Both the position numbers and the translations under genes were made by a program. DNA of 64,000 nucleotides from IMG/VR virus record IMGVR_UViG_3300025127_006147, positions 96,001 through 160,000 of that record; one strand, given 5' to 3'. This document shows positions 1 to 64,000 of the stretch, piece by piece. The first letter of the stretch is position 1. Each line of letters begins with the position of its first letter. This stretch comes from a virus. Below the pieces are notes generated by a model. It was not told the DNA's origin and made no database searches. It worked only from the letters and a program-made list of their open reading frames with translations.

Positions 1-1
1 A

Positions 2-1294
2 ACTACAGCAACTACAGTTATTGGAGATTACGTTATAGGTAGTAATCCTACAGACTACCCTAACGCTAATGAACACTTACTACTACCAGTCAATGATTCT
101 GATAAGTTTACTGACCTATATCAATGTACTGGAATGACAGCGACCACTAAGGTGTTCAATAAAAAGTTTACACCGTATATTGATACAGGATGTGTACAAC
201 TAAATAAGGATGATGAAATTAGATTAAGAATAAATATAGAGTGGGAAAACACTACAAAAAATAATACTATTGGTATTAGTAGTGGACTCACAGCTTCTAC
301 TATAAGTCTTAAAGTAGGGACTGACTACAGTGAGTCGATACCTAAAAGACCTTGGTTCCGAGTTATAAATAAAGAATGTAATGTTCCAGAAACTACAACC
401 TACCTTTATTGGCAAGCTAATGAAACTGGCCCAGTAAGTACTCAATTATACTCCAAAGGTGAAACAATACAACCGACACAGGGTAGTGAAGTAGGCAGAT
501 TAGTTTTTACCGATACTAAAGATAACTTAGATTACGTGACACCAAATATAAGAGTTAATAATCTTCAAAATTTAACATATTTTGACTTACCTAACGAAAC
601 AGATTATCAAGGAAATTTAAAATTAATTGAAACACAAAATAAAACAAATAATTGGGTACGTCAATTAGAAAATAATGAAATAAAAGACTTTAAAATAAAT
701 TCAGGTAAAATACTTAATGTGGAAAATAATATGGAGGTTAAATGGAACGTGCCAATACCAACTAGAAATAATGTAGATAGTATTAGTTTAGATGACCCAA
801 GATTTACTTTCCTAATAGAATCAAATGTTAAAGTTAAGGGTACTTTAAACGAATTTAAAATTTTAAATACTATTAAACCAGACTTTAAATCAGACACTAC
901 TAAAGAAGAGATGGTAGACGTAGAAACATTAATTAATTCTAATAATATTACTTACACATCTTCAAGACCTTTAGAAGAAAGAACTATAGGCTTTGATGAT
1001 AATAGGACTATAATTAGAGAAAAGATAGTCGCGGTAGAAAGTGTGATATATGATAAGAATACCCCTACGGCTGATAAAGAAAGGACACAATATTGTAAAT
1101 GTGGTGATTCTTCCTTTATTCCAGTACCTTACAATAGTACTGTGGGTTGTGACCAGTGGTGTTGTGTAAATAGTTATGAAAATTCTACCTACTATCCATG
1201 TAGAGAAAAAACAATAAACCAGTGGGCAAATGGTCTTAACCTTAAAAGGGTAATAGTTCCTAACCCTACAAATGGAATAATAAGAGGATTATAA
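2..1294 (+). CDS. Hypothetical, probably virion structural protein (5'-truncated)
   Basis: The frame of ORF 134..1294 is open back to position 2 (TTATTVIGDYVIGSNP...), so the real start lies upstream of the window. T/N-rich beta-type composition, Cys cluster at the C-terminus, at the head of the structural cluster. Confidence 0.6.
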   Translation, partial: TTATTVIGDYVIGSNPTDYPNANEHLLLPVNDSDKFTDLYQCTGMTATTKVFNKKFTPYIDTGCVQLNKDDEIRLRINIEWENTTKNNTIGISSGLTASTISLKVGTDYSESIPKRPWFRVINKECNVPETTTYLYWQANETGPVSTQLYSKGETIQPTQGSEVGRLVFTDTKDNLDYVTPNIRVNNLQNLTYFDLPNETDYQGNLKLIETQNKTNNWVRQLENNEIKDFKINSGKILNVENNMEVKWNVPIPTRNNVDSISLDDPRFTFLIESNVKVKGTLNEFKILNTIKPDFKSDTTKEEMVDVETLINSNNITYTSSRPLEERTIGFDDNRTIIREKIVAVESVIYDKNTPTADKERTQYCKCGDSSFIPVPYNSTVGCDQWCCVNSYENSTYYPCREKTINQWANGLNLKRVIVPNPTNGIIRGL

Positions 1295-1295
1295 A

Positions 1296-4200
1296 ATGGC
1301 TACTTATTTTACTGACCAGTTTGAGTTGAAGGAATGTGGAAGTTCAGCTAACCCATTTTTAGTTAGTTGGGACCAAACCAACTCTATTTTTAATTGTAGT
1401 GGGACTTTAAATAATATTACAATATCGGGAGGAACTCCCCCATATAAATTTCAATTAAGATACCCAGACGGTACAATTAGTAGTAATAGTACTAATTTAA
1501 CAAATTTGTGTGCGGGTCAATATACCGCTTTAACAACCGATTCTCTATTTTCTTCTACCACTAGTTTTATTACTATCCAAGACGGCACTACTGGAACATT
1601 AACAGCTTCACTAACTGATGACAGTTGTACTACTAACATAAACCAATTTTGTAAAATAGAGGTGACTAATTTTGTTCACCCGAACTCTCAAACTTTTACA
1701 TATCTTTTATATAAAGATAATAATTTATATGATACGTACCAGGGATTAACTGGAGATGAAGCTCACGTATTTTCTAACTTACCTCACGGTAGTTATACCC
1801 TAACTGCTTATGATGGTAATAGTACATCACAAACTAGCCAAAAAACAGAATTATGTACATGTTTAGATGGTTACACTTTAGATTCATCTGTGGGGTATGG
1901 AAAAGTAGTAAATACTTACACTGGTTTATCAGCTAATCATATAGTAAGAGATTTTAGACGTTACAACCTATATAATAGATATTTTGTTAATTTCGCTAAA
2001 ACTGGTGGAGGACCACCTTTTACTGGTTGGGGTCCAAAAAATTTACCTCCATTTAACACAGTTCCTCATCCTCTAGTTTTTGATAGTGGAGTTAACTATG
2101 ATGGTAATATAAAGGTAGACGACCCATATGTCTGGTTATACACTGGAGAAACTTCTACCAGACAAACGGAAAACACAGTAGATTGGTATTTAGGTACTTA
2201 TGCTTTAGATATGGTAGACGGTGATAATGTAGGCCCTGCTGGTTATACTACAGAGGCAGATGTAGGTAAATTCTATTATAATACTATAATAAATAAATTC
2301 GTTTATAGAAATAGAGTGGGTACCACTAATAATAGTTGGTATACAATTAATTCTACAGCTAATAGAGGGCAAAACGTTTATCCCATCGCTACTCCTGGTG
2401 CTATTTTTCCTATAATTACAGGTTCTACCACATATGACAGTATTAGTGTACCCGCGACTACATACATGGGTTATACTGTAACAGGAGCAACTAATGATGT
2501 GGTACAGTGGAATACGTTAGCTTCAGGAACCGACGCTCTAGAAATAGATACAAATACTAATATACCACTTTTCTTAGTGAGTCCTTGTAAATACTTAAAT
2601 TATGTTCATGAAGTTTCATTAGGTTCAAACGATAATGACGATGACAGCATTGGGTTAGTGTTAGCGACTTTTATAGATACTAACGGTTTATACGGACCTA
2701 AAGGTATACCCCACCAACTCACATTTAATTTTAATAATGCAAGTTTATTTGGTGATAACGTAACAGTTAATTATAATGCACATGGAAATTCCGCTTACGC
2801 TTTTTCAGATAAAAATAGACGTACTGTAGATTGTGGTTATGGTAGTATAACTGGATGTAGTACTAATGGGGGTGTTACACCTATAACTGGAATTAGTACT
2901 ACTATAATAAGTAATAATTATGATAAATCACCTTTTAATTCTAATAATTATAACGTACAAGGCACTACGCGTGTAAGAGTAGAACGTTCAGGATTCCTAG
3001 GTGAAAACTTTAACATCAAAATAACTGATTTGATGAGGGATACGGATGTCGGTACTCAAAAACCTTACAATAGTGATTATGAAATTGATTTTAATATCTT
3101 AGATAAGAGTACTTGGGTTGGAAATAATAGAAAAGCAGCATATTATGCGGAGGAAAAAGACTTATATAAATTTTTAGGTTCACAAAGTATCGGATATTTC
3201 CAAGGTTCACAAGAAAATTCAATTTTCTATAACATAAGTTTTACAGGTACACAAAGTAATTATAATTTTACTTCCCTTTTATTTGGTGGTAGTGATTCCA
3301 TAAATTTTGAATTAGGTAATGCAGATTTAGATGGTGTTAACATGTCTACTAGTCAAGCACTTAACTTTTATAATTCATTGGGTGCTGGTGGTGAAGTAGG
3401 TAACCCTACTATCCCGAAAGTAACACCAATCCCAACAGTTTTAATGCAGACCACTCAAATACCAATAATGGAGACTACTGGAGGAACAAAAATATCTGCA
3501 TCTACAGAAGATTATATAATTTATAGTGAAATAGAAGTAGAACCAGGTAAAGAAGAACCATGTGTCGAATTTAATTTTACGTGGACAAAAAATACCACTG
3601 ACCTTTTAAGTGGTAATATGGTACCTTACTATTCTTTACATCCTTATGTACCGGAAGAAAGAGCATTTAATAAAGGTGCTTCTATGACTAGAATATTTGA
3701 CAACCCACAAGGTCGAAAAACTATAACAACTAATAACAATCAAGTAATTGGAGAAGGGTTAGAAGCTAGTGATTGTATTAAATTAAGTGAAATAGGTGCT
3801 GGGTCAGAATTCTTAATTAAACCAAACTATGTTTTTAAAGATAAGTTAAAAAATATAAAAAATACTCCTTGTAATATTATTGCCGAATCCTTAACTGGAA
3901 CTACTACTGGTATCACCCAAACAGAAAAATGGTACGATACTTTTGACCCAAATCCAGATTTTAAAATAGTTGGAAATAATGATTCCACTGGAATATTTAG
4001 TTGGGAAACCGATGGGGAAGTTAATACTAGACAATATGGTTTGTATGATAGTACTACAGATTTTTACTTTTTAGTTAAACCACCAAAACCAGAAATTAAT
4101 TTAGAAACTAACGACATCTTATATGGAATTAACAACAGTTGTGGAAAATTAGCTTCACAACAAATAGTAGTTTCCACAGCATCTGGAACTACAGGCACTA

Positions 4201-5132
4201 CCCTTTCACCTTTAGTATTTTCTGGACAACCTTATACTGTCACTCTAGATTTTCCTGCTGCGGGACCATTACAGGTAACTTTAAATGGTTTAACATTATT
4301 TGCTTCAGCAGAATCAGATTTATCAGATGGTGGTGATTATTATTTTGATGGCACTAGTCAAATTAAATTTAGACCAGATACAATACAGGGAGACGATTTA
4401 ATAAATATCATATACGTTCCAGGTACCTTTGAAAGGTCTTATTATTACGATAGTTATATTGTCCCATCTTCAGTTCCTAACGTTAGTGGAGGGACAGATG
4501 TGTCAGGTAATACCCTCTACACTAATGGGTATTACTATTTCTTTAAAACCACACATACACCAATAGGTGACGTAGGCATAACTTTAAATGGTACAGTTCT
4601 TTCCCCTAATGATGATTATAAATTAATAGATAACAATATAATCCAATTTACGGGAATTCAATATCCTGACGGGCTAACAGAGAATGATATTATAGGACAG
4701 TTCTATTTTACCAAGTTTAATTTATTGGGAGCTGCAGGAACTAAAAATCCAAAAATAAATCTTATAGTTGCACCATCCACATACTACACCTATGAAATAT
4801 TATTGATAGTTAGAGATGAATTAAACACTATAGTTTATACACAAACAGAAATGTGTGAACCCAATGAATATAAAGACATTACAGCTTTAACAAATGCACA
4901 AAACCAGGACCAACTATATGAAGGAGTTGAAAAAACATTTACTGTAAGTGTTCCAGAACCAGGTACATACACTTATAGTTTTGTAACAACCACAATTTAC
5001 ACACTAATAAATGGTGACACTATAAGTGACAGTAGTGTGTCAGAAAGTTACAGTTTTTCTATTAGTGCCGCTATATTTTATGAAGTAGAGGGAGACAATA
5101 CAATAAACATAACACCAAGTAGTACATATTAA
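1296..5132 (+). CDS. Large virion/tail-associated protein with an N-terminal SprB-like repeat
   Basis: 1278 aa. ISGGTPPYKF...LTNLCAGQYTALTTDS resembles a SprB repeat. Two C-terminal VTLNG.....DY..I.F repeats are typical of phage tail proteins. Confidence 0.6.
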   Translation: MATYFTDQFELKECGSSANPFLVSWDQTNSIFNCSGTLNNITISGGTPPYKFQLRYPDGTISSNSTNLTNLCAGQYTALTTDSLFSSTTSFITIQDGTTGTLTASLTDDSCTTNINQFCKIEVTNFVHPNSQTFTYLLYKDNNLYDTYQGLTGDEAHVFSNLPHGSYTLTAYDGNSTSQTSQKTELCTCLDGYTLDSSVGYGKVVNTYTGLSANHIVRDFRRYNLYNRYFVNFAKTGGGPPFTGWGPKNLPPFNTVPHPLVFDSGVNYDGNIKVDDPYVWLYTGETSTRQTENTVDWYLGTYALDMVDGDNVGPAGYTTEADVGKFYYNTIINKFVYRNRVGTTNNSWYTINSTANRGQNVYPIATPGAIFPIITGSTTYDSISVPATTYMGYTVTGATNDVVQWNTLASGTDALEIDTNTNIPLFLVSPCKYLNYVHEVSLGSNDNDDDSIGLVLATFIDTNGLYGPKGIPHQLTFNFNNASLFGDNVTVNYNAHGNSAYAFSDKNRRTVDCGYGSITGCSTNGGVTPITGISTTIISNNYDKSPFNSNNYNVQGTTRVRVERSGFLGENFNIKITDLMRDTDVGTQKPYNSDYEIDFNILDKSTWVGNNRKAAYYAEEKDLYKFLGSQSIGYFQGSQENSIFYNISFTGTQSNYNFTSLLFGGSDSINFELGNADLDGVNMSTSQALNFYNSLGAGGEVGNPTIPKVTPIPTVLMQTTQIPIMETTGGTKISASTEDYIIYSEIEVEPGKEEPCVEFNFTWTKNTTDLLSGNMVPYYSLHPYVPEERAFNKGASMTRIFDNPQGRKTITTNNNQVIGEGLEASDCIKLSEIGAGSEFLIKPNYVFKDKLKNIKNTPCNIIAESLTGTTTGITQTEKWYDTFDPNPDFKIVGNNDSTGIFSWETDGEVNTRQYGLYDSTTDFYFLVKPPKPEINLETNDILYGINNSCGKLASQQIVVSTASGTTGTTLSPLVFSGQPYTVTLDFPAAGPLQVTLNGLTLFASAESDLSDGGDYYFDGTSQIKFRPDTIQGDDLINIIYVPGTFERSYYYDSYIVPSSVPNVSGGTDVSGNTLYTNGYYYFFKTTHTPIGDVGITLNGTVLSPNDDYKLIDNNIIQFTGIQYPDGLTENDIIGQFYFTKFNLLGAAGTKNPKINLIVAPSTYYTYEILLIVRDELNTIVYTQTEMCEPNEYKDITALTNAQNQDQLYEGVEKTFTVSVPEPGTYTYSFVTTTIYTLINGDTISDSSVSESYSFSISAAIFYEVEGDNTINITPSSTY

Positions 5133-5153
5133 CATTAAAACTACTAACATTAA

Positions 5154-5161
5154 TATTTATA
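5154..5161 (+). promoter_or_regulatory. Putative late-promoter motif TATTTATA
   Basis: 13 nt before the ATG at 5175; the same motif precedes many other genes (see findings). Confidence 0.5.
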
Positions 5162-5174
5162 AATAAAAAAAACA

Positions 5175-7640
5175 ATGGGAACAGGATACATATCAAAAAC
5201 AGGAAGCAGTGGTCTAATATCGGTAAGACTTACTGACGCCGGAAGAAAAAAATTATCACAAGGTCAATTAGCTTTGACCAAATTCCAATTAGGGGATAGT
5301 GAGTTTTGTTACAACTGTTATACACAAGTACTAACACAAAGTAATGGAATTTTTATTATTGAACCTAAATGGAATTCACAAAACATTTCTAATATATCGT
5401 ATGAATTAAATAAAATGAACGTCAAATATCCGATTCCGTTATCTGATGTTAGTTCAGCACAAACTTATGGTGTATTACAACCCCAACCTACCGAGAATCC
5501 TGTTTTTAATACTGCTAGACCTAGAGGTTTCTTTTCAGGTAATACCTCCACATCTTATTCTGCGATAACTACTTCTGAATATGTATATGGTGCTAACTGG
5601 TGTGTACCATTTAGTGGTTTAACTGGAGGTAGTCAAATGTTAATTGTGAGTGGAGCTTGTAATTCCATTAATTACACTCCAACCGTAGGTGATTTAATTA
5701 TGGTGCAGTATTTTGGTCCGTACCAAGATACAGTTGCGGACTGTAATGAAAGTCATTTAAATATACCTCAAAATAATCCAGTCCCTTATCTATTTTATAA
5801 TGTGGTATCTGCAACCACAAATACTTCAGGTGTTCCTGTTATTACAAGTGCTAATACAGGTACTACAGTTTTCGTTAATGTAGATAGAAATATACCTGAT
5901 TTTACTATGTATAGTACTAATGGTTTATGTGCTAAAATATTAATTTATCCTAAGGGTAATATGTTAAATTTCTATGGTGCTGACACACCAATACCTTACT
6001 GGTCACCAGGTTCACTTTCATTTGATAATAACTGTGATGTCTCAGTTAAAGATGTAAATGTTTGGAACATGAATATAAACTGGACCCAATATTACGATAA
6101 TAATTTAAATTGGGGAACTGTAGCGGGGACTAATAATAATACTTATGAAGATGTTAACGAATACGGCTCAAGTGGATATTGTGGTACTAAAGAATACTTA
6201 GGTTATAATAATTTTGAGGGACAATTTGATAGTACTAACATGCCTGATTACTACGGGTCCATTCCTGTTTTAGGATATAGTCCACAATTTTCTGGAACCT
6301 ATGTTAGAGATTCATTTGGTAATGTTAGAAGTATAGTCCCAGAGGACCAAAGATGTATAGCTGTTCTCCATTATACTAATGAAACTATATCTAACTTCTA
6401 TGGTGAAAAATTTGCCTTAATGAGAACAGGAGAAGGTGGAGCTAATGGAGTGGGTGAAATGCAAAACTTTAAAATACACATGCCTACGTTAATGTGGCAT
6501 AAGAAAAAAGGAGGAAATAGTGGTTCTGGTACTGGTACTGGTTTAGGTGACGAATGTACTATAGGACAAACTTTTTATGTACAACCTCCAGGATATGAAA
6601 ATGTGGCTCAAGTAGAATATATAGCCTCGACAGTAAATCCAGATATGAATGAACCAGGTATAAGATATTACCATTTATGGGATGACAACTTAGCCGCTAC
6701 TTCTGGTACTACCGCAGTACCTAATAGGGTGGGTAAAGTATTCCCTGATTTACAAATGATAACCATTGACGACCAAGAGTTGGTTGCGTCTATGAGTTAT
6801 AAGTCTAACAGAAATTGGACTCTACCAATGCCTAAATTGGAATTGATTCCTGAAAATACAGCTAATTGTATTACACCACCTTCTTGTACTGGAGGTTTCT
6901 TTAGTAGTGGAGGAGGAGTCTCAATACCTAATAGTGAACAAGTGTGGATTAGTTATTTATTAGAAAGTACTTCAGGGTACACTACTGGTCTTCACTGTAA
7001 CTATTACCCATATATTGTAGGTGATACTACCACTGGAGCAAAAGATGTTTCAATTCAGTTTGGTAGTGAATTCCCATTTTTAAGAGAGTACGATAATGAA
7101 TTATGTATACCGTTCTCAGGTTCTGGTATCCAAGTAGATAAATTCCACGTACTTTACCAAAAAACCGATTTAGGTGCTCCACCTGACCCATCTTTATGGT
7201 CTAAAATTGACATGACTTCTAGTATAGTTGGGCATACGGTAGGGCAACCTATTAGGGCGACTGGTCTAACCTCAACAGCGTTCTATTTAACTTGTGATAC
7301 ATTATTAAGTGCTAGTACATACAACTTACACGATTACATTAATATACCGTTAAATAATGGACAAGAACCTAATAGTTTACAATTTGGTGACGAATACTTC
7401 TTCTATGGTAATTTAGAAAGTGACATAATGGCTACGATATATGAAATGAGATATGGAATTACTTTAGCACCAGGACAATTTACGACATCCTTAAATCCAA
7501 GTTGGGATAGTAATAATTTAGTAAGAATAACAGAAATTGGTTTATATGACAATACTAGTGATTTAATGGCAATCGCAAAACTTAAAAATCCAACTTTAAG
7601 AACAGGTGCTCAAACATTCCAGATAAAAATAGATTTTTAA
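5175..7640 (+). CDS. Tail-collar (DUF3751-like) baseplate/fibre protein with a large internal insertion
   Basis: N-terminal VRLTDAGRKKLSQGQLALTKFQLGDS and C-terminal VRITEIGLYDNTSDLMAIAK match the two ends of the P2 gpH-type tail-collar domain. Confidence 0.6.
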   Translation: MGTGYISKTGSSGLISVRLTDAGRKKLSQGQLALTKFQLGDSEFCYNCYTQVLTQSNGIFIIEPKWNSQNISNISYELNKMNVKYPIPLSDVSSAQTYGVLQPQPTENPVFNTARPRGFFSGNTSTSYSAITTSEYVYGANWCVPFSGLTGGSQMLIVSGACNSINYTPTVGDLIMVQYFGPYQDTVADCNESHLNIPQNNPVPYLFYNVVSATTNTSGVPVITSANTGTTVFVNVDRNIPDFTMYSTNGLCAKILIYPKGNMLNFYGADTPIPYWSPGSLSFDNNCDVSVKDVNVWNMNINWTQYYDNNLNWGTVAGTNNNTYEDVNEYGSSGYCGTKEYLGYNNFEGQFDSTNMPDYYGSIPVLGYSPQFSGTYVRDSFGNVRSIVPEDQRCIAVLHYTNETISNFYGEKFALMRTGEGGANGVGEMQNFKIHMPTLMWHKKKGGNSGSGTGTGLGDECTIGQTFYVQPPGYENVAQVEYIASTVNPDMNEPGIRYYHLWDDNLAATSGTTAVPNRVGKVFPDLQMITIDDQELVASMSYKSNRNWTLPMPKLELIPENTANCITPPSCTGGFFSSGGGVSIPNSEQVWISYLLESTSGYTTGLHCNYYPYIVGDTTTGAKDVSIQFGSEFPFLREYDNELCIPFSGSGIQVDKFHVLYQKTDLGAPPDPSLWSKIDMTSSIVGHTVGQPIRATGLTSTAFYLTCDTLLSASTYNLHDYINIPLNNGQEPNSLQFGDEYFFYGNLESDIMATIYEMRYGITLAPGQFTTSLNPSWDSNNLVRITEIGLYDNTSDLMAIAKLKNPTLRTGAQTFQIKIDF

Positions 7641-7652
7641 AAAATATAATTG

Positions 7653-10600
7653 ATGGGGTTTTTAGGAAATCTAGATAAAATAAACACTCTTGAAATGTTC
7701 CTTACCGATAAGGGAAAGGAACTAATGCTAAAAGAAAATGGTTTAGGTCTTTACGATTTAATTTCCAGATTTAGTTTAGATGATGCTGATTATGATTATA
7801 GAAGGACAAGTAATGTTTGGGTAGACGGAATATCACCTGTTCCAGACGGAAGTTTACTTCCCTTTGGTACTACTCAGGGTCTTACTAATAATAGTGGTGG
7901 TCCAGTGTGGTTTGATGATTTAAGTGTTAATAACCCATGTAGGTCTTGTGATGGTACTGATTGTGCACCCTTATCAGGTGATTGTTGGTATGATATGCCA
8001 GATGTTAGAGGTGATAGGGGTACTAAAATAATTAGTTGTTTTTCAGAGACTGGTCAAACACAAGGAGTCAAAGCTTGTACTAATATATATGCATTTTACG
8101 ATGTCACTTCCGTATCAAGAACTGATGCAGACGCAGCTAAATCAGGTCTAGAATCTTGGTTTAGTACAGTAAGTTCAACTACAGCTAATTACGTAGGTAA
8201 ACTATTTCATATTGCCGTATTTGGTGAAAGATGGATAAATACAAGTTGGTATCCATGGAATGGAAAATTAGATGCTTGGGAATGGACACCGTGTGGCAAT
8301 GGTGAACCTGGTTCACCTTTAGGGTATGCTTGTGGTGGTAATAGTTCTACTTTCTTAGGACAAGTTTCTGGACCTTTTGACACTACTGGAGAATACCCTC
8401 TCTACCCAGACCCTATAACTGGTTTATATTTACAAGCAGATAATGGTACCAATTCCGGTGTCGGTACTGGGAATTGGAGTGGATTTAACGTATTACCTCC
8501 TAATGCTAGTGTTAGTAATTACGGTAATGGTACTGGTGGAATAGCAGAATTTTGGACTACTGGATGTACTTTAGTAAATGAACGTGCTAAGATGTATGAC
8601 TATAACCCTCAGTCTGTAGATGTTCTTTTTGATGTGGGTATGACAGCTTATACAAATGATGCTTCCGGTATAGTTTTTGCTACAACTGCTTTTACAGGTA
8701 CTCTTTTTAGTGGTTACACACCTAATGATTTTACTATAACTACTGGAGGAGGACTTCCTCCCGCTACTTCAAGTAATACCTTATTTGGTCAATTACCTAT
8801 AAATTTATGTGAGGATAATTGTTGTCCTGATAAAGATTATACGGGACCTGGACTCTTTGGGTGTCAAGAATGTAACCCATTTGATAACACAATTACTAGT
8901 GGAAGAATTTATAAATACTCTAATAAAGCACAAAAATGGACAAGTATAGTTACAGGTGCCACACCTTATACTGCAGGTACAACAGATTTAATTTTAACAC
9001 AAAGTACAGCTGATTGTGTTAAGTATCGAGGAATGGACCGTAATGTCTTGGTGGTTGATGTATTTGATGAAACCCAAGGTGGGGAAGACCAGGCTAATTC
9101 TAGTGCAAGAATGGCTGGTATATTACCTTTAGGAAGTAAACAATATTATAACGGTACAGATGGTAACGCGGCTAATTTAAACACTACTGTGTTGGGAGAC
9201 CTTGGCGGCGAAAATGCTGCCACTTGGGGTATAAATGATAATACTGGATATCATGGAAAAGGTACTACAGGTCAACCCCCAACCCTAACAGATAACTGGG
9301 GTATATACCTTCCAGGTAATCAAATTCAGGCGAGACAACAACAACCAACAGAAGATTGGAAATATTCTCAAGATTTATTTTTAAAGACACACGGATTATA
9401 TGAAAACTTTCAAGGATTTATCTACCCTGTAATACCTTTAACTTCAGGACCTACTGCTACTAGTTCTAAAATGGTTTTCCCACTTCACTTATACGGTGCT
9501 TTATATGGGGAAGTTGTACCAGTTGCTGAGTTTGAAGATAACCCTACCGTAGTAGCAATGGGTGGTACCTTATCTGCCTGTACTATTACTAATGATTACG
9601 ATGTGTTAATACCTGTTACTTATGACCCTAGTGGTGTAGTAGTAAGTACACAAAATACAGAGTACAATTGGGAACCTTTTAATTCAGCACAATTTACATC
9701 AGCTGAAGCCATAACTCCCCTATTCCCATATACAAAAGGAATGAGAAACTTTGGTTGGGATTTCAACCCAACAGTAGGTTGTTCATCACTACCTTGTAAT
9801 GTGGGTGATATATTTAGTGGAGGAACCTTCCAAAATGACCTAAACAGTTTCATTACTGGGTCAAGTTTCTTTATAACTACAATTTTAACTGCTTGTACTG
9901 AGTGCCAATGTTTACCAGCGGTTTTCATTAATAAAAAAGGTCCTATTGAAGTGGTTGATGATGGGTGTCCTTGTCCTGATGGTACCATTAGTCAAGCGTG
10001 TTGTGATGGTGGACCAGGTGGACCTGACCCAGACCCAGACCCAGATAATCCTATAACACAAGGGATATGTGGACCATTACCATCTTCCCCTACTCATGGT
10101 GGAGGAGCTTCCCAAATTATAGGACAATCAGGTGTAAGTACCTTACCACCTAAGGAACCAATAGATGATACCTATGTACCTAAATCATATACCAATTTTA
10201 GAAGTGGTATTGAAGATTCTAATACTGGTATTGGAGCAAATCTACCACCACTAAAAACAACTTCTACTTTCCATAACTATAGTTCTTTTTATACGGTAGA
10301 TTTTAACATTAACTTACAACAGTATTATGAAAAAGATAAATTAAAATGGGATGTAGAATTTGAGAGTACTTCACGATATGGAGACTATTTAATACAAGAA
10401 GGTGACGGGTCTAAATTTTATTGGATTGTAAGTTCAGGTTATAAAACATCTAAATTGAATCCAAAAGAAACAAAAGCATGTATTAGTCCAACGATAGCTA
10501 CAATTAACTTGAATAAAAGAAATACACAAGGGATTAATATAGCTTATTTAAGAGGTTATTGGAACGAATCTCAAATGGATAATTACACTAGTATTGACAC

Positions 10601-10751
10601 CACTTATGATGTAGTTGATGACGACCCAGTAAAGAAATATGAATTTTGTGTGACAATGGTTTACACGTATAGAAGTAAATTACTTAAAAAGACTAAAAGG
10701 TTTAGTGTTACTGGTAATCAGTATGGGTACAAATTAAATGTTAAGACATAA
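7653..10751 (+). CDS. Large Cys/Gly/Thr-rich virion protein with a tail-collar-like N-terminal half
   Basis: MFLTDKGKELML...ISRFSLDDADYDYR is paralogous to the N-termini of 5175 and 10807; PDPDPDPD linker; ATG at 7653 preferred over TTG at 7650. Confidence 0.55.
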   Translation: MGFLGNLDKINTLEMFLTDKGKELMLKENGLGLYDLISRFSLDDADYDYRRTSNVWVDGISPVPDGSLLPFGTTQGLTNNSGGPVWFDDLSVNNPCRSCDGTDCAPLSGDCWYDMPDVRGDRGTKIISCFSETGQTQGVKACTNIYAFYDVTSVSRTDADAAKSGLESWFSTVSSTTANYVGKLFHIAVFGERWINTSWYPWNGKLDAWEWTPCGNGEPGSPLGYACGGNSSTFLGQVSGPFDTTGEYPLYPDPITGLYLQADNGTNSGVGTGNWSGFNVLPPNASVSNYGNGTGGIAEFWTTGCTLVNERAKMYDYNPQSVDVLFDVGMTAYTNDASGIVFATTAFTGTLFSGYTPNDFTITTGGGLPPATSSNTLFGQLPINLCEDNCCPDKDYTGPGLFGCQECNPFDNTITSGRIYKYSNKAQKWTSIVTGATPYTAGTTDLILTQSTADCVKYRGMDRNVLVVDVFDETQGGEDQANSSARMAGILPLGSKQYYNGTDGNAANLNTTVLGDLGGENAATWGINDNTGYHGKGTTGQPPTLTDNWGIYLPGNQIQARQQQPTEDWKYSQDLFLKTHGLYENFQGFIYPVIPLTSGPTATSSKMVFPLHLYGALYGEVVPVAEFEDNPTVVAMGGTLSACTITNDYDVLIPVTYDPSGVVVSTQNTEYNWEPFNSAQFTSAEAITPLFPYTKGMRNFGWDFNPTVGCSSLPCNVGDIFSGGTFQNDLNSFITGSSFFITTILTACTECQCLPAVFINKKGPIEVVDDGCPCPDGTISQACCDGGPGGPDPDPDPDNPITQGICGPLPSSPTHGGGASQIIGQSGVSTLPPKEPIDDTYVPKSYTNFRSGIEDSNTGIGANLPPLKTTSTFHNYSSFYTVDFNINLQQYYEKDKLKWDVEFESTSRYGDYLIQEGDGSKFYWIVSSGYKTSKLNPKETKACISPTIATINLNKRNTQGINIAYLRGYWNESQMDNYTSIDTTYDVVDDDPVKKYEFCVTMVYTYRSKLLKKTKRFSVTGNQYGYKLNVKT

Positions 10752-10754
10752 TGG

Positions 10755-10782
10755 TTTACATTCAAGAAATAAAAATTAAGAT
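10755..10782 (+). promoter_or_regulatory. Possible sigma70-like promoter TTTACA-N16-TAAGAT
   Basis: In the intergenic gap before 10807. Confidence 0.3.
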
Positions 10783-10806
10783 AATTATATAATAAGAAAC
10801 AATAAA

Positions 10807-12480
10807 ATGGGATATATAACAAGTGCAACTACAGAGTATTTAGACCTCCATATGACGGAAAGAGGTAGAAAATTTCTTTTACAAGGAAGTTTAGCTGACC
10901 AAATAGTTAAATTTGCTTTAGGAGATACTGATAAAGACTACCGTAATTCCTTAAATTTATCATCTGGTTTTGTTCCAGATGTTACTGGTAATCATAATAA
11001 CTGTATTTTTGGTGTGAATGATGGTTATGATATTAGAAATAAAATAACTTATGTTGAAGGTGGCACCTCATTAAGTAACCAACAAATGTTATCTAAAATG
11101 ATGATTAGTTACACTGACCCAGATACTAACACACCTGTTTGGGGTAGTAGAGTTACGACCAATTTATATATACATGATTTATTAACGGCTTTTAGAGTCG
11201 CTGCTTTTTCCGAAATAGGTAGTCATTCATGGACAAATTTAACCAAAACAGATTTTACTGGTTATTTTGACACAATATATCAACCATCAGGTAAAGCCTG
11301 GTCTTTAAATATTGGTGGACTTTTTGACGCTATGGAAAATAAAGGGAGAGGTGTGGGATTAAAAATATCTGACAAATTTTTTACACAAGAAAAAAATTCA
11401 TACAACCCTTCTAATAACCAAATAAAATTAGTTGGTGAAACTGCAAGATTATTCCCTATATTTTTTGGTGGAGCTTATGTAACTTCAGAAAATCAAGAGG
11501 TAACTGAAAAAGGAGCGCAAAGAGGATTAAGAAGAAAAGCCACTACCATTTCATCTCCTTTTGCTTTAACTAATAATACTTTTAAAAATATTAAAAACCA
11601 AGCATTCGTAGGTTCAGGTGAAATGACATTAAGTTTAGGGTCTTACATGGATTATGGATATATGTTTGGACAACTTGTAGAAAATGTAAATAATTACCCG
11701 TCTTATGGTTTCTATAATGAGATAGGTGGTATGTATAATATATTTGATGTTCACAATCCTAGTTTTAATAGTAGGTTTGAACAAGGTAAAGGTGAGAGTT
11801 TAAAAACTTTAGTCCCTATGGGTAGAGCAATTTTACCATTTAATCCTACAAGTAACGCTTATTTCCCTTTACAAACCAATCAAATTAATAGTAATAATAC
11901 AACAAACTTTAAATCAGAGTCTGGAACAGCGGTAGGTAGAAATTTATCAGATAGTACTGCACCACTTAATACTTTAAGTAAGTTTTTATCTGGTACAGCT
12001 CTTTACACTATAAAGGACGAAGCGAGAACGTATGATAAAGTTTTTGTACCTAACACACCGTCTGGAAAATTAAGAGAACCTAAAACTGGTTTATCATTAT
12101 TAGTTGAACATATGATAAATTTCTTTGATGCTTTAACTGTTGACCCAGCTACAACTAATTTTATCACGACTACAGGAACTGGTTTAGAAAAAGAATATAA
12201 TTTACCTTTTACTTTTGAAATATGTAATAATGACAATTCACAAGTTTCCTCAGCAGTTCTAACTGTAAATGTTAACTTTAGTTTAAAAGCTTTATTTGAA
12301 AACTTTACATACTTAGAAGCTACAGCTGATTCACCTTTCCAAATATTAGTATGGGATGATAGTAAAAAAGAAAATAAATTCTTTGGAGCAGGTGCAGCAG
12401 CAGGAGATTATACCATAAACCCACTAGCGTCTACTACTCCAGGTGGTTACGCTATATTTAATAGTAGTTCAATAACATAA
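10807..12480 (+). CDS. Virion protein with a tail-collar-like N-terminal half
   Basis: LHMTERGRKFLLQGSLADQIVKFALGDTDKDYR is paralogous to the N-termini of 5175 and 7653. Confidence 0.55.
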   Translation: MGYITSATTEYLDLHMTERGRKFLLQGSLADQIVKFALGDTDKDYRNSLNLSSGFVPDVTGNHNNCIFGVNDGYDIRNKITYVEGGTSLSNQQMLSKMMISYTDPDTNTPVWGSRVTTNLYIHDLLTAFRVAAFSEIGSHSWTNLTKTDFTGYFDTIYQPSGKAWSLNIGGLFDAMENKGRGVGLKISDKFFTQEKNSYNPSNNQIKLVGETARLFPIFFGGAYVTSENQEVTEKGAQRGLRRKATTISSPFALTNNTFKNIKNQAFVGSGEMTLSLGSYMDYGYMFGQLVENVNNYPSYGFYNEIGGMYNIFDVHNPSFNSRFEQGKGESLKTLVPMGRAILPFNPTSNAYFPLQTNQINSNNTTNFKSESGTAVGRNLSDSTAPLNTLSKFLSGTALYTIKDEARTYDKVFVPNTPSGKLREPKTGLSLLVEHMINFFDALTVDPATTNFITTTGTGLEKEYNLPFTFEICNNDNSQVSSAVLTVNVNFSLKALFENFTYLEATADSPFQILVWDDSKKENKFFGAGAAAGDYTINPLASTTPGGYAIFNSSSIT

Positions 12481-12481
12481 A

Positions 12482-12976
12482 ATGGCAACAACTAAAACAA
12501 TAATAGATACTTTTATAAGTCAGTTTGGTAGTACACCAAACGGAGTTACTCCAGTACGGTACGGTGCAGGAACTAGTTATTCAGATAACTCTAACAGTAT
12601 AGATGGTAGAGTTTCGGGTAATAATAATAACACTACTGGTGAAGTAGAAGGTTCTAATTATGTTAGAACTTTATTTATATCAGTGGAAAACCAAACAGGA
12701 GATGAGGTAAATGGTGGTGTTAACTTAATTGCTTACACCCCCGCAGTAAAATATCAAAGTAACATTAACGGGATAACTGACCCTAGGTTATGTCTTAAAC
12801 TAGATTTTGAAGGAGCACAGTTTTTAACTTTGTCAAAAGATGGACAAACCTTAACACCATTAAGAAGAGGGGCAGCAGCCAATCAAACACCAACAGCTAG
12901 GTCTACTAGTAGTGGAACAATGAGTAGTGGGATGTCAGGTGGTGGTTCCGGTGGAAGTTCTGGAGGTGGGTATTAA
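12482..12976 (+). CDS. Hypothetical structural protein with a Gly/Ser-rich tail
   Basis: 164 aa, coupled to its neighbours, ends SSGMSGGGSGGSSGGGY. Confidence 0.5.
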   Translation: MATTKTIIDTFISQFGSTPNGVTPVRYGAGTSYSDNSNSIDGRVSGNNNNTTGEVEGSNYVRTLFISVENQTGDEVNGGVNLIAYTPAVKYQSNINGITDPRLCLKLDFEGAQFLTLSKDGQTLTPLRRGAAANQTPTARSTSSGTMSSGMSGGGSGGSSGGGY

Positions 12977-13003
12977 TATAAAATTATAAAAAAATAGATA
13001 AAA

Positions 13004-14098
13004 ATGGATTTTAAACCAGTATCAAGTAAAACAGTAGACAGTGAAATAGTACCATTTGGTACCTTGAATCCAAACTTTAATGGATATAATGAAGTATTGG
13101 GTAATAACTTAAAAATGACAGTAGCTCAGAGAAATCCTAATAATGGAAGACCTTTCTCTAATTTATACTCTTCATTTAATTTACCCGCAGCTAACTTTGT
13201 TGTTAATTCTTGGGACATAGAATGGAACTCTAACGCTTTGGAAAATATTGAGAATGATAATAATGTCGTAGTTATAGAAATACCTAAAAATACTTATGGT
13301 GAATTAATAGATGGTCGTACTATTAAATTAACATTACCATATATTACTGGTGGTACATTTGATTGTTATAGTTCATATTACCTATCTTACAACGCATCTA
13401 GTGACCCTAGTCAAGAAGCCGAGTATTTTGGACATACTTCCGCGTTAAATTTAGGTTATGCCAATCCAGATGTAGAAACACCTAGCACTAACGTAGCATT
13501 TTTATTCTCTGATAAATTTCGTGCACCAGCAGGAGGAGGAAGTTGGTCAGACGGTTATACTACATCATCCCCACCAGCAGGATATCCAGACGCAACTACG
13601 TTTTTTAGTTTTAGTCAAGATAAAAAGGTAGCTTTAAGTTCGTCAGGTGCTACGACGGGGTTAGACCAACCTATAGGGATATGTTATTTGGATAAAGGAT
13701 TTATAGTACTTACAGACTCAGCAGCTACTCAAAGTATTAACTGGTCTGCATCAACTGCGGGTACAGGTTACACGTACAGTGCATTAACCCAAGTTAGTTT
13801 TTCAACAGATTCTTCTGTTACTTTTTATAGTTTTGAAAAACAATGGGTTTTGAATGTATTGTGTGAAGCGGGACCTCAAGAATTCGGCGTTACAAAGAAT
13901 CCTACAGCTGCGGATTTAAATCCTACTGTTAATGCGGATGGTGAGTATGAATTATTTTCTGTTAACAAACCTGTTTACATTAGTGAAGTTGGGTTGTATG
14001 ATACTAATGGGGATATGTTAGCGATAGCTAAACCCGATAAACCAGTAGAAAAGTATTATAATAACCCAACCTACTTTAATTTGAAATTTAGATTTTAA
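13004..14098 (+). CDS. Virion protein with a tail-collar-like C-terminal half
   Basis: PVYISEVGLYDTNGDMLAIAKPDKP matches the C-terminus of 5175..7640. Confidence 0.55.
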   Translation: MDFKPVSSKTVDSEIVPFGTLNPNFNGYNEVLGNNLKMTVAQRNPNNGRPFSNLYSSFNLPAANFVVNSWDIEWNSNALENIENDNNVVVIEIPKNTYGELIDGRTIKLTLPYITGGTFDCYSSYYLSYNASSDPSQEAEYFGHTSALNLGYANPDVETPSTNVAFLFSDKFRAPAGGGSWSDGYTTSSPPAGYPDATTFFSFSQDKKVALSSSGATTGLDQPIGICYLDKGFIVLTDSAATQSINWSASTAGTGYTYSALTQVSFSTDSSVTFYSFEKQWVLNVLCEAGPQEFGVTKNPTAADLNPTVNADGEYELFSVNKPVYISEVGLYDTNGDMLAIAKPDKPVEKYYNNPTYFNLKFRF

Positions 14099-14692
14099 AT
14101 GGCATTAAAGAAAGAACCTAAAATTTTAGGATTAGATATCTCAACCAAGACAATAGGTTGGGCATTATTCGGAATTAATTCTAAAAATTTATTAGAGTTA
14201 ACTCATTTTTCACCTAGAGTTAGTCCTAGACCAGAAGATAAGATAGAAGAATTATTAAAAAAATCTGTAGCTTTTGAAGAAAGATTAAAGGAAGTTAAAG
14301 ATTATAATATTATTAAAGTAGTAATAGAAGAACCTCTACTTACGTCTAATAACATTTATACTGTAGGCTCACTCCTCAGATATAACTCTATGATAGTTAA
14401 AACAGTATATGATGTACTAGGTATTGTTCCCAATTTTATCTCCACATACAATTCTAGAAAATTTGCTCACCCAACGTTATACAATTATAATGATAAAGGT
14501 AAAAAGGTTTTATTCGGTGGTTACCCAAAAGGATGTGATAAAAAACACATTGTATGGGACCTAGTTAAAAAAGCTGAACCACAAATCACATGGCCTCATG
14601 CAAGAACAGGTAATCTCAAAAAAGAGTGTTATGATATGTCCGATGCGTATACTTGTGTTAAAGGATATATGACTCAAAACGAAATCTGGTAA
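14099..14692 (+). CDS. RuvC-like Holliday junction resolvase
   Basis: ILGLDISTKTIGWALF, VVIEEP and DMSDAY give the RNase H-fold catalytic D/E/D pattern. Confidence 0.8.
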   Translation: MALKKEPKILGLDISTKTIGWALFGINSKNLLELTHFSPRVSPRPEDKIEELLKKSVAFEERLKEVKDYNIIKVVIEEPLLTSNNIYTVGSLLRYNSMIVKTVYDVLGIVPNFISTYNSRKFAHPTLYNYNDKGKKVLFGGYPKGCDKKHIVWDLVKKAEPQITWPHARTGNLKKECYDMSDAYTCVKGYMTQNEIW

Positions 14693-14720
14693 TTGACATT
14701 TCATTTGTAAATGTTATATT
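14693..14720 (+). promoter_or_regulatory. Sigma70-like promoter TTGACA-N16-TATATT
   Basis: Perfect -35 element and a TG before the -10, in the 34-nt gap before the primase. Confidence 0.55.
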
Positions 14721-14726
14721 TAACAG

Positions 14727-15650
14727 ATGGAAGATTATAATCTCATATTAGAAATTTTAGAAGATATTTTAGGTGATTCTCATAGACATCATCCTGGAAA
14801 AGGACAAATCGCATTTGATTGTCCAGTCTGTTCCTATGATATAAAAGGATTAGATTGTGGGGACGGTAAAGGGAATCTGGAAGTAAATTATCAAATGGGA
14901 GTATATAAATGTTGGTCATGTGCTGAAACTCATTATACAAAAGGCAGATTAGGTAAATTAATTAAAAAATGGGGGACCCCTACACACCTAAGAGATTTTG
15001 AATTACTAAGTCCAGAAGATTTTCACTATAAAAACACCAAGTATAATAGTAGGTTAAAATTACCTGTAGGTTACTCCCAACTCACCGAAGTATCTCCACA
15101 TGATTTAAATGCTAAACAAGTTTGGAACTATCTGCGAAAAAGAAACATTAGTAAAGAAATTGTTGAAAAATATAAAATTGGATTTACTACAGAAGGAGAG
15201 TATAAATTTAGAATAATAGTACCCTCTTATAACACTAAAGACGAACTTCAGTTTTTTATAGCTAGAAGTTATGTTAATAGTAAATTAAAATATAAGAATC
15301 CTGAACAAGAAAAAAGTAACTTAATATTTAACGAAGGACATATTGATTGGAATAAAGACATTTATTTAGTAGAAGGTGTATTTGATATGTTTTTTGTTGA
15401 AAACAGTATACCTTTATTAGGTAAGGTAGTTTCAGACAATTTATGGCAAAGATTATATGAGGAGTCTAAAGCGAATATTATAATTTGTTTAGATGGTGAC
15501 GCATGGGACGATGCAGTAAGACTTTATGAAAAAATAAATGGAGGAAAACTAAGAGGTAGGATAAAGATAGTTAAACTACCAGATAATAGGGATATCGCTG
15601 ATTTAAAAGGTGAGATTGACCCTGAAAATATATTAGAATTACATAAATAA
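14727..15650 (+). CDS. DNA primase (Zn finger plus TOPRIM)
   Basis: CPVC...CWSC zinc finger; TOPRIM motifs LVEGVFD and LDGDA; no helicase domain. Confidence 0.85.
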   Translation: MEDYNLILEILEDILGDSHRHHPGKGQIAFDCPVCSYDIKGLDCGDGKGNLEVNYQMGVYKCWSCAETHYTKGRLGKLIKKWGTPTHLRDFELLSPEDFHYKNTKYNSRLKLPVGYSQLTEVSPHDLNAKQVWNYLRKRNISKEIVEKYKIGFTTEGEYKFRIIVPSYNTKDELQFFIARSYVNSKLKYKNPEQEKSNLIFNEGHIDWNKDIYLVEGVFDMFFVENSIPLLGKVVSDNLWQRLYEESKANIIICLDGDAWDDAVRLYEKINGGKLRGRIKIVKLPDNRDIADLKGEIDPENILELHK

Positions 15651-16426
15651 TGGATATAAGTGTAGAATTAAGTGTTTTCAATAACATAAAATATTTTGAC
15701 AAACCTCACAAATATTATATAGATGGTGAGGAGATGAATTCCGTTACACGAGTAATAGGAATGTTCAAACAAAAGTTTGATAGTGATTACTGGTCTGAAA
15801 AAAAGGCAAAAGAAAGAGGAATAAGTAAAGATGAAGTATTAGCTGAATGGAAATATAAAGCAGATTACTCTTGTGAAAAAGGTACTTTGTTTCATGAGTA
15901 CGCAGAAAATTATTTAAATAACAAAGTATTTCCATATGATAATACCCGCATTAAAAAATTATTGGGTGAGGGTGAGGAAGACGTTAAAAAAGATTTTGAT
16001 AAAATCAAAGATATGTTCCATAAGTTTTATGATGATTGTTATGGGAAACTTATACCCATTAAATCAGAGGTTATTGTAGGAGATGAAGGATTTAAAATAT
16101 GTGGAATGGTTGACCAGTTATTTTGGAATAATAAAGCGGATGAATTACAGATTTGGGATTGGAAAACTAATAAAGAGATTAAAAGAAATAATAGGTGGCA
16201 ACAATTTAAAGACCCAATATCACATTTAGATGTTTGTGAATTCAACACATACTCATTACAATTATCTTTATATAAATATTTGATAGAAAAAAATACTAAC
16301 TTAAAACTAGGGGATTCATATATTGTATGGTTTAATGAAAAGAATGAAACATACGAACCTATTAAGTGTAGAGATTATAGAGAAGAAGTTGTATCATTAA
16401 TAGAAGAATTTAATAAAACATTATGA
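15650..16426 (+). CDS. PD-(D/E)XK exonuclease
   Basis: KGTLFHEYAE, SEVIV, GMVDQLF, IWDWKT and YSLQLSLY (RecB/Cas4-like nuclease motifs). Confidence 0.8.
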   Translation: MDISVELSVFNNIKYFDKPHKYYIDGEEMNSVTRVIGMFKQKFDSDYWSEKKAKERGISKDEVLAEWKYKADYSCEKGTLFHEYAENYLNNKVFPYDNTRIKKLLGEGEEDVKKDFDKIKDMFHKFYDDCYGKLIPIKSEVIVGDEGFKICGMVDQLFWNNKADELQIWDWKTNKEIKRNNRWQQFKDPISHLDVCEFNTYSLQLSLYKYLIEKNTNLKLGDSYIVWFNEKNETYEPIKCRDYREEVVSLIEEFNKTL

Positions 16427-17205
16427 TTGAAAAAATAATACATTTTTCTGACCTACATATAAAACTATATAAAGACCACCAACAATATCAAGAAATACTC
16501 TCTAGATGTTTTAAAGAGTGGGCGGAGTTAAAACCAGATAGAATAGTTTTTACAGGTGACCTAGTACACTCTAAAAATCAAATGACACCAGAATTAATTA
16601 ATATGGTAACGTGGGTACTTTCTCAATGTAGTGTAATATGTCCCACAATAATTTTAATCGGTAATCATGATTTTCTTGAAAATAATTTAGATAGGGTAGA
16701 CGCTATTTCACCTATTATCAATACTATGGATAATCCAGATATCATGTATTTTAAGACTCCAGGGGTAGAAGAAGATGAAAATATAAATTGGATTATATAC
16801 TCCCTTATGGACCACAACAAAAGACCAGATTTTACTCCAGAACCAGATAAAACAAATATAGGTTTATTTCATGGACCCATACAAGGGTTAGTTACAGATA
16901 TGGGATTTGCTTTTGATGATGGTTACAACACTAATGAGTTTAGAGGGTGTGACTTAGTATTAGCTGGAGACATACATAAACATCAAATACTGGACATACC
17001 TAATGGTAAAAAAGCATATATGGTGGGGTCCTTAATCCAACAAAATTTTGGTGAAAATGTACGTAAACATGGTTACGGGATTTATAATGTCAAAGAAGAC
17101 GAGTACAAATTTGTTGAAGTAAGTAATTCATCACCATATTTAAATTTTAAAATAAAAGATATAACTGATATTGAAAATGGAAAAGAAAAACTCACCAACT
17201 TCTAG
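16423..17205 (+). CDS. SbcD/Mre11/gp47-like metallophosphoesterase
   Basis: SDLH, GDLVH, GNHD, FHG and GDIHKHQ calcineurin-like motifs. Confidence 0.88.
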   Translation: MIEKIIHFSDLHIKLYKDHQQYQEILSRCFKEWAELKPDRIVFTGDLVHSKNQMTPELINMVTWVLSQCSVICPTIILIGNHDFLENNLDRVDAISPIINTMDNPDIMYFKTPGVEEDENINWIIYSLMDHNKRPDFTPEPDKTNIGLFHGPIQGLVTDMGFAFDDGYNTNEFRGCDLVLAGDIHKHQILDIPNGKKAYMVGSLIQQNFGENVRKHGYGIYNVKEDEYKFVEVSNSSPYLNFKIKDITDIENGKEKLTNF

Positions 17206-17731
17206 TATTCCAAAAGACTTATTAAAAGAAATAGAAATGTTTTGTGACTTAAACAAAATAGATAACCCTAATCAGTTTTTACTTGGGTGTTTAAAAGGAG
17301 GTTTTGCGATTGAAAAATTTGGAAGGACACCCATAAAAGCAGGTAAAGAAATTGTAGAAAAAGAAGTAGAAAAAGAAGTTATTAAAGAGGTCGAAAAAAT
17401 AGTAGAAGTAGAGAAAGAAGTAATTAAAGAAGTACCAGTAGAAGTGGAAAAAATAGTAACTAAAACTGAATACATTACTGACGATACTGAAATTAATAAT
17501 CTTCTTACTAAGATAAATAAATTAGAAGAGGAATTAAAAGTAAAACCCAAGGAGGTTACAATAAAAGTAGAAGACAAAACGCAGATAAACACTTTACAAA
17601 ACGAAATAAAAACCTTAAAAAATAAAGTAGAAGAATACGAGGATGTATTAAATCATTTTAGACGATTTAGTGGTAGTAAAGCCACACATCTCAAATCTTC
17701 TAGATTAGACGATAACTTATATAAAGATTAA
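17171..17731 (+). CDS. Hypothetical coiled-coil protein with KEV(E/I)K repeats
   Basis: Repeated EKEVEKEVIKEVEKIVEVEKEVIKEVPVEVEK followed by a coiled coil. Confidence 0.55.
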   Translation: MKMEKKNSPTSSIPKDLLKEIEMFCDLNKIDNPNQFLLGCLKGGFAIEKFGRTPIKAGKEIVEKEVEKEVIKEVEKIVEVEKEVIKEVPVEVEKIVTKTEYITDDTEINNLLTKINKLEEELKVKPKEVTIKVEDKTQINTLQNEIKTLKNKVEEYEDVLNHFRRFSGSKATHLKSSRLDDNLYKD

Positions 17732-17735
17732 AAAA

Positions 17736-18053
17736 ATGGAATTATTAATTTGGCTATTAGCAGCTTACGGCATGTCCCAGATATTAGTATATGGGAGTAT
17801 TTTTGACACACCAAGAGAGTGGATAACTAAAAAATCTAAATTCTTTGGGGACTTACTAGGATGTATGATGTGTACCTCTACTTGGGTAGGGTTCTTTTTC
17901 TCCTTAGTACTTTGGTCACCTACACTACAGTTTGATTTATGTGTACCTTACACTAACATATTCTTTGATGGTATGTTGGCTAGTGGAGGTGTGTGGGCAA
18001 TCAATGCTATAGTAGAGTGGTTTGAACAAAATCGTCCAGAAAAAGAAGACTAG
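17736..18053 (+). CDS. DUF1360-like membrane protein
   Basis: Hydrophobic helices and the GDLLGCMMCTSTWVG (CxxC.S.W) motif. Confidence 0.55.
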   Translation: MELLIWLLAAYGMSQILVYGSIFDTPREWITKKSKFFGDLLGCMMCTSTWVGFFFSLVLWSPTLQFDLCVPYTNIFFDGMLASGGVWAINAIVEWFEQNRPEKED

Positions 18054-18057
18054 TATT

Positions 18058-20379
18058 ATGGTGAATAAAGAGGAATTAGTTAATCCTTTTATAAAGGTAA
18101 TATGGGAAGACACCCCAGAAAACTTTACGCAAGAAAAAATTAAAAGACTAAAGAGTTACTTTAAGAAAAAGTACAATTCTGATAGAGTTAATGTTCTTAC
18201 TAGGGTAACAGGTATAAATGCACCTAATAGTCCTCAGGAAGTCACAGAAAACGTCATAGATAAAGAATATCAAAAGAAGTTAGTAAAAGAATTCTTAAAA
18301 GAACAAGATGTCACTATAGATTGGGATAAATTTGTTAGATTAGATAATAGAGTAGAATCCAATATCCAAGAAGAAGATAATACAGCAAATAAAAAATGGT
18401 TTGTAAAGTGGATTGAATTTAGTAATTTTTTATCTTTCGGTGAAGATAATAAAATAGATTTTACTAGATATCCTGGTATTACAGCAATTGATTCTAACCC
18501 AGCTAATTTTGGAGGTAAAACCACACTTACAGTAGACCTGTTATTATTTTTATTTTTTAATGTCACAACTAAGTCATCAAAAGCTATAGAAGTCTTTAAT
18601 AGATTCACAGATAAAAATAGAGTTTTAGTTTGTGGAGAAGTAGAAATAGATGGTGACAGTTTTATTATTGAAAGAGGAGTTATTAGAAGACTTACAAAAA
18701 AAGGTGACTGGTCAGTAAGGACTGAATTAAATTTAAGTAAAAGATTAAGTGATGGGTCCCTACAAAACTTACAAGGAGAACAACGAAGAGAAACCGAAGA
18801 GTTTCTGAAAAACTCTATTGGGACTATGGATGACTTTCTACTCACTATTCTCACAACAGCAAACAACCTAGAAAATTTACTAGAAGCTAAACCTACCCAA
18901 AGAGGACAGATACTTACAAGATTCATTGGTTTAGAAAAATTAAAAAAGAAAGAAGAAAACTGTAAAGAAATTTATTCTGAGTGGAGTAAAAAAATTATAT
19001 CTAATCATTATAATATTAATGATTTAACTACAGACATTGATAATTTAAAAGAAGAGATTAAAGATTTAAAAAATGAGAATAAAAAATCTAGTGAAAAAAT
19101 AAAAACTCTAGATGAAAGAAACAAAGCTGGTGTTGAATATAAAGAGAAGTTAATATCTTCACAACACAACGATATAAATCCTGACCTAGTAAAAGTAAAT
19201 CCAGAAACTTTACAAGAAGAAATAGATAAAGTGGTAGAGGAGAGTAATAAATTACAAGATAAATTAAATTTAGTTAATCTGGTAAAACCTAAAGACACTT
19301 ATAATGAAGAAGAACACAAACTTTTAATTAAAGAAAATAAAACTTTAACTAGTAATGATTTAGAAATTAAATCGGATATAAAAAATATAACCAAATTAAT
19401 TAAAAATTTAGAAGAGGGTGAAATATGTTCTTTATGTAAACAACCTTTAAAAGATGTTGACCACACTCAAGAAATTAAGGATAATCAAGAAAAACTTAAA
19501 AAGTTTAATAATAACTTAATTAAGTTAACAGAGAAATTAGAAAATAGTGAAAAAGTTATTAGTGAACATGAAACGGTTAAAAATAGTTGGGAGGAGTATG
19601 ATAAAGAATCTTTAAAAAAGATAAAGGTAGAATTAGATATTAAAGAAAATCAGATAACCTTAAAAGAAAAAACTTTATTACTTAAAGATTGGGAAAGTAA
19701 CAAAAATAAATTAGAAGAAAATAGAGATATAGAAAAGAAATTGGTTTCTGCTAGAACTTTAATAGAAACTCTTGTAGCAGAAAGAGACCAGTTGAAAAGT
19801 CAAATAACTTCTAATACTTCCACTATAACACAGAAAGAAGAAGAGATAGTTGATAAGACCACTAAAATTAGTGAAATTAAAAAAGAAGAAGAGGTAGATA
19901 AGATATTTAAATCTTACCTAATTGCATATGGTAAAAACGGAATATCTAAATTAATTTTAAAGAACACCATACCATACCTCAACAGTGAACTAAATAGACT
20001 TCTTTCAGATAGTTGTGAATTTACCTTACAACTTAGAATTAATGATAGAAACGAATTAGAGTTTTGGATGGTAGATAATGGGACGGGTGTAGAAAAATTA
20101 ATGTCTACAGGTAGTGGATATGAAAAGACTATAGCTTCACTTGCATTACGTGCTGTATTATCTAAAGTATGTGCGTTACCTAAACCCAACATAGTTTGTT
20201 TTGATGAAGCTTTTGGTAAGGTGAGTGATGAGAACTTAGAATTGGTTGGTAGGTTCTTTACAAAGATTAAAGATTACTTTGAAAGAATATTTGTAATCTC
20301 TCATAATCCCCTGGTCAAAGAATGGTGTGACCAGACAATTACAGTAAAAAAAGACAATAACGTTTCTAAGATAATGTAA
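18058..20379 (+). CDS. SbcC/Rad50/gp46-like SMC ATPase
   Basis: Walker A NFGGKTT, zinc hook CSLC, signature STGSGYEK, Walker B VCFDEAFG, H-loop VISH and long coiled coils. ATG at 18058 avoids overlap with the upstream gene. Confidence 0.9.
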   Translation: MVNKEELVNPFIKVIWEDTPENFTQEKIKRLKSYFKKKYNSDRVNVLTRVTGINAPNSPQEVTENVIDKEYQKKLVKEFLKEQDVTIDWDKFVRLDNRVESNIQEEDNTANKKWFVKWIEFSNFLSFGEDNKIDFTRYPGITAIDSNPANFGGKTTLTVDLLLFLFFNVTTKSSKAIEVFNRFTDKNRVLVCGEVEIDGDSFIIERGVIRRLTKKGDWSVRTELNLSKRLSDGSLQNLQGEQRRETEEFLKNSIGTMDDFLLTILTTANNLENLLEAKPTQRGQILTRFIGLEKLKKKEENCKEIYSEWSKKIISNHYNINDLTTDIDNLKEEIKDLKNENKKSSEKIKTLDERNKAGVEYKEKLISSQHNDINPDLVKVNPETLQEEIDKVVEESNKLQDKLNLVNLVKPKDTYNEEEHKLLIKENKTLTSNDLEIKSDIKNITKLIKNLEEGEICSLCKQPLKDVDHTQEIKDNQEKLKKFNNNLIKLTEKLENSEKVISEHETVKNSWEEYDKESLKKIKVELDIKENQITLKEKTLLLKDWESNKNKLEENRDIEKKLVSARTLIETLVAERDQLKSQITSNTSTITQKEEEIVDKTTKISEIKKEEEVDKIFKSYLIAYGKNGISKLILKNTIPYLNSELNRLLSDSCEFTLQLRINDRNELEFWMVDNGTGVEKLMSTGSGYEKTIASLALRAVLSKVCALPKPNIVCFDEAFGKVSDENLELVGRFFTKIKDYFERIFVISHNPLVKEWCDQTITVKKDNNVSKIM

Positions 20380-20386
20380 AATTAAT

Positions 20387-20417
20387 TTTGTAGTTTCAAT
20401 AATATTCCTTATATTTG
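20387..20417 (+). promoter_or_regulatory. Bacteroidetes-type promoter TTTG-N19-TATATTTG
   Basis: Exact -33/-7 consensus upstream of 20438. Confidence 0.75.
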
Positions 20418-20437
20418 TAGTATACAAAAAGAGAAAT

Positions 20438-20977
20438 ATGAACATCATCGAAACCACCACAAGAAAAGATTATTACGGAAGAAACATTACAACAAAAAAA
20501 ATCAAAGATGGTTTTTTTAAAGACTCTAATGTTATTTCTACATCACAAAGTGATTTGGCAAAATCAGAAAAAAATGATTGTGTGGTAAGAGCATTCATGA
20601 TGGCTTTAGATTTACCATACGACAAAGCACATAAGTTTGTTGAAACTAAACTTAAACGTCAACCACGTAAAGGAACTTACACTCGTTGTTTCATTAAAAA
20701 CATTTTGGGGCGACAAAAGAATGGTTATAAAATGAGACTAATGGGTTTCCACCCTAAGTACCAACGAAAGGGAGAGAAAAAATTGGTTAACCCTAAGTAT
20801 AAGAAAGAAACTGGTTACACTGTAAAGTCATTTATGGAACAACACCCTACAGGACGTTACTTTATGATTGTCAGAGGACATGCGGTAGCGTTGGTAGATG
20901 GAGTTCTTTATGGGAATTCTTGTGAACAGTATGACGGATTTCGTCGACCAGTAAGATATGTTATTGAGTGTAAATAA
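20438..20977 (+). CDS. Conserved phage protein with a papain-like Cys/His pair
   Basis: EKNDCVVRA...GHAVALVDG; basic; lies behind a host-type promoter. Confidence 0.5.
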   Translation: MNIIETTTRKDYYGRNITTKKIKDGFFKDSNVISTSQSDLAKSEKNDCVVRAFMMALDLPYDKAHKFVETKLKRQPRKGTYTRCFIKNILGRQKNGYKMRLMGFHPKYQRKGEKKLVNPKYKKETGYTVKSFMEQHPTGRYFMIVRGHAVALVDGVLYGNSCEQYDGFRRPVRYVIECK

Positions 20978-21334
20978 TTAGAAGTCCATATTATCGAATG
21001 GTTCCATAAGATTACCACGATTCTTAAATCCTACACCACCCACATAAGTTTCCATGTTGTTCATTTTTCTTCTTTCGTAGTTTAGAACTGCTAAAGCTAA
21101 CTTCCTATCATATTCCTTATCATCTGTTTCAGGGACTACACCATCATAATAGATGGAACCTCTAAAACTTCTACCAGGACCACGAAAATCCATTATCTCA
21201 TTATAATCAGAATCAGACAATTCAAATTCAACATCATCTACAGGAAGTCTGTTATCCATTTCTTCATCTTGTTCGTTAATTACTTTGTTTAAAGCTTTCT
21301 TAATATCTCTTTCAGTAATTCTAATTTTACTCAT
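20978..21334 (-). CDS. Acidic hypothetical protein with an ITERDI...VINEQ leader
   Basis: Probable start ATG at 21334 (MSKIRITERDIKKALNKVINEQ), just downstream of the TATTTATA motif at 21349-21356 on the minus strand. Confidence 0.6.
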   Translation of the reverse strand: MSKIRITERDIKKALNKVINEQDEEMDNRLPVDDVEFELSDSDYNEIMDFRGPGRSFRGSIYYDGVVPETDDKEYDRKLALAVLNYERRKMNNMETYVGGVGFKNRGNLMEPFDNMDF

Positions 21335-21373
21335 GGTATTCTTTTTAATATAAATATAAACAAGGTTAAATAA

Positions 21374-21400
21374 AAAAAGGGAATCTTTCAATCCCCTTTT
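21374..21400 (-). terminator. Intrinsic terminator
   Basis: Minus-strand hairpin AAAAGGGGAT-TGAAAG-ATTCCC followed by a T run, downstream of the Cys-rich mini-ORF. Confidence 0.6.
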
Positions 21401-21417
21401 AATTAATTATTTAGTTT

Positions 21418-21480
21418 TTAACAATTGCAACAAGTACATTCACATTTGGTAGTACAGTTACATTCTTTACAATCACACAT
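21418..21480 (-). CDS. Metallothionein-like micro-protein (20 aa, 9 Cys)
   Basis: MCDCKECNCTTKCECTCCNC*; A-rich start context AAAAACTATT-ATG; missed by the ORF track. Confidence 0.65.
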   Translation of the reverse strand: MCDCKECNCTTKCECTCCNC

Positions 21481-21490
21481 AATAGTTTTT

Positions 21491-23800
21491 TTATTTACTA
21501 GCGTGATATCCAGCTAAAATTTCTTCACAGTCTTTTTTAGAAGAACATTTTTTAAAAATACCACCTTTTTTATTATTCATTATAACCCACTGGCCGTCTT
21601 TTTTTTTGATACATCCAGAACCTCCTTCAGATTCTGCACATCCTTTACCTTCTTTATTTTCCTTAAGAACTCTGTCTACGATTTTGTAAAGGTCAGCTTC
21701 TGTAAGTTTGATTACATTTTTATTAGATTTTTTAGAAATAGATTTTCTTCTAGGTTTTCTAGACTCAGATAATTCTTCTCTTTCGTCTTTTTCTAAATCT
21801 CCTACTAGTTTAAGTAATTCTGCTCTACTCATGTCTTTTACATTACCTCTAAATCCTCTGGAAAGGTCTTGAACAGGTGCGGAGTATTTTCCAGTTTCTG
21901 CACCTCCGAAAGGATTGTAAGCTTGTGAAGAAGTACCAAATTTTAATCCACCTTTACTGAAACCTCTTCTTCCGAAAGAAGGAGATGTATAAGAACCTCT
22001 AGCTCTCTCACTTCCTTTTTTACTTGTTGGAGCTTTTGTGGGAGTAGCACTCTTTCCAGAACTTTTACCAAATCCCTTAGGTATTAAACCACCGAAGTTA
22101 AATAAAACATATGCACCTTCAACACCAGATAGAGCAATAGTCTTAAATTTAAACGAACTAATTATACCTTCATCCATTTCATTTTCTTTAAATGCAGCTC
22201 TCATTCCCTTATCAAATGCTTTAGCGTCTGGACCTCCTTTAACTAAAGCTAATTGATATTCTCCAGAATTTACTAGTTCATACTCAAAGTCTACACCATC
22301 TATGGTAGCTTTTTCCACACTTCCAGGTTTTAAGTTGTAGGTAGACTTACCAACAGTAATATTTAAATCTGTACTAAAACCAGTTTCTTTGTTCATTTTA
22401 TGTGGACCTAATGATATACCTGGTTCATTAAGATTTGTATCTTGTGTCATAGTACCACCACCTTCACCGAATTCTGGTTTACCTTTTCCACCACCCATTT
22501 CTGTCGAAATCATGTCGTTAAATAGCATGTCAGGTGTAGTACCTGGATAATTACCATCTTTAGGTGCCCCTGCAGTCATAGTTAAAAATACAAATCTAGT
22601 AGTTCCTAATTCTTTGTTAGCTCCCATATTTACCTGTGAAACTTCGAATCCAGGATTCATCGCAGTTGCTACCTTCACATAAGTGGCAACATTATCAGAT
22701 GGTACTGCTAATAAACTAAATGGCCCAAAACTATATAGTGCCATTGGAAATCCTGCTAACTTATTACCTGCTGTGTATCCCTCTGGTTCTTGTCCATTAA
22801 GTTGAAGAGCAAGTTCACCATTTCTAAATGTTACATTCATAGGTGCAACCACTCCAGGAACAAGAGTTTTAGGTAAACCAGACTGTTTAGCAGAAACAGT
22901 CATTGTAGCACCTGGTGCAAATGCAGTGGTATTCGTAAATCCTTTAGCACTTTTCTTTCCTCCTCCTGGTGGTTCTTCTTCTCCACCTTTTTCTTTTTCT
23001 CCACCAGACTCTTCACCGCCTCCTTTTTCTCCACCAGACTCTTCACCGCCTCCTTTTTCTCCACCAGATTCTTCTCCGCCGCCTTCGCCGCCTCCTTCTT
23101 CTCCGCCGCCTTCGCCGCCTCCTTCACCTCCACCTTCTTTTTCTTGTTCGGTGAGTAATTTAACGTCTTCATACGACATTCCTTCTTCAAACATAATCAT
23201 TTGTTTGATTCGGTCTATTTGTTCTTGAATAGTAGTTTTCATAGTATTTTCATTTTCTTTATAAATATGTTTATATTCTTCTTTTACAGTATAAATATCA
23301 TTATTACTTGCAGTGGGTGCAGTGTAGTTGTCTAATTCAGGATTTCCTTTAGCTAATCCCACCAGATGACCAGCATTTTTTTGGTCTATATCTATATCTC
23401 CAAACACATCATAATTGTCACTATCGGTGTTGTTATTTTTAGTGTGGGACACTTTATTTTCTGGGTGAGTAACACCATGAATCTCAACATGGTCATCTCC
23501 TTTATGTTCATCGTCAGGATTTAAATAGTCTGGTTCAGGATGTAGTGGTCGTTTATTGGTTTCCTCATCGTTAAAATTATTACTATCAAACCAAGCAGTA
23601 CCTTCAAATGAAGGATTATCATTTTTTAATCTTGAAGGTCCCTTATCTATTCCTTCTTCTGGCCATCCCGAGGAAGGGTCCATTTCAGGAGTATTTGTTG
23701 GATGTATTCTATCTTTAGTGAAATCATTCTTTTTTACACCTTTTTTAATAGTCATTTTAGAATCATCTAGAGCCTCATTAAATCTATATGTAATTTTCAT
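21491..23800 (-). CDS. Large modular protein with many (L/I/V/F)xE sites and a Gly/Glu repeat (possible polyprotein or scaffold)
   Basis: RFNEA, TIQEQ, LLTEQ, LSES and IKLTEADLYKIVDRVLKE sites; GGEESGGEKG repeats; TATTTAT motif upstream (23821-23827). Confidence 0.55.
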   Translation of the reverse strand: MKITYRFNEALDDSKMTIKKGVKKNDFTKDRIHPTNTPEMDPSSGWPEEGIDKGPSRLKNDNPSFEGTAWFDSNNFNDEETNKRPLHPEPDYLNPDDEHKGDDHVEIHGVTHPENKVSHTKNNNTDSDNYDVFGDIDIDQKNAGHLVGLAKGNPELDNYTAPTASNNDIYTVKEEYKHIYKENENTMKTTIQEQIDRIKQMIMFEEGMSYEDVKLLTEQEKEGGGEGGGEGGGEEGGGEGGGEESGGEKGGGEESGGEKGGGEESGGEKEKGGEEEPPGGGKKSAKGFTNTTAFAPGATMTVSAKQSGLPKTLVPGVVAPMNVTFRNGELALQLNGQEPEGYTAGNKLAGFPMALYSFGPFSLLAVPSDNVATYVKVATAMNPGFEVSQVNMGANKELGTTRFVFLTMTAGAPKDGNYPGTTPDMLFNDMISTEMGGGKGKPEFGEGGGTMTQDTNLNEPGISLGPHKMNKETGFSTDLNITVGKSTYNLKPGSVEKATIDGVDFEYELVNSGEYQLALVKGGPDAKAFDKGMRAAFKENEMDEGIISSFKFKTIALSGVEGAYVLFNFGGLIPKGFGKSSGKSATPTKAPTSKKGSERARGSYTSPSFGRRGFSKGGLKFGTSSQAYNPFGGAETGKYSAPVQDLSRGFRGNVKDMSRAELLKLVGDLEKDEREELSESRKPRRKSISKKSNKNVIKLTEADLYKIVDRVLKENKEGKGCAESEGGSGCIKKKDGQWVIMNNKKGGIFKKCSSKKDCEEILAGYHASK
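22985..23135 (-). repeat. In-frame GC-rich tandem repeat encoding a Gly/Glu linker
   Basis: The 30-nt unit ccaccagactcttcaccgcctcctttttct is identical at 23001-23030 and 23031-23060, with degenerate copies after it. Confidence 0.85.
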
Positions 23801-23807
23801 CAGTTAT

Positions 23808-23839
23808 TTTGTTTTATTAAATAAATATTACTATATTTG
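23808..23839 (+). promoter_or_regulatory. Bacteroidetes-type promoter TTTG-N20-TATATTTG
   Basis: Exact consensus; TATTTATA also follows at 23850-23857. Confidence 0.7.
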
Positions 23840-23860
23840 TTAAATAAAATATTTATAGAT

Positions 23861-24415
23861 ATGAAGAGAAAGAAAAATTATTTTTTATTTATTGTTGGAA
23901 ACTTTACAGACCCATCTACCGTACATAATAATATTACTGATACCATTCACACTTTAACTATGTTATTAAATGAAAGTACTCTAAGATACATTCATCATGA
24001 TAATTTAATGGTGTGTCATTTTCAAAGTGTAGATACCCTAGAAGAGATAGATTGGATGTTAAGTAATACATTTAATGAAAATATTATAGCTTATTTCTTA
24101 ATTCCAAAGCCTAGACAAATGGGAGTAAGACTAGAAAAAGATTTAGAAAAACATCTAACAGATTTAAAATCTAAACCTAATACGGACCAACCTAAAATTG
24201 ACGAGAATATAGGTATAGGATTTAAACATATTGGTGAGATATTCACTTCAATGAAAGAAGACATGGATATTATATTTAAAATGCCTAATAATAAATCTGA
24301 ACTTCCTACAGTTACTTATAATGTCGATGAAATATTAGATAAAATAAATGAAAAAGGAATTAACTCCTTAACTATTGAAGAAAAAGAATTTCTAGACGAA
24401 CAAAGTAAAAAATGA
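23861..24415 (+). CDS. Hypothetical protein with a C-terminal DUF6576-like 'VDEILDKINEKGINSLT.EEK.FL' motif
   Basis: ATG at 23861 lies downstream of the promoter; the track's TTG start falls inside the -7 box. Confidence 0.55.
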   Translation: MKRKKNYFLFIVGNFTDPSTVHNNITDTIHTLTMLLNESTLRYIHHDNLMVCHFQSVDTLEEIDWMLSNTFNENIIAYFLIPKPRQMGVRLEKDLEKHLTDLKSKPNTDQPKIDENIGIGFKHIGEIFTSMKEDMDIIFKMPNNKSELPTVTYNVDEILDKINEKGINSLTIEEKEFLDEQSKK

Positions 24416-24422
24416 CAGTATA

Positions 24423-24439
24423 ACTGACAAAATGTCAGT
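24423..24439. promoter_or_regulatory. Perfect palindrome ACTGACA-AAA-TGTCAGT (candidate operator)
   Basis: 7-bp arms with a 3-nt spacer, 50 nt upstream of the sigma factor gene. Confidence 0.55.
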
Positions 24440-24489
24440 AAAAATACTATGGTATACAAATTGATTATTAACCTTATTAAATTATATAA

Positions 24490-25284
24490 ATGAAAAAAAC
24501 AGGACCCTTCATCAACCAAGAAGAAATTTCTCACTACTTAAAAGACGTGAGGAAAATAGACGTACTTACAGTTAATAGAGAAAAAATGTTAGCTAAAATA
24601 ATGTTGAACGACCCCACCCCAGAACAAAAAGAACAAATAGAAAAAGAATTAATGTTAGGTAATTTAAGATTTGTTATTAGTGTTGCAAGAGACTACCAAA
24701 ATCAAGGGGTAGATTTACCAGATTTAATAGCCGAAGGAAATCACGGACTTCTAAAGGCTATTAGAAATTTTGATTGGAGTAAAGGAAATAGATTTATTTC
24801 ATACGCGGTATGGTGGGTGAAACAATCAATATTTCAATGTCTTAATGAACACGCAAGAACCATTCGTCTCCCAGCTAATGTAGTACAAGAGGTACAAAAA
24901 GCTAAAAAAATGAGTGAAAAGGAAAATTATGTGATGGATAGTAAACTACAAAATTTGCCTTATACCACCAACTTAGATAGACCTATAAATGAAGAAGGTG
25001 ATACACTAGTTACAATAATAGAAAATGAAAATGCTCAAAACCCTGAAGATATATTTGATACTGACGAACAGTTAAAAGTAGAACTTAGAAAAATAATGAC
25101 AGTATTAGATGATAGGGAGATGAGAATTGTTGGAGACTATTTTGGTCTGACTGGTACACCTAGAACATTATCGGACATCGGTGATGATTTTAACCTAACT
25201 AAAGAAAGAGTTAGACAAATTAAAGAAAAAGCATTACGTAAATTACGTAATGAGAGTAGAGAACTTCTAGATTATATACTGTAA
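24490..25284 (+). CDS. RNA polymerase sigma factor, RpoD/SigA family (short Bacteroidetes type, no region 1.1)
   Basis: NLRFVISVA, DLIAEGN.GL.KA..FD, RFISYAVWW, RTIRLP, and region 4.2 TKERVRQIKEKALRKLR. Confidence 0.92.
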   Translation: MKKTGPFINQEEISHYLKDVRKIDVLTVNREKMLAKIMLNDPTPEQKEQIEKELMLGNLRFVISVARDYQNQGVDLPDLIAEGNHGLLKAIRNFDWSKGNRFISYAVWWVKQSIFQCLNEHARTIRLPANVVQEVQKAKKMSEKENYVMDSKLQNLPYTTNLDRPINEEGDTLVTIIENENAQNPEDIFDTDEQLKVELRKIMTVLDDREMRIVGDYFGLTGTPRTLSDIGDDFNLTKERVRQIKEKALRKLRNESRELLDYIL

Positions 25285-25314
25285 TTTATATTTATATTAT
25301 ATAATGTATGAATT

Positions 25315-26394
25315 ATGAGAGAAAAAATATTTCCTTTTCTAATAGCTTTATCCGCTCTTAGTGTTTCTGCATCCGCAGCTTTTTATTCCGTTTTTGGGTT
25401 GAGTAAATTATTTGCAGGAGCTTCCACCCAGGTAATGGTCATGGCGGGGTCACTAGAGTTCGCAAAGTTAGTATCAGCTTCTTTACTGTACCAATATTGG
25501 AGAACAATAAATAAATGGTTACGATTTTACTTATCTGTCGCAGTATTTGTTCTAATAGTGATAACCAGTGGTGGGATATACGGATTTCTTTCAGGAGCAT
25601 ATCAAGAAACTGCAACTAAGTCAGAATTATTAGATAAAGGATTAAAAGTAGTAGAACTAAAACAAACTAGATTTGAAGAACAAAAAACTGATTTAACATT
25701 AGAAAAATCACAAATAAATCAAAGTATTACCGATTTAAGAACCTCATTATCTAATCCAGCACAAGTACAATATGTAGATAGAGCTTCTGGACAATTAATA
25801 ACTACCACTTCTAGTTCTGCAAGAAGAGCACTAGAGAAGGAATTAAAAAATACAATAAGTGAACGTGATACCCTAAATGTTAGATTAGAAGCTGTACAAG
25901 ATTCATTACTCAAATTAGATAAAGAAATACTTAATTTAGAAATATCAAATGAAGACCAAAGAGAACTAGGCCCACTTAAGTATTTGGCAGAAGTCACAGG
26001 GTACCCCATGAATAAAGTAGTTAATTGGTTTTTACTACTTATTATATTTGTATTTGACCCCTTGGCTATAGCAATGGTTATAGCTGCGAATTTCGCGTTT
26101 TCAAAAACCCGTAAAAAAGAAAAAGAAGTTCCATCACCCCACTATTCACCCCAACCTACCATTCCTAGAGAAGTTATAATGCAAGAATTAGATGAAGAAA
26201 AAATAAATGAAGTAAGTACGATGGTGGGTAAAGAAGAAAAAAAATTACAACCCATAAAACCTTCTGAAGAAGACTTGAAAAAATTAGAACAAGTGTTAGG
26301 TTTAGATAAAAATGAAGATGTGATAGAAGACATTGAAAAGAATAAAAAAACACTAACTTACCGAAAAAGAGGTGGAAACAACGATAACACATAA
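25315..26394 (+). CDS. Membrane protein with a central coiled coil
   Basis: Three N-terminal hydrophobic helices, a coiled coil, then LLLIIFVFDPLAIAMVIA. Confidence 0.6.
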   Translation: MREKIFPFLIALSALSVSASAAFYSVFGLSKLFAGASTQVMVMAGSLEFAKLVSASLLYQYWRTINKWLRFYLSVAVFVLIVITSGGIYGFLSGAYQETATKSELLDKGLKVVELKQTRFEEQKTDLTLEKSQINQSITDLRTSLSNPAQVQYVDRASGQLITTTSSSARRALEKELKNTISERDTLNVRLEAVQDSLLKLDKEILNLEISNEDQRELGPLKYLAEVTGYPMNKVVNWFLLLIIFVFDPLAIAMVIAANFAFSKTRKKEKEVPSPHYSPQPTIPREVIMQELDEEKINEVSTMVGKEEKKLQPIKPSEEDLKKLEQVLGLDKNEDVIEDIEKNKKTLTYRKRGGNNDNT

Positions 26395-26983
26395 AAAAAA
26401 TTTATTTCATTATAAAAAACAATTTAATAAAACACAGATTATATTGTGTCATACTTCTAGACCTATATCATATTTTAATAATTCTTTAAAATATAGATTA
26501 GGAGGTGAATACAGTAGAATACCAACTTATACCATATCTAAAACTGGTAAAATAATAGAAAACTTTGATTCTAAATATTGTTCAGATTTTTTTGGGGTAG
26601 AAGAAATAGATAAATTTTCTATAACCATATGTTTAGAAAATCTGGGTTGGTTAAAATATAATACTTTAAATAATAAGTACGTCAACTGGATTGGTGATAT
26701 TTATAAAGGAGAAGTGTATCAAAAAAGATGGAGAGATAAGACTTTTTGGTCTAACTACCCTGATAAACAATTAAGAGCATGTGCAAAGTTAATAGTAAAA
26801 ATATGTTCTGAACATGATATACCTCTTGAAATGGTTGGACATAATGTAAAAATTGACGGAGTATTAAGTTTTTCAGGTGTAACAGCTAGAAGTAATTATA
26901 GTGAATACTGGACAGACTTGAGTCCTTCCTTTGATTTTAAAAAATTAAAAACATATATCGATGAAGAAGATGAACTACAATAA
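26372..26983 (+). CDS. N-acetylmuramoyl-L-alanine amidase-like protein (Amidase_2, divergent)
   Basis: IILCHT, YTISKTGKI, SITICLEN, Q..ACAKLI, VGH and DLSPSFD. Confidence 0.65.
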   Translation: METTITHKKNLFHYKKQFNKTQIILCHTSRPISYFNNSLKYRLGGEYSRIPTYTISKTGKIIENFDSKYCSDFFGVEEIDKFSITICLENLGWLKYNTLNNKYVNWIGDIYKGEVYQKRWRDKTFWSNYPDKQLRACAKLIVKICSEHDIPLEMVGHNVKIDGVLSFSGVTARSNYSEYWTDLSPSFDFKKLKTYIDEEDELQ

Positions 26984-27587
26984 AAAAATAGTAAACGGAA
27001 ATTTCGTAGACCAAAAATACGATGACATGAAAAGCATGTTAGATAGGGTGCGTCTTTTAAATGAACAAGTTGAGGGTGAAGTAGAAACAGCAACTCAGGA
27101 TGAAGATGAACCTAGGGAGAGACCTACAGTTGAAGAAGAATTAACAAAAGAGTATACTGTAAGTGGAGGTAAAATTATAGTACACGGTGCTTCAGAACAA
27201 GACTTAGTATTAACTGATGAAGAACAATCATCATTTCAAGAAACTATGGAACAATTTGCTGAAGAAGTATCTGATATGGCACAATTTCACCCCTTAAACA
27301 TTTACAAAAATAATGTAGAGTGGTCTGGTGACTTATTAAGATTTGATGTAAGGTTTTACTACTCTATAGCTGAGGTAGAAGGAACTTATATTGGGAACGC
27401 AAATATGATTAAAGTAGATAATAAATTTATGGAAGTATTAGGAAAGGTTAAAAATTTTTATAATACTTTCGAATCTAAATGGGCTAAAGTTTTAGCAGAC
27501 AGAAGAACAACAGAAGTAGAAAAAGAAGAAGGTTTGGGTGACGATGAACTTGCAGTCGATGTAGAAATGGATAGTGGAATAGAATAA
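26961..27587 (+). CDS. Acidic hypothetical protein with a leader ending RLLNEQ
   Basis: 208-aa ORF in the operon. Confidence 0.55.
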   Translation: MKKMNYNKKIVNGNFVDQKYDDMKSMLDRVRLLNEQVEGEVETATQDEDEPRERPTVEEELTKEYTVSGGKIIVHGASEQDLVLTDEEQSSFQETMEQFAEEVSDMAQFHPLNIYKNNVEWSGDLLRFDVRFYYSIAEVEGTYIGNANMIKVDNKFMEVLGKVKNFYNTFESKWAKVLADRRTTEVEKEEGLGDDELAVDVEMDSGIE

Positions 27588-27589
27588 TT

Positions 27590-27901
27590 ATGAAAGAATT
27601 TTTTAAAAAAACTTGGAAATATATTTTAGGATTTATAGGATTCTTTGTTGGACTAGTATGGTTTTTAAATTCTAATTCTAATCGTAAAGTTAGAAAAATC
27701 AAAGACCAAATCAAAGATAATGAAGGCGATACTAAAGTAATTAAAAAAGAAATCGAACATACAGTTAAGACTAAAGAACAGATAAAGAAAAATATTAAGT
27801 CTACTGATAAAAAATTAAAAGAGGTTAACAGTAAAAAACCAACAGTTAAACGTAAAACTGGTAAACAAGCTGCGGAAGACCTTAAAAAAAGATTAAAATA
27901 A
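27590..27901 (+). CDS. N-terminal TM plus basic coiled-coil protein (possible spanin/holin-associated)
   Basis: WKYILGFIGFFVGLVWFL followed by a coiled coil. Confidence 0.45.
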   Translation: MKEFFKKTWKYILGFIGFFVGLVWFLNSNSNRKVRKIKDQIKDNEGDTKVIKKEIEHTVKTKEQIKKNIKSTDKKLKEVNSKKPTVKRKTGKQAAEDLKKRLK

Positions 27902-28327
27902 ATGAAGGTACATTCTAGAACTTGTGTTAAGTTACTTATAGGGTATCTTGTAATATTAATTTTATTAATTATATCTGGAGGTGAATTAAAAGCTCAAACT
28001 ACTGATACATCTTTTACTTTCAGTGAAGAACAAGTTATAAAATTAGACTCCATTATACAGTCCCAAGAACAAACTATAGAAATACAACGTGAGAAGATAG
28101 TAATATTAGAATCACAATTATATAACTATAAACTATTACATAGACAGGATAGTCTTCACATAAGTCTATTAAATCAAAATGTTAGTCTATTAGATGATAG
28201 AATTAATCTTTACATAGATTTAAATAAAGAGTTAAGACCAAAGTGGTATAACAAACCTATTGTACATTTTTTCCTTGGTGCTGCCACTATAACCACTAGT
28301 GCTGTAGTTCTCAATTTAATTCAGTAA
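27902..28327 (+). CDS. Signal/TM plus coiled coil plus C-terminal TM protein
   Basis: Hydrophobic N-terminus, ELKAQ cleavage-like site, C-terminal PKWYNKPIVHFFLGAATIT. Confidence 0.5.
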   Translation: MKVHSRTCVKLLIGYLVILILLIISGGELKAQTTDTSFTFSEEQVIKLDSIIQSQEQTIEIQREKIVILESQLYNYKLLHRQDSLHISLLNQNVSLLDDRINLYIDLNKELRPKWYNKPIVHFFLGAATITTSAVVLNLIQ

Positions 28328-28370
28328 TAATCCTTAGTTTCAAAGTATTTATATAATATACTTTATATAA

Positions 28371-28628
28371 ATGGCACTTACCAATACAGATAAAAAAGAA
28401 ATAGAAAGAATAGCACGTAAAGAAATCAAAGATTTTCTTAAGACCGCGTCGTTTGAAAAAGACGTTATAGACGTTGTAGATTCCCAACTCAAAAGAAAGA
28501 ATACTAAACTTTCAAAAACACATCGTGCTGAAGTAGTTGACGTAAGCACTAAAGTATTAATAGAACTTTATAAAACATTCTGGTTAAGAAGAAATTTCTG
28601 GGACAGTCAAATTAAAAACGTTAAGTAA
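28371..28628 (+). CDS. Hypothetical protein
   Basis: 85 aa; TATTTATA at 28346-28353. Confidence 0.55.
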   Translation: MALTNTDKKEIERIARKEIKDFLKTASFEKDVIDVVDSQLKRKNTKLSKTHRAEVVDVSTKVLIELYKTFWLRRNFWDSQIKNVK

Positions 28629-28630
28629 AT

Positions 28631-29398
28631 ATGAATGCATTAGACCAACATGAAAAAAATATGAAAAGAATGATTAACAATGTTAGTCAAGAACTAGGAC
28701 CTAGAAAGGGAATTGAAGCCGTTAAGTCAAGAGACGAACTTATGAAAGTAGCTGAAATTGGTGAAGAGATTAACAAAGAGGAAGAAATGGATGAAGTGAC
28801 TAGTGCTGGTTCCGCTGGAGCTTTTGTAGCTCCTATGGGTTGGAATAATGATACTGGTATGAGTAAACCTCAAAACGAAGAAGAACTGGATGAGATGACA
28901 GGAAGTGCTTCAGCAGGTGCTTACTCCCAACCAGCTATATGGGCAAAAAATAGAAAAAATTGGAGAGCTGTTAGTGACCCCAACTTCCCTAAGTATGGGG
29001 GACCAGGAGCTAAATATGTTAGAGTAAAAGAAAAATGTAGAAAGTTCCCGTATTGTAATCAAGGAGATATAAACGCTTTAGAATTTTACGAAGATAAAAA
29101 TTTACAAGAAGCAATTAAAGTGGTTTCTAAAAAAACTAATAAGTCAGAAAATTATATAAAAAATATAATTCTACAAGAAATGGAAAGCATGTTTAAAAAA
29201 GACATGAAAAAATACCAGACAGAAAAAATGAAACCTTATAAAAAGAAAAAGAGTAAATACACCAAACAAGAAGTAGAAGAAATGATTAGAAGAGGTTTTT
29301 ACCACTCTCCTATCACATCATTGGTGGGTAACTTTAAAATGAATAAACCTATAGGTCAAATTTATTCTATGAAAGGTAATAAACCTAAGTACGAATAG
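28631..29398 (+). CDS. Hypothetical protein with a duplicated (M/L)DE-x-T-S(A/G)-SAGA motif
   Basis: EEEMDEVTSAGSAGAFVAP and EEELDEMTGSASAGAYSQP; KCRKFPYCNQG; LQEA and ILQE sites. Confidence 0.55.
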   Translation: MNALDQHEKNMKRMINNVSQELGPRKGIEAVKSRDELMKVAEIGEEINKEEEMDEVTSAGSAGAFVAPMGWNNDTGMSKPQNEEELDEMTGSASAGAYSQPAIWAKNRKNWRAVSDPNFPKYGGPGAKYVRVKEKCRKFPYCNQGDINALEFYEDKNLQEAIKVVSKKTNKSENYIKNIILQEMESMFKKDMKKYQTEKMKPYKKKKSKYTKQEVEEMIRRGFYHSPITSLVGNFKMNKPIGQIYSMKGNKPKYE

Positions 29399-29436
29399 GA
29401 CCGAAGATATATTTATATATTATAAAAGAAAAAATT

Positions 29437-30180
29437 ATGTCTAATATTAAAGTAAACAAAAAATTGAAAACTACCATTCAAGATATATTCGAGAGTGAAT
29501 TAAAACCTATGGTTCAAAAAGAAATGTTAAAAAAGAAACTTAAAAAACAAATTAAAGAAGCAAAGGACACCTATAATTTTCCTGGTTATGTTATAACTAA
29601 TCAGGCATTAAAAGATTCTGCTAAACAGAATACTGATGCTATGGATATGGTGTCAGATAAAATTAAAAAATATTTAGACTTTAAAAATAATTCTAATCCA
29701 GAATTTCCACATCAGAATAATTCTAAAACGGACTATCAGTCACCAATGTATAGAAATAGTACAGAAGAAGAAGAATATATTGAAGATTGGAGAGGTATGG
29801 GACTAAATAATATCCAATATCAAAATAAACCTAACAAACAGTTTGAAGACCAGGTAAACGACTATATTGATGGTTCTATTAGAACTGGTAATAATACAGG
29901 TAAAGATAGTAGTGGTCAACAAGTGGGTAACGTAGTACCTTCTAACCTTGGTAAAAATATTAAAAAACAAACTCAAAGAAAATACAAAAAACTTCAAAGT
30001 GATGAATGGGCTGAAGCTATACCAAATAAATACGGTAAGAGAAAAGCAAACGCAAATTATATGGTAGCTGAAGCAATCAATGAATTAACACAGAATGTGT
30101 TAAAAGAAGGTATTAAGAATAAATCACAAAGACAGTTTATTTCTGAAGAGGTAAAAAAAGAATTAAAAAGACGAGGATAA
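29437..30180 (+). CDS. Hypothetical protein
   Basis: 247 aa; TATTTATA at 29410-29417; IKEA, VLKE and FISEE sites. Confidence 0.55.
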   Translation: MSNIKVNKKLKTTIQDIFESELKPMVQKEMLKKKLKKQIKEAKDTYNFPGYVITNQALKDSAKQNTDAMDMVSDKIKKYLDFKNNSNPEFPHQNNSKTDYQSPMYRNSTEEEEYIEDWRGMGLNNIQYQNKPNKQFEDQVNDYIDGSIRTGNNTGKDSSGQQVGNVVPSNLGKNIKKQTQRKYKKLQSDEWAEAIPNKYGKRKANANYMVAEAINELTQNVLKEGIKNKSQRQFISEEVKKELKRRG

Positions 30181-30232
30181 TTTTAAATTATTAATTCTTT
30201 ATTAAGCCTAATGTTTCCATATATTTATTATT

Positions 30233-30700
30233 ATGGAAGATAAAAGAAGATTTTCACCTATAGAATTTTATAGATACGTTAGTGAACCTGTACCTCAGAG
30301 AGACTTGGATATTTGGTTTAAGGCTAATGATATAGTTCAAGAGAAGTCCGAATTATTTTTTTATTTTATAAAGTCATTATACATTTTAGTGGATAAAACT
30401 TATCTTGGTTCAGACGTTATAAAAAATGAAGAAAGTAAAAATCATTTTAACTGGTGTTGGAATAAAGTGATAAATGATTTAGAAAAAGAAAATATTAAAT
30501 TTAGTAAGGATGGGCCACACTTCGACTACTTTTGGAACTTCTTTTTAGAATCTTTTTACACCAATGATAATACATTAGTCATAGACAAAGTGGATAAATT
30601 TTTTTCTACACTATTTGTTATTAATGACCCCAAAACCAAGTCTGAATTAGACATATACACAGAACTTTACAAAACTTTAGATAATAATCTTATCAAATAA
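30233..30700 (+). CDS. Hypothetical protein
   Basis: 155 aa; TATTTAT at 30222-30228. Confidence 0.55.
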   Translation: MEDKRRFSPIEFYRYVSEPVPQRDLDIWFKANDIVQEKSELFFYFIKSLYILVDKTYLGSDVIKNEESKNHFNWCWNKVINDLEKENIKFSKDGPHFDYFWNFFLESFYTNDNTLVIDKVDKFFSTLFVINDPKTKSELDIYTELYKTLDNNLIK

Positions 30701-30785
30701 AGTTGACTTCTCAGTATCTTATAGTTAATTTTTTTACATACGTCAAACACGTATGCAATAATAAAATTTAAATTAATAGAAAAAA

Positions 30786-30962
30786 ATGGAAACATTAACA
30801 CAACTTAAAGAACTAGTAGAAAGTTTATCGGTAGATACTGGTAAGTTTTTTGAAAACACAAATAAAAGTGCAGGAATTAGAGCAAGAAAAACAGCACAAC
30901 AGATTAAGAATTTGTGTCAAGACTTAAGAAAAGAAATTTTGGAAGCAAATAAATCTAACTAA
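30786..30962 (+). CDS. Histone H1-like Hc1 family protein (Bacteroidetes type)
   Basis: METLTQLKELVESLSVDTGKFFENTNKSAGIRARKTAQQIKNLCQDLRKEILEANKSN* carries the KFF...NK.AG.R.RK motif; missed by the ORF track. Confidence 0.75.
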   Translation: METLTQLKELVESLSVDTGKFFENTNKSAGIRARKTAQQIKNLCQDLRKEILEANKSN

Positions 30963-30964
30963 AA

Positions 30965-31156
30965 ATGGTGACAATAAAAGGGTTCTTATTTTTACTTTCT
31001 ATATTAATAATGGGTAAATATTTGGCCGTATTTCTTATCAATTTTTTAAGTAATCCACCTAAAAAAATGAAAATGAGATATTACAAAGATATCGCCGTGG
31101 ACGAAATGATAATTTATTTTGTAGTTTCTTATTTTTTCACATATATAATTTTTTAA
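30965..31156 (+). CDS. Small two-TM membrane protein
   Basis: 63 aa with two hydrophobic segments; coupled to its neighbours. Confidence 0.45.
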   Translation: MVTIKGFLFLLSILIMGKYLAVFLINFLSNPPKKMKMRYYKDIAVDEMIIYFVVSYFFTYIIF

Positions 31157-31642
31157 ATGAGTTTATTCGACAGTATACAAAGAATAGGTAAAAGTTTTTA
31201 TGGTATAAGAAAACATGAAAATTATTTTATTTTAGATTTAACGTTTCCAGTCAATTGGAGATATGAAGGTTTATACAATAAGGAAAAAATAGCCGCTAAA
31301 GTAAATAAAAATTCAAATGGCACCTTTGTTATTTCATTTTATTGTATAGACACTAAAGATGAGGTTAGTTTTTTAGAAACTGAGGTTTTAAGAATAATTA
31401 AGGTAAACCAAGACGAAGAAGAAAAACAAAGACTATTGATAGAGAAGAAAGAAGAATTGGAAAAACTTTTTATGTCTAAAAATTTAGAAGAATTGAAAAG
31501 TATTACTTTTAACCATAAAAAAGAAATAGATTTACCAAACATACCAATAACAACATCTAATGGAAAAGATAACAAGGAAGTTGGAGTGGTTACAGAAACA
31601 AGTAAAGAAGGACAACAATCAGATTCAAAACCACAAAAATAA
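31157..31642 (+). CDS. Hypothetical protein
   Basis: 161-aa ORF in the operon. Confidence 0.5.
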   Translation: MSLFDSIQRIGKSFYGIRKHENYFILDLTFPVNWRYEGLYNKEKIAAKVNKNSNGTFVISFYCIDTKDEVSFLETEVLRIIKVNQDEEEKQRLLIEKKEELEKLFMSKNLEELKSITFNHKKEIDLPNIPITTSNGKDNKEVGVVTETSKEGQQSDSKPQK

Positions 31643-31991
31643 AACAATACAGAAAATTAAAAAAGAATTACCTGTATTCAACAAAAACGAATTAAATATG
31701 CCACAGTTTAGTGAAAAATATTTAAGAGAAAAAGCGGAAGAAAACAAACCTAAGATAATGGAGGGATATCTAGCATCCCTCCTTAATCTTTCAGAAAATT
31801 TACCTTTTCAAACCCTAGACGCAAACATGACTTTTACTTTACCACCTAATGAATATGTTAAGGTACTTAAAGAAGTTGAAAGAATTAAAATGGGTGGTGA
31901 GATAGAACCAGAATTGATTAATATAGACCCAACCTTTGACGTTCAGGTTGGCAATATATCTATGACATTCGTAATGGAAATTAAAGATTAG
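31560..31991 (+). CDS. Hypothetical protein
   Basis: 143 aa; overlaps the upstream gene, start uncertain. Confidence 0.45.
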   Translation: MEKITRKLEWLQKQVKKDNNQIQNHKNKTIQKIKKELPVFNKNELNMPQFSEKYLREKAEENKPKIMEGYLASLLNLSENLPFQTLDANMTFTLPPNEYVKVLKEVERIKMGGEIEPELINIDPTFDVQVGNISMTFVMEIKD

Positions 31992-32620
31992 TAGGTATAA
32001 TGTTTATATAATAGTTTTCTAGAAAATCCTTTACTCTCCAGTAAATTATATAGTTCTTTTCTTTGAACTGTTGATAAATCCCTACTTATTAAAAAATTAA
32101 ATTTACCTTGTGTAGTAAAATATTTCTTTATACACGACAAAAATCTAGAAGATTCACTAACAGTTTTTAAACTAAATAAATTAAATAAATCATTATTTTG
32201 GATAACTATTTTATTATTTAAAGAATATACTTGCATTATATTTTTACTGTTTAAATACCTATCGTATAATTCTTTAAACTCTATTCTTTTTGCTAACTGG
32301 TGGTCGTAAATCTTCTCCTCCACCTCAAAAGGTTTTATTTTAATAATTTGGTATTTTTTATTTTTCATTGTGACCTCTGTTAATCTACCTAGTTCGTCAC
32401 GACGATGTATAGGATTTTTTTTACACTTCCCAACACATACTAAAGCCAATTCAAATTCACATTCTATTTTTTTATTATATTTTACTGGGAATATAACATT
32501 TGATTTTTTATGTATTTCTTTGTATTTTTTGTTAATGTTAGTAAAAATACGAGAACTCGCAACAATTCTTTTTTTAGACTTGTTGTTAAATAAAACAATT
32601 TGGTAACTAGTAATATCCAT
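31988..32620 (-). CDS. Basic hypothetical protein
   Basis: 210 aa, Lys-rich; its ATG directly abuts the divergent dnaJ ATG. Confidence 0.55.
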
Positions 32621-33571
32621 ATGAAAAATTATTATGAAATTTTAGGTGTAAGTAAAGAGGCAACCGCGGCAGAAATAAAAAAAAGTTATCGTAAACTTTC
32701 TTTAAAATATCATCCAGATAAAAATCCAGAAGGCGAAGATAAATTCAAAGAAATTTCTGAAGCTTATACAATATTAGGAGACGAAGAAAAAAGAAAAAAA
32801 TATGATAATGGTGGAAATAGATTTGAAGACCTATTTTCTGGAGGTGGAAATCCTTTTGATATGTTTAACGATTTATTTGGGAAGGGTGGTTTTAATCAAC
32901 CCCCACGTACTAGAAGAGGTAAAGACATTAGTCTTAGTCTTAATATAACACTGGAAGAATCTTATTTCAGTAAAGAAAGGACAGTAAAATTTAATAGGGT
33001 AACAACTAACAACAAAATGTGTGGAACTTGTAAAGGTAGTGGGATGGTACAACAAATGGTACAATCAGGACCTTTTAGACAAATGTTAAATTCGGTATGT
33101 CCTAATTGTAATGGGAATGGTTTTGAAGGGGGTGGTTTTAGAAAAATAGAAGAAGTTAAATTTAAAATTCCTAGAGGTATTGATGATGGATTACTTATGA
33201 AATTAAGAGGAAAAGGTAATGCTGTTTGGGGAGGTATAGATGGAGATTTATTAATAAAAATTAATATATTACCTCATAGTAAATTTAAACGTGCTGCTGA
33301 ACAGTTACATTATACAGAAGATATAAATTTTGTTGACATATGTTTAGGTAAAGAAATTCTTATAGAACATTTTGACGGACCAATGAAAGTTGATATCCCA
33401 CCTAATTCAGATTTTAAAAAACCATTACGTGTAAAAGAAAAAGGTTTTTATGACCCATCTGGTTTTAAAGGTGATTTATATGTATTTTTAAATCCGATAA
33501 ACCCTGAAGATATAACAGATAAAGAAAAAGTTTTATTAGAAAAACTAAAAAAAGAAGAAAATTTTAAATAA
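32621..33571 (+). CDS. dnaJ: DnaJ-class chaperone with a shortened zinc finger
   Basis: [17 protein letters not shown] (HPD), G/F-rich region, only two CxxCxGxG motifs ([16 protein letters not shown]), and a DnaJ C-terminal domain. Confidence 0.9.
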
Positions 33572-33756
33572 TGGAGAAAAAAAAGTGTAAAGGTTGCAAA
33601 AACAAACCACTAACTGACCTTAGTAAAGAAAAAATAGAAGAAGAGGGTTTCTCCCCCCTTGTCAAAACGTTAATTTTTTTGTATACTGCTTTAGCAGTTT
33701 ATGGAAGTGTGAGTTTAGTCATAGACATAAAAGAATTAATTAAAACCTTATTTTAA
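33571..33756 (+). CDS. Small CxxC plus TM protein
   Basis: KCKGCK then a C-terminal hydrophobic helix; overlaps the neighbours' stop and start codons. Confidence 0.45.
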   Translation: MEKKKCKGCKNKPLTDLSKEKIEEEGFSPLVKTLIFLYTALAVYGSVSLVIDIKELIKTLF

Positions 33757-34925
33757 TGAAAGAACAATTAAATTTATTTCCTACCGAAGAAGAAACTTTT
33801 GATTTTGAGTTTATGAAACAAGAGTTAATTAATAACTTGGATATGTTAAAAGAAATGACCGTCCAAGAACAAACTCTATATAAAAAATGGCAAGAAATGA
33901 ATAAAGGTGGTAAGATGTCTAAGATTAAAAAGAAACTTTTAAGTTATAAACAAAACTTATGGAAACCCACCGATATCAATAATTTAGAATTAACAATATC
34001 AGAAATATTAAATATAGACCCTTATGTGGTAATGGCAGAAAGTGGAAAAGGGGTAACAGAATGGGTTAATTATAGAAAATTAATTCACACTATGGAATGG
34101 GTTGCTAATCCAGGGAGAAATATGAAGTTTTGGGTTAAGGACCGTAACACAGATACTGTACTTGGTCAAATATGTTTAGGTTCTGATGTTACTAGTATAA
34201 AAGTAAGAGACGCATATATTGGTTGGGATAAAAAAAATAAGTTTGAACAAGGTAAACTTAATTGTACTGCAATCGCAACTACTATATGTAGTACACAACC
34301 AGGTGGATTTAATATGTTAATGGGTAAATTGGTGGCGTCCCTCACTACCTGTAAGACCATTAGAGAAGCTTGGGAAACAAAGTACGGAAATAAACTAATC
34401 GCGGTAGGGACTACTTCATTATATGGGATAAACTCTATGTATAACGGTATCCCACACTTTAAAACTATGGGAGAAACTACTGGACAAGTTAGATTAAAAC
34501 CAGACGATAGTGTTTATTTGCCCTGGAACCAGTGGTTAAAGGAAACTCATCCAGACGAACACAAAAAAGCTATAAGTGCTACAGGCCCTAAACAAAATGT
34601 AATAAATAAAGTATTTAAACATTGTGGAATTAAACCCTCAGCGTATGACCACGGATTCAAAAGAGGTGTTTACTTGGCGATGATGTATGAAAATGGTAAT
34701 GAGTTTTTAAGAGGAGAAATAGGTGAGAATGAACTTAAATTAAAATTAAAATTTGAAGAAGATATTCCATATACTAAAAGATGGTGGACCAAAAAAGCTA
34801 TCAGAAGATATGAAAGTTTATACAAACAAAATAGATTAAAACCAGAAACTTTATTCTATTGGGACGCGATAGACATATCTTGGGAAGAGATGAAAGAAAA
34901 ATATTTAAAAGAAGTTGGACGTTAA
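33756..34925 (+). CDS. DUF4338/Druantia DruA-like protein
   Basis: LGQICLGSDVTSIKVRDAYIGW, QP.GFN.LMGKLVA, TTSLYG..SMYNG and GETTG. Confidence 0.6.
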   Translation: MKEQLNLFPTEEETFDFEFMKQELINNLDMLKEMTVQEQTLYKKWQEMNKGGKMSKIKKKLLSYKQNLWKPTDINNLELTISEILNIDPYVVMAESGKGVTEWVNYRKLIHTMEWVANPGRNMKFWVKDRNTDTVLGQICLGSDVTSIKVRDAYIGWDKKNKFEQGKLNCTAIATTICSTQPGGFNMLMGKLVASLTTCKTIREAWETKYGNKLIAVGTTSLYGINSMYNGIPHFKTMGETTGQVRLKPDDSVYLPWNQWLKETHPDEHKKAISATGPKQNVINKVFKHCGIKPSAYDHGFKRGVYLAMMYENGNEFLRGEIGENELKLKLKFEEDIPYTKRWWTKKAIRRYESLYKQNRLKPETLFYWDAIDISWEEMKEKYLKEVGR

Positions 34926-34937
34926 AAAAATAAATAA

Positions 34938-35156
34938 ATGAAAAAAACAAGAACATTAAACGAATTGAGACAAGTAAAAGACACGGTATACACACACCCC
35001 TTATCACATCAAGAACAACTAAGTCAATGTGAATTAGATAAGAAAAGAATGTACACTAGAGAACAAGTAACAGATTTAATATACAGATATATTAAAGACA
35101 ATGAAAATACTATAAGTGATTTAGATATGGTATGGATAGAAAAAAATATTAAATAA
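34938..35156 (+). CDS. Hypothetical protein
   Basis: 72 aa, A-rich start context. Confidence 0.45.
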   Translation: MKKTRTLNELRQVKDTVYTHPLSHQEQLSQCELDKKRMYTREQVTDLIYRYIKDNENTISDLDMVWIEKNIK

Positions 35157-35188
35157 TTTGTTTTATAGAAATAAATTATTTAGATTTG
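35157..35188 (+). promoter_or_regulatory. Bacteroidetes-type promoter TTTG-N20-TAGATTTG
   Basis: Exact consensus upstream of 35227. Confidence 0.7.
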
Positions 35189-35226
35189 TGTAAAGAAATT
35201 AATAATTATCAAAAATAAAAAATCCA

Positions 35227-35514
35227 ATGAGAGCAACTAAAAAAGAAAAATTAGGAAACTATATTTGTAAAGTAGGAAAATATGATGTCAGACAAATTAT
35301 TAAGGCTGGTGGACTGAGTAAAAGTTTTGGAAAAGTAACCCAAAGTAAAGGGAGTTGTGAAGGTAGGATATACTTAGGTAAAAAACTAGTTGAGGGTAAT
35401 CTTAAAAGTGCTAGTGATGCGGTTCAAAAAGCTTTTGCTTTAACTTGTAAAGAAGGTAATGAACAGTACGTAGATAAACGACTAATCAAAAAACATAATT
35501 TAGTCTGTGAGTAG
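35227..35514 (+). CDS. Small basic early protein
   Basis: 95 aa; monocistronic between a host-type promoter and a terminator. Confidence 0.55.
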   Translation: MRATKKEKLGNYICKVGKYDVRQIIKAGGLSKSFGKVTQSKGSCEGRIYLGKKLVEGNLKSASDAVQKAFALTCKEGNEQYVDKRLIKKHNLVCE

Positions 35515-35537
35515 TCTTAATCACAGAGTAAAGAAAG

Positions 35538-35570
35538 GGAGGGTAAATAACTTTACTCTCCTTTTTTTTT
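35538..35570 (+). terminator. Intrinsic terminator
   Basis: GGAGGGTAAA-TAAC-TTTACTCTCC followed by T9. Confidence 0.75.
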
Positions 35571-35635
35571 TAAACATATTATAGAAGTATTTATTACATA
35601 GAAGTGATATTTATAATTAAACAATAAATCTAGAA

Positions 35636-37000
35636 ATGAGTTTTACAAGTTTATTAAACGAGGTTAGAGAGATATTAGAACAAGAGTTATCACGTTTAGA
35701 CGTGATGATGGATAGATATGCAAAACCTAAAAAGAAGGCGAGTGGAAAAGTAATCCCAGCAAAAATACCAGAAGATATACTAATAAAATTAATCATTGCA
35801 GACCCTACTAGTAGACACGAGGGTGACACCGAAGGTGTAGACCCAGATGTGATGGATAATATACAAGTCCAAAAAGTAGGTAAGTATGTTCAATGGATAA
35901 TTAAACAATGGTTAGGATTACAACAAAAAGCTCAAGAGGAATACCCTTATGACCCAAAACCTAACTCACCATTCCAAGGTAAACTTAACCAATTACAAGA
36001 ACTATTTTTAGAAGACCTTTACAAAACAACTGAAGATTTAATTAAGTTTGATAGATTTAAATCACAAATAGATGCGAGTAAAAGAGATATTAATAAGATT
36101 ACTTCTACTGATGAATTGTATGATTTAACCAAAGATTTTTCATTAGAAAAAGCCACCACTAGTAAAGCGGAACAAAAAGAAAAAAGAAAACGTGAAGAGG
36201 TTGATTATGTTTACGATGGGAACAGATGGGAAGTAGTTGTCCCAAAAACTAAAGCGGTGAGTTGTGATATGGCAGGTGCACCTTTAACTAGATGGTGTAC
36301 AGCTTCCGACAATTGGAATTACTATGAAAGATATTCAGGACAAGGTCCTTTATACATGATTAGAGATAAGAATGATATTGTGACTAGTGGAGGTAAAGGT
36401 GAAGGTGAACCACGACCTAAATACCAATTCCATTTCCCATCCAATCAATATATGGACCAAGATGATAGAAGTGTTAACTTGGAACAAATGTTACAAGATG
36501 GTGGGGAACTTAGTGAGTTAAAACAATTCTTTAAACATGAATTTGCAAAAGCACTTAACAAAGACTTTGGTGACCAGGTACAAATAAACTACCCTAATGA
36601 CCAAGTATCTAGATTCATAGGTCTATATGGTTTTGATGAATTTTTTGATAAACTTCCACAATCATTAAAAAGATTTGATTTTGAAAAAGGTAGAAGTGGA
36701 TACGGTAGAGACGACCAAGACTTACCAGCAACACCTCTTCATCCTAAAGTTTTAAATTTCCCTAACTTAGAGGTATTACATATTGAAGGTTTACTTAGTG
36801 AGTTACCAGAAGATATTAATAGATTACAAAATCTAATGTTTATTTCTATACCTAATAATCCAGAATTAAAAACACTACCAGAATCATTAGCAGACTTACC
36901 AGCCTTACAAGTTTTAAATATTAGAAACAATCCTAAATTACAAATAGGTCCTAGAGTTCAAGCGATGATTGATAGTGGTGATGTAACTGTAGTACAGTAA
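35636..37000 (+). CDS. WCT-domain protein with C-terminal leucine-rich repeats and an LxE leader
   Basis: MSFTSLLNEVREILEQE; VPKTKAVSC...TRWCTAS...GPLYMI; LRRs LEVLHI..LLSELPEDINRLQNL..I and LKTLPESLADLPALQVLNIRNNP; TATTTATA at 35608-35615. Confidence 0.65.
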   Translation: MSFTSLLNEVREILEQELSRLDVMMDRYAKPKKKASGKVIPAKIPEDILIKLIIADPTSRHEGDTEGVDPDVMDNIQVQKVGKYVQWIIKQWLGLQQKAQEEYPYDPKPNSPFQGKLNQLQELFLEDLYKTTEDLIKFDRFKSQIDASKRDINKITSTDELYDLTKDFSLEKATTSKAEQKEKRKREEVDYVYDGNRWEVVVPKTKAVSCDMAGAPLTRWCTASDNWNYYERYSGQGPLYMIRDKNDIVTSGGKGEGEPRPKYQFHFPSNQYMDQDDRSVNLEQMLQDGGELSELKQFFKHEFAKALNKDFGDQVQINYPNDQVSRFIGLYGFDEFFDKLPQSLKRFDFEKGRSGYGRDDQDLPATPLHPKVLNFPNLEVLHIEGLLSELPEDINRLQNLMFISIPNNPELKTLPESLADLPALQVLNIRNNPKLQIGPRVQAMIDSGDVTVVQ

Positions 37001-37399
37001 TTAGGATATTTTATCCCATTTCCCATTATTCATTAATTTAAAACTACCAATATATTTTTTATCCCATTCGGTAGGTTTAATTAAACTTAAGAATAAATTT
37101 TTATTTTTTCTTTCATATAAAAAGTATTCTTCCCCTAGTAAAGGTTGAAAGTTGTATTCTGATTCATATACTAACTTAGTCCAATTATACTCATCAACTA
37201 ATTTTTGATACTCTTTTTTTAATTCTTTTAATCTAGAATCAAAATAATTATCAGCTTTATAACTATCACTTTTATCTACCTTAATAGGTTCAAATTTTTG
37301 TGAACCAACAGTCGTAGGATAAGATTTTAAGTTAGCGTCAAATTTGTCCGTATCTTCGTTATAAACTATATTATCTGGGTACTTTTTTTTCATAAACAA
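37001..37399 (-). CDS. DUF2452-like protein
   Basis: LKSYPTTVGSQKFEP and YESEYNFQPLLGEEYFLYE. Confidence 0.55.
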   Translation of the reverse strand: MFMKKKYPDNIVYNEDTDKFDANLKSYPTTVGSQKFEPIKVDKSDSYKADNYFDSRLKELKKEYQKLVDEYNWTKLVYESEYNFQPLLGEEYFLYERKNKNLFLSLIKPTEWDKKYIGSFKLMNNGKWDKIS

Positions 37400-38274
37400 C
37401 TAAAATATCTTTCACCTCTATCACAGAGTATTGTTAAACCGTTATTACTATCATTATCTCGTAACCACTCAAAACATACTTTAACATTAGCTGCTGCACT
37501 AACACCAACAAATAAACCAAATTCAGAAGCTAATTTTTTAGCAAATAATTTAGCACATTCAGTTTTAATTGTCCTAACTTCATCTACTAACTCTAGGTCA
37601 ACTAAAAATTTACTACCATCCCCTATTCCTTGTATGCCGTGAAGTCCTGGTTCACCCCCTGACATTACTGGAGATTCAGCTGGTTCTACAGCGACTACTT
37701 TTATATCGGGCCATTTTTCTTTTAGATATTTTGCTGTACCCATTAAACTTCCACCAGTACCCGTTCCCAAAACTATTACATCTGGTTTACTAGTATATAA
37801 GGGATATGTGGAGTAAAATTCAGGTCCCGTAGTTTCGTAATGAGCTTTTATATTTAAAGGATTGTGGAACTGATTACAATTAAACCAACCTTCTTCTTCA
37901 CACATTTTATCTCTTAATGCTATTGCTCCATCGAAATCACCTTCATCTACTTCTATTAACTTTGCTCCATATATTTTAAACATATTCTTTCTTTCTTCGG
38001 ACATATTAGAAGGCATGATAATAACCATCCTATAACCTCTTTCCGCAGCTAACATAGCAAATGCAATTCCACTATTACCTGATGTTGCTTCACAAAGGGT
38101 ACTTCCTTTTTTTATTAAATTTCTTTTTTCTGCATCATTCAAAATGTAAGTAGCCATACGGTCCTTTACTGAACCAGACGGATTCATAAATTCTGCTTTT
38201 CCCCATACAGTAAACTCACCAATCTCTATTGGTATTAATGGGGTTCGACCTACGTAATCTGATAATTTTTTCAT
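37390..38274 (-). CDS. cysK: Cysteine synthase (PLP-dependent O-acetylserine sulfhydrylase)
   Basis: GRTPL, KAEFMNPSGSVKDR (PLP lysine), EATSGNSG, GTGTGGS, GLHGIQGIG and LCDRGERYFS. Confidence 0.92.
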   Translation of the reverse strand: MKKLSDYVGRTPLIPIEIGEFTVWGKAEFMNPSGSVKDRMATYILNDAEKRNLIKKGSTLCEATSGNSGIAFAMLAAERGYRMVIIMPSNMSEERKNMFKIYGAKLIEVDEGDFDGAIALRDKMCEEEGWFNCNQFHNPLNIKAHYETTGPEFYSTYPLYTSKPDVIVLGTGTGGSLMGTAKYLKEKWPDIKVVAVEPAESPVMSGGEPGLHGIQGIGDGSKFLVDLELVDEVRTIKTECAKLFAKKLASEFGLFVGVSAAANVKVCFEWLRDNDSNNGLTILCDRGERYFSCL

Positions 38275-38374
38275 ATCATAAGTTTAATATTTTAGGTGAT
38301 AAAGTCCACATCATCTTGATAAGTATTTTACTTTAATGTATTATTATTTAACTAATTTCAAATATTTATAAATT

Positions 38375-38710
38375 ATGAATGTAGATGTGGAAATATATTG
38401 TAAGAACTTTAAAAGTTTTTTTCTTAATAACCCTACCAGTAAAGAAGAATTATTGTCGACAGTTCCTGGGGTTAGTTTTGAAAATTTTATAATAGAAGTT
38501 ACTAAAATAGCTGAAGATAATTTTGAAAAAGGAGGTGACCCCGCAGTAAGTAGAAAACAAATTTTAGATATACTAAATGATTTGTATATTGAACATGTTA
38601 AGGAAAATTACAGAGAATTTGGTGAAGATGTGGGATTAATAGATAAAGTTAATATAGACGAATCTAAAGTTTTTCAAAATCTAAAAGGATTTAACATAGG
38701 TTTAAATTAA
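38375..38710 (+). CDS. Hypothetical protein
   Basis: 111 aa; TATTTATA at 38363-38370. Confidence 0.55.
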   Translation: MNVDVEIYCKNFKSFFLNNPTSKEELLSTVPGVSFENFIIEVTKIAEDNFEKGGDPAVSRKQILDILNDLYIEHVKENYREFGEDVGLIDKVNIDESKVFQNLKGFNIGLN

Positions 38711-39564
38711 GCTATATTTTCTATAGTTGCTTTATAACTAGATTTAATTATAGTGGCTCCCGACTCTCCCTGTATTAAAGTGTAAGAAATCAGAAAATGG
38801 GTTGTACACTCAGTTATTTTGTCTTCCCCATTAGTGACATTCATACTCCAACACGTGGTAACTCCCGTCGCTTCTCCTTCTGGTTGTAGGAGTTCTAATA
38901 TCAGTGTAAATAACAGAGTTAAAGTTGGGGTATTACTACCTTCCACACATTCAAACTTATAAATTTTTATATGTACATTGACTGTTTCTCTATGTCCCCC
39001 AACGTATAAATTACCACATACATTTAAAGCATTACTTACAGAACCATCTATAGTATGTGGAAAGGGTACCCCGCAATTTAAATTTGCATAAGTAAAACTA
39101 GTTTTAACTAAATTCCAAGCTCCATTACCTGAACCTGAATTAAATCCACTATTTATATTTCCTATATATTCAAATCCACCTTTTGGTTTTTCTACATGCA
39201 TAGAATTAGAAACAATTAATATTGGGGTAATTGAACTATCAGGAACGTCTATTTTTATTAAATTAGTGGAAGGGTTACTTAAAGTAACATTACTACCTCC
39301 ACTTAACATTAATACTTGTTGAGAATCATTTCTGGTGGTGTAAGACTTATTACCAGATAATGTAGTACCAGTTACAAAAGTATCGGTACCACTACTACCA
39401 CTTACACAATGTTTTATTAAATCACAGTCAAAAGGAGTCGGTTCGGGTAAACAACTCTTATAATCTTCAGTAATAGATGAATAAATTGGTTGGGTGTTAA
39501 CTATTCTATCATACTCAGGACAAGGTCCATCACAACCGTAATATTGGTCAAACCAGTTAGACAT
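38707..39564 (-). CDS. Putative virion/tail accessory protein
   Basis: Cys-rich N-terminus, DTFVTGTTLSGN segment, and a T/S/G-rich beta composition like the 1-14 kb structural proteins. Confidence 0.45.
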   Translation of the reverse strand: MSNWFDQYYGCDGPCPEYDRIVNTQPIYSSITEDYKSCLPEPTPFDCDLIKHCVSGSSGTDTFVTGTTLSGNKSYTTRNDSQQVLMLSGGSNVTLSNPSTNLIKIDVPDSSITPILIVSNSMHVEKPKGGFEYIGNINSGFNSGSGNGAWNLVKTSFTYANLNCGVPFPHTIDGSVSNALNVCGNLYVGGHRETVNVHIKIYKFECVEGSNTPTLTLLFTLILELLQPEGEATGVTTCWSMNVTNGEDKITECTTHFLISYTLIQGESGATIIKSSYKATIENIA

Positions 39565-39566
39565 AC

Positions 39567-41252
39567 TTATCTATATTTAATTCTAAGTAACTCACCTCTA
39601 GTCCAAGGTTCGTAATTAGGACCTAAGGTATAAACAAACTGTCTACCTTTTCTATCCATTTTTACTATGCCAGAGTCGTTTATAACTGCAAAGAATTCAG
39701 AGTTGTGACCTGGAGTATAAGTTCTACCAATAGAATCATAAAATTCTTTTCTGGTTTTACCAGGGTTGTTCTTAACGAAGTCTACAAATAATTGAGTTAA
39801 TGAACCTTCTTTAGGTGGGTATTTAAAAGTTAAAGGTGTTCTACCTCTCATAGGTTCCCAAGTCTTACTATCTTTTGTAGTAAGGTCTTTAACTTCCGGT
39901 CTAGATAAAAGAAACCTTAAGTTTCGCAATAGGACTCCATTTAAGAAAGCTTTTTCTGGGAAACCTCTATAGTAGTTATTCTGATACCTATCATTATCTA
40001 AGAACCTCTCTTTGAATTCATCCCGAGGAGGCAAACCTAACTTTATTCCATCAGTTTCTCCATCAATTTCATAATAGCCAAGATTATTACTGGCAGCTAC
40101 AATATGTCCAGGAAGAAGTCTAAAATACCAACCTATATCTTCCGCTAAGTCGTTCTCTGCTGTGGGTTCTATATATCCATTAAAATCGGAAACAATAATT
40201 TCATATTCCGTGTCGTTAAACACCTCAACAGAAAATTTATATTTATTATCTCCGATAGGACTTACGTACCATTCATTACGACCAACCACTTCAAGTTCCC
40301 ATGGACCACTTTCCGTGTTAAATTTAATTTTCTCACCTTGTAATTTATCTGTGATTAAATTAACAAATTCATTAAGACTTTTGTATCTCTTAAAGTCTAA
40401 CACTTCCGAATAAGAATCTAATTCTTTTTTATATAAATCGTCAATTACTTGAATAGCCTTATCTGGTAACATAGAACTAACTATGGATGCTGTCCTACTA
40501 TCTAATAGATTATCTTGCATATCATACCACTGGTCATCAGGTGCCCTACCTAGTACTCTTCTATTTGTTCTATAATCAGTGCCTAATTTAGGTAATTCCT
40601 TATAAAGTGCTATTTTATAATCCTTACCAGATTGTTTTTTTATGACATAATATAACACACCCTCGTTATTATATTTATTAAAAAATGACATATCTTTTGA
40701 TGTTGTACACCATTTGGTACCTGCACCGTAATAACAAGAAGCACCATGACTTTTAGGTCTAATAATTACCCAGTTATCATCTTCATATACCTTATCAACC
40801 TCCGACTTAAGCATTTTCTCTTTATCTTTTCTAGTCATTATAGATTCTACTTCATCCATAAGTCTTTCTAATACCGCTAAGTCATCATAAGAGTCTATGT
40901 TTTTTGGAGCCTTTATCATCTTCTGATTAACATCCATAAATGGTAATTGTTCTATAAGTTCAGGTGTCATTCTAGGTGAGTTAATGTCGAACCTCATAGC
41001 TAGAGACGATATGTCTATAGGGCTTGTGGATTGTTCGTCAATGTACCTTTTAACCATCCACAAAAGATATTTCTGGTTATTTGAAGGGTCCGAATTAACA
41101 AAATGTTCTAAAACAGATTCTAAATTAGTTCCCACACCAATCCCAGCTGGATTACCTGGTTCTGCAACAGGCCAAGACCCAACAGCTTTTTCAAAATATT
41201 GTTGTGCGTCTTCTACTCTCCCTTCTAATAATATGTGTTTATTAAATCTCAT
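39567..41252 (-). CDS. WCT-domain protein with an LxE leader
   Basis: MRFNKHILLEG; RPKSHGASCYYGAGTKWCT; the C-terminal ~70 aa look like a winged helix (PGKTRKEFY...MDRKGRQFVYTLG). Confidence 0.6.
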   Translation of the reverse strand: MRFNKHILLEGRVEDAQQYFEKAVGSWPVAEPGNPAGIGVGTNLESVLEHFVNSDPSNNQKYLLWMVKRYIDEQSTSPIDISSLAMRFDINSPRMTPELIEQLPFMDVNQKMIKAPKNIDSYDDLAVLERLMDEVESIMTRKDKEKMLKSEVDKVYEDDNWVIIRPKSHGASCYYGAGTKWCTTSKDMSFFNKYNNEGVLYYVIKKQSGKDYKIALYKELPKLGTDYRTNRRVLGRAPDDQWYDMQDNLLDSRTASIVSSMLPDKAIQVIDDLYKKELDSYSEVLDFKRYKSLNEFVNLITDKLQGEKIKFNTESGPWELEVVGRNEWYVSPIGDNKYKFSVEVFNDTEYEIIVSDFNGYIEPTAENDLAEDIGWYFRLLPGHIVAASNNLGYYEIDGETDGIKLGLPPRDEFKERFLDNDRYQNNYYRGFPEKAFLNGVLLRNLRFLLSRPEVKDLTTKDSKTWEPMRGRTPLTFKYPPKEGSLTQLFVDFVKNNPGKTRKEFYDSIGRTYTPGHNSEFFAVINDSGIVKMDRKGRQFVYTLGPNYEPWTRGELLRIKYR

Positions 41253-42624
41253 TCTATCCTATTCTATAAATATAAAACCATTCACCATCATAGACTATTT
41301 CATTTTCTTCACCATCATAACCAGCAAGACCATTTCCTCTTCCATCAGAAGATATGACTTCTCTAACAAATTCATCTTCATCTATAAAATGTGTAATATC
41401 TAATTCGTACATTTGGATATATTCCATGGGGTCATTTCTAATCTCATCCAATTTGTATTCCACAGCTTGGTCTATAGCATCCTCAGTCCATTCATAACTG
41501 TCCTCGTCTTCTATAATATCTTGTTTTTGTTCTTCTAATGCGTCTATTTGGTCTTGGATGTATTCTTCGTCTGATTCTCTATCAACCTCGTCTAACTCTT
41601 CCAGATGTTCTCCTATTTGTTCATCTATTGCTTCTATTTGTTCTTTATAATATGCTATCATCACTCTATCATCCTCTTCATCTAAATAACTTTCAGGACT
41701 TTCTTCAACATCTTGTCTAATATAATCTTCTACATAGTCCGCAACCTCATCACCATTTACGTGGGATTCATAGAACCATGAATTAAAACCTTCATACCCG
41801 ATATCGTCAACTAAGTTTCTTACTTGTTCCTCAGCAGCTTCATCCGCTTCATCATCATCACCTACAGCATATTCAGCTCCATCGTACTCAAATATAGGCA
41901 TTTCACCATAGTGAGTAGTTCCTTCATACATAATATCATAAACTGTAGAAATATTTTCCCTTTCTTCTTCTAGTTCTTCCTCTAAATTATTTAAATCCAT
42001 CCCATAATCTTGAGCTCTTTCCCCATTAGGGTTTTCTATAACTTCAGGGTCATTTTCCATATCACTACGAAGGTCTCTAATTTGTTCCTCTAAGTACTCG
42101 ATTTCGTCACTGTTGTCCGACCACTCACCTTCATCTTTTAGGAATTCCATTAATGCGTTAGCTCTTATACCAACGGAGTCAGTATCTTCAGGATTCCACT
42201 CCTCATTTTCTCTTCTTAATTCTGCTTCAGCATTTAATCTAGCTATTCTTTCTCTTCTACGTTGAGCCCATTCATTTTCTCTCGCCTGTCTCTCCAGTTC
42301 CCTAGCTTTTACTTCTGCACCTATTTTATCTATTTCCTCTTTATATGTGTATTCGAAAAAACTTTCTATCGCACTCATTAAAGGATGTTCTAAAATATAA
42401 TCTATATTTGTTGTATCACTAATTAAATTATCAGGTGCGTCATAAAAACTTTTACCTCCCGAATATTTTCTATTTAAAGCTACTTTATAGTAGGGGTTAG
42501 AAGTAGGTAATGTTTTATCTAGTATGTAAAAAAGTTTACCTTCTTGATTATAATTTTTAAATTGATAATCACTATCTTTAGCTGCTGTACACCATTTGGT
42601 ACCCGCACCATAATAACAAGAAGC
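40704..42624. repeat. Pair of 39-nt near-identical segments in paralogous WCT genes
   Basis: 40704-40742 and 42586-42624 differ at 2 of 39 positions, both synonymous, and encode ASCYYGAGTKWCT. Confidence 0.8.
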
Positions 42625-43002
42625 GTCATGAGATTCTGGTACCACAACTTTAAAACGGTCATCCTCGTAAATAACTTCAGATTGTTCATGAGTCTTAATA
42701 ACTCTTTGTCGTTTTTTTAAATTATCTAAAGCATCATTAAGGTCAGTGTAAGAATTATAAGAGTATAAATCTTTTATCTTTAAGTTATTTCGTTTCCTAT
42801 CGAAAGCTTCTACCGCGTCTAATACCATTTCTAAATAAATGACATTTTGTACAATAGAGTTCATATAATCTCTAGCTATCCACTCCAAATATTTTTGATT
42901 ATTTGCTATAGCACCACTACCAGTTACCATCTGGTCCCAGACATCTAAAGGTACGTTGTACTTTTCTTTTACTCTTGAAATTCTATTTTCTACTAGTAAC
43001 AC
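41254..43002 (-). CDS. WCT-domain protein with a highly acidic C-terminal half
   Basis: GTG start (M)LLVEN; PESHDASCYYGAGTKWCT; D/E-rich C-terminus ending HFIDEDEFVREVISSDG...FYIYRIG. Confidence 0.6.
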   Translation of the reverse strand: MLLVENRISRVKEKYNVPLDVWDQMVTGSGAIANNQKYLEWIARDYMNSIVQNVIYLEMVLDAVEAFDRKRNNLKIKDLYSYNSYTDLNDALDNLKKRQRVIKTHEQSEVIYEDDRFKVVVPESHDASCYYGAGTKWCTAAKDSDYQFKNYNQEGKLFYILDKTLPTSNPYYKVALNRKYSGGKSFYDAPDNLISDTTNIDYILEHPLMSAIESFFEYTYKEEIDKIGAEVKARELERQARENEWAQRRRERIARLNAEAELRRENEEWNPEDTDSVGIRANALMEFLKDEGEWSDNSDEIEYLEEQIRDLRSDMENDPEVIENPNGERAQDYGMDLNNLEEELEEERENISTVYDIMYEGTTHYGEMPIFEYDGAEYAVGDDDEADEAAEEQVRNLVDDIGYEGFNSWFYESHVNGDEVADYVEDYIRQDVEESPESYLDEEDDRVMIAYYKEQIEAIDEQIGEHLEELDEVDRESDEEYIQDQIDALEEQKQDIIEDEDSYEWTEDAIDQAVEYKLDEIRNDPMEYIQMYELDITHFIDEDEFVREVISSDGRGNGLAGYDGEENEIVYDGEWFYIYRIG

Positions 43003-43044
43003 AGTTTTCTTTTTATTATAAATACTTATTAAAAGACTTATATT

Positions 43045-43608
43045 ATGGATAAAAGTAAATCATATATTATCGGATTTACCATCACCTTATTTTTCGTATT
43101 GTTAATGGTAAATCAAAATTCAAACAGCAACTCCAAGGAACTTACCTATAAACAGACTTATGTAGATTCTTTAAAGTATGAAATACAGTTAAGAGACTCT
43201 TTAATTAAAGATTTTAAAAATTATATACCTATTGGTTCTCCTTTAGATAGTACTAAAATTAATAGTAAATACGGTTGGAGATGGGGAAGAATGCATCAAG
43301 GAGTAGACCTTAGAGGTAGGTATAGAGATACAGTGTTCTCAACAGCCGCAGGGGTTGTAGTAGAAGCGAAACGTATGGGTGGTTACGGTAAGTGTGTAAA
43401 AATAAGTCATAACAATGGTTATCAAACACTATATGCACATTTAAGTAAAATATTTATTAAAAAGGGTGACATAGTAAAAGACTCAACAGCTATCGGAAAA
43501 GTGGGTAATACTGGTTTTAGTACTGGGTGTCACTTACATTACGAGATAATTAAAGACGGTGAAAAAATTAACCCAGAAGAATTACTTTACAAAGAAATAG
43601 ATAACTAG
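43045..43608 (+). CDS. M23 family peptidase with an N-terminal TM anchor
   Basis: HQGVDL (HxxxD), YAHL and STGCHLHYE (HxH). Confidence 0.9.
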   Translation: MDKSKSYIIGFTITLFFVLLMVNQNSNSNSKELTYKQTYVDSLKYEIQLRDSLIKDFKNYIPIGSPLDSTKINSKYGWRWGRMHQGVDLRGRYRDTVFSTAAGVVVEAKRMGGYGKCVKISHNNGYQTLYAHLSKIFIKKGDIVKDSTAIGKVGNTGFSTGCHLHYEIIKDGEKINPEELLYKEIDN

Positions 43609-43651
43609 TACTATTTATGGGTATAATAAAAGTAACTCAAAACAAAAAACT

Positions 43652-43873
43652 ATGCAAGAACATGAATTACCAATGAAAGAGACTGATAACTCTTTAGAAA
43701 TTACATTATGTGGGAAAGGAAGTTGTAAATGTCCAGCGGTAGATATCCATACGGACCGTGATGATGTTATAATTGGAGGAGACGATGAAGGTTTTACTAC
43801 ATTCACTAAAGAACAATTTGAATTGTTAGTAAACGAAGTTAAGAATGGTAGATTTGATAAATTCATCAAGTAA
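43652..43873 (+). CDS. Small DUF397-like protein
   Basis: CKCPAVDI...FTKEQFELLVNEVKNGRFD resembles the DUF397 C-terminus. Confidence 0.4.
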   Translation: MQEHELPMKETDNSLEITLCGKGSCKCPAVDIHTDRDDVIIGGDDEGFTTFTKEQFELLVNEVKNGRFDKFIK

Positions 43874-43874
43874 C

Positions 43875-44009
43875 ATGGGGTGTGGTTGTAAAAAAAATAA
43901 AGGAAAAGAAAAAGACCCTAAAGAAGTAGGTGAAAAACTACAAAAAATGATTAGGGATAAAATCCAGGAACAACTAGACAAAAATCGTAATTTAAAGAAA
44001 GGGGTATAA
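43875..44009 (+). CDS. Small basic protein MGCGCKK... (44 aa)
   Basis: MGCGCKKNKGKEKDPKEVGEKLQKMIRDKIQEQLDKNRNLKKGV*; starts 1 nt after the previous stop; missed by the ORF track. Confidence 0.55.
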   Translation: MGCGCKKNKGKEKDPKEVGEKLQKMIRDKIQEQLDKNRNLKKGV

Positions 44010-44025
44010 AACCCCTTTTTTATTT
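43998..44025 (+). terminator. Intrinsic terminator overlapping the stop codon
   Basis: AAAGGGG-TATAAAA-CCCCTTT followed by a T run. Confidence 0.6.
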
Positions 44026-44039
44026 TTCACAAACTATTT

Positions 44040-45149
44040 ATGGGTATGAAATTACTTCATACAATACAAACCCTAGTAGAACAGGAAGGACAACCTTTTT
44101 GGGTTAAACAAGCACTCGATAGTTGGGATTGGGATGACATTCACGACACTCTTAAACTATTTGGTGGTGACCTACATGAATATTACAAAGCTTTAGAGAG
44201 TAGAGGTTTCGGTGAAGACTTTTTAAATCAAATAACTCATTGGGAAGAATCTCCAAATTACTATATCACACAAGCTTTAGGTGGTAGAGACGCTTATAGG
44301 AGGGGTCTAATAGATGAAGACTTACTAGTAAAGTATGTAGTAGATAATATAGTAGAGAATGAGATTAGGGATTTAAAAAAATACGAAACTGGTAAGATAT
44401 ACCTTACTTTAGACATGTATAGTAAACCTGATTTTTTTGAGAAAGATTCATATGACCGTATAAGTTGTGAGGAAACCGCAAGATTAGTATTTGAAGATAC
44501 TTTGTGGGAAAATTGGGAGAATACGGATACCTGGACACCTAACCTAGATGGGTTACTTGAAAATTTATCACCACAAAATTACAAAAAATTAATATCTAAC
44601 ATCTTAAATAATCACCAAACGTTAACTTGTTTCAGAGAAGAGTTTGAGTCTTGGGTAGAACAAGACAATATTGGTGAAGATACTTTTTATGTAGATGTTT
44701 CTAGAATGAATTGGTTTTTAAATGACCCAGATAGATATAATTTCGAAGTATTACTTGGTTGTGCGGAAGAGTTAGAGGATTATGTAGATGAAATGAAACG
44801 AAGTTATCAAAGAGCTTATAATGATGAATTATTGTCGATTTACTACAATCAATACCATAAGGATTTAGAAAGGTTACTAGGTAAACCTGTAGGTAAAGAT
44901 AAAACCTATGACTACAGAGGAAAAGAAAAAATTGAACTTGAGGCAGATGTTTATGAAGTTACAGATTTGGTAAATAAAATATTAATTGAGGCCGCTTTAA
45001 GTGGAGAAGAACTACAATACTCGGAGTTTGGTGAAATATATAGAGATTTAAATAGTGGGGGTGGATTATGTCCAGGTCATTTTGATGACGTTTATGACGA
45101 TGAAAAACTTTGGGAACAGTACAATGAACGATTTAGTGAGTATTTATAG
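44040..45149 (+). CDS. Acidic hypothetical protein with an LxE leader
   Basis: MKLLHTIQTLVEQE; D/E/Y/W-rich; TATTTAT immediately upstream. Confidence 0.6.
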   Translation: MGMKLLHTIQTLVEQEGQPFWVKQALDSWDWDDIHDTLKLFGGDLHEYYKALESRGFGEDFLNQITHWEESPNYYITQALGGRDAYRRGLIDEDLLVKYVVDNIVENEIRDLKKYETGKIYLTLDMYSKPDFFEKDSYDRISCEETARLVFEDTLWENWENTDTWTPNLDGLLENLSPQNYKKLISNILNNHQTLTCFREEFESWVEQDNIGEDTFYVDVSRMNWFLNDPDRYNFEVLLGCAEELEDYVDEMKRSYQRAYNDELLSIYYNQYHKDLERLLGKPVGKDKTYDYRGKEKIELEADVYEVTDLVNKILIEAALSGEELQYSEFGEIYRDLNSGGGLCPGHFDDVYDDEKLWEQYNERFSEYL

Positions 45150-45162
45150 TTAAAACAAAATT

Positions 45163-45999
45163 ATGGAACTCAAAAAGATTTATTTAGAGAGTGAGGAGTA
45201 TTATCATGACATAGTCCCTAAAAAGACAATATACTTACATCACACAGCTGGTAGTCACAGACCTGATTGGACTGTTGCTAACTGGGAAAGAGACAAGACC
45301 AAAAGTGGTGGAGTAAGACACATCGCTACTGCTTATGTTATCGGTGGTAAATCAACCAGAGACGGTAATACTAAATGGGATGGTACTGTCATAGAATGTC
45401 ATCCACCAGAAAAGTGGGCACATCATCTGGGAATCAAAGCAAGAAACAATAGAACACTAAATAAAGAAAGTATTGGTTTAGAGATATGTAACTATGGTCC
45501 TATTAAAGTTAAAGATGGGGAGTATTTCAACTACGTTAATAGTAGGGTACCTAAAGAAGATGTTATTGATTTAGGATTCACCTTTAAGGGTTACAGACAC
45601 TACCATGCTTATACAGACGCACAAATAGAATCTACAAGACAACTTATACATTACCTAAGTGATAAATTTGATATTGATATTGCTAAAGGAATGAAAAGAA
45701 TCATCAACAAATCTTTAAAGATGCCAGAAGATTTAGATTTACTAGGAAAACAAAAATGGTTAAACATTCAAGGATATCTAGGAGCTAACGGTAGGGTATT
45801 AGCGGAAGATGGTGTAGATGGAAGAAATACACAATACGCTGTAGATTCTTATCTTCATGACAAAAAAGGAGATGCTTTTGCATTGAATAAACAAGCTTTA
45901 GTTGGAGCGGAAGGAGTATGGACACATACTAATGTAAGAAAAGATAAATTTGATTTATCCCCACAACCTAAGTTAATTGAAATGTTAAGTGAATTATAA
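45163..45999 (+). CDS. N-acetylmuramoyl-L-alanine amidase with an inserted peptidoglycan-binding motif
   Basis: YLHHTAG, WAHHLG, SIGLEICN, YTDAQI, WTHTNVRKDKFD; insertion LAEDGVDGRNTQYAV. Confidence 0.85.
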   Translation: MELKKIYLESEEYYHDIVPKKTIYLHHTAGSHRPDWTVANWERDKTKSGGVRHIATAYVIGGKSTRDGNTKWDGTVIECHPPEKWAHHLGIKARNNRTLNKESIGLEICNYGPIKVKDGEYFNYVNSRVPKEDVIDLGFTFKGYRHYHAYTDAQIESTRQLIHYLSDKFDIDIAKGMKRIINKSLKMPEDLDLLGKQKWLNIQGYLGANGRVLAEDGVDGRNTQYAVDSYLHDKKGDAFALNKQALVGAEGVWTHTNVRKDKFDLSPQPKLIEMLSEL

Positions 46000-46009
46000 A
46001 CCTTAAAGG

Positions 46010-46038
46010 TTTACGCTTAACATTTAGTTGTGTATAAT
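46010..46038 (+). promoter_or_regulatory. Sigma70-like promoter TTTACG-N17-TATAAT
   Basis: Intergenic, before 46056. Confidence 0.5.
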
Positions 46039-46055
46039 TTATAAAAATATAAGTT

Positions 46056-46256
46056 ATGAAGATAATTACACACAAATTTAAAAGAACAGATAATGACATT
46101 GTATATCTAGTTAATCTAGTAGATGTCACTGGTCACCCTCTTGAGAGTTTAGTGGCAGAAAATAAAGATGAACGTACTAGTGTTGCAAACTCTTTAGCCA
46201 TTAAACATAACATTAAAAATGTTTTACACAATCCAGGTTTTTCAATAGTATCATAA
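46056..46256 (+). CDS. Hypothetical protein
   Basis: 66 aa behind a sigma70-like promoter. Confidence 0.45.
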   Translation: MKIITHKFKRTDNDIVYLVNLVDVTGHPLESLVAENKDERTSVANSLAIKHNIKNVLHNPGFSIVS

Positions 46257-46432
46257 TGAAACAAGAATCATTAAATAAAAAAATAGATAGAGTTATTGAA
46301 AAATTAAGGATAGCACAATCTGAAAAAAATGAAAAATCTATTCAAGAGAGTATAAACGAGCTAAATAAGTTGTGGGAAGAATCTAGTGTAGAGATGAAAA
46401 AAAATGCTCGTAAAGATGGTTTTGATGTTTAA
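46256..46432 (+). CDS. Small helical protein (58 aa)
   Basis: MKQESLNKKIDRVIEKLRIAQSEKNEKSIQESINELNKLWEESSVEMKKNARKDGFDV*; TAATG overlap with the previous gene; missed by the ORF track. Confidence 0.5.
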   Translation: MKQESLNKKIDRVIEKLRIAQSEKNEKSIQESINELNKLWEESSVEMKKNARKDGFDV

Positions 46433-46452
46433 GGCCATCCAAACAATTTTAA

Positions 46453-46674
46453 ATGGAAGAAAAACAAAAACTGAGAGACCTAGTTTCTCAAAAAGACAAA
46501 ATCACCAAGGAGATAGAACAAATTCAAAACGAATGTTCTCATTCTGATAAACACATTAAGTTTATAAGTGATGACAAAGGAAGTACATCTAAACCGATGT
46601 GGGTCTGCAAAATATGTGAAAAAGTGTTAAACATACCCACACAACAAGAGATAGAGAATTGGATGAAAAAATAA
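46453..46674 (+). CDS. Small Zn-ribbon-like protein
   Basis: ECSH...WVCKICEK. Confidence 0.5.
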   Translation: MEEKQKLRDLVSQKDKITKEIEQIQNECSHSDKHIKFISDDKGSTSKPMWVCKICEKVLNIPTQQEIENWMKK

Positions 46675-46752
46675 TGTTGTATTTTATTGGTTAAGTGTAA
46701 AAATTTTTTTAATTTTGTATAAATATTTATATTAACCTGACAATAACATTAT

Positions 46753-46941
46753 ATGCTAATAGTAAAAGTACAAAAAAACAACATAGATAGAGCCATCAAA
46801 CAGATGAGGAGAAAAGTAATTAATACACAACTCCTAAAAGAGTGTAGAAAAAGAAAACACTTTACCAAACCATCAATCATCCGAAGAGATGAAATTCAAA
46901 AAGCAAGTTACGTACAAAAAAAGTTTGGAGACGAAGATTAA
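46753..46941 (+). CDS. rpsU: Ribosomal protein bS21 (phage-encoded)
   Basis: MLIVKV...NIDRAIKQMRRKV...LLKECRKRKHFTKPSIIRR; TATTTATA at 46724-46731. Confidence 0.88.
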   Translation: MLIVKVQKNNIDRAIKQMRRKVINTQLLKECRKRKHFTKPSIIRRDEIQKASYVQKKFGDED

Positions 46942-49900
46942 GATTCAAACATGGTAGGACTTTGTACATAAGTTACAAAATCCTCAAATGATTTAACATA
47001 CCTTTCTTGATTCATACGACTGTCGTTTCCTACGTTCTCCCTTACCTCCACGTCAAAAACAATAGTTTCGTTCTCAGTATCTATTTTTCTAATACCCACT
47101 TTCCTATCTGGTTTATTGGGGTTACCATACTTTTTACTAAAGTTATATATACCCCAGTCATGAGATTCAAATTTTTCTTTCGTTAAATAATCATTAACCT
47201 TTTTTATAAAATCTTTTCTTCTTTCTATATCCACGTCATCTATTTTTTCTAAAAAGCTATCAATTTCAGATTCAACATTTTCTTCTGTTCCTTCTGACCA
47301 CTCATATGTGTCATAATACACATCCTGAGGTTCAGTAGGGATGTAGTTGATTTGTTTATCTTGACTAAAGAGTGTATCTAAAGTACCACCCTCTGAAGGT
47401 AAGTTTTCACTAACAAGATAAAGTAAAGGTTCCCAACCTATATGTATTCTTACACTGTCTCCTCCTATATGGTCATATTCTAAAAATATTTCATTTTTGA
47501 AGAATTGTTTCATTTCTTCTACTCTACTTTCACCAACACCTTTACCTACTTCATATAATATATCTGGAGCAGCGTTGTCCCATTCTGTAGGAAAGTACTT
47601 TTCAAAAAAGTCATTTATTTCCCCATCTTCAAATTGATGACACGGTCTATCTATAGGTTTGTCGGTACCCTCTATTAGATTCATTAACTCGGTTACTTTT
47701 CTCAATTGACTATCATTAAACCAACAAGACATATAATTTAATTCGTCATCATCTATCTCCTCATAATAATCACTATAACCATAATCATGAGCTAAATTAT
47801 AATAATATTCACCATCACCAATTACTAAAACGTTTTGTATCCAGTCATCTTTTTTTAAATAAACGTTAATTCCGTCAGGAACAATCTCTATTTCATCTTC
47901 ACCCCCTCGAGTGTAATAACTTTCCGTATAAGGTTCAAACTCACCATAATATTCTTCTAAATCTGCAGGGTCACCATTATTATTAATTATATTGTATATA
48001 AGTTCACCCAATTTACTATGTTCTTTACCGTCCAATAAAACATCTTCATCAAATTCCATATTGTATTTAATTCTTTCAGGTAAACTATATTTTACATGAA
48101 AGAACTTTTGTAATTCTTTTTCTTGACTTAGGAGTTCTTTAAGATTTTCCACCATACCATTAGTATTATACATATACTTCTGACTCTTAGGTTCACGTAA
48201 AAAAGGAATTTTACCTCTATCTATAAGTAAAAGTTGGTTAGGGCCACCTATTCTAACAGGGGATGAATCTTTTTTAAATTCAATAATATAAGGAGTTCCC
48301 ATACTTGCTTGACTCTGTAAAATTGTATTTAAGGACTCACAATATTTAGTGTTTGGTATATTACAAATACCATCTTTGTCAAGTGGTACATATATCCTGT
48401 AATCTTCGTTATCCAGGACCACCTTTTTACGTATGTTTACTTTATTATCTGTTTGTTCATATAAATCTTCACCTCTTCTAAAACCAGGTCTTAATATCCA
48501 CTCGTCCGAACCTTCACCACCTACCATTGTGATTTCTGGACCGTCACCATCTATTGGCATTATGTTATAAATTCTCTTGTCATAATTCGGTAAACCCGAT
48601 TTTGGCACTTTGGGATGATACCGAACACCAAAATTCCATCCAGTAACTACGTATGGTTTGAATAACTCCATGTGTTTAGATGAACCAAGAGATTTGTGGA
48701 TTATTATAATTTCATCACCCACATCTAATGTCATGTTTTTTTTTAAATCTTTAGATTCTTGTAAAGACTCTTTACCATACCTTTCTGTAATATCTTTTAA
48801 AAGTATATCATAAAGTTGTTCTCCTTCTTCATTACTTAACCCATGTCTTAGTTTTGTATTCTCTACAGAACCTCTAATGACTTCCTCGAAGGACCTACCT
48901 TGTTTTATTCTTCTTGCGTTAAGACCAGAAGTCTGTGCATCGATTTCATGGTCTTGAGTATAATATGGTAAACCTTTTAAATCTTCTTCAGTTTCTCCAG
49001 GGTGAGTACCCATAACTTCTTGTTCCGCATGTCTAATTTCATGCCTAATATATTCAGTTAAGTAATCTTCTATATGTGTATAACTTTCAGGTTCCATAAG
49101 TGGATTGATAATTAAACCAATCTCTATTGTATCATCACCAGCGTAATAAGCATCTATATTAAATTCATCTTCTATCTCTTCATCTCTACCAAGAGTTAGT
49201 TCTAAGGTGAATGAATAATTTTCTATTGCATAAAGCATTTCATCTGGTCTTAGGTCTTCAGGTAAAAAGTAAGTCTTAGTTTCTGGTTCAGTAACTGTGT
49301 CCTTAACAACTTTCATAACGTCATCAACCATCATTAAAGTTTCATTATAAAAATCAGTTTGTTCGTTTAAGTTATCTCTACCTCTATCTAATGATTTTAA
49401 TTTACCACCTAATTTCTTTATTATATGATTAAACACATTTTTAAATCCTATTATGCCCACACCTACAAGAACACTTTTTAAGTAACCTGTGGGTGAACCA
49501 GGATGTATGAGACCCTGATTTATTAAGAAAAGTAAACCATCTAATATAGGGAAAGCTAAAAATGTAAAAGCTACTACATCAGCTAATGAGTTAGCTGTAT
49601 AACCTAAGGATTCACCTATTTTAATCGCTATATCTTCAACCGATTTTAAGAAATCTAAAACTACAGACAGTCCTTTAGTAAGTCCTTTTTCTCTTATAAT
49701 ATCCATAAGTTTTTGAACTTTATCTTTATGTCTCCCCACCAAAATCCACATAGCTGTTATGTACAGTAAGATTACATCTTGTTCAGTTAAAGTAGGCATT
49801 GTTCCCGACATTAACTCTTTAACCGCGGGTAACATAGCTGTAATACCAGTTCCGAAAGTAAAGGTACCATCTATAACATCACCCAAATCCATTAAGGTTT

Positions 49901-49982
49901 TTTTAACTACAGAATCTTTTTCCTCTATCTTTTCTAAAATTAATCCTTTTTGATTAACACTATTGATTAAACTGATATTCAT
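46938..49982 (-). CDS. Multi-module protein: helical module, HExxH zincin, SH3-like, degenerate WCT and acidic modules
   Basis: Modules are separated by GLILEK, NLNEQ, SLQES and DLYEQ; YIRHEIRHAEQE plus YYTQDHEIDAQ. Confidence 0.6.
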   Translation of the reverse strand: MNISLINSVNQKGLILEKIEEKDSVVKKTLMDLGDVIDGTFTFGTGITAMLPAVKELMSGTMPTLTEQDVILLYITAMWILVGRHKDKVQKLMDIIREKGLTKGLSVVLDFLKSVEDIAIKIGESLGYTANSLADVVAFTFLAFPILDGLLFLINQGLIHPGSPTGYLKSVLVGVGIIGFKNVFNHIIKKLGGKLKSLDRGRDNLNEQTDFYNETLMMVDDVMKVVKDTVTEPETKTYFLPEDLRPDEMLYAIENYSFTLELTLGRDEEIEDEFNIDAYYAGDDTIEIGLIINPLMEPESYTHIEDYLTEYIRHEIRHAEQEVMGTHPGETEEDLKGLPYYTQDHEIDAQTSGLNARRIKQGRSFEEVIRGSVENTKLRHGLSNEEGEQLYDILLKDITERYGKESLQESKDLKKNMTLDVGDEIIIIHKSLGSSKHMELFKPYVVTGWNFGVRYHPKVPKSGLPNYDKRIYNIMPIDGDGPEITMVGGEGSDEWILRPGFRRGEDLYEQTDNKVNIRKKVVLDNEDYRIYVPLDKDGICNIPNTKYCESLNTILQSQASMGTPYIIEFKKDSSPVRIGGPNQLLLIDRGKIPFLREPKSQKYMYNTNGMVENLKELLSQEKELQKFFHVKYSLPERIKYNMEFDEDVLLDGKEHSKLGELIYNIINNNGDPADLEEYYGEFEPYTESYYTRGGEDEIEIVPDGINVYLKKDDWIQNVLVIGDGEYYYNLAHDYGYSDYYEEIDDDELNYMSCWFNDSQLRKVTELMNLIEGTDKPIDRPCHQFEDGEINDFFEKYFPTEWDNAAPDILYEVGKGVGESRVEEMKQFFKNEIFLEYDHIGGDSVRIHIGWEPLLYLVSENLPSEGGTLDTLFSQDKQINYIPTEPQDVYYDTYEWSEGTEENVESEIDSFLEKIDDVDIERRKDFIKKVNDYLTKEKFESHDWGIYNFSKKYGNPNKPDRKVGIRKIDTENETIVFDVEVRENVGNDSRMNQERYVKSFEDFVTYVQSPTMFES

Positions 49983-50022
49983 TTAATTTCTTTTACTAAT
50001 AAATATAATCTTAAAACTATTT

Positions 50023-50370
50023 ATGTATATGGAATTATCAATAAATAGAAAGACTATACCAATAGAAGTAATGGAGACTCCTAGTCAGAAGAGTTTAGGG
50101 ATGATGGGTAGAAAAAAATTGAATGGTGGTATGTTATTTACTTTCCCAGAAATACAGGAACAATCTTTTTGGATGAAGAACTGTCTAATTCCATTGGATA
50201 TACTTATGTTGGTTGATAATAAAGTAACTAAAATTCATTCTAATTGTCCACCTTGTACTAGTAATCCTTGTAAACATTACCAAGGAATTGGTAACAAAGT
50301 TTTAGAATTGAATGGAGGTGAGTGTAAAAAGTTAGGCATTAAAATAGGGGATGAGTTAGAATTTATCTAA
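50023..50370 (+). CDS. DUF192 family protein
   Basis: EVMETPSQKSLGMMGR, GMLFTF, SFWMKNCLIPLDI and VLELNGG. Confidence 0.85.
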   Translation: MYMELSINRKTIPIEVMETPSQKSLGMMGRKKLNGGMLFTFPEIQEQSFWMKNCLIPLDILMLVDNKVTKIHSNCPPCTSNPCKHYQGIGNKVLELNGGECKKLGIKIGDELEFI

Positions 50371-52276
50371 GTTCCTTACCTATTTTATTAAGTAATTCGT
50401 GAGCTAAACCAACATTTTCCATAGCTTTAACTACATCACTTTTCCCAATAACAGGAATCTTATCTAATAAACCTCTTAACTTATCTAAAATTCCAGGTAC
50501 CTCATCTATAGCTAATCTTTCAAGACCTTGTTCACCTACAAAAGCTGCGAAGTCACTAATACCTGTTGGGTCAGGAGCCAGTTGAATTATTCTGGAAGTT
50601 AAATCCAAAAGGTCAGAAGTCACAGTAAACATTTCTTTTTCTATTGTTTTAAGGTCTTTAGCTGTAGGATTATTTTTAAATTTATCTAGAGCTATTTCTA
50701 AATCAGTATTATGTTTTTTAACCTCATAAATATTTTTACCTATTAAGGCGACCATGACTGGCATACCTACCACACCTGTTGCTCCTATAGCTGCAGCACC
50801 CAAATCACCTAACGCGTCTGAAACAAAAGAAGTTTCTAAAAGAGTATTTTTTATATTATGTTTAATTTCATTAATAGAACTCTGTTCTATTTTTTCTTTA
50901 AGTTTTTCTACCATTTGTTTCTGTACCCATTTAACAAACTCTACATAACGAGTTGTTTGACCAGCTTGTTTTCGGTAAGACCCTTGTGGATTTCTGGTAG
51001 CTCTTGAAAAGAAATTAAGTCCACTTACATTAGTTATACATTTATGTCCACCACTATTAGCCTGAATTACGTCCCAAGCAGATACAGTTATATTATCTAA
51101 AATTTGTTTTTGTTCTTCACTTAAATTTTGCCATGGTGTGTCAATAATTTTTACAGCTTCACTGTAGTAAGGTGAGTTCACGGGTGGCATGTTATTAAGT
51201 TTGTCTTTATATAAAGCAAACAAATCAGATGTTTTGAAACCTATACTACTTTCATCAGCTTTAGTCTCACCTATTCTTTTTATTACTGAAACAGGTACTT
51301 GATTTTTCTTAAGTTGAGGTTCGATACCACCTAATACTTCTTGAGCTATATCAGCTAAGTTAATTCCCTTTAAAGCTCTGTCTTTCTTAAACGGGTTACA
51401 TGACGCTTGTACCAATCCCATAGGCCAAGCTATAACTAAAAAGTCAGCATCTGGATATATTTTAAAAGGTGTATAACGGTCATACGACCCTGGTTTAAAA
51501 AGACTACCTCCACCATATTGTACTATAATATTATCCTCTAAAGTTAGATTATCACTTTCTTCTTGTGATTTAATATATTCTTGTTGATTAACCTTCATTT
51601 GTTCTGGACTAGCAAAATTTCTATCTCCAGCTATCGAGTTAATGTTATGAAAAATATTCATTAGTGAAGGTGATGACCTATCAACTAACGCTTCTAAGAA
51701 TCCTGGTTTATTTTTGTAAGCTAATAATAACTTGTTTGTTAAAAGAGCTAACATCCATTTATTACTAGGAACAGTACCATTAGCGTCAAACTTTTTAATG
51801 TAATTCATAACATCGTCTGGAGTTAAACCGTGTTTTGCATAATCAGCACTATCTACAGTAGATATTCTCATCACATCATCACTTGTAAAAATATCTTGGG
51901 GACTCACTATTTGTGAAAGAGTTTCCACGTTGGACCTAGCTCCTCTAAATTGAGTCGAAGTGTCTCCCTCAACACCCGATTGACTATCATGATGGTCAGT
52001 ATGTATAGTGAACATAGGTTTACCATGAGCAAAATCTACCAAAACCTGCATTGTGTCTCCTTCAGCTTTAGGTTTAGCTACAGAAAATTCTTTATCACCG
52101 TATTGAATAACATGAGTATCTACCACATCTATACCATACTTTTCTAAGTATTCTTTCATTGCTATTGCAGATACTACACCATCTAAGTCCTGGTGAAAAT
52201 AAATTTCAGCTTTAGGATATCTTTTAGCTATCTTATTAATATCCTGTATTCCACTTTCTTTAATTATCTTTTTCAT
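50363..52276 (-). CDS. DHH-family phosphoesterase with an LxE leader and an appended C-terminal module
   Basis: YFHQDLDG, VLVDF, TDHHD and DHHA1-like SGGHK; MKKIIKES leader; a second module after SINE...TLLETS. Confidence 0.7.
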   Translation of the reverse strand: MKKIIKESGIQDINKIAKRYPKAEIYFHQDLDGVVSAIAMKEYLEKYGIDVVDTHVIQYGDKEFSVAKPKAEGDTMQVLVDFAHGKPMFTIHTDHHDSQSGVEGDTSTQFRGARSNVETLSQIVSPQDIFTSDDVMRISTVDSADYAKHGLTPDDVMNYIKKFDANGTVPSNKWMLALLTNKLLLAYKNKPGFLEALVDRSSPSLMNIFHNINSIAGDRNFASPEQMKVNQQEYIKSQEESDNLTLEDNIIVQYGGGSLFKPGSYDRYTPFKIYPDADFLVIAWPMGLVQASCNPFKKDRALKGINLADIAQEVLGGIEPQLKKNQVPVSVIKRIGETKADESSIGFKTSDLFALYKDKLNNMPPVNSPYYSEAVKIIDTPWQNLSEEQKQILDNITVSAWDVIQANSGGHKCITNVSGLNFFSRATRNPQGSYRKQAGQTTRYVEFVKWVQKQMVEKLKEKIEQSSINEIKHNIKNTLLETSFVSDALGDLGAAAIGATGVVGMPVMVALIGKNIYEVKKHNTDLEIALDKFKNNPTAKDLKTIEKEMFTVTSDLLDLTSRIIQLAPDPTGISDFAAFVGEQGLERLAIDEVPGILDKLRGLLDKIPVIGKSDVVKAMENVGLAHELLNKIGKELR

Positions 52277-52292
52277 ATAATATAAATATTAA

Positions 52293-52910
52293 TTAGTTAT
52301 CTACACAACCACCATCTCTACAAAATAAATCTGCGGTTTCGTTTTTTCTTTCAGGATGACCCCAATCTAAATCATTTCTAATCCAAGATTGAGCACTTTT
52401 AAATTTACCAGTTTCAATTTTAGATATCCCTTGAGTCCTTATAAATGCAGAACAACCTAAGTTGTATGCAATATCTGACATCGCTATATACATACTAGTA
52501 GTTAATTTTCTTTCATTATGGTCTTTATCAGTCGCACGATTTTGCCATCTTTTAATACAGTTAGCCGCTTCTTGGATATCAGGTTTACTTAATTTTTCTG
52601 CCTCACTAACACTCATCGTTTTGTTCATGTAAGTTTTAATAACAGCAGGGTCAGTGGTTCCCCACCCTATAGTTAAAGTACCATATGTAGTTCCTCCAGT
52701 ATACTTAGGAGGCATTTTCATCTTTTTGTGTTTATTATAAACCCACTTTACTTTATCATCATAAACATAAGGTATGTGGTTACCTTTAACGTCCCCTTCA
52801 TTTCTTCTTAAATAATCAAATATTGGTTGTCCCGCAGACTTTTTATTCCAGTCATAAAAATTAACGGACTCCTGTTCGATTAATAAAGTAAGTTGATTTA
52901 TAAGTTTCAT
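52293..52910 (-). CDS. Lysozyme (GH24/T4L-like) with an LxE leader
   Basis: LRRNEG...YVYDD...TLTIGWGT...DIAYNLG; MKLINQLTLLIEQE; no signal peptide or SAR domain. Confidence 0.75.
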   Translation of the reverse strand: MKLINQLTLLIEQESVNFYDWNKKSAGQPIFDYLRRNEGDVKGNHIPYVYDDKVKWVYNKHKKMKMPPKYTGGTTYGTLTIGWGTTDPAVIKTYMNKTMSVSEAEKLSKPDIQEAANCIKRWQNRATDKDHNERKLTTSMYIAMSDIAYNLGCSAFIRTQGISKIETGKFKSAQSWIRNDLDWGHPERKNETADLFCRDGGCVDN

Positions 52911-52940
52911 ACCTATAAATACTATAATAAGTAATAATGA

Positions 52941-53159
52941 TTATTTTTCTACTTCTCTTTTTAGATACCAAAGAGCTTTCTCTAAATCTTGTTTAATGTC
53001 ATCTTTTTTACCTGCACGTGAAATATATTTAACCACATTCCCCAGATTAAAATTTAAGTCCCATGCTTCAATAACTTTTATAGCTTCATATAGGTTATCT
53101 TCTCCACCATAATGTTTTGGGTGATTTACCCAGTTACTTTGAGGTTTCTTCGTCATCAT
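52941..53159 (-). CDS. DUF3310 (T7 gp1.7/SaV-like) protein
   Basis: VNHPKHYGG, FNLGNVVKYISRAGKK and DLEKALWYL. Confidence 0.85.
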   Translation of the reverse strand: MMTKKPQSNWVNHPKHYGGEDNLYEAIKVIEAWDLNFNLGNVVKYISRAGKKDDIKQDLEKALWYLKREVEK

Positions 53160-53460
53160 TTGATACTGACATTAATACATCTTTATATTCCTTTTCTAAG
53201 TCACCTATTAAATCTAAAACTCTATTAGTTAGGTCCTCTACCTTTTTAACATCTGTTTTAAGTACACTAATTAATTCTACTTTAGTTTCTATATCTCCAG
53301 GTAATACTAATACCTTATAACCAAATTGTTCAGAAAGACCCTTTGCAAAAGCTTGTAGTTCTTCTTGTGGAGGAACTCTTAATAGTTGAACCACCAAAAT
53401 AGGTTCATATTTTTCATTTAATAAATCTTCTAATTTAGACAGTAGTTTTTTCTCTTCCAT
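53134..53460 (-). CDS. Hypothetical protein
   Basis: 108 aa in the minus-strand operon. Confidence 0.5.
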   Translation of the reverse strand: MEEKKLLSKLEDLLNEKYEPILVVQLLRVPPQEELQAFAKGLSEQFGYKVLVLPGDIETKVELISVLKTDVKKVEDLTNRVLDLIGDLEKEYKDVLMSVSNDDEETSK

Positions 53461-53674
53461 TTTTTTCTTTTAATATTAATTCTGCAATTTTATTCCATTT
53501 TTCAGGTAAGTTTAATTTTTCACTCAATAATACATCAACAATTTCAGAAGATAAATCATCTTCGGTTATTAATGCGTCTGCTCCACCTATATACTTTTCT
53601 AAACCTAACAGACCTCGGTCCTCGTAAACTCGTATAATGTTATCTTTATTTAACCACCTTTTATGAAAACTCAT
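53435..53674 (-). CDS. Hypothetical protein
   Basis: Probable start MSFHKRW at ATG 53674. Confidence 0.5.
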   Translation of the reverse strand: MSFHKRWLNKDNIIRVYEDRGLLGLEKYIGGADALITEDDLSSEIVDVLLSEKLNLPEKWNKIAELILKEKNGREKTTV

Positions 53675-53691
53675 ATTTTTTTTAGATTTTA

Positions 53692-53722
53692 TTTGTATTA
53701 CCAAATTAATTTATTATATTTG
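53692..53722 (+). promoter_or_regulatory. Bacteroidetes-type promoter TTTG-N19-TATATTTG
   Basis: Exact consensus upstream of the DUF932 gene. Confidence 0.75.
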
Positions 53723-53762
53723 TACTGTAATCATATTAATAAACACGAATAAATAAATAAAA

Positions 53763-54545
53763 ATGGTAGAAAAAATTATGGAACCTCTAACAAAAACTCA
53801 CATCGAATCAGTAGCACCTTCAGTATACGCTACATCACCCTCAACTAATGTCTCTGACAAATACAGTTTTATCCCAACAACCCAAATAATGAATGATTTG
53901 GGACAAGAAGGTTGGCAAGTTTATGACGCTAGTCAACGTAACTCTAGAACTGGACAAGGAATGTTTACTAAACATATGTTGAGATTTAGAAACAATGATG
54001 TACCTATGGTAGACGGTATTGTTCCAGAAATCGTTCTAACTAATTCACACGATGGTCGAAACGCTTTTAACCTACACGCTGGACTATTTCGTTTAGTTTG
54101 TTCTAACGGACTGGTAATCGCTGACCAAACTTTTGAAAAAGTAAAAATTAAACATCAATGGTATAACCTTAACGATGTTCAAGAAATTACAGATAAAGTA
54201 GTAACTTCAATTCCTAAAATTATGGGTTGTGTAGATAACTTCAAAAAAACTAACCTAACTGAGGCAGCTAAAAAAGATTTCGCTAAAAAAGCTATCCTTA
54301 CTCGTTGGAAAGATGGTCAAGATTATCTACCTCTATCTGAAATCCTTAAACCAACCAGAGGTGCAGACCAAGGAAATAAACTTTGGGAAGTATTCAATAT
54401 CATCCAAGAGAAAATTATTCGTGGGGGAATTACATACTACTTGGCTTCGGGAAGACAACAAACTGTTCGAGAGTTGACCAACATTGACCAACGATTAAAC
54501 GTCAACAAAAAACTTTGGACACTAGCGGAAGAGTATGTGTCGTAA
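53763..54545 (+). CDS. DUF932/DUF945 family protein
   Basis: TKHMLRFR, IVLTNSHDG...AGLFRLVCSNGL, LWEVFNIIQE and LNVNKKLWTLAE. Confidence 0.85.
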   Translation: MVEKIMEPLTKTHIESVAPSVYATSPSTNVSDKYSFIPTTQIMNDLGQEGWQVYDASQRNSRTGQGMFTKHMLRFRNNDVPMVDGIVPEIVLTNSHDGRNAFNLHAGLFRLVCSNGLVIADQTFEKVKIKHQWYNLNDVQEITDKVVTSIPKIMGCVDNFKKTNLTEAAKKDFAKKAILTRWKDGQDYLPLSEILKPTRGADQGNKLWEVFNIIQEKIIRGGITYYLASGRQQTVRELTNIDQRLNVNKKLWTLAEEYVS

Positions 54546-54565
54546 AAAGTTAAAACTTATTTAAT

Positions 54566-54595
54566 AAAAAAAACCCTCCTACTGGAGGGTTTTTT
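54566..54595. terminator. Bidirectional intrinsic terminator
   Basis: A8-CCCTCC-TACT-GGAGGG-T6 between convergent genes. Confidence 0.8.
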
Positions 54596-54613
54596 CGTTT
54601 AGATTGGTACTAC

Positions 54614-55030
54614 TTAAAAGGTATAGGATAAACCAATATTAATTGCTCCATCTCTATCCCCATTTTCGTTTTCTTTTAAACCAACATTATATCTAGGTTC
54701 AAAACACAACCCTTTCCACACATCTAGTGAATAACCAAGACCTAATTCCATATTGTCTATTACTTCTTCGGTTGGAGCTTGTATTGTTACAAATACATTT
54801 TCTTTCCATAAGTAACGACTATACAAATCATAGTCTTCACCATTCTTTACTAGTCCAAAAAAACAGTTATCAGCTACTTTGTAAGCTATACCTATATTTT
54901 CAGTGAAATTGGATGTTCCCCATTCTTCTCCTTCTCCAGGTTCTGTAACAGTAGTTACTGTTAAAAAGTTTTGTGAAAAAGAGAACAATGATAATGAACA
55001 TATAATGAAGGTTAAAAATAATTTTTTCAT
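54614..55030 (-). CDS. Small outer-membrane beta-barrel-like protein
   Basis: Sec signal (MKKLFLTFIICSLSLFSFSQ), amphipathic strands, and a C-terminal INIGLSYTF with the terminal Phe beta-signal. Confidence 0.65.
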   Translation of the reverse strand: MKKLFLTFIICSLSLFSFSQNFLTVTTVTEPGEGEEWGTSNFTENIGIAYKVADNCFFGLVKNGEDYDLYSRYLWKENVFVTIQAPTEEVIDNMELGLGYSLDVWKGLCFEPRYNVGLKENENGDRDGAINIGLSYTF

Positions 55031-55110
55031 AGTTTTAATCTTCTTTAATTTTTTATACTTTATTTTTTATTAAAGAGGAAAATAAAATAAAAAACCTCTT
55101 ATATATCAAG

Positions 55111-55130
55111 CCTCGGAATTAACCGAGGCC
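55111..55130 (-). terminator. Hairpin GCCTCGG-AATTAA-CCGAGGC (terminator-like or RNA processing site)
   Basis: Perfect 7-bp GC stem between 55146..55370 and 54614..55030; only a weak T tract. Confidence 0.45.
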
Positions 55131-55145
55131 TAATATAACATCATC

Positions 55146-55370
55146 TTATTTTCTGTCAATGATTTTTAACAGGAGAATTACAGCGATAAGTCCTACAAAC
55201 CCAGAATTCCCTAAAGAATCGATAAGTCCAGTAACATTACCCACTACATCCATACCAAAAACTGGTCCACCGAATAATACTTGGACTAATACGCCTACTG
55301 ATAAGAAAGTAATCAATAAATCTGATACTCCCGTAAAAAATCCTTTAATCATACCAAAAACATTTTCCAT
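55146..55370 (-). CDS. Small two-TM membrane protein
   Basis: 74 aa, hydrophobic. Confidence 0.55.
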   Translation of the reverse strand: MENVFGMIKGFFTGVSDLLITFLSVGVLVQVLFGGPVFGMDVVGNVTGLIDSLGNSGFVGLIAVILLLKIIDRK

Positions 55371-55627
55371 TTTACATTTTTTTATTTAAAGGTTTAGGTA
55401 CATACACGTGCTCTGTACTAGTGTTAAGAAATACTAGTTTCCTGTTCACTACTCAAATAATTAAGAACTTAATTTAAAAAAATTAAAACTGTAAAGATAT
55501 TTTTTTTATCGTAAATCTTTATAAAAAACCTATATGTTGAGTTTTGATTTAAGTAACCTTTAATTTTTTTATTAATAATGACAGTTGATAGTCTTGTAAA
55601 AACTATTTTTTTACGACAAAAAATAGG

Positions 55628-55659
55628 TTTGTTTCTATAAAATTTTTTACCTATATTTG
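55628..55659 (+). promoter_or_regulatory. Bacteroidetes-type promoter TTTG-N20-TATATTTG
   Basis: Exact consensus, only 4 nt before the ATG at 55664. Confidence 0.7.
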
Positions 55660-55663
55660 TTTT

Positions 55664-57580
55664 ATGAGTAAAAAAACCACAAAATGGGAAACAATTTTTA
55701 AAGATGTAGACGAAAAATTTGAACTATTATCTTATGAAGACAGTAATTTAATTCCCACAGACAATAATCAAAACGAAGAAGAAGAAGTGTTTGCCTTGAA
55801 TGGTAATAGAGTAATCACTCGACCACTTAGTGACCAGTGGGCAAAAAAAACTAGTGTACCTTACGTGCAAAAAAAAGATGTTAAGGGTATAAAACATGTG
55901 GAGGTGGGGTTCTTTACACCTAAAAGTGATATCCAATTTATAGGGGAGAAAGAGTGGTTAGAAAAATCTGTGGACATACTCAATAGTGCTTTGGTTAGGA
56001 GAACAACACTAGTCTTAGAAAAAAATGAAGATAAGATTAAATTATCTCTATTTAATTTTTGTAAAAGTAGAAGTGTCGGTCATAGGTATTTTGCTAAACA
56101 AAGTAATGACATTCACATTACCTTTAATTTAAAAACTAAAAACTTTTATATAACTACTTCTACTTTTGTTAATAGACGTAAAAGAACTAGTACAACCAAG
56201 AACGATTTTTCAAAAATTATAAACATAATTAACCCTTTAAAGTTCATTAATACATTTGGTGGGTTAGTACACCCCACCCAAACTACAGCAAGTAACTCAT
56301 TTTATCCGCTACATCGACCAACACCCAAAGTAGAACCCATAAAAGCGTTGATAGAATTAGTAGAAGAATTAGATGTGGATATTAGTGTGGTTCCACATGA
56401 TATCAATTCCCCCTCTGAACTATTAAGTCAAATTATTGTAAAATGGTTTGTTAAAGTATGGGGAATTAAAACTTCCAACGATTACACTTATTATTTACTC
56501 AAACATTATCCTGGGATTAAAAAGTTAAGAAAATATGATATGAACTTAATTCATACTATATTAGGTGAAAGAGAACTTAAAGGTAAGTTTTACAATAAAT
56601 TACTTAATCTAGAACCAGAGATTAATATAACAGACCTACACTTCCTCCAAAAAACTTTAGGTGATGATGGGGTAAAAAGAATATCGACCCATCTACTAGC
56701 TTATAGTAAAAATTTTGAGGATAGTAAGTTTACTCAACCAGAACATTTAATTACTAATATTGGTTATTGTGATGAACTATCCAAGTATGAGAAAAATAAT
56801 ATAATCAATATATACAATACCTGTAAAGACCCTACACGTATTGGAGGTTTTATAGATTTACTGTTAGACCATTTTAAAATTAAAAATAAACTACAAGGAT
56901 ACGGTATTCTTAAAAAGATAAAAGCTAAAACCTTGGATAAATTTAATGAGGAACATAGTGAATGGTCTAATTTACTTCATGAATGTGAAAGAACCACACA
57001 AGTCAATTATATCTACCCTAATGATTTTATTACTCACATAGAAAAACCTATACAATTAGATGGTGATATATATTTTGTAAAAGTATTAAAGGACGATAAT
57101 GATTATTTTAAAGAAGGGCAAATACAAAATCACTGTGTACGAACTTATTTGGATAAATACAAAAGTATTATAATTTCAGTAAGAAAAAATCACGAAAGTG
57201 GGATGGAAAGAATGACCTGTGAATTTGTTAGTAATTCTGAAATTACCAACATTAGACATATTAAAGATTATTCCAACACACCAACCCTGGTTCAAGCTAG
57301 AATGAAATATAATAATAATCCAGTAGGTAATTGGGAAGTCGCTATGAAAGTTTTACGAAAAGAGTTTTTAGATTATACTTGCAAACCTAGAAATAATACA
57401 AGACCTATTATTAAAATAAGTAATAAAATGACAAACCACATTGAGACTTTAAAATATGATGTGAAGGTTAATAGGTATATAAGTGATGATGAGGTAATCC
57501 GCCAAGACCCAAATGTTACTTTACCTACAATACCTAGAGTTAGACATGAAAATTATATGAGAGATGATTTACCTTTTTAA
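55664..57580 (+). CDS. PcfJ-domain protein
   Basis: C-terminal VLKDDNDYFKEGQIQNHCVRTY...ISVR...R.T.E...LVQARMKYN. Confidence 0.75.
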   Translation: MSKKTTKWETIFKDVDEKFELLSYEDSNLIPTDNNQNEEEEVFALNGNRVITRPLSDQWAKKTSVPYVQKKDVKGIKHVEVGFFTPKSDIQFIGEKEWLEKSVDILNSALVRRTTLVLEKNEDKIKLSLFNFCKSRSVGHRYFAKQSNDIHITFNLKTKNFYITTSTFVNRRKRTSTTKNDFSKIINIINPLKFINTFGGLVHPTQTTASNSFYPLHRPTPKVEPIKALIELVEELDVDISVVPHDINSPSELLSQIIVKWFVKVWGIKTSNDYTYYLLKHYPGIKKLRKYDMNLIHTILGERELKGKFYNKLLNLEPEINITDLHFLQKTLGDDGVKRISTHLLAYSKNFEDSKFTQPEHLITNIGYCDELSKYEKNNIINIYNTCKDPTRIGGFIDLLLDHFKIKNKLQGYGILKKIKAKTLDKFNEEHSEWSNLLHECERTTQVNYIYPNDFITHIEKPIQLDGDIYFVKVLKDDNDYFKEGQIQNHCVRTYLDKYKSIIISVRKNHESGMERMTCEFVSNSEITNIRHIKDYSNTPTLVQARMKYNNNPVGNWEVAMKVLRKEFLDYTCKPRNNTRPIIKISNKMTNHIETLKYDVKVNRYISDDEVIRQDPNVTLPTIPRVRHENYMRDDLPF

Positions 57581-57628
57581 TCATAATTTGTATATTTTCT
57601 TAAAATAAATTTTTTTATAACAAATAAG

Positions 57629-58708
57629 ATGAAAGTAAAATTAGAGTACATTTGGTTGGACGGAAATGAACCAACACAAAAATTAAGAAGTAAAACCAAA
57701 GTTTGGGATTATGACCCAATGAATAATCCTAAGATGCAAACTAAAAGAACTATGGCATATAACGGTAGAGTGATACCTTGTCCTGAGGAATTACCTAACT
57801 GGAGTTTTGATGGTTCTTCTACACAACAAGCTATAGGGAATAGTTCAGATTGTATACTTAAACCAGTTCACGTTATAATGGACCCACAAAGATTAGATGG
57901 TTATCTAGTAATGTGTGAAGTTCTTAATTCAGACGGGACACCACACGTTAGTAATAAAAGGCATGACTTAATAGATGATGACCAGTACTGGTTTGGATTT
58001 GAACAAGAGTATACTTTAACTAAAACGGGAGGAGTTCCTCTAGGTTTCCCAGTTGAAGGTTTCCCTAAACCACAAGGAGATTACTATTGTGGTATTGGAG
58101 CGGAAAATGTCGTTGGACGTGATATAGTGGAAGAACACTTACAAGTTTGTTTAGAGGCTAATCTTAACATAACTGGAACCAATGCTGAAGTTATGTTAGG
58201 ACAATGGGAATACCAGTTGTTTTCTGAAGGGGCAAAAAAAGCTAGTGATGAATTGTGGTTATCTCGTTTCCTTTTAATGAGACTTACGGAAAAATATGAT
58301 TTGAAAGTAGATTTTACCCCTAAACCAGTAGAGGGAGATTGGAATGGTTCAGGACTTCACGTTAATTTCTCAAGTGACTTAACTAGAGAAGTGGGAGGTG
58401 ATGAAATGTTTAACTCTATTTGTGAAGAAATGGGAAAAAACCATAAAGAACACATTGATGTTTATGGTGAAGAAAATGAAAAAAGATTAACTGGTTTACA
58501 CGAAACACAACATATTAGTAAATTTAGTTATGGGGTAAGTGATAGAGGAGCTAGTATTCGTATTCCTATTTCTACTGTAGAAAATAACTGGAAAGGTTAT
58601 TTAGAAGATAGAAGACCAGCGAGTAATGCGGACCCTTATTTGTTAACCAGAACAATTTACGCTAGTCTAGTGAGAGCCGAAAATAAATTTAGAACAATAG
58701 AAGTATAA
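57629..58708 (+). CDS. glnII: Glutamine synthetase type II
   Basis: KLEYIWLDG, LRSKT, WSFDGSSTQQA, GFEQEY, NAEVMLGQWEYQ, PKPVEGDWNGSG, LTGLHET, RGASIRIP and YLEDRRPASNADPY. Confidence 0.95.
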   Translation: MKVKLEYIWLDGNEPTQKLRSKTKVWDYDPMNNPKMQTKRTMAYNGRVIPCPEELPNWSFDGSSTQQAIGNSSDCILKPVHVIMDPQRLDGYLVMCEVLNSDGTPHVSNKRHDLIDDDQYWFGFEQEYTLTKTGGVPLGFPVEGFPKPQGDYYCGIGAENVVGRDIVEEHLQVCLEANLNITGTNAEVMLGQWEYQLFSEGAKKASDELWLSRFLLMRLTEKYDLKVDFTPKPVEGDWNGSGLHVNFSSDLTREVGGDEMFNSICEEMGKNHKEHIDVYGEENEKRLTGLHETQHISKFSYGVSDRGASIRIPISTVENNWKGYLEDRRPASNADPYLLTRTIYASLVRAENKFRTIEV

Positions 58709-58710
58709 CA

Positions 58711-58989
58711 ATGAAATTAACTTTATTTAGTCAATGGGAATGTAAAACTTGTCTAGCTTTAAAAGATAAATTAAAAGACGAAAACCTACCTTATAAATTA
58801 ATAGAAGTTCTAGAACATCTAGAGTTGTGGGAGGGAATAAGACAACAACAATTAAAAGTAGACCCTAGTAGTATAATGTATACACCTACACTATTAGTAG
58901 AAAATAATGGAAAAGCTACATATGTTTCCGCTGGTAGAGATTTTGATACAGTTGAAGAGGCATTAGACAAACTAAAACAATATTTATAA
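58711..58989 (+). CDS. Glutaredoxin-like protein (CKTC)
   Basis: Trx-fold pattern CKTC...YTPTL. Confidence 0.65.
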   Translation: MKLTLFSQWECKTCLALKDKLKDENLPYKLIEVLEHLELWEGIRQQQLKVDPSSIMYTPTLLVENNGKATYVSAGRDFDTVEEALDKLKQYL

Positions 58990-58991
58990 TT

Positions 58992-59303
58992 ATGGAATTA
59001 ACAGATAATACATTAAAGACTACATTGAAAGACAATAAAGTAGTCTTAGTAGATTTTTGGGCAGAGTGGTGTGGACCGTGTAGAGTATTAGGACCCACAA
59101 TTGAAGAACTTGAAATAGATTTTAAAGATAAAGCTATTGTAGGTAAAGTTAATGTTACGGATAATCCAGAAGTTTCTTCCCAATACAAAGTAAGAAGTAT
59201 ACCTACTGTTATTATATACAAAAATGGTGAGGAAGTGGAAAGATTAGTGGGATTAAGAGACAAAACATTCTATAAAGATAAAATTAATTACTATTTAAAT
59301 TAA
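58992..59303 (+). CDS. trxA: Thioredoxin
   Basis: VDFWAEWCGPC and VRSIPT. Confidence 0.95.
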   Translation: MELTDNTLKTTLKDNKVVLVDFWAEWCGPCRVLGPTIEELEIDFKDKAIVGKVNVTDNPEVSSQYKVRSIPTVIIYKNGEEVERLVGLRDKTFYKDKINYYLN

Positions 59304-59304
59304 A

Positions 59305-59577
59305 ATGAAAACATTATTAATATATTCAGAGGAAGGATGTCCGTGGTGTACTAAAATGAAAGCTATGTTAGAAGAAAATGGTATAAAATTTTTAGTAAGG
59401 GACATTGATAGATATGATAAAGAATGGGAAAAAGTTAGTAAAGAAGCTAAAACTGACTATATACCCACCGCATGTATAGTAGACCACCAAGAAAAAAGTA
59501 AAACTTATTTAACACCAGATGTAGATTTCGAAGAAATTGAAGAAGGTGTAGAAAAAATTAAAATATTAATGAAATAA
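59305..59577 (+). CDS. Glutaredoxin-like protein (CPWC)
   Basis: YSEEGCPWC...YIPT. Confidence 0.75.
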   Translation: MKTLLIYSEEGCPWCTKMKAMLEENGIKFLVRDIDRYDKEWEKVSKEAKTDYIPTACIVDHQEKSKTYLTPDVDFEEIEEGVEKIKILMK

Positions 59578-60188
59578 TGGGATTAGATATTTCATATTAC
59601 CCCAATGTAAAACGTATACCTGATGAAGAAGTTCCAGAAGGTGTAGAAGCATTCAACAAAGAGTATGAGGAGTGGGAAAAAAAGAGATTTAATGAAGGTA
59701 ATAACACTTACTTATATTATTTAGACCCAGACCGGGGTTATTTTGGAGGTCATATGAAAGGTATAGAACCTGGTTGGTATGAAGTCCCACGAGATGATAG
59801 TAGTGTTAATTATTTTAGAGCGGGAAGTTATTCTGGATATAATAATTGGAGAAATGACCTTGCATTAGCTGCAGGATATGAAGGAGGAGCTGAAGAAGTG
59901 TGGTCAATGAGTGACCGACTCTATGAACCAGATAGTCCACCATTTTTAGAATTAATTAACTTTTCAGATTCAGAGGGCGTAATAGGTCCTGACGTAAGTA
60001 AAAAACTTTATAATGATTTTGTTAATTACGAAAACAAAATTAAACAAGAAGTAGATAGGTGGTATCTTAAAATACATCCAGAAAAAGCATATGGTGTAGA
60101 TGACACTAAATGGTTTTTATCTAAATATGAAGATTGGAAAAAAGCTTTTGAATCCGCATCCAAGGGTGGATTCGTTTCTTTCCACTAA
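59577..60188 (+). CDS. Conserved phage hypothetical protein
   Basis: MGLDI start; FRAGSYSGYN.WR..LA; PF.ELI.FSD.EG.IG. Confidence 0.55.
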   Translation: MGLDISYYPNVKRIPDEEVPEGVEAFNKEYEEWEKKRFNEGNNTYLYYLDPDRGYFGGHMKGIEPGWYEVPRDDSSVNYFRAGSYSGYNNWRNDLALAAGYEGGAEEVWSMSDRLYEPDSPPFLELINFSDSEGVIGPDVSKKLYNDFVNYENKIKQEVDRWYLKIHPEKAYGVDDTKWFLSKYEDWKKAFESASKGGFVSFH

Positions 60189-60191
60189 CCC

Positions 60192-60220
60192 TTGTCTATT
60201 CATTTTATTTTTCTTATTAT
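60192..60220 (+). promoter_or_regulatory. Sigma70-like promoter TTGTCT-N17-TATTAT
   Basis: Intergenic, before 60236. Confidence 0.4.
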
Positions 60221-60235
60221 TTTATCAAACATAAA

Positions 60236-60511
60236 ATGATGACCGAAGAAAATACAACCCTAGAACATATCAGAGAATTAAATCCCGAAGCTATAGTATT
60301 AGATGGTTTAGATGACGCTATAGTTGGAGTAGGACATTCAAAAGATTTAGAACCTAGGTTGATTTATTCAGTTAACATTATTATATTAACCCTTATGAAA
60401 CGTGACAAAATGACATTACCTGAAGCTAGAGAATTTTATGACTATAACATAGCTGATGGTTATTTCGGAAATCACGGACCCATATTTTTAGAATTACCCA
60501 GTAACAATTAA
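60236..60511 (+). CDS. Conserved phage hypothetical protein
   Basis: LDGLDDAIVGV...IYS...M...EA.EF.DYNI..GYFG...PIF. Confidence 0.6.
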   Translation: MMTEENTTLEHIRELNPEAIVLDGLDDAIVGVGHSKDLEPRLIYSVNIIILTLMKRDKMTLPEAREFYDYNIADGYFGNHGPIFLELPSNN

Positions 60512-60526
60512 AAAAAATTATCAAAC

Positions 60527-60757
60527 ATGGACGGAAAACAATTAATGTACAACGCACTCAAAACTCAATGTGAAGCAGAAAAAGCAGAAGCTGAGTTCAC
60601 ACTTAACAACTACATGATGAACAGTGTAGGGATTGGGGAACACCCACAACAAGTTGAAGAAGCTATGGCAGCTTTGGATAAACTTGCTGCAGCTAATGAC
60701 AAAATAGAAAATCTGGAAAGATTTATTGAAAAAGATAGAATGCACGGAACCAGATAA
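60527..60757 (+). CDS. Small coiled-coil phage protein
   Basis: NSVGIGEHPQ motif. Confidence 0.55.
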   Translation: MDGKQLMYNALKTQCEAEKAEAEFTLNNYMMNSVGIGEHPQQVEEAMAALDKLAAANDKIENLERFIEKDRMHGTR

Positions 60758-60788
60758 AAAAAAAATTAAAAAAAATACCCTCTGGGGG

Positions 60789-60816
60789 TTGACGGAGGGA
60801 TATTTTTTTATATAAT
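60789..60816 (+). promoter_or_regulatory. Sigma70-like promoter TTGACG-N16-TATAAT embedded in an imperfect inverted repeat
   Basis: Perfect -10 and a near-perfect -35; the arms aaaaaataccctc and gagggatatttttt flank the -35. Confidence 0.6.
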
Positions 60817-60893
60817 TGAAGGACGTTAGTGACTTTTACTATTTTATTAACTACTTATAATACTATTCAAAAATTACTTTAACACTAGAAACT

Positions 60894-62330
60894 ATGAATT
60901 TACGAGACGCACTTCAGACACAAGACACAGTAACCGAAAACGGGATGACAACTAACTCATCTACTTTAAATCACTGTGTAGACCTATTCTTCCAGATAGG
61001 TGCGATGAGAGGTATGGACAAGAAGCGACTTTTTTCTAAATTCTCAAAAGCGTACAACGAAGACGCTCTAGTAGCCATGAGAATTTTATTCTGGGCAAGA
61101 GACGTAAGAGGTGGAGCTGGTGAAAGACAAATTTTTAGAGATTTACTAGGTTGGTTGTGTAGAAATCACAGTGATGTACTGAACAAAAATGTTCACTTAA
61201 TTAGTGAATATGGAAGATGGGATGACATTTTGACACTTGTTGGTAGTACTAACTGTTGGTTGGAACCACTAAACTTAATCAAAACCGCTTTGGAGAACAA
61301 AGATGGGTTATGTGCAAAGTGGATGCCTAGAAAAGGAGTTAAAGCCAATACTATTAGAAAGTATATGAAAATGACACCTAAAGAGTATCGTAAAACTTTA
61401 GTAGGATTAACTAATGTGGTAGAAACCAGTATGTGTTCTAAGGAATGGGAGAATATCGATTATTCTAAATTACCATCCTTGGCATCATCTAGATATCAAA
61501 AAGCATTTCATAAAAATGACGGGGAAAGATATCGTGAGTATGTAGAGTCTTTGAAAAAAGGAACTGCTAAAATCAACGCGGGAGCGGTGTACCCTTACGA
61601 CATCACTAAGTCTCTGAGATTCGGTGATATCGATGTTTCTAGTGAACAATGGAAAGCTTTACCTAACTATATGGAAGGTTCCGAAGAAAGAATTCTTCCA
61701 GTAGTTGATGTCTCAGGTTCAATGGGGTGTTCTGCGGGAAATAATCCTAACCTTACTTGTATGGATGTGGCCATCTCCCTAGGTTTATACATTTCGGAAA
61801 GAAACGTAGGTCAATTCCACGATACGTTTATAACGTTCTCGGCACGACCACAACTTCAAGTACTTAATGGTAACCTAAGGGACAGAATGGACCAACTAGG
61901 ACGAGCGGACTGGGGTATGAACACGGACCTAGAAGCGACCTTTAAACTGATTTTAGACCAAGCTGTCAAACATCGAGTTTCACAAGATGAAATGCCAACA
62001 AAGGTATTGATTCTGTCAGACATGGAGTTTGATTCTGCTACAGGTAGACATAGAAATTGGGATGGTGTAACTGACTGGAATCCAACCGCACAACAAATGA
62101 TTAAAGGAATGTATAAAGATGCTGGATACGAAATGCCAGATGTCGTTTACTGGAACTTAAACGCTAGGAATGACAATTTCCCTACTTCAGTTAATGAGAT
62201 GGGAACAGCATTAGTATCTGGTTTCTCTCCTTCAATCATGAAAAGTGTTTTAACATGTGAGGAGTTTACACCTTACAAAATGATGATGGAGACTATCGAC
62301 TCACCTCGATACGAACCAATCACGGTCTGA
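60894..62330 (+). CDS. DUF2828 (TROVE/Ro-like) plus VWA protein
   Basis: TENG...SST, FWARDVRGGAGERQIFR, EYGRWDD, LCAKWMPR; VWA MIDAS VVDVSGSM, ILSDMEFD, WNL and SGFSP. Confidence 0.85.
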   Translation: MNLRDALQTQDTVTENGMTTNSSTLNHCVDLFFQIGAMRGMDKKRLFSKFSKAYNEDALVAMRILFWARDVRGGAGERQIFRDLLGWLCRNHSDVLNKNVHLISEYGRWDDILTLVGSTNCWLEPLNLIKTALENKDGLCAKWMPRKGVKANTIRKYMKMTPKEYRKTLVGLTNVVETSMCSKEWENIDYSKLPSLASSRYQKAFHKNDGERYREYVESLKKGTAKINAGAVYPYDITKSLRFGDIDVSSEQWKALPNYMEGSEERILPVVDVSGSMGCSAGNNPNLTCMDVAISLGLYISERNVGQFHDTFITFSARPQLQVLNGNLRDRMDQLGRADWGMNTDLEATFKLILDQAVKHRVSQDEMPTKVLILSDMEFDSATGRHRNWDGVTDWNPTAQQMIKGMYKDAGYEMPDVVYWNLNARNDNFPTSVNEMGTALVSGFSPSIMKSVLTCEEFTPYKMMMETIDSPRYEPITV

Positions 62331-62342
62331 TGGGTAGACCAA

Positions 62343-62612
62343 AGAATCTCTCCGGCAAAATTTAACTTTAAATCAAAACCAGAGAAGAGAGGTGGAAGTT
62401 ACTCCCCACCTGCCAAACTAAACAAGGGGTACTTAGTCTCAGGAGTCCTAAGTAAAATAAGAGTCCACAACTTGATTCTGACTACCCAGAAGATTTGACA
62501 ACTATCGTGACACGGTTGGAAGGTACATCAAAAGTGTTCACGTTTATATACAAAGGAAGGCTACAGCAATCTTAAAATTGTAACCAAATATGACAAATGA
62601 CCCCCTTCCTGA
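62343..62612 (+). ncRNA. Candidate structured non-coding RNA
   Basis: About 270 nt with no ORF, GC-enriched, containing several stems (TCTCT/AGAGA, GGTGG/CCACC, TACTTAG/CTAAGTA, AGGAAGG/CCTTCCT) and closed by a terminator. Confidence 0.45.
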
Positions 62613-62618
62613 ATTATT

Positions 62619-62648
62619 AAACCCTCAGTGACGACTGGGGGTTTTTTT
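62619..62648 (+). terminator. Intrinsic terminator
   Basis: AAACCCTCAGT-GACG-ACTGGGGG followed by T7. Confidence 0.8.
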
Positions 62649-62649
62649 A

Positions 62650-62681
62650 TTTGGTATTTTAAAATATTTTTCTTATCTTCG
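62650..62681 (+). promoter_or_regulatory. Bacteroidetes-type promoter variant TTTG-N20-TATCTTCG
   Basis: One mismatch to TAnnTTTG, upstream of the CCA enzyme gene. Confidence 0.55.
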
Positions 62682-62701
62682 TATTATTAAAATTAGAAAT
62701 T

Positions 62702-63436
62702 ATGCCAAAGATATTTGAAGTAGGAGGTTGTGTTAGAGATGAACTATTAGGGGTTCACACTAATGATATTGATTTTACTTTTGTATTAGATGATATTAAT
62801 CAGACAGTAGATGAAGGGTGGGAACAAATGTTAAATCACTTAAAATCCACAGGATTTAAAATATTTTTGGAGACAAAAGATTGTTTTACTGTGAGAGCTA
62901 AGTTCCCAAAAGGACATCAACACGAAGGTCTAGTTGCAGATTTTGTAATGGCAAGAAAAGAAGTTGGTGTAATTCCTGGTACTAGAAAACCAGTTCTTAG
63001 GTTGGGTACTTTAGAAGATGACTTAACTCGAAGAGATTTTACTCTTAACGCTTTAGCAAAAGATTTAGATGGTAACATTATAGATTTATTTGACGGACAA
63101 CTTCATTTGATTTTAAATTTGTTGATTACTCCCTTGGACCCAGTTACCACCTTTTTAGATGACCCTCTTCGTATGATTCGTGCACTCAGATTTCACATCA
63201 CCAGAGGTTTCCAAATTCACGAAACTGTATGGGAAGCAATTTTTACTCCAGGTCTTATAGATAAATTGGAAGAAGTTGTTTCACAAGAACGAATTCAAGG
63301 GGAAGTTATTAAAATGATGAAACATGACACAGTAAGAACTTTACGATTGTTTTCTAAGATTGATAAAGCAGAACCTAGATTATTAGAAATTATGTTTGGT
63401 GGTAACATGTGGCTACTACCAACAACTAAAAAATAA
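62702..63436 (+). CDS. CCA-adding tRNA nucleotidyltransferase / poly(A) polymerase family protein (short, no HD domain)
   Basis: VGGCVRD..LG...DIDF, VMARKE, DDLTRRDFTLNALA and DDPLRMIRALRF. Confidence 0.88.
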   Translation: MPKIFEVGGCVRDELLGVHTNDIDFTFVLDDINQTVDEGWEQMLNHLKSTGFKIFLETKDCFTVRAKFPKGHQHEGLVADFVMARKEVGVIPGTRKPVLRLGTLEDDLTRRDFTLNALAKDLDGNIIDLFDGQLHLILNLLITPLDPVTTFLDDPLRMIRALRFHITRGFQIHETVWEAIFTPGLIDKLEEVVSQERIQGEVIKMMKHDTVRTLRLFSKIDKAEPRLLEIMFGGNMWLLPTTKK

Positions 63437-63450
63437 AAATGAGTAGATTT

Positions 63451-63681
63451 TTATCTACTTTTGAGATAGTCAGTTATTAACTGTACCATTCCAGCATCAA
63501 AATATCTAGAATCAAACTCTGCTACTATTTCACTTGAGTCATCAGTTTCATGATATATCATATAACGAGGGTAATCAAAAGCGTCAGTGTATTCTACAAC
63601 TAGTTCACCATCTTTATAGTCGGTTCTACTAATTTCATCAATACTAAACTCTCTTAATAGTTTTATAATTTGATTTCTCAT
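63451..63681 (-). CDS. Small acidic protein with an LxE leader
   Basis: MRNQIIKLLREFSIDE; TATTTAT upstream (63698-63704, minus strand). Confidence 0.55.
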   Translation of the reverse strand: MRNQIIKLLREFSIDEISRTDYKDGELVVEYTDAFDYPRYMIYHETDDSSEIVAEFDSRYFDAGMVQLITDYLKSR

Positions 63682-63721
63682 TTGATTTGTTTTATTAATA
63701 AATATTAATTACTTTTGAAAT

Positions 63722-64000
63722 ATGGATGAAATAATATATATAGTATCTTTTATAATTTTTTTGATAGGAATTTCGGGGTCAATAGTTCCAGGAATACCAG
63801 GTCCCTTTATAAGTTATATGGGATTGGTTTTAATATACGGAACTACTGATTTTCCTGTGTCTACTGAAATGATGTGGATACTAGGGTTCTTTATGTTATT
63901 ATCTACTGTAGGTGACTATGTCTTACAGATATTAGGAGTCAAGAAGTTAGGTGGTGGTAAAAATGCCATTAGAGGTACAATAATAGGTACCATAATTGGG
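63722..64000 (+). CDS. DUF456 family membrane protein (3'-truncated)
   Basis: MDEIIYIVSFIIFLIGISGSIVPGIPGPFISYMGL...DYVLQILGVKKLGGGKNAIRGTIIGTIIG runs off the end of the window; missed by the ORF track. Confidence 0.75.
   Translation, partial: MDEIIYIVSFIIFLIGISGSIVPGIPGPFISYMGLVLIYGTTDFPVSTEMMWILGFFMLLSTVGDYVLQILGVKKLGGGKNAIRGTIIGTIIG

Follow-up and report, generated by a model that had tools for sequence, protein, structure and literature searches.

Portable N-terminal leaders ending in (L/I)-x-E on unrelated proteins of a T4-like jumbo phage: a candidate capsid-cargo system

In bacteriophage T4, the internal proteins IPI, IPII and IPIII carry a capsid-targeting sequence, a short N-terminal leader ending in L/I-x-E which is removed by the prohead protease gp21. 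A ten-residue sequence of this kind is sufficient for packaging, and Asp at the P1 position blocks the processing (PMC3012670, PMC9026906). Propeptides cleaved by gp21 are also found among the other T4 proteins read for comparison (Alt, gp21-24, gp67 and gp68): Alt is cut at I-T-E↓ after six residues, gp24 at L-L-R-E↓, gp21 itself at L-L-I-E↓ and gp22 at MLK-E↓ (the arrow marks a known or proposed cut). The second known system belongs to the jumbo phages phiKZ, 201phi2-1 and SPN3US, where many head-internal proteins (inner-body or ejection proteins) are cut after Glu by the diverged gp21-like proteases gp175/gp245, from propeptides with redundant cleavage sites (PMC9026906, PMC10052503), much as is proposed here.

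The leaders described below are most similar to those of the T4 internal proteins. In both cases the leader stands on otherwise unrelated proteins, ahead of their folded parts, the lineage has a protease of the gp21 family, and head and (candidate) cargo genes have a promoter in common. The differences concern scale and architecture: several leader classes of 5-22 residues occur here, often with two sites; the candidate cargo comprises a far greater number of proteins, large enzymes among them; and within polyprotein-like genes, too, modules are linked by this motif. The leader classes resemble the propeptides of T4 Alt, gp24, gp67, gp68, gp22 and gp21 as short motifs only, and no homology was found between the mature leader-bearing proteins and these six T4 proteins. 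The leader system is probably an enlarged variant of the T4 capsid-targeting and gp21-processing system. The gp175/gp245 proteases prefer a small residue at P3 (S/A/G-x-E or A-x-E), whereas P3 here is Leu or Ile, as in T4, and the capsid protein and protease of the relatives are of the T4 type.

The 64-kb window (the whole stretch of DNA that was analysed) is a piece of a 194-kb fragment, about 61% complete and with 31% GC, of an uncultured T4-like jumbo myovirus distantly related to T4. Its open reading frames and N-termini are as the initial annotation had described them. The DNA polymerase is 80% identical to that of a syntenic relative, G001; a second relative, G002, is a complete 308-kb genome with terminal repeats. 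The annotation had proposed looking for a gp21-like protease elsewhere in the genome. No Peptidase_S77, capsid or portal gene is present on the 61%-complete contig, while in four relatives (G001, G002, G003 and G005) a Peptidase_S77 gene (E about 1e-24) adjoins the gene of the gp23-like capsid protein; by synteny, the head module would lie just past the left end of the contig. In an alignment with the T4 gp21 structure 5JBL, the ELNHP and SSRG motifs are conserved in the G001 protease. Cleavage sites could be anchored by homology to those of T4 (PMC9026906): the G001 capsid protein has L-I-N-E↓A at the place of F-L-T-E↓A in T4 gp23, the protease begins with I-L-I-E↓Y where its T4 counterpart has L-L-I-E↓T, and the scaffold-like protein contains eight L/I-N-E sites.

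The genes of interest are preceded by TATTTAT(A), which is a real promoter-like element. The total number of TATTTAT copies in the window is close to chance (53 seen, 53.9 expected), and it is their placement that is selective, with a 12-fold enrichment immediately 5′ of genes: the coding-strand word stands upstream of 47 of 187 genes, against 3.8 expected, at -11/-12 or between -20 and -29. As had been claimed, all ten listed genes have the element near the start, at a distance of 11-28 nt. In the relatives, it is also found 5′ of the head protease, scaffold and portal genes. Such an arrangement recalls the T4 late promoter, likewise a single AT-rich octamer near the starts of structural genes, head genes included. 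The T4 promoter is TATAAATA, situated about 10 nt before the point where transcription of late genes begins, whereas the enriched coding-strand word here is (A)TATTTAT(A), and many copies lie only 11-12 nt 5′ of the ATG; the two elements are functional analogues only. A sigma-70 family factor encoded in the window (Table 1) might recognize some class of phage promoter. Promoter and leader are modestly associated (odds ratios 1.6-2.8). An example of a promoter without a leader is the gene of an Amidase_2 peptidoglycan hydrolase, probably the true endolysin, whose N-terminus has no [LI]-x-E.

The strength of the leader signal depends on how the motif is defined. The broad form (L/I/V/F)-x-E, on which the leaders were originally recognized, occurs 76 times in the first 20 residues and 74.4 times in composition-matched shuffles. 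Genes behind the promoter have it in 40% of cases and the remaining genes in 33% (p = 0.38); the expected enrichment behind the promoter did not appear. A third of all proteins of this L/I/K/E-rich genome have it near the start, with obvious false positives such as primase and a cyclophilin-like protein; its N-terminal excess in the source genome is weak (z = 0.2-2.6), and between G000 and G001 the [LI]-x-E sites are conserved no better at N-termini (52%) than internally (51%). The annotation had also set replication and metabolic genes apart as free of such leaders; this contrast fails, since primase and SbcC both carry the motif and trxA has the promoter. These results, together with the unconserved leader of the 769-aa protein, speak for the view that most listed leaders are chance products of composition and a common promoter motif.

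Narrower forms of the motif tell against it. Among the gapped tetrapeptides of the proteome, none is as strongly over-represented as L-x-E-Q (41 against 12.5 expected, p = 1e-10; 35 against 12.1 with a repetitive 2007-aa ORF left out), with LNEQ alone seen 11 times against 0.9, and L-x-E-Q is concentrated at N-termini: [LI]-x-E-Q occurs 16 times in the first 45 residues, compared with 4.1 in shuffles. Within the first 25 residues, hydrophobic-[LI]-x-E-[QSDEN] reaches 53 against 10.6 in shuffles (z = 15) for G002, and for G001 it reaches 13 against 6.5. N-terminal leaders ending in (L/I)-x-E with Glu at P1 are present, and the equivalent of this last motif ending in Asp shows no excess. The Leu codons at the motif vary as elsewhere in the genome, which places the signal at the protein level. 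With the swapped leaders and leader-junction alignments described below, chance is already contradicted for a core subset of genes, and as a general explanation it is very unlikely.

Table 1. Leader-bearing candidates and other genes of the window discussed in the text (nt, window positions)
Product	Position	Strand	Leader or site	TATTTAT	Other features
118-aa protein	20978..21334	-	21 residues, double site, nt 21272-21334, ending I-N-E↓Q	21350-21356	acidic spacer after leader
769-aa protein	21491..23800	-	F-N-E↓A (proposed)	23821-23827	
Sigma-70 family factor	24490..25284	+			phrog_351 E = 1e-51; Sigma70_r2 and Sigma70_r4 (regions 2 and 4)
208-aa acidic protein	26961..27587	+	L-L-N-E↓Q at residues 32-36 (nt 27054-27065)		within operon
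454-aa LRR-containing protein	35636..37000	+	15 residues, nt 35636-35680, ending I-L-E↓Q	35608-35614	
561-aa protein	39567..41252	-	10 residues, nt 41223-41252, ending L-L-E↓G	41266-41272	
582-aa protein	41254..43002	-	5 residues, L-L-V-E↓N	43018-43024	GTG start at 43002
367-aa protein	44046..45149	+	12 residues, ending L-V-E↓Q	44035-44041	revised start; motif 11 nt before ATG
Amidase_2 peptidoglycan hydrolase	45163..45999	+		present	PF01510 E = 5e-12
1014-aa modular protein	46938..49982	-	ending L-I-L-E↓K	49999-50005	HExxH at residue 314
637-aa DHH-type phosphoesterase	50363..52276	-	7 residues, ending I-K-E↓S	52282-52288	
205-aa GH24 lysozyme	52293..52910	-	12 residues, nt 52875-52910, ending L-I-E↓Q	52915-52921	
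76-aa protein	63451..63681	-	11 residues, ending L-L-R-E↓F	63698-63704	

Eleven genes had originally been listed as leader-bearing, and seven or eight of them hold up (Table 1). The leader proposed for the 769-aa protein, which has no match in Pfam or PHROG, is not supported: its G001 orthologue has no N-terminal Glu motif. In the GH24 lysozyme (PF00959, E = 9e-11; 42.7 bits over residues 76-175, with a gathering cut-off of 22.3), Glu12 is invariant across 11 homologues down to 29% identity, and the leader forms, in the AF2 model, a separate low-confidence helix not packed against the body. The leader of the 118-aa protein is kept in G001 as L-A-E↓D. The DHH-type protein scores 20 bits against Pfam DHH (PF01368), below the 28.1 cut-off, and has the DxD (residue 30) and DHH (residue 94) motifs; its leader is kept in both G001 and G002. 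In the LRR protein, with weak LRR matches, the I-x-E at residues 13-16 is kept in G001, in G002 (31% identity) and in the full-length members among the 120 homologues listed, a few of which lack the N-terminal segment.

The 208-aa protein keeps L-x-E-Q in G001 and G002 within a variable acidic flank, a layout similar to that of T4 gp67 (L-I-E↓G, then an acidic tail). The G001 orthologue of the 582-aa protein has an ATG start and begins with M-L-L-T-E↓D; the T4 proteins gp68 and gp22 begin comparably with MLLIPE↓ and MLKE↓. For the 367-aa protein, TATTTAT overlaps the ATG at 44040, the start listed originally. A start at 44046 fits better, as it puts the motif at -11, the spacing also seen for the lysozyme and for the G001 orthologue (33% identity), which keeps the leader as L-V-E↓D with TATTTAT equally close. 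The 76-aa protein has no orthologue in G001 or G002. Its leader resembles the K-I-L-R-E↓E class of G002 and L-L-R-E↓S of T4 gp24, a resemblance only.

The same leader on unrelated proteins is seen more clearly in G002 than in the source genome. About 50 G002 proteins open with a few leader classes ending in hydrophobic-L/I-x-E; about 20 genes begin with MK-(I/L/V)-(I/V)-I-T-E↓S, and four further classes exist. Within the classes, synonymous codons vary and both Ser codon families are used. Shared N-termini could also reflect common descent within multigene families, the leader being the conserved first helix of a fold rather than a separable tag. Part of the leader signal is indeed paralogy, because in some families conservation continues beyond the Glu, as in several G002 proteins of class A and in the LRR family, which keeps a conserved stretch right after the leader. 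As an account of the whole, common descent is improbable: after residue 30, the bodies of 142 leader-bearing proteins fall into 101 clusters, and the leaders precede folds as unrelated as GH24, DHH, HAD, P-loop kinase and aldolase. They lie ahead of the canonical domain starts in the kinase, DeoC, HAD and lysozyme proteins, and in the lysozyme family three different leader classes stand on one body, with the Glu invariant.

Portability is also visible at the junctions of fused genes. In three gene pairs and in the 118-aa family, the N-terminal leader of one phage aligns with an internal junction of a fused protein in another. The N-terminus of the 561-aa protein aligns with the junction Y-L-V-E↓A of a fused 965-aa G001 protein. 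The 1014-aa protein has internal junctions at residues 205 (LNE↓Q), 407 (LQE↓S) and 507 (LYE↓Q), the first of which aligns with the N-terminal leader of a 735-aa G001 protein; its module 411-510 is an insert flanked by two sites. The DHH-type protein has a fused C-terminal Gly-rich module after L-L-E↓T. In G001 this module is encoded on its own, by a gene that has a leader too, and the DHH-type protein of G002 terminates at the same junction. Among 25 database homologues of the 118-aa protein, a hydrophobic-x-E↓(Q/E) and an acidic spacer always stand ahead of the body, whatever lies upstream.

The leaders end in L/I-x-E, the cutting motif of the T4-type protease encoded by the relatives, which makes it probable that the proteins are taken into the capsid and clipped. 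The original proposal of a portable leader system gains from the protease of the relatives, the leader classes, their swapping, the leader-junction homology and the shared promoter, while the unenriched broad motif, the unconserved leader of the 769-aa protein and the absence of the protease from the contig limit this support; from the former observations and the motif statistics we infer cleavage, loading and injection, as the rather probable course of events. The head would mature through a gp21-type (Peptidase_S77) prohead protease, which would cut after the Glu of hydrophobic-(L/I)-x-E; the next residue here is often Q, S, D, E or N. The candidate cargo genes would be read from the TATTTAT(A) promoter that the head genes also have, and their products bear short helical N-terminal leaders of 5-22 residues ending in the cleavage motif. 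Most likely, these leaders would act like the T4 capsid-targeting sequence, docking to the prohead scaffolding core before removal. The mature GH24 lysozyme, DHH phosphoesterase, HExxH and LRR proteins and others would remain inside the head and be delivered into the cell along with the DNA. As the same motif joins modules within large proteins, fused and split gene forms would give the same mature products.

Portable leaders may alternatively have a role other than capsid loading, in docking to another assembly such as the tail, baseplate or a replication compartment, as a removable inhibitory propeptide or as a shared interaction helix, with the L/I-x-E ending as a structural feature or the site of a different protease. 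The evidence covers portability rather than destination; several tagged proteins are cytoplasm-type enzymes (kinase, DeoC, HAD), and many leader genes of G002 belong to tandem arrays of small genes that have no promoter of their own, an organization more usual for early genes. Such a role is nevertheless unlikely, as the leader ending matches experimentally known gp21 sites, read from T4 itself, and also those located by homology in the capsid protein, protease and scaffold of the relatives. Moreover, Glu is favoured and Asp is not, as with gp21 (PMC9026906), and the promoter is common to head genes.

A broader, tentative reading of the capsid-loading proposal, to which somewhat less than even chances are given, is that a widespread group of marine jumbo T4-like phages loads dozens of leader-tagged proteins and uses the junctions as universal connectors, a plug-and-play injected proteome. 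Its cargo may include the lysozyme, the DHH phosphoesterase, the HExxH protease and a nucleotide-salvage cassette, and genes may fuse, split and swap leaders freely with the mature products unchanged. If capsid loading is true, the capsid cargo of environmental T4-like phages would greatly exceed the few internal proteins of T4 in size and in enzymatic content, the fusing and splitting of genes at fixed junctions in these phages would be explained, and engineers might use the leaders as natural packaging tags. The leader and the L/I-x-E rule would then predict which orphan phage genes encode products that reach the host at infection, and would provide a handle on the first-minute takeover and counter-defence functions of uncultured marine phages.

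The contig from which the window derives (G000; the window is its bases 96001-160000) is 194,481 bp long, was judged to be about 61% complete, and has a GC content of about 31%. It carries replication genes for a B-family DNA polymerase, helicase, primase, SbcC, and gp32-like and UvsX-like proteins, as well as tail genes comprising a sheath-like N-terminus and baseplate-like genes, and is therefore regarded as a distant T4-like myovirus. A blastn comparison of the window with isolated phages gave no match. Related contigs were located using the DNA polymerase as the query; G001 (246 kb) encodes a polymerase 80% identical, and G002 (308 kb) is complete, with terminal repeats. The closest isolates, found with the capsid protein of a relative, are a Microcystis phage, Flavobacterium phages, and Rhodothermus RM378. 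Their capsid proteins are only about 41% identical, and therefore the virion proteome cannot be borrowed from isolates.

The initial annotation proposed that unrelated proteins of this phage share a short N-terminal leader ending in (L/I/V/F)-x-E, which marks them as capsid cargo. In this broad form, the motif occurs 76 times within the first 20 residues, vs 74.4 in shuffles keeping the composition of each N-terminus, and is found in 40% of the genes that have the promoter upstream, compared with 33% of those that lack it. The primase and SbcC, named as replication proteins devoid of the motif, carry it, and so does a cyclophilin-like protein. The broad motif thus fails on the grounds that the annotation itself had said would speak against it, namely its frequency in shuffled sequences and in replication genes. 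The association of promoter with leader is modest, and the comparison of G000 and G001 orthologues is uninformative, as N-terminal and internal (L/I)-x-E sites show no difference in conservation.

A narrower signal emerges from an unbiased survey of every tetrapeptide in the proteome, gapped or not, which is topped by LNEQ (11 vs 0.9 expected) and L-x-E-Q (41 vs 12.5, p = 1.4e-10). The L-x-E-Q sites are distributed across 25 proteins, and the excess persists after removal of a repetitive 2007-aa ORF (35 vs 12.1); within the first 45 residues, (L/I)-x-E-Q occurs 16 times vs 4.1. A DNA-level motif beneath these sites was ruled out. Their Leu codons vary according to genome usage, and the exclusive use of GAA for Glu is part of a genome-wide bias against GAG when C follows; therefore, the constraint acts on the peptide. 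Across all genes of the contig, GAG makes up 1.7% of Glu codons before C vs 13–32% before A, G, or T, and all 177 Glu-Gln dipeptides use GAA; the phage may be avoiding a site that contains GAGC.

The leaders are most pronounced in G002, where hydrophobic-(L/I)-x-E-(Q/S/D/E/N) occurs 53 times in the first 25 residues vs 10.6 in shuffles (z = 15); the counts are 13 vs 6.5 in G001 and 8 vs 5 in G000. The Asp-ending version shows no excess in these three genomes. The G002 leaders fall into few classes, with about 20 genes starting as MK-I-I-I-T-E/S (the stroke marks the predicted cut after Glu) and four further classes. A regular expression for one class gave 6 matches vs 0.03 in shuffles, the pattern being drawn from the same data and hence no independent test. 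Paralogy accounts for part of the G002 signal, and many leader genes sit in early-gene-like arrays. Across the three genomes, 142 proteins bear a leader, and their bodies form 101 clusters once the first 30 residues are removed. An origin of the leaders in RNA-level or AT-rich start-region effects was rejected, because codons within one leader class differ at synonymous sites, Ser after Glu is drawn from both codon families, and Glu is favoured over Asp. An example outside the window is a group of four genes placed between the sheath and tube genes, encoding a kinase, DeoC, a 293-aa protein, and a HAD phosphatase, all four with an N-terminal leader ending in hydrophobic-x-E before the canonical domain. 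A search for loci related to the 369-aa protein found none. In loci L056-L085, the G001 proteome strongly repeats an SHAEG-type peptide (HAEG 20 vs 0.3 expected) and that of G002 abounds in PTPT/TxTP repeats (T-x-T-P 264 vs 20); both look like repeat-rich surface proteins.

In the GH24 lysozyme, whose homologues are 29–91% identical, Glu12 is one of 23 invariant columns and the sole one within the first 37 residues. Depending on the phage, the lysozyme body follows one of three leader classes, and in the AlphaFold model the leader is a separate low-confidence helix. The body of the 118-aa protein always comes after hydrophobic-x-E/(Q/E) and an acidic spacer; the part upstream is either the leader alone or the leader with an extra module, and the junction is kept in both. 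The LRR family has I-x-E at residues 13–17 in full-length members among the homologues listed, and is non-discriminating because its whole N-terminus is conserved.

Leaders also align with internal sites. Residues 205–209 of the 1014-aa protein (LNE/Q) align to the N-terminal leader of a 735-aa G001 protein, and its inserted module is flanked by LQE/S and LYE/Q. The DHH protein bears a C-terminal Gly-rich module after L-L-E/T, which in G001 is encoded separately and has a leader of its own, while the G002 protein stops at the same junction. In the 561-aa protein, the leader aligns to an internal Y-L-V-E/A of a fused 965-aa G001 protein. Such fusion and fission at L/I-x-E is the pattern expected if the sites are cut. 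Among the leaders originally listed by gene start, the supported ones are those at 21334 (-), 26961 (+), 35636 (+), 41252 (-), 52276 (-), and 52910 (-), that at 43002 (-), with its GTG start confirmed, that at 44040 (+), with the start moved to 44046, and, chiefly through internal junctions, that at 49982 (-). The leader at 63681 (-) is plausible from resemblance only, and the one at 23800 (-) is not supported, its G001 orthologue having no N-terminal Glu motif.

Features of the window and the parent contig
Feature	Position	Strand	Remark
118-aa protein	20978-21334	-
Sigma-70 family factor	24490-25284	+	regions 2 and 4; kept in G001 (76%) and G002 (60%)
gp23-like candidate	29279-29383	+	within gene 28631-29398; probably not meaningful
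DnaJ, phage-encoded	32621-33571	+	full-length; J, Cys-rich, and C-terminal domains
DruA Pfam match (Druantia defence-system protein), phage-encoded	33756-34925	+	E = 3e-25; 75% identical in G001
LRR protein	35636-37000	+
TATTTAT at 11-12 nt, example	44035-44041
Amidase_2 peptidoglycan hydrolase	45163-45999	+	late promoter, no leader
TATTTAT at 11-12 nt, example	52282-52288
GH24 lysozyme	52293-52910	-
TATTTAT at 11-12 nt, example	52915-52921
Zeta/AAA_33-type kinase, DeoC aldolase, 293-aa protein, HAD phosphatase	L003:5276-8332 (genome 45276-48332)		outside window

A gp21-like protease elsewhere in the genome had been proposed as a check. The search of the contig for the Peptidase_S77, gp23, and gp20 families gave no match. 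In the relatives G001, G002, G003, and G005, Peptidase_S77 (E about 1e-24) adjoins a capsid protein resembling gp23 (E about 1e-65). Gene order shows the contig to end about 4 kb short of the capsid gene. The G001 protease aligns to the T4 gp21 structure and retains the His- and Ser-containing motifs. Its start reads I-L-I-E/Y (T4, L-L-I-E/T), the capsid propeptide ends in L-I-N-E/A at the position of T4 F-L-T-E/A, and an acidic scaffold-like protein of G001 contains eight L/I-N-E sites. A gp23-like candidate in the window weakly matched the N-terminal portion of the Gp23 model of Pfam (E = 0.008; 3e-4 for a homologue in G004), but reached only E = 0.036 pairwise against the G001 capsid protein, and is probably not meaningful.

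The motif TATTTAT is present before all ten genes for which it was claimed. Its total in the window is at chance level (53 vs 53.9 in shuffles), and it lies upstream on the coding strand of 47 of the 187 genes vs 3.8 expected; the most enriched upstream 8-mers are ATATTTAT and TATTTATA. It stands 11–12 or 20–29 nt from the start codon, followed by an A-rich stretch, and two relatives show the same upstream logo. In these relatives it stands before the genes for the protease, the scaffold-like protein, and others of the head module, and in G002 also before a portal-like gene; in G000 it stands before the sheath, tube, and baseplate genes. TATTTAT(A) is accordingly read as a putative promoter of structural (late) genes, differing in sequence from the T4 late promoter. 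At 44040, the motif overlaps the annotated ATG; this overlap, taken with the G001 orthologue, points to a start at 44046. In 13 genes of the genome (12 sites in the window), TATTTAT begins just 11–12 nt before ATG; if it is a -10-like element, this spacing would imply leaderless or nearly leaderless mRNAs. The amidase without a leader is the probable endolysin, alongside the leader-tagged GH24 lysozyme.

The T4 capsid-targeting sequence is the model for comparison. According to PMC9026906 and PMC3012670, the first 10 residues of T4 IPIII are enough for packaging, processing requires positions 8 and 10 and is prevented by Asp in the last position, and the T-even internal proteins are diverse, with the leader as their sole common part. 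By analogy, the present phage group would use the leaders of its diverse proteins in the same manner, as capsid-targeting tags. Unlike T4, it has several leader classes and far more and larger predicted cargo, and its leader motif doubles as an internal connector.

What the first reader, a model, noticed from the sequence alone, without database searches (positions are those of the whole stretch)
46938..49982. 1014-aa protein built like a polyprotein: distinct modules joined by L-x-E-(Q/S) sites
Seen: after the leader (GLILEK) come a hydrophobic helical module, DNLNEQ, a zincin module (HEIRH plus downstream YYTQDHEIDAQ), ESLQES, an SH3-like beta module, DLYEQ, a degenerate WCT module (YRIYVPLDKDGICNIPNTKYC), and an acidic C-terminal region. 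Each linker resembles the N-terminal leader site of the neighbouring stand-alone genes. Inference: separate cargo genes have been fused and are released as individual proteins by the head protease, a viral-polyprotein-like strategy unusual for a phage accessory locus.
Basis: partly seen in the sequence, partly recalled or inferred. Interest (0 to 1): 0.78.

Follow-up and report, generated by a model that had tools for sequence, protein, structure and literature searches.

The report
Protease-jointed phage cargo polyprotein
A 1014-residue protein of an uncultured marine giant T4-type phage is a string of four independent modules, each preceded by the short peptide that T4-type head proteases cut, so it is probably loaded into the capsid and cut into separate proteins, though no cut has been measured.

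Summary
The ORF is real but lies on the minus strand (window 46938-49982). Every quoted motif is present.

Plain [LI]-x-E is not enriched (20 sites against 18 expected). L-x-E-[QS] is enriched (4 against 0.7).

Three internal sites (L205-N-E207, L407-Q-E409, L507-Y-E509) and the leader site (I15-L-E17) are the most conserved residues of otherwise variable linkers. In AlphaFold2 they fall in low-confidence segments at domain edges.

Comparative data carry the case:
- The three main modules occur alone and in about twelve other architectures; the beta module has no confirmed stand-alone form.
- One aligned [ILV]-x-E column precedes the zincin module in 49 of 51 fused forms and the helical module in 51 of 56 homologues.
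- The beta module is present or absent between proteins 98-100% identical elsewhere, exactly between two sites.

This record is a 61%-complete fragment without head genes. Relatives, including a complete 308-kb genome, encode a T4 gp21-type protease and a gp23-type capsid protein.

Cleavage and packaging are inferred, not shown. "SH3-like" could not be confirmed.

The scan has reported the same theme, and a 917-aa orthologue, on other DNA.

Verdict: a new variant of T4-type capsid targeting and processing, akin to polyvalent proteins.

The parts
46938..49982 (-). Whole gene, 1014 codons plus stop (protein P0001)
   Evidence: All 25 homologues begin at the same Met.
49999..50005 (-). TATTTAT promoter-like motif about 20 nt upstream of the ATG
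   Evidence: The same heptamer lies at -45..-12 of 38 of 189 ORFs of the record, against about 2.4 expected. These include large virion-type genes and other leader-bearing genes.
49932..49982 (-). Leader, residues 1-17, ending in G-L-I-L-E17 (candidate capsid-targeting and cleavage peptide)
   Evidence: Q11, G13 and E17 are invariant in 26/26. It resembles the conserved N-terminus GKGIL[IV]E of the lineage's own S77 protease.
49362..49931 (-). Module A, residues 18-207: hydrophobic helical module with TFGTGI motif. It ends with site L205-N-E207 (window 49362-49370).
   Evidence: Hydropathy peak 2.37 at residues 136-154. AlphaFold2 predicts helices at low confidence. Stand-alone homologues of about 200 aa exist, and [ILV]-x-E precedes the module in 51/56.
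48756..49361 (-). Module B, residues 208-409: zincin-like module with HEIRH at 314-318 (window 49029-49043) and E346. It ends with site L407-Q-E409 (window 48756-48764).
   Evidence: H, E, H and the downstream E are invariant in 21 sequences. AlphaFold2 alone gives pLDDT 91.6, pTM 0.89. The only fold matches covering the whole domain are gluzincins, at weak Z 4.3-5.0. A junction column [I34/L21/V5]-x-E is present in 49/51 fused forms.
48456..48755 (-). Beta module, residues 410-509: optional cassette. It ends with site L507-Y-E509 (window 48456-48464).
   Evidence: Present in 14 and absent in 12 of 26 homologues, exactly between SLQES and DLYEQ, including pairs 98-100% identical in residues 1-400. 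P0024 carries three copies, two of them seen bounded by L-x-E-[QN]. The fold was not predicted, pLDDT about 30.
46941..48455 (-). Module C, residues 510-1014: WCT-like N-part (519-571, window 48270-48428), an acidic middle and an alpha/beta C-terminal part
   Evidence: pLDDT 80-95. Stand-alone homologues of 500-600 aa carry leaders MNNLNE|Q, MSINILNE|Q and MPQIFE|Q. hhalign to the neighbours' WCT domain gives 97.1%. Net charge is -49.

Best explanation
P0001 is a late-expressed capsid-cargo precursor of a T4-type giant phage.

Proposed steps, all inferred:
1. The 17-residue leader targets it to the prohead core.
2. The phage's gp21-type (Peptidase_S77) prohead protease cuts after E17, E207, E409 and E509.
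3. Four separate products are released: a hydrophobic helical protein (about 190 aa), a zincin-like metallopeptidase (about 200 aa), a small beta protein (100 aa) and a 505-aa WCT/acidic protein.
4. These products stay in the head and are delivered with the DNA.

Shown here: the modular anatomy, the conserved [ILV]-x-E junctions in flexible linkers, module shuffling and cassette gain or loss exactly at these junctions, and a T4-type protease and capsid protein in the lineage.

The products' functions are guesses. The helical module may insert into membranes, and the zincin module may be a protease acting on host targets.
For: 1. Junction conservation within the family. The four sites are the best-conserved residues of variable linkers.

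2. Junction conservation across distant homologues at 25-35% identity. One aligned column triple [I/L/V]-x-E precedes module B in 49/51 fused forms (E in 58/62). It precedes module A in 51/56, also where A is internal. Module C follows L/I-x-E-[QS] in 5/5 fused forms and in 3 of the 4 stand-alone forms aligned from their start.

3. Modules are autonomous. About twelve architectures exist: A, B and C alone; A-B-C; A-B-beta-C; B-C; X-B; X-A; A-X and others. A and B are separate genes on opposite strands in G006.

4. The beta cassette is present or absent between proteins 100%, 98-99% and 93% identical in residues 1-400.

5. Structure. The three internal sites lie in pLDDT<50 stretches at domain edges. 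Most other [LI]-x-E sites lie inside helices or strands. Full-chain pTM is 0.49, against 0.89 for module B alone.

6. Lineage.
- The tail sheath is T4 gp18-like.
- Relatives G006, G010 (complete, 308,574 bp with terminal repeats) and G011 carry gp23 at 215-220 bits.
- G006 carries Peptidase_S77 at 80.9 bits, with homologues 78-100% identical on at least 80 contigs, among them G010 and G011.
- The capsid protein has FLINE|A before the conserved core.
- The protease has GKGIL[IV]E near its N-terminus.

7. The T4 gp21 rule L/I-X-E, capsid targeting sequences and multi-site cutting are published (PMC9026906).

8. A late-type promoter motif is shared with virion genes.

9. L-x-E-[QS] is enriched genome-wide in large ORFs, 57 against 22.8 expected.
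Against: - No proteomic, biochemical or structural evidence of cleavage or packaging exists for this lineage.
- The record itself lacks protease and capsid genes, so their presence in this phage is extrapolated from relatives whose sheath is only 52% identical.
- Bare [LI]-x-E is not enriched in the protein.
- The N-terminal leader signal across the genome is modest: 15/189 ORFs, against 4% in control windows.
- Some stand-alone zincin genes, including G006's, have no leader.
- A strongly hydrophobic module and very acidic products are unlike T4's small basic internal proteins.
- No PAE was available, so independence of the domains rests on pLDDT and pTM only.
Confidence: 0.6

Rival explanations
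1. Only the N-terminal leader, if anything, is removed. The protein works as one multi-domain chain, in the capsid or in the cell. The internal L-x-E motifs are conserved hinge or linker elements, or scars of recombination between leader-bearing genes.
For: Not every L/I-X-E in T4 head proteins is cut (PMC9026906). Many SPN3US head proteins are uncut (PMC10052503). Fusion of leader-bearing genes would leave such motifs behind without any further function. Fused architectures are stable across many lineages.
Against: The motif survives at 25-35% identity in 49/51 fused zincin forms and in internal helical modules, while the surrounding linker residues drift. That implies selection on the motif itself. 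Beta-minus variants keep both sites a few residues apart.
Confidence: 0.17
2. Self-processing polyvalent protein: the protein's own zincin module cuts the linkers, inside the head or after injection, as proposed for the zincin-like metallopeptidases of polyvalent proteins.
For: HExxH and the downstream Glu are invariant, so the module is probably active. Zincin-like metallopeptidases are the hub domain of polyvalent proteins and are predicted to process them (PMC5512222).
Against: The same junction motif precedes helical and WCT/acidic modules in proteins that lack a zincin module. It also occurs in the capsid protein and the protease of the lineage. Cutting after Glu following L/I-x is the documented rule of gp21-type serine proteases, not of a known zincin. 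No match to Pfam MPTase-PolyVal was found.
Confidence: 0.08
3. Not capsid cargo: a membrane-anchored metalloprotease complex. The helical module acts as the anchor and the zincin module sits at the membrane, as in M48/M56 proteases. It would work in the infected cell, for example in envelope remodelling or exclusion.
For: One strong hydrophobic segment and three weaker ones in module A. The weak fold hits include BlaR1, Ste24 and BepA. Peptidoglycan hydrolase genes lie nearby.
Against: Modules A and B are often unlinked, reordered or separated by other modules. This reading gives no explanation for the conserved [ILV]-x-E before every module or for the leader. The fold matches are weak (Z at most 5).
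Confidence: 0.1

Closest known systems
Phage T4 internal proteins IPI, IPII, IPIII and Alt: capsid targeting sequence plus gp21 processing (PMC9026906, PMC3012670)
   Same: A short N-terminal leader ending in L/I-x-E. The lineage has a T4-type protease (Peptidase_S77) and a gp23-type capsid protein. The genes are accessory and highly variable. Alt is cut at both ends.
   Different: Here one chain carries four unrelated folded modules, each with its own site, and the modules are shuffled between phages. The products are acidic or hydrophobic, not small and basic. Nothing has been measured.
T4 prohead core proteins gp22, gp67 and gp68, and SPN3US/phiKZ head proteins cut at several sites (PMC9026906, PMC10052503)
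   Same: Several cuts by the prohead protease within one polypeptide, after Glu in a three-residue motif.
   Different: Those cuts degrade scaffold or propeptide regions into small peptides that mostly leave the head. Here the pieces are folded domains that also exist as independent genes.
Polyvalent proteins of phages and conjugative elements (Iyer, Burroughs, Anand, de Souza, Aravind 2017, PMC5512222)
   Same: Many unrelated effector-type domains in one polypeptide, with a zincin-like HExxH domain among them. Delivery with the invading DNA is predicted. Processing into separate domains is predicted.
   Different: There, processing is ascribed to the protein's own zincin. Here the joints match the head protease's rule. 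No MuF, ART or other hallmark polyvalent domains were found, and no Pfam MPTase-PolyVal match.
Polyproteins of RNA viruses
   Same: One translation product is cut at short conserved junction peptides into functional proteins.
   Different: This is an analogy only. The protease would be a capsid maturation enzyme acting inside the prohead, and the genome has no need for polyproteins to express its genes.

Membership tests
T4-type capsid-targeted, gp21-processed head protein | The phage encodes a gp21-type (Peptidase_S77) prohead protease | tested here: inconclusive
   Not found in this record (61% complete) or in G001, its closest long relative. Found in G006 at 80.9 bits, and as a homologue of that protease on at least 80 lineage contigs, including the complete 308-kb genome G010.
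T4-type capsid-targeted, gp21-processed head protein | A short N-terminal leader ending in L/I-x-E | tested here: met
   Residues 1-17 end in L-I-L-E17. Q11, G13 and E17 are invariant in 26 homologues.
T4-type capsid-targeted, gp21-processed head protein | Expression together with head genes (late) | tested here: inconclusive
   The TATTTAT motif upstream is shared with large virion-type genes, 38/189 ORFs against 2.4 expected. There are no transcript data.
T4-type capsid-targeted, gp21-processed head protein | Presence in virions and cleavage after the Glu | not testable with these tools
   No cultured relative in the phage collection. No proteomics.
Polyvalent proteins (PMC5512222) | Two or more unrelated effector-type domains in one phage polypeptide | tested here: met
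   Four modules that occur independently elsewhere.
Polyvalent proteins (PMC5512222) | Hallmark domains (MPTase-PolyVal, MuF, ART and others) recognised by profile | tested here: inconclusive
   Pfam gave only DUF6782 at E 0.33, and PHROGs gave nothing. ESM Atlas gave leads below 0.85 to PcfJ and PBECR4 clusters.
Zincin (gluzincin) metallopeptidase, module B | HExxH on a helix and a Glu ligand on the next long helix | tested here: met
   H107, E108, H111 and E139 of the module are invariant in 21 sequences. They lie on helices 94-117 and 137-154 of the model.
Zincin (gluzincin) metallopeptidase, module B | Fold similarity to solved zincins | tested here: inconclusive
   The matches covering 125-142 residues are nearly all gluzincins: aminopeptidase N, F3, LTA4H, thermolysin, BepA and Ste24. 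They score only Z 4.3-5.0 with rmsd 4.4-6.0. Foldseek gave nothing below E 0.02. The profile search of PDB sequences gave BepA at E 1.5.
SH3-like fold, beta module | A small beta-barrel fold | tested here: inconclusive
   pLDDT is about 30 over residues 408-513, with few strands predicted.
WCT domain of the neighbouring paralogues (phrog_17056 / phrog_28193) | Profile similarity over the strand-loop-WC segment | tested here: met
   hhalign gives probability 97.1%, E 5.3e-11 over 53 columns. Pairwise BLAST alone was not significant. W is replaced by Y in P0001, but relatives keep T-x-W-C.

The most novel reading that the evidence does not exclude
The [ILV]-x-E linker has two roles. It is the cutting site of the head protease, and it is the joint at which modules are gained, lost and exchanged. 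A single leader can then carry an arbitrary, evolvable set of effectors into the capsid in fixed 1:1 amounts: here a membrane-active module, a metallopeptidase, a small beta protein and a WCT/acidic protein. This would be a plug-and-play cargo system, general to T4-type phages and not yet described in print.
Probability: 0.35. Interest if true: 0.75.

Novelty: new variant of a known kind. Interest (0 to 1): 0.6.

Why it matters
If the cuts occur, T4-type phages have a general and evolvable way to load several unrelated proteins into the head from one gene. Cargo could then be recognised from sequence alone: a leader plus jointed modules in a genome with an S77 protease. This would point to hundreds of uncharacterised injected proteins in abundant marine phages. 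It would also offer a natural design for packaging several foreign proteins in phage capsids. The prediction is directly testable by N-terminomics or by co-expression with the protease.

Tried and rejected
- Pfam and PHROGs on the whole protein gave nothing usable. tblastn against 50,697 phage records found no match.
- Searches of this record and five relatives' records for Peptidase_S77, and for the G006 protease protein, were empty. All are fragments.
- A weak Gp23 N-terminal hit at window 29279-29383 (E 0.008) did not look like a capsid protein on inspection and was dropped.
- Pairwise BLAST of module C against the WCT neighbours was not significant. Only the profile comparison worked.
- Fold searches with the 1014-residue model gave only weak or helical-bundle matches. 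BFVD returned uncharacterised viral proteins.
- The search for stand-alone beta modules of 61-195 aa found only a fragment of a close homologue. A 109-aa ORF next to the A and B genes of G006 is a possible stand-alone beta module, but only at hhalign probability 56%.
- No paralogues of any module were found elsewhere in this record.
The 210-262 kb contigs that carry close homologues P0009, P0012 and P0015 could therefore not be inspected for the protease.
- A literature search found no paper describing protease-jointed cargo polyproteins in T4-type phages.
Full report
**1. The object**

The finding's coordinates hold one open frame of 1014 codons, but on the minus strand. The window is part of an IMG/VR virus record of 194,481 bp with 32% G+C. 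CheckV rates it 61% complete, which implies a genome of about 320 kb.

The tail sheath is a distant T4 gp18 relative, closest to cyanophage and Microcystis phage sheaths. Pfam, PHROGs and a tblastn of 50,697 phage records give nothing for the protein.

**2. Is the motif more than chance?**

The bare T4-type motif is not enriched. There are 20 [LI]-x-E sites against 18.0 +/- 3.7 in shuffles. The narrower L-x-E-[QS] occurs four times (residues 65, 205, 407, 507) against 0.71 +/- 0.85. The motif count alone is therefore weak evidence. The case rests on position and conservation.

Among 26 full-length homologues of 37-92% identity:

| Site | Conservation |
|---|---|
| Leader | Q11, G13, E17 in 26/26 |
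| Site 2 | L205 24/26, N206 25/26, E207 25/26 |
| Site 3 | L407 20/25, E409 21/21 |
| Site 4 | L507, E509, Q510 in 24/24 |
| Residues before the sites | vary, e.g. R200 8/26, D203 12/26 |

**3. Modules are autonomous**

A full HMMER scan of 1.84 billion representatives found 319 relatives. Most cover only one part of the query. Domain mapping gives about twelve architectures:
- the helical module A alone (about 200 aa);
- the zincin module B alone (about 190-210 aa);
- the WCT/acidic module C alone (500-600 aa);
- A-B-C, A-B-beta-C, B-C, X-B (about 320 aa, many), X-A, A-X and X-C;
- larger strings such as P0040 (1504 aa) and P0024 (1373 aa, three beta copies).

In relative G006, A and B are separate genes on opposite strands. 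In G010 and G011 they are separate neighbouring frames.

**4. Every module brings its own site**

Local alignments of the regions upstream of each module show one aligned column triple.

- Module B: I34/L21/V5, then any residue, then E in 58 of 62. The triple is present in 49 of 51 sequences where at least 40 residues precede the module. Stand-alone B genes either carry a short leader ending in the same triple (MIKESLVME|S, MNLSE|G, MIEFKKNILLE|N) or start just after it.
- Module A: I23/L20/V6, then x, then E in 51 of 56. This holds also where A is internal.
- Module C: LQE|Q, LVE|Q, LSE|Q, ISE|S and LTE|Q in fused forms. Stand-alone genes have MNNLNE|Q, MSINILNE|Q and MPQIFE|Q, and one has no leader.

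It comes out positive for three of the four modules.

**5. The beta module is a cassette**

It is present in 14 and absent in 12 of the 26 homologues, always exactly between SLQES and DLYEQ. Beta-minus P0013 is 100% identical to beta-plus P0009 over residues 1-400. P0015 and P0016 are 98-99% identical to P0014, and P0011 is 93% identical to P0008.

There were therefore at least three recent gains or losses at the same joints. P0024 carries three copies, and the two lying between modules B and C are bounded by L-x-E-[QN].

A stand-alone beta gene was not firmly found. A 109-aa ORF beside the A and B genes of G006 is only a lead, at hhalign probability 56%.

**6. Structure**

AlphaFold2 on the whole chain (150-row alignment) gives mean pLDDT 73 and pTM 0.49. 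Confidence is below 50 at residues 1-36, 104-131, 161-206 and 408-513. It is 85-93 over module B (212-407) and 80-95 over module C (514-1014).

The three internal sites thus lie in low-confidence stretches at domain edges. Most other [LI]-x-E sites lie inside helices or strands. L65-T-E67 sits at a loop-helix border inside module A, and its Glu is only partly conserved in distant homologues.

Module B alone folds with pLDDT 91.6 and pTM 0.89. Its order is an N-terminal helix, a five-stranded sheet, the HExxH helix and a Glu-bearing helix. That is the order described for zincin-like metallopeptidases in PMC5512222. H, E, H and E are invariant.

Fold matches are weak. Those that cover the whole domain are nearly all gluzincins, at Z 4.3-5.0. 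The beta module was not predicted, so 'SH3-like' stays open. PAE was not available.

**7. The WCT claim**

Relatives of module C keep T-x-W-C where P0001 has T-K-Y-C. A profile comparison with the WCT segments of the three neighbouring genes (window 35636-37000, 39567-41252, 41254-43002) gives probability 97.1%, E 5e-11. Pairwise BLAST had failed.

**8. Which protease?**

The record has no head genes, so the protease must be sought in relatives.

- Sheath relatives number more than 600 contigs.
- G006 (203 kb, sheath 52% identical) encodes a Peptidase_S77 protein at 80.9 bits.
- Homologues of it, 78-100% identical, lie on at least 80 contigs. One is G010, a complete 308,574-bp genome with terminal repeats.
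- G006, G010 and G011 also encode a gp23-type capsid protein at 215-220 bits.
- The capsid protein reads FLINE|A just before its conserved core. From memory, this resembles the T4 gp23 maturation site.
- The protease N-termini conserve GKGIL[IV]E and [IL][IM][KR]ES.

The first of these protease motifs is close to P0001's QKGLILE. It parallels the LIE-9 motif noted for T4 gp21 in PMC9026906. That review documents the rule L/I-X-E, the 10-residue capsid targeting sequence of IPIII, and the multiple cutting of gp22, gp67 and gp68.

**9. Context**

TATTTAT lies about 20 nt upstream of the gene. It also lies at -45..-12 of 38 of 189 ORFs of the record, against about 2.4 expected. These include large virion-type genes and other leader-bearing genes.

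L-x-E-[QS] is enriched in the record's large ORFs overall, 57 against 22.8 expected. P0001 ranks fifth. N-terminal leaders are only modestly enriched, 15/189 against about 4% in control windows.

**10. Reading**

The best-supported account is a capsid-cargo precursor cut by the T4-type head protease at four conserved joints (confidence 0.6).

Rivals:
- Only the leader is cut, and the chain works whole (0.17).
- The protein's own zincin does the cutting, as proposed for polyvalent proteins in PMC5512222 (0.08).
- It is a membrane-anchored protease unrelated to the capsid (0.10).

No cut, packaging or injection has been measured for any member.

**11. Novelty**

T4 capsid targeting, multi-site head-protein processing and polyvalent proteins are all published. 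Folded, independently occurring modules jointed by head-protease sites were not found in the literature searched.

The scan itself has noted the same design in several other T4-type phages. It has also noted a 917-aa orthologue of this very protein in another genome. Those are unchecked notes, not independent evidence. I rate this a new variant of a known kind, interest 0.6.

Noticed in passing
whole record G000; e.g. window 49999-50005 (-), 35600-35630, 41260-41280: The heptamer TATTTAT, often (A)TATTTATA, lies 12-45 nt upstream of 38 of 189 ORFs against about 2.4 expected. It precedes large virion-type genes and most leader-bearing genes. It is likely the lineage's late promoter, and it is the reverse complement of T4's TATAAATA core.
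   Followed up: partly
L097:1381-2103 (-) and loci L101-L180: The S77 prohead proteases of the lineage conserve two N-terminal [ILV]-x-E motifs, GKGIL[IV]E at about residue 17 and [IL][IM][KR]ES at about residue 37. The first closely resembles P0001's leader QKGLILE, which suggests a shared targeting and self-cleavage peptide.
   Followed up: partly
proteins P0028, P0030, P0032: These 734-833-aa relatives join the helical module and only the N-terminal, sheet half of the zincin module directly to module C through an L-x-E site. They lack the HExxH helices, so a catalytically dead remnant is kept.
   Followed up: no
G000:C1:177123-183146, 41609-43558, 160189-161109 (outside or at the edge of the window): Three other ORFs of the record are far more enriched in L-x-E-[QS] than P0001: 10 against 1.3, 6 against 0.5 and 3 against 0.1 expected. 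The jointed design is therefore genome-wide.
   Followed up: partly
window 50363-52276 (-), 52293-52910 (-), 44040-45149 (+), 35636-37000 (+), 39567-43002 (-): Neighbouring unrelated genes start with short leaders ending in [ILV]-x-E. They are a weak DHH-family protein with a hydrophobic C-terminal tail, a lysozyme, two WCT paralogues, a WCT-LRR protein and an unknown 369-aa protein. A leaderless M23 peptidase (43045-43608) and an amidase (45163-45999) sit among them.
   Followed up: partly
L099 (G006:C1:176129-179668): In relative G006, four small genes lie side by side as separate ORFs: a possible beta module, the helical module, the zincin module and an 'HRVIKGKGDL' module. The last is fused to the zincin in P0064, P0067, P0082 and P0139. 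This shows the unfused state of the same parts.
   Followed up: partly
window 55664-57580 (+): A 638-aa protein with a PcfJ-like domain (PF14284, E 3e-10) lies close to the cargo-like genes. The ESM Atlas gave a weak PcfJ lead for module C as well.
   Followed up: no
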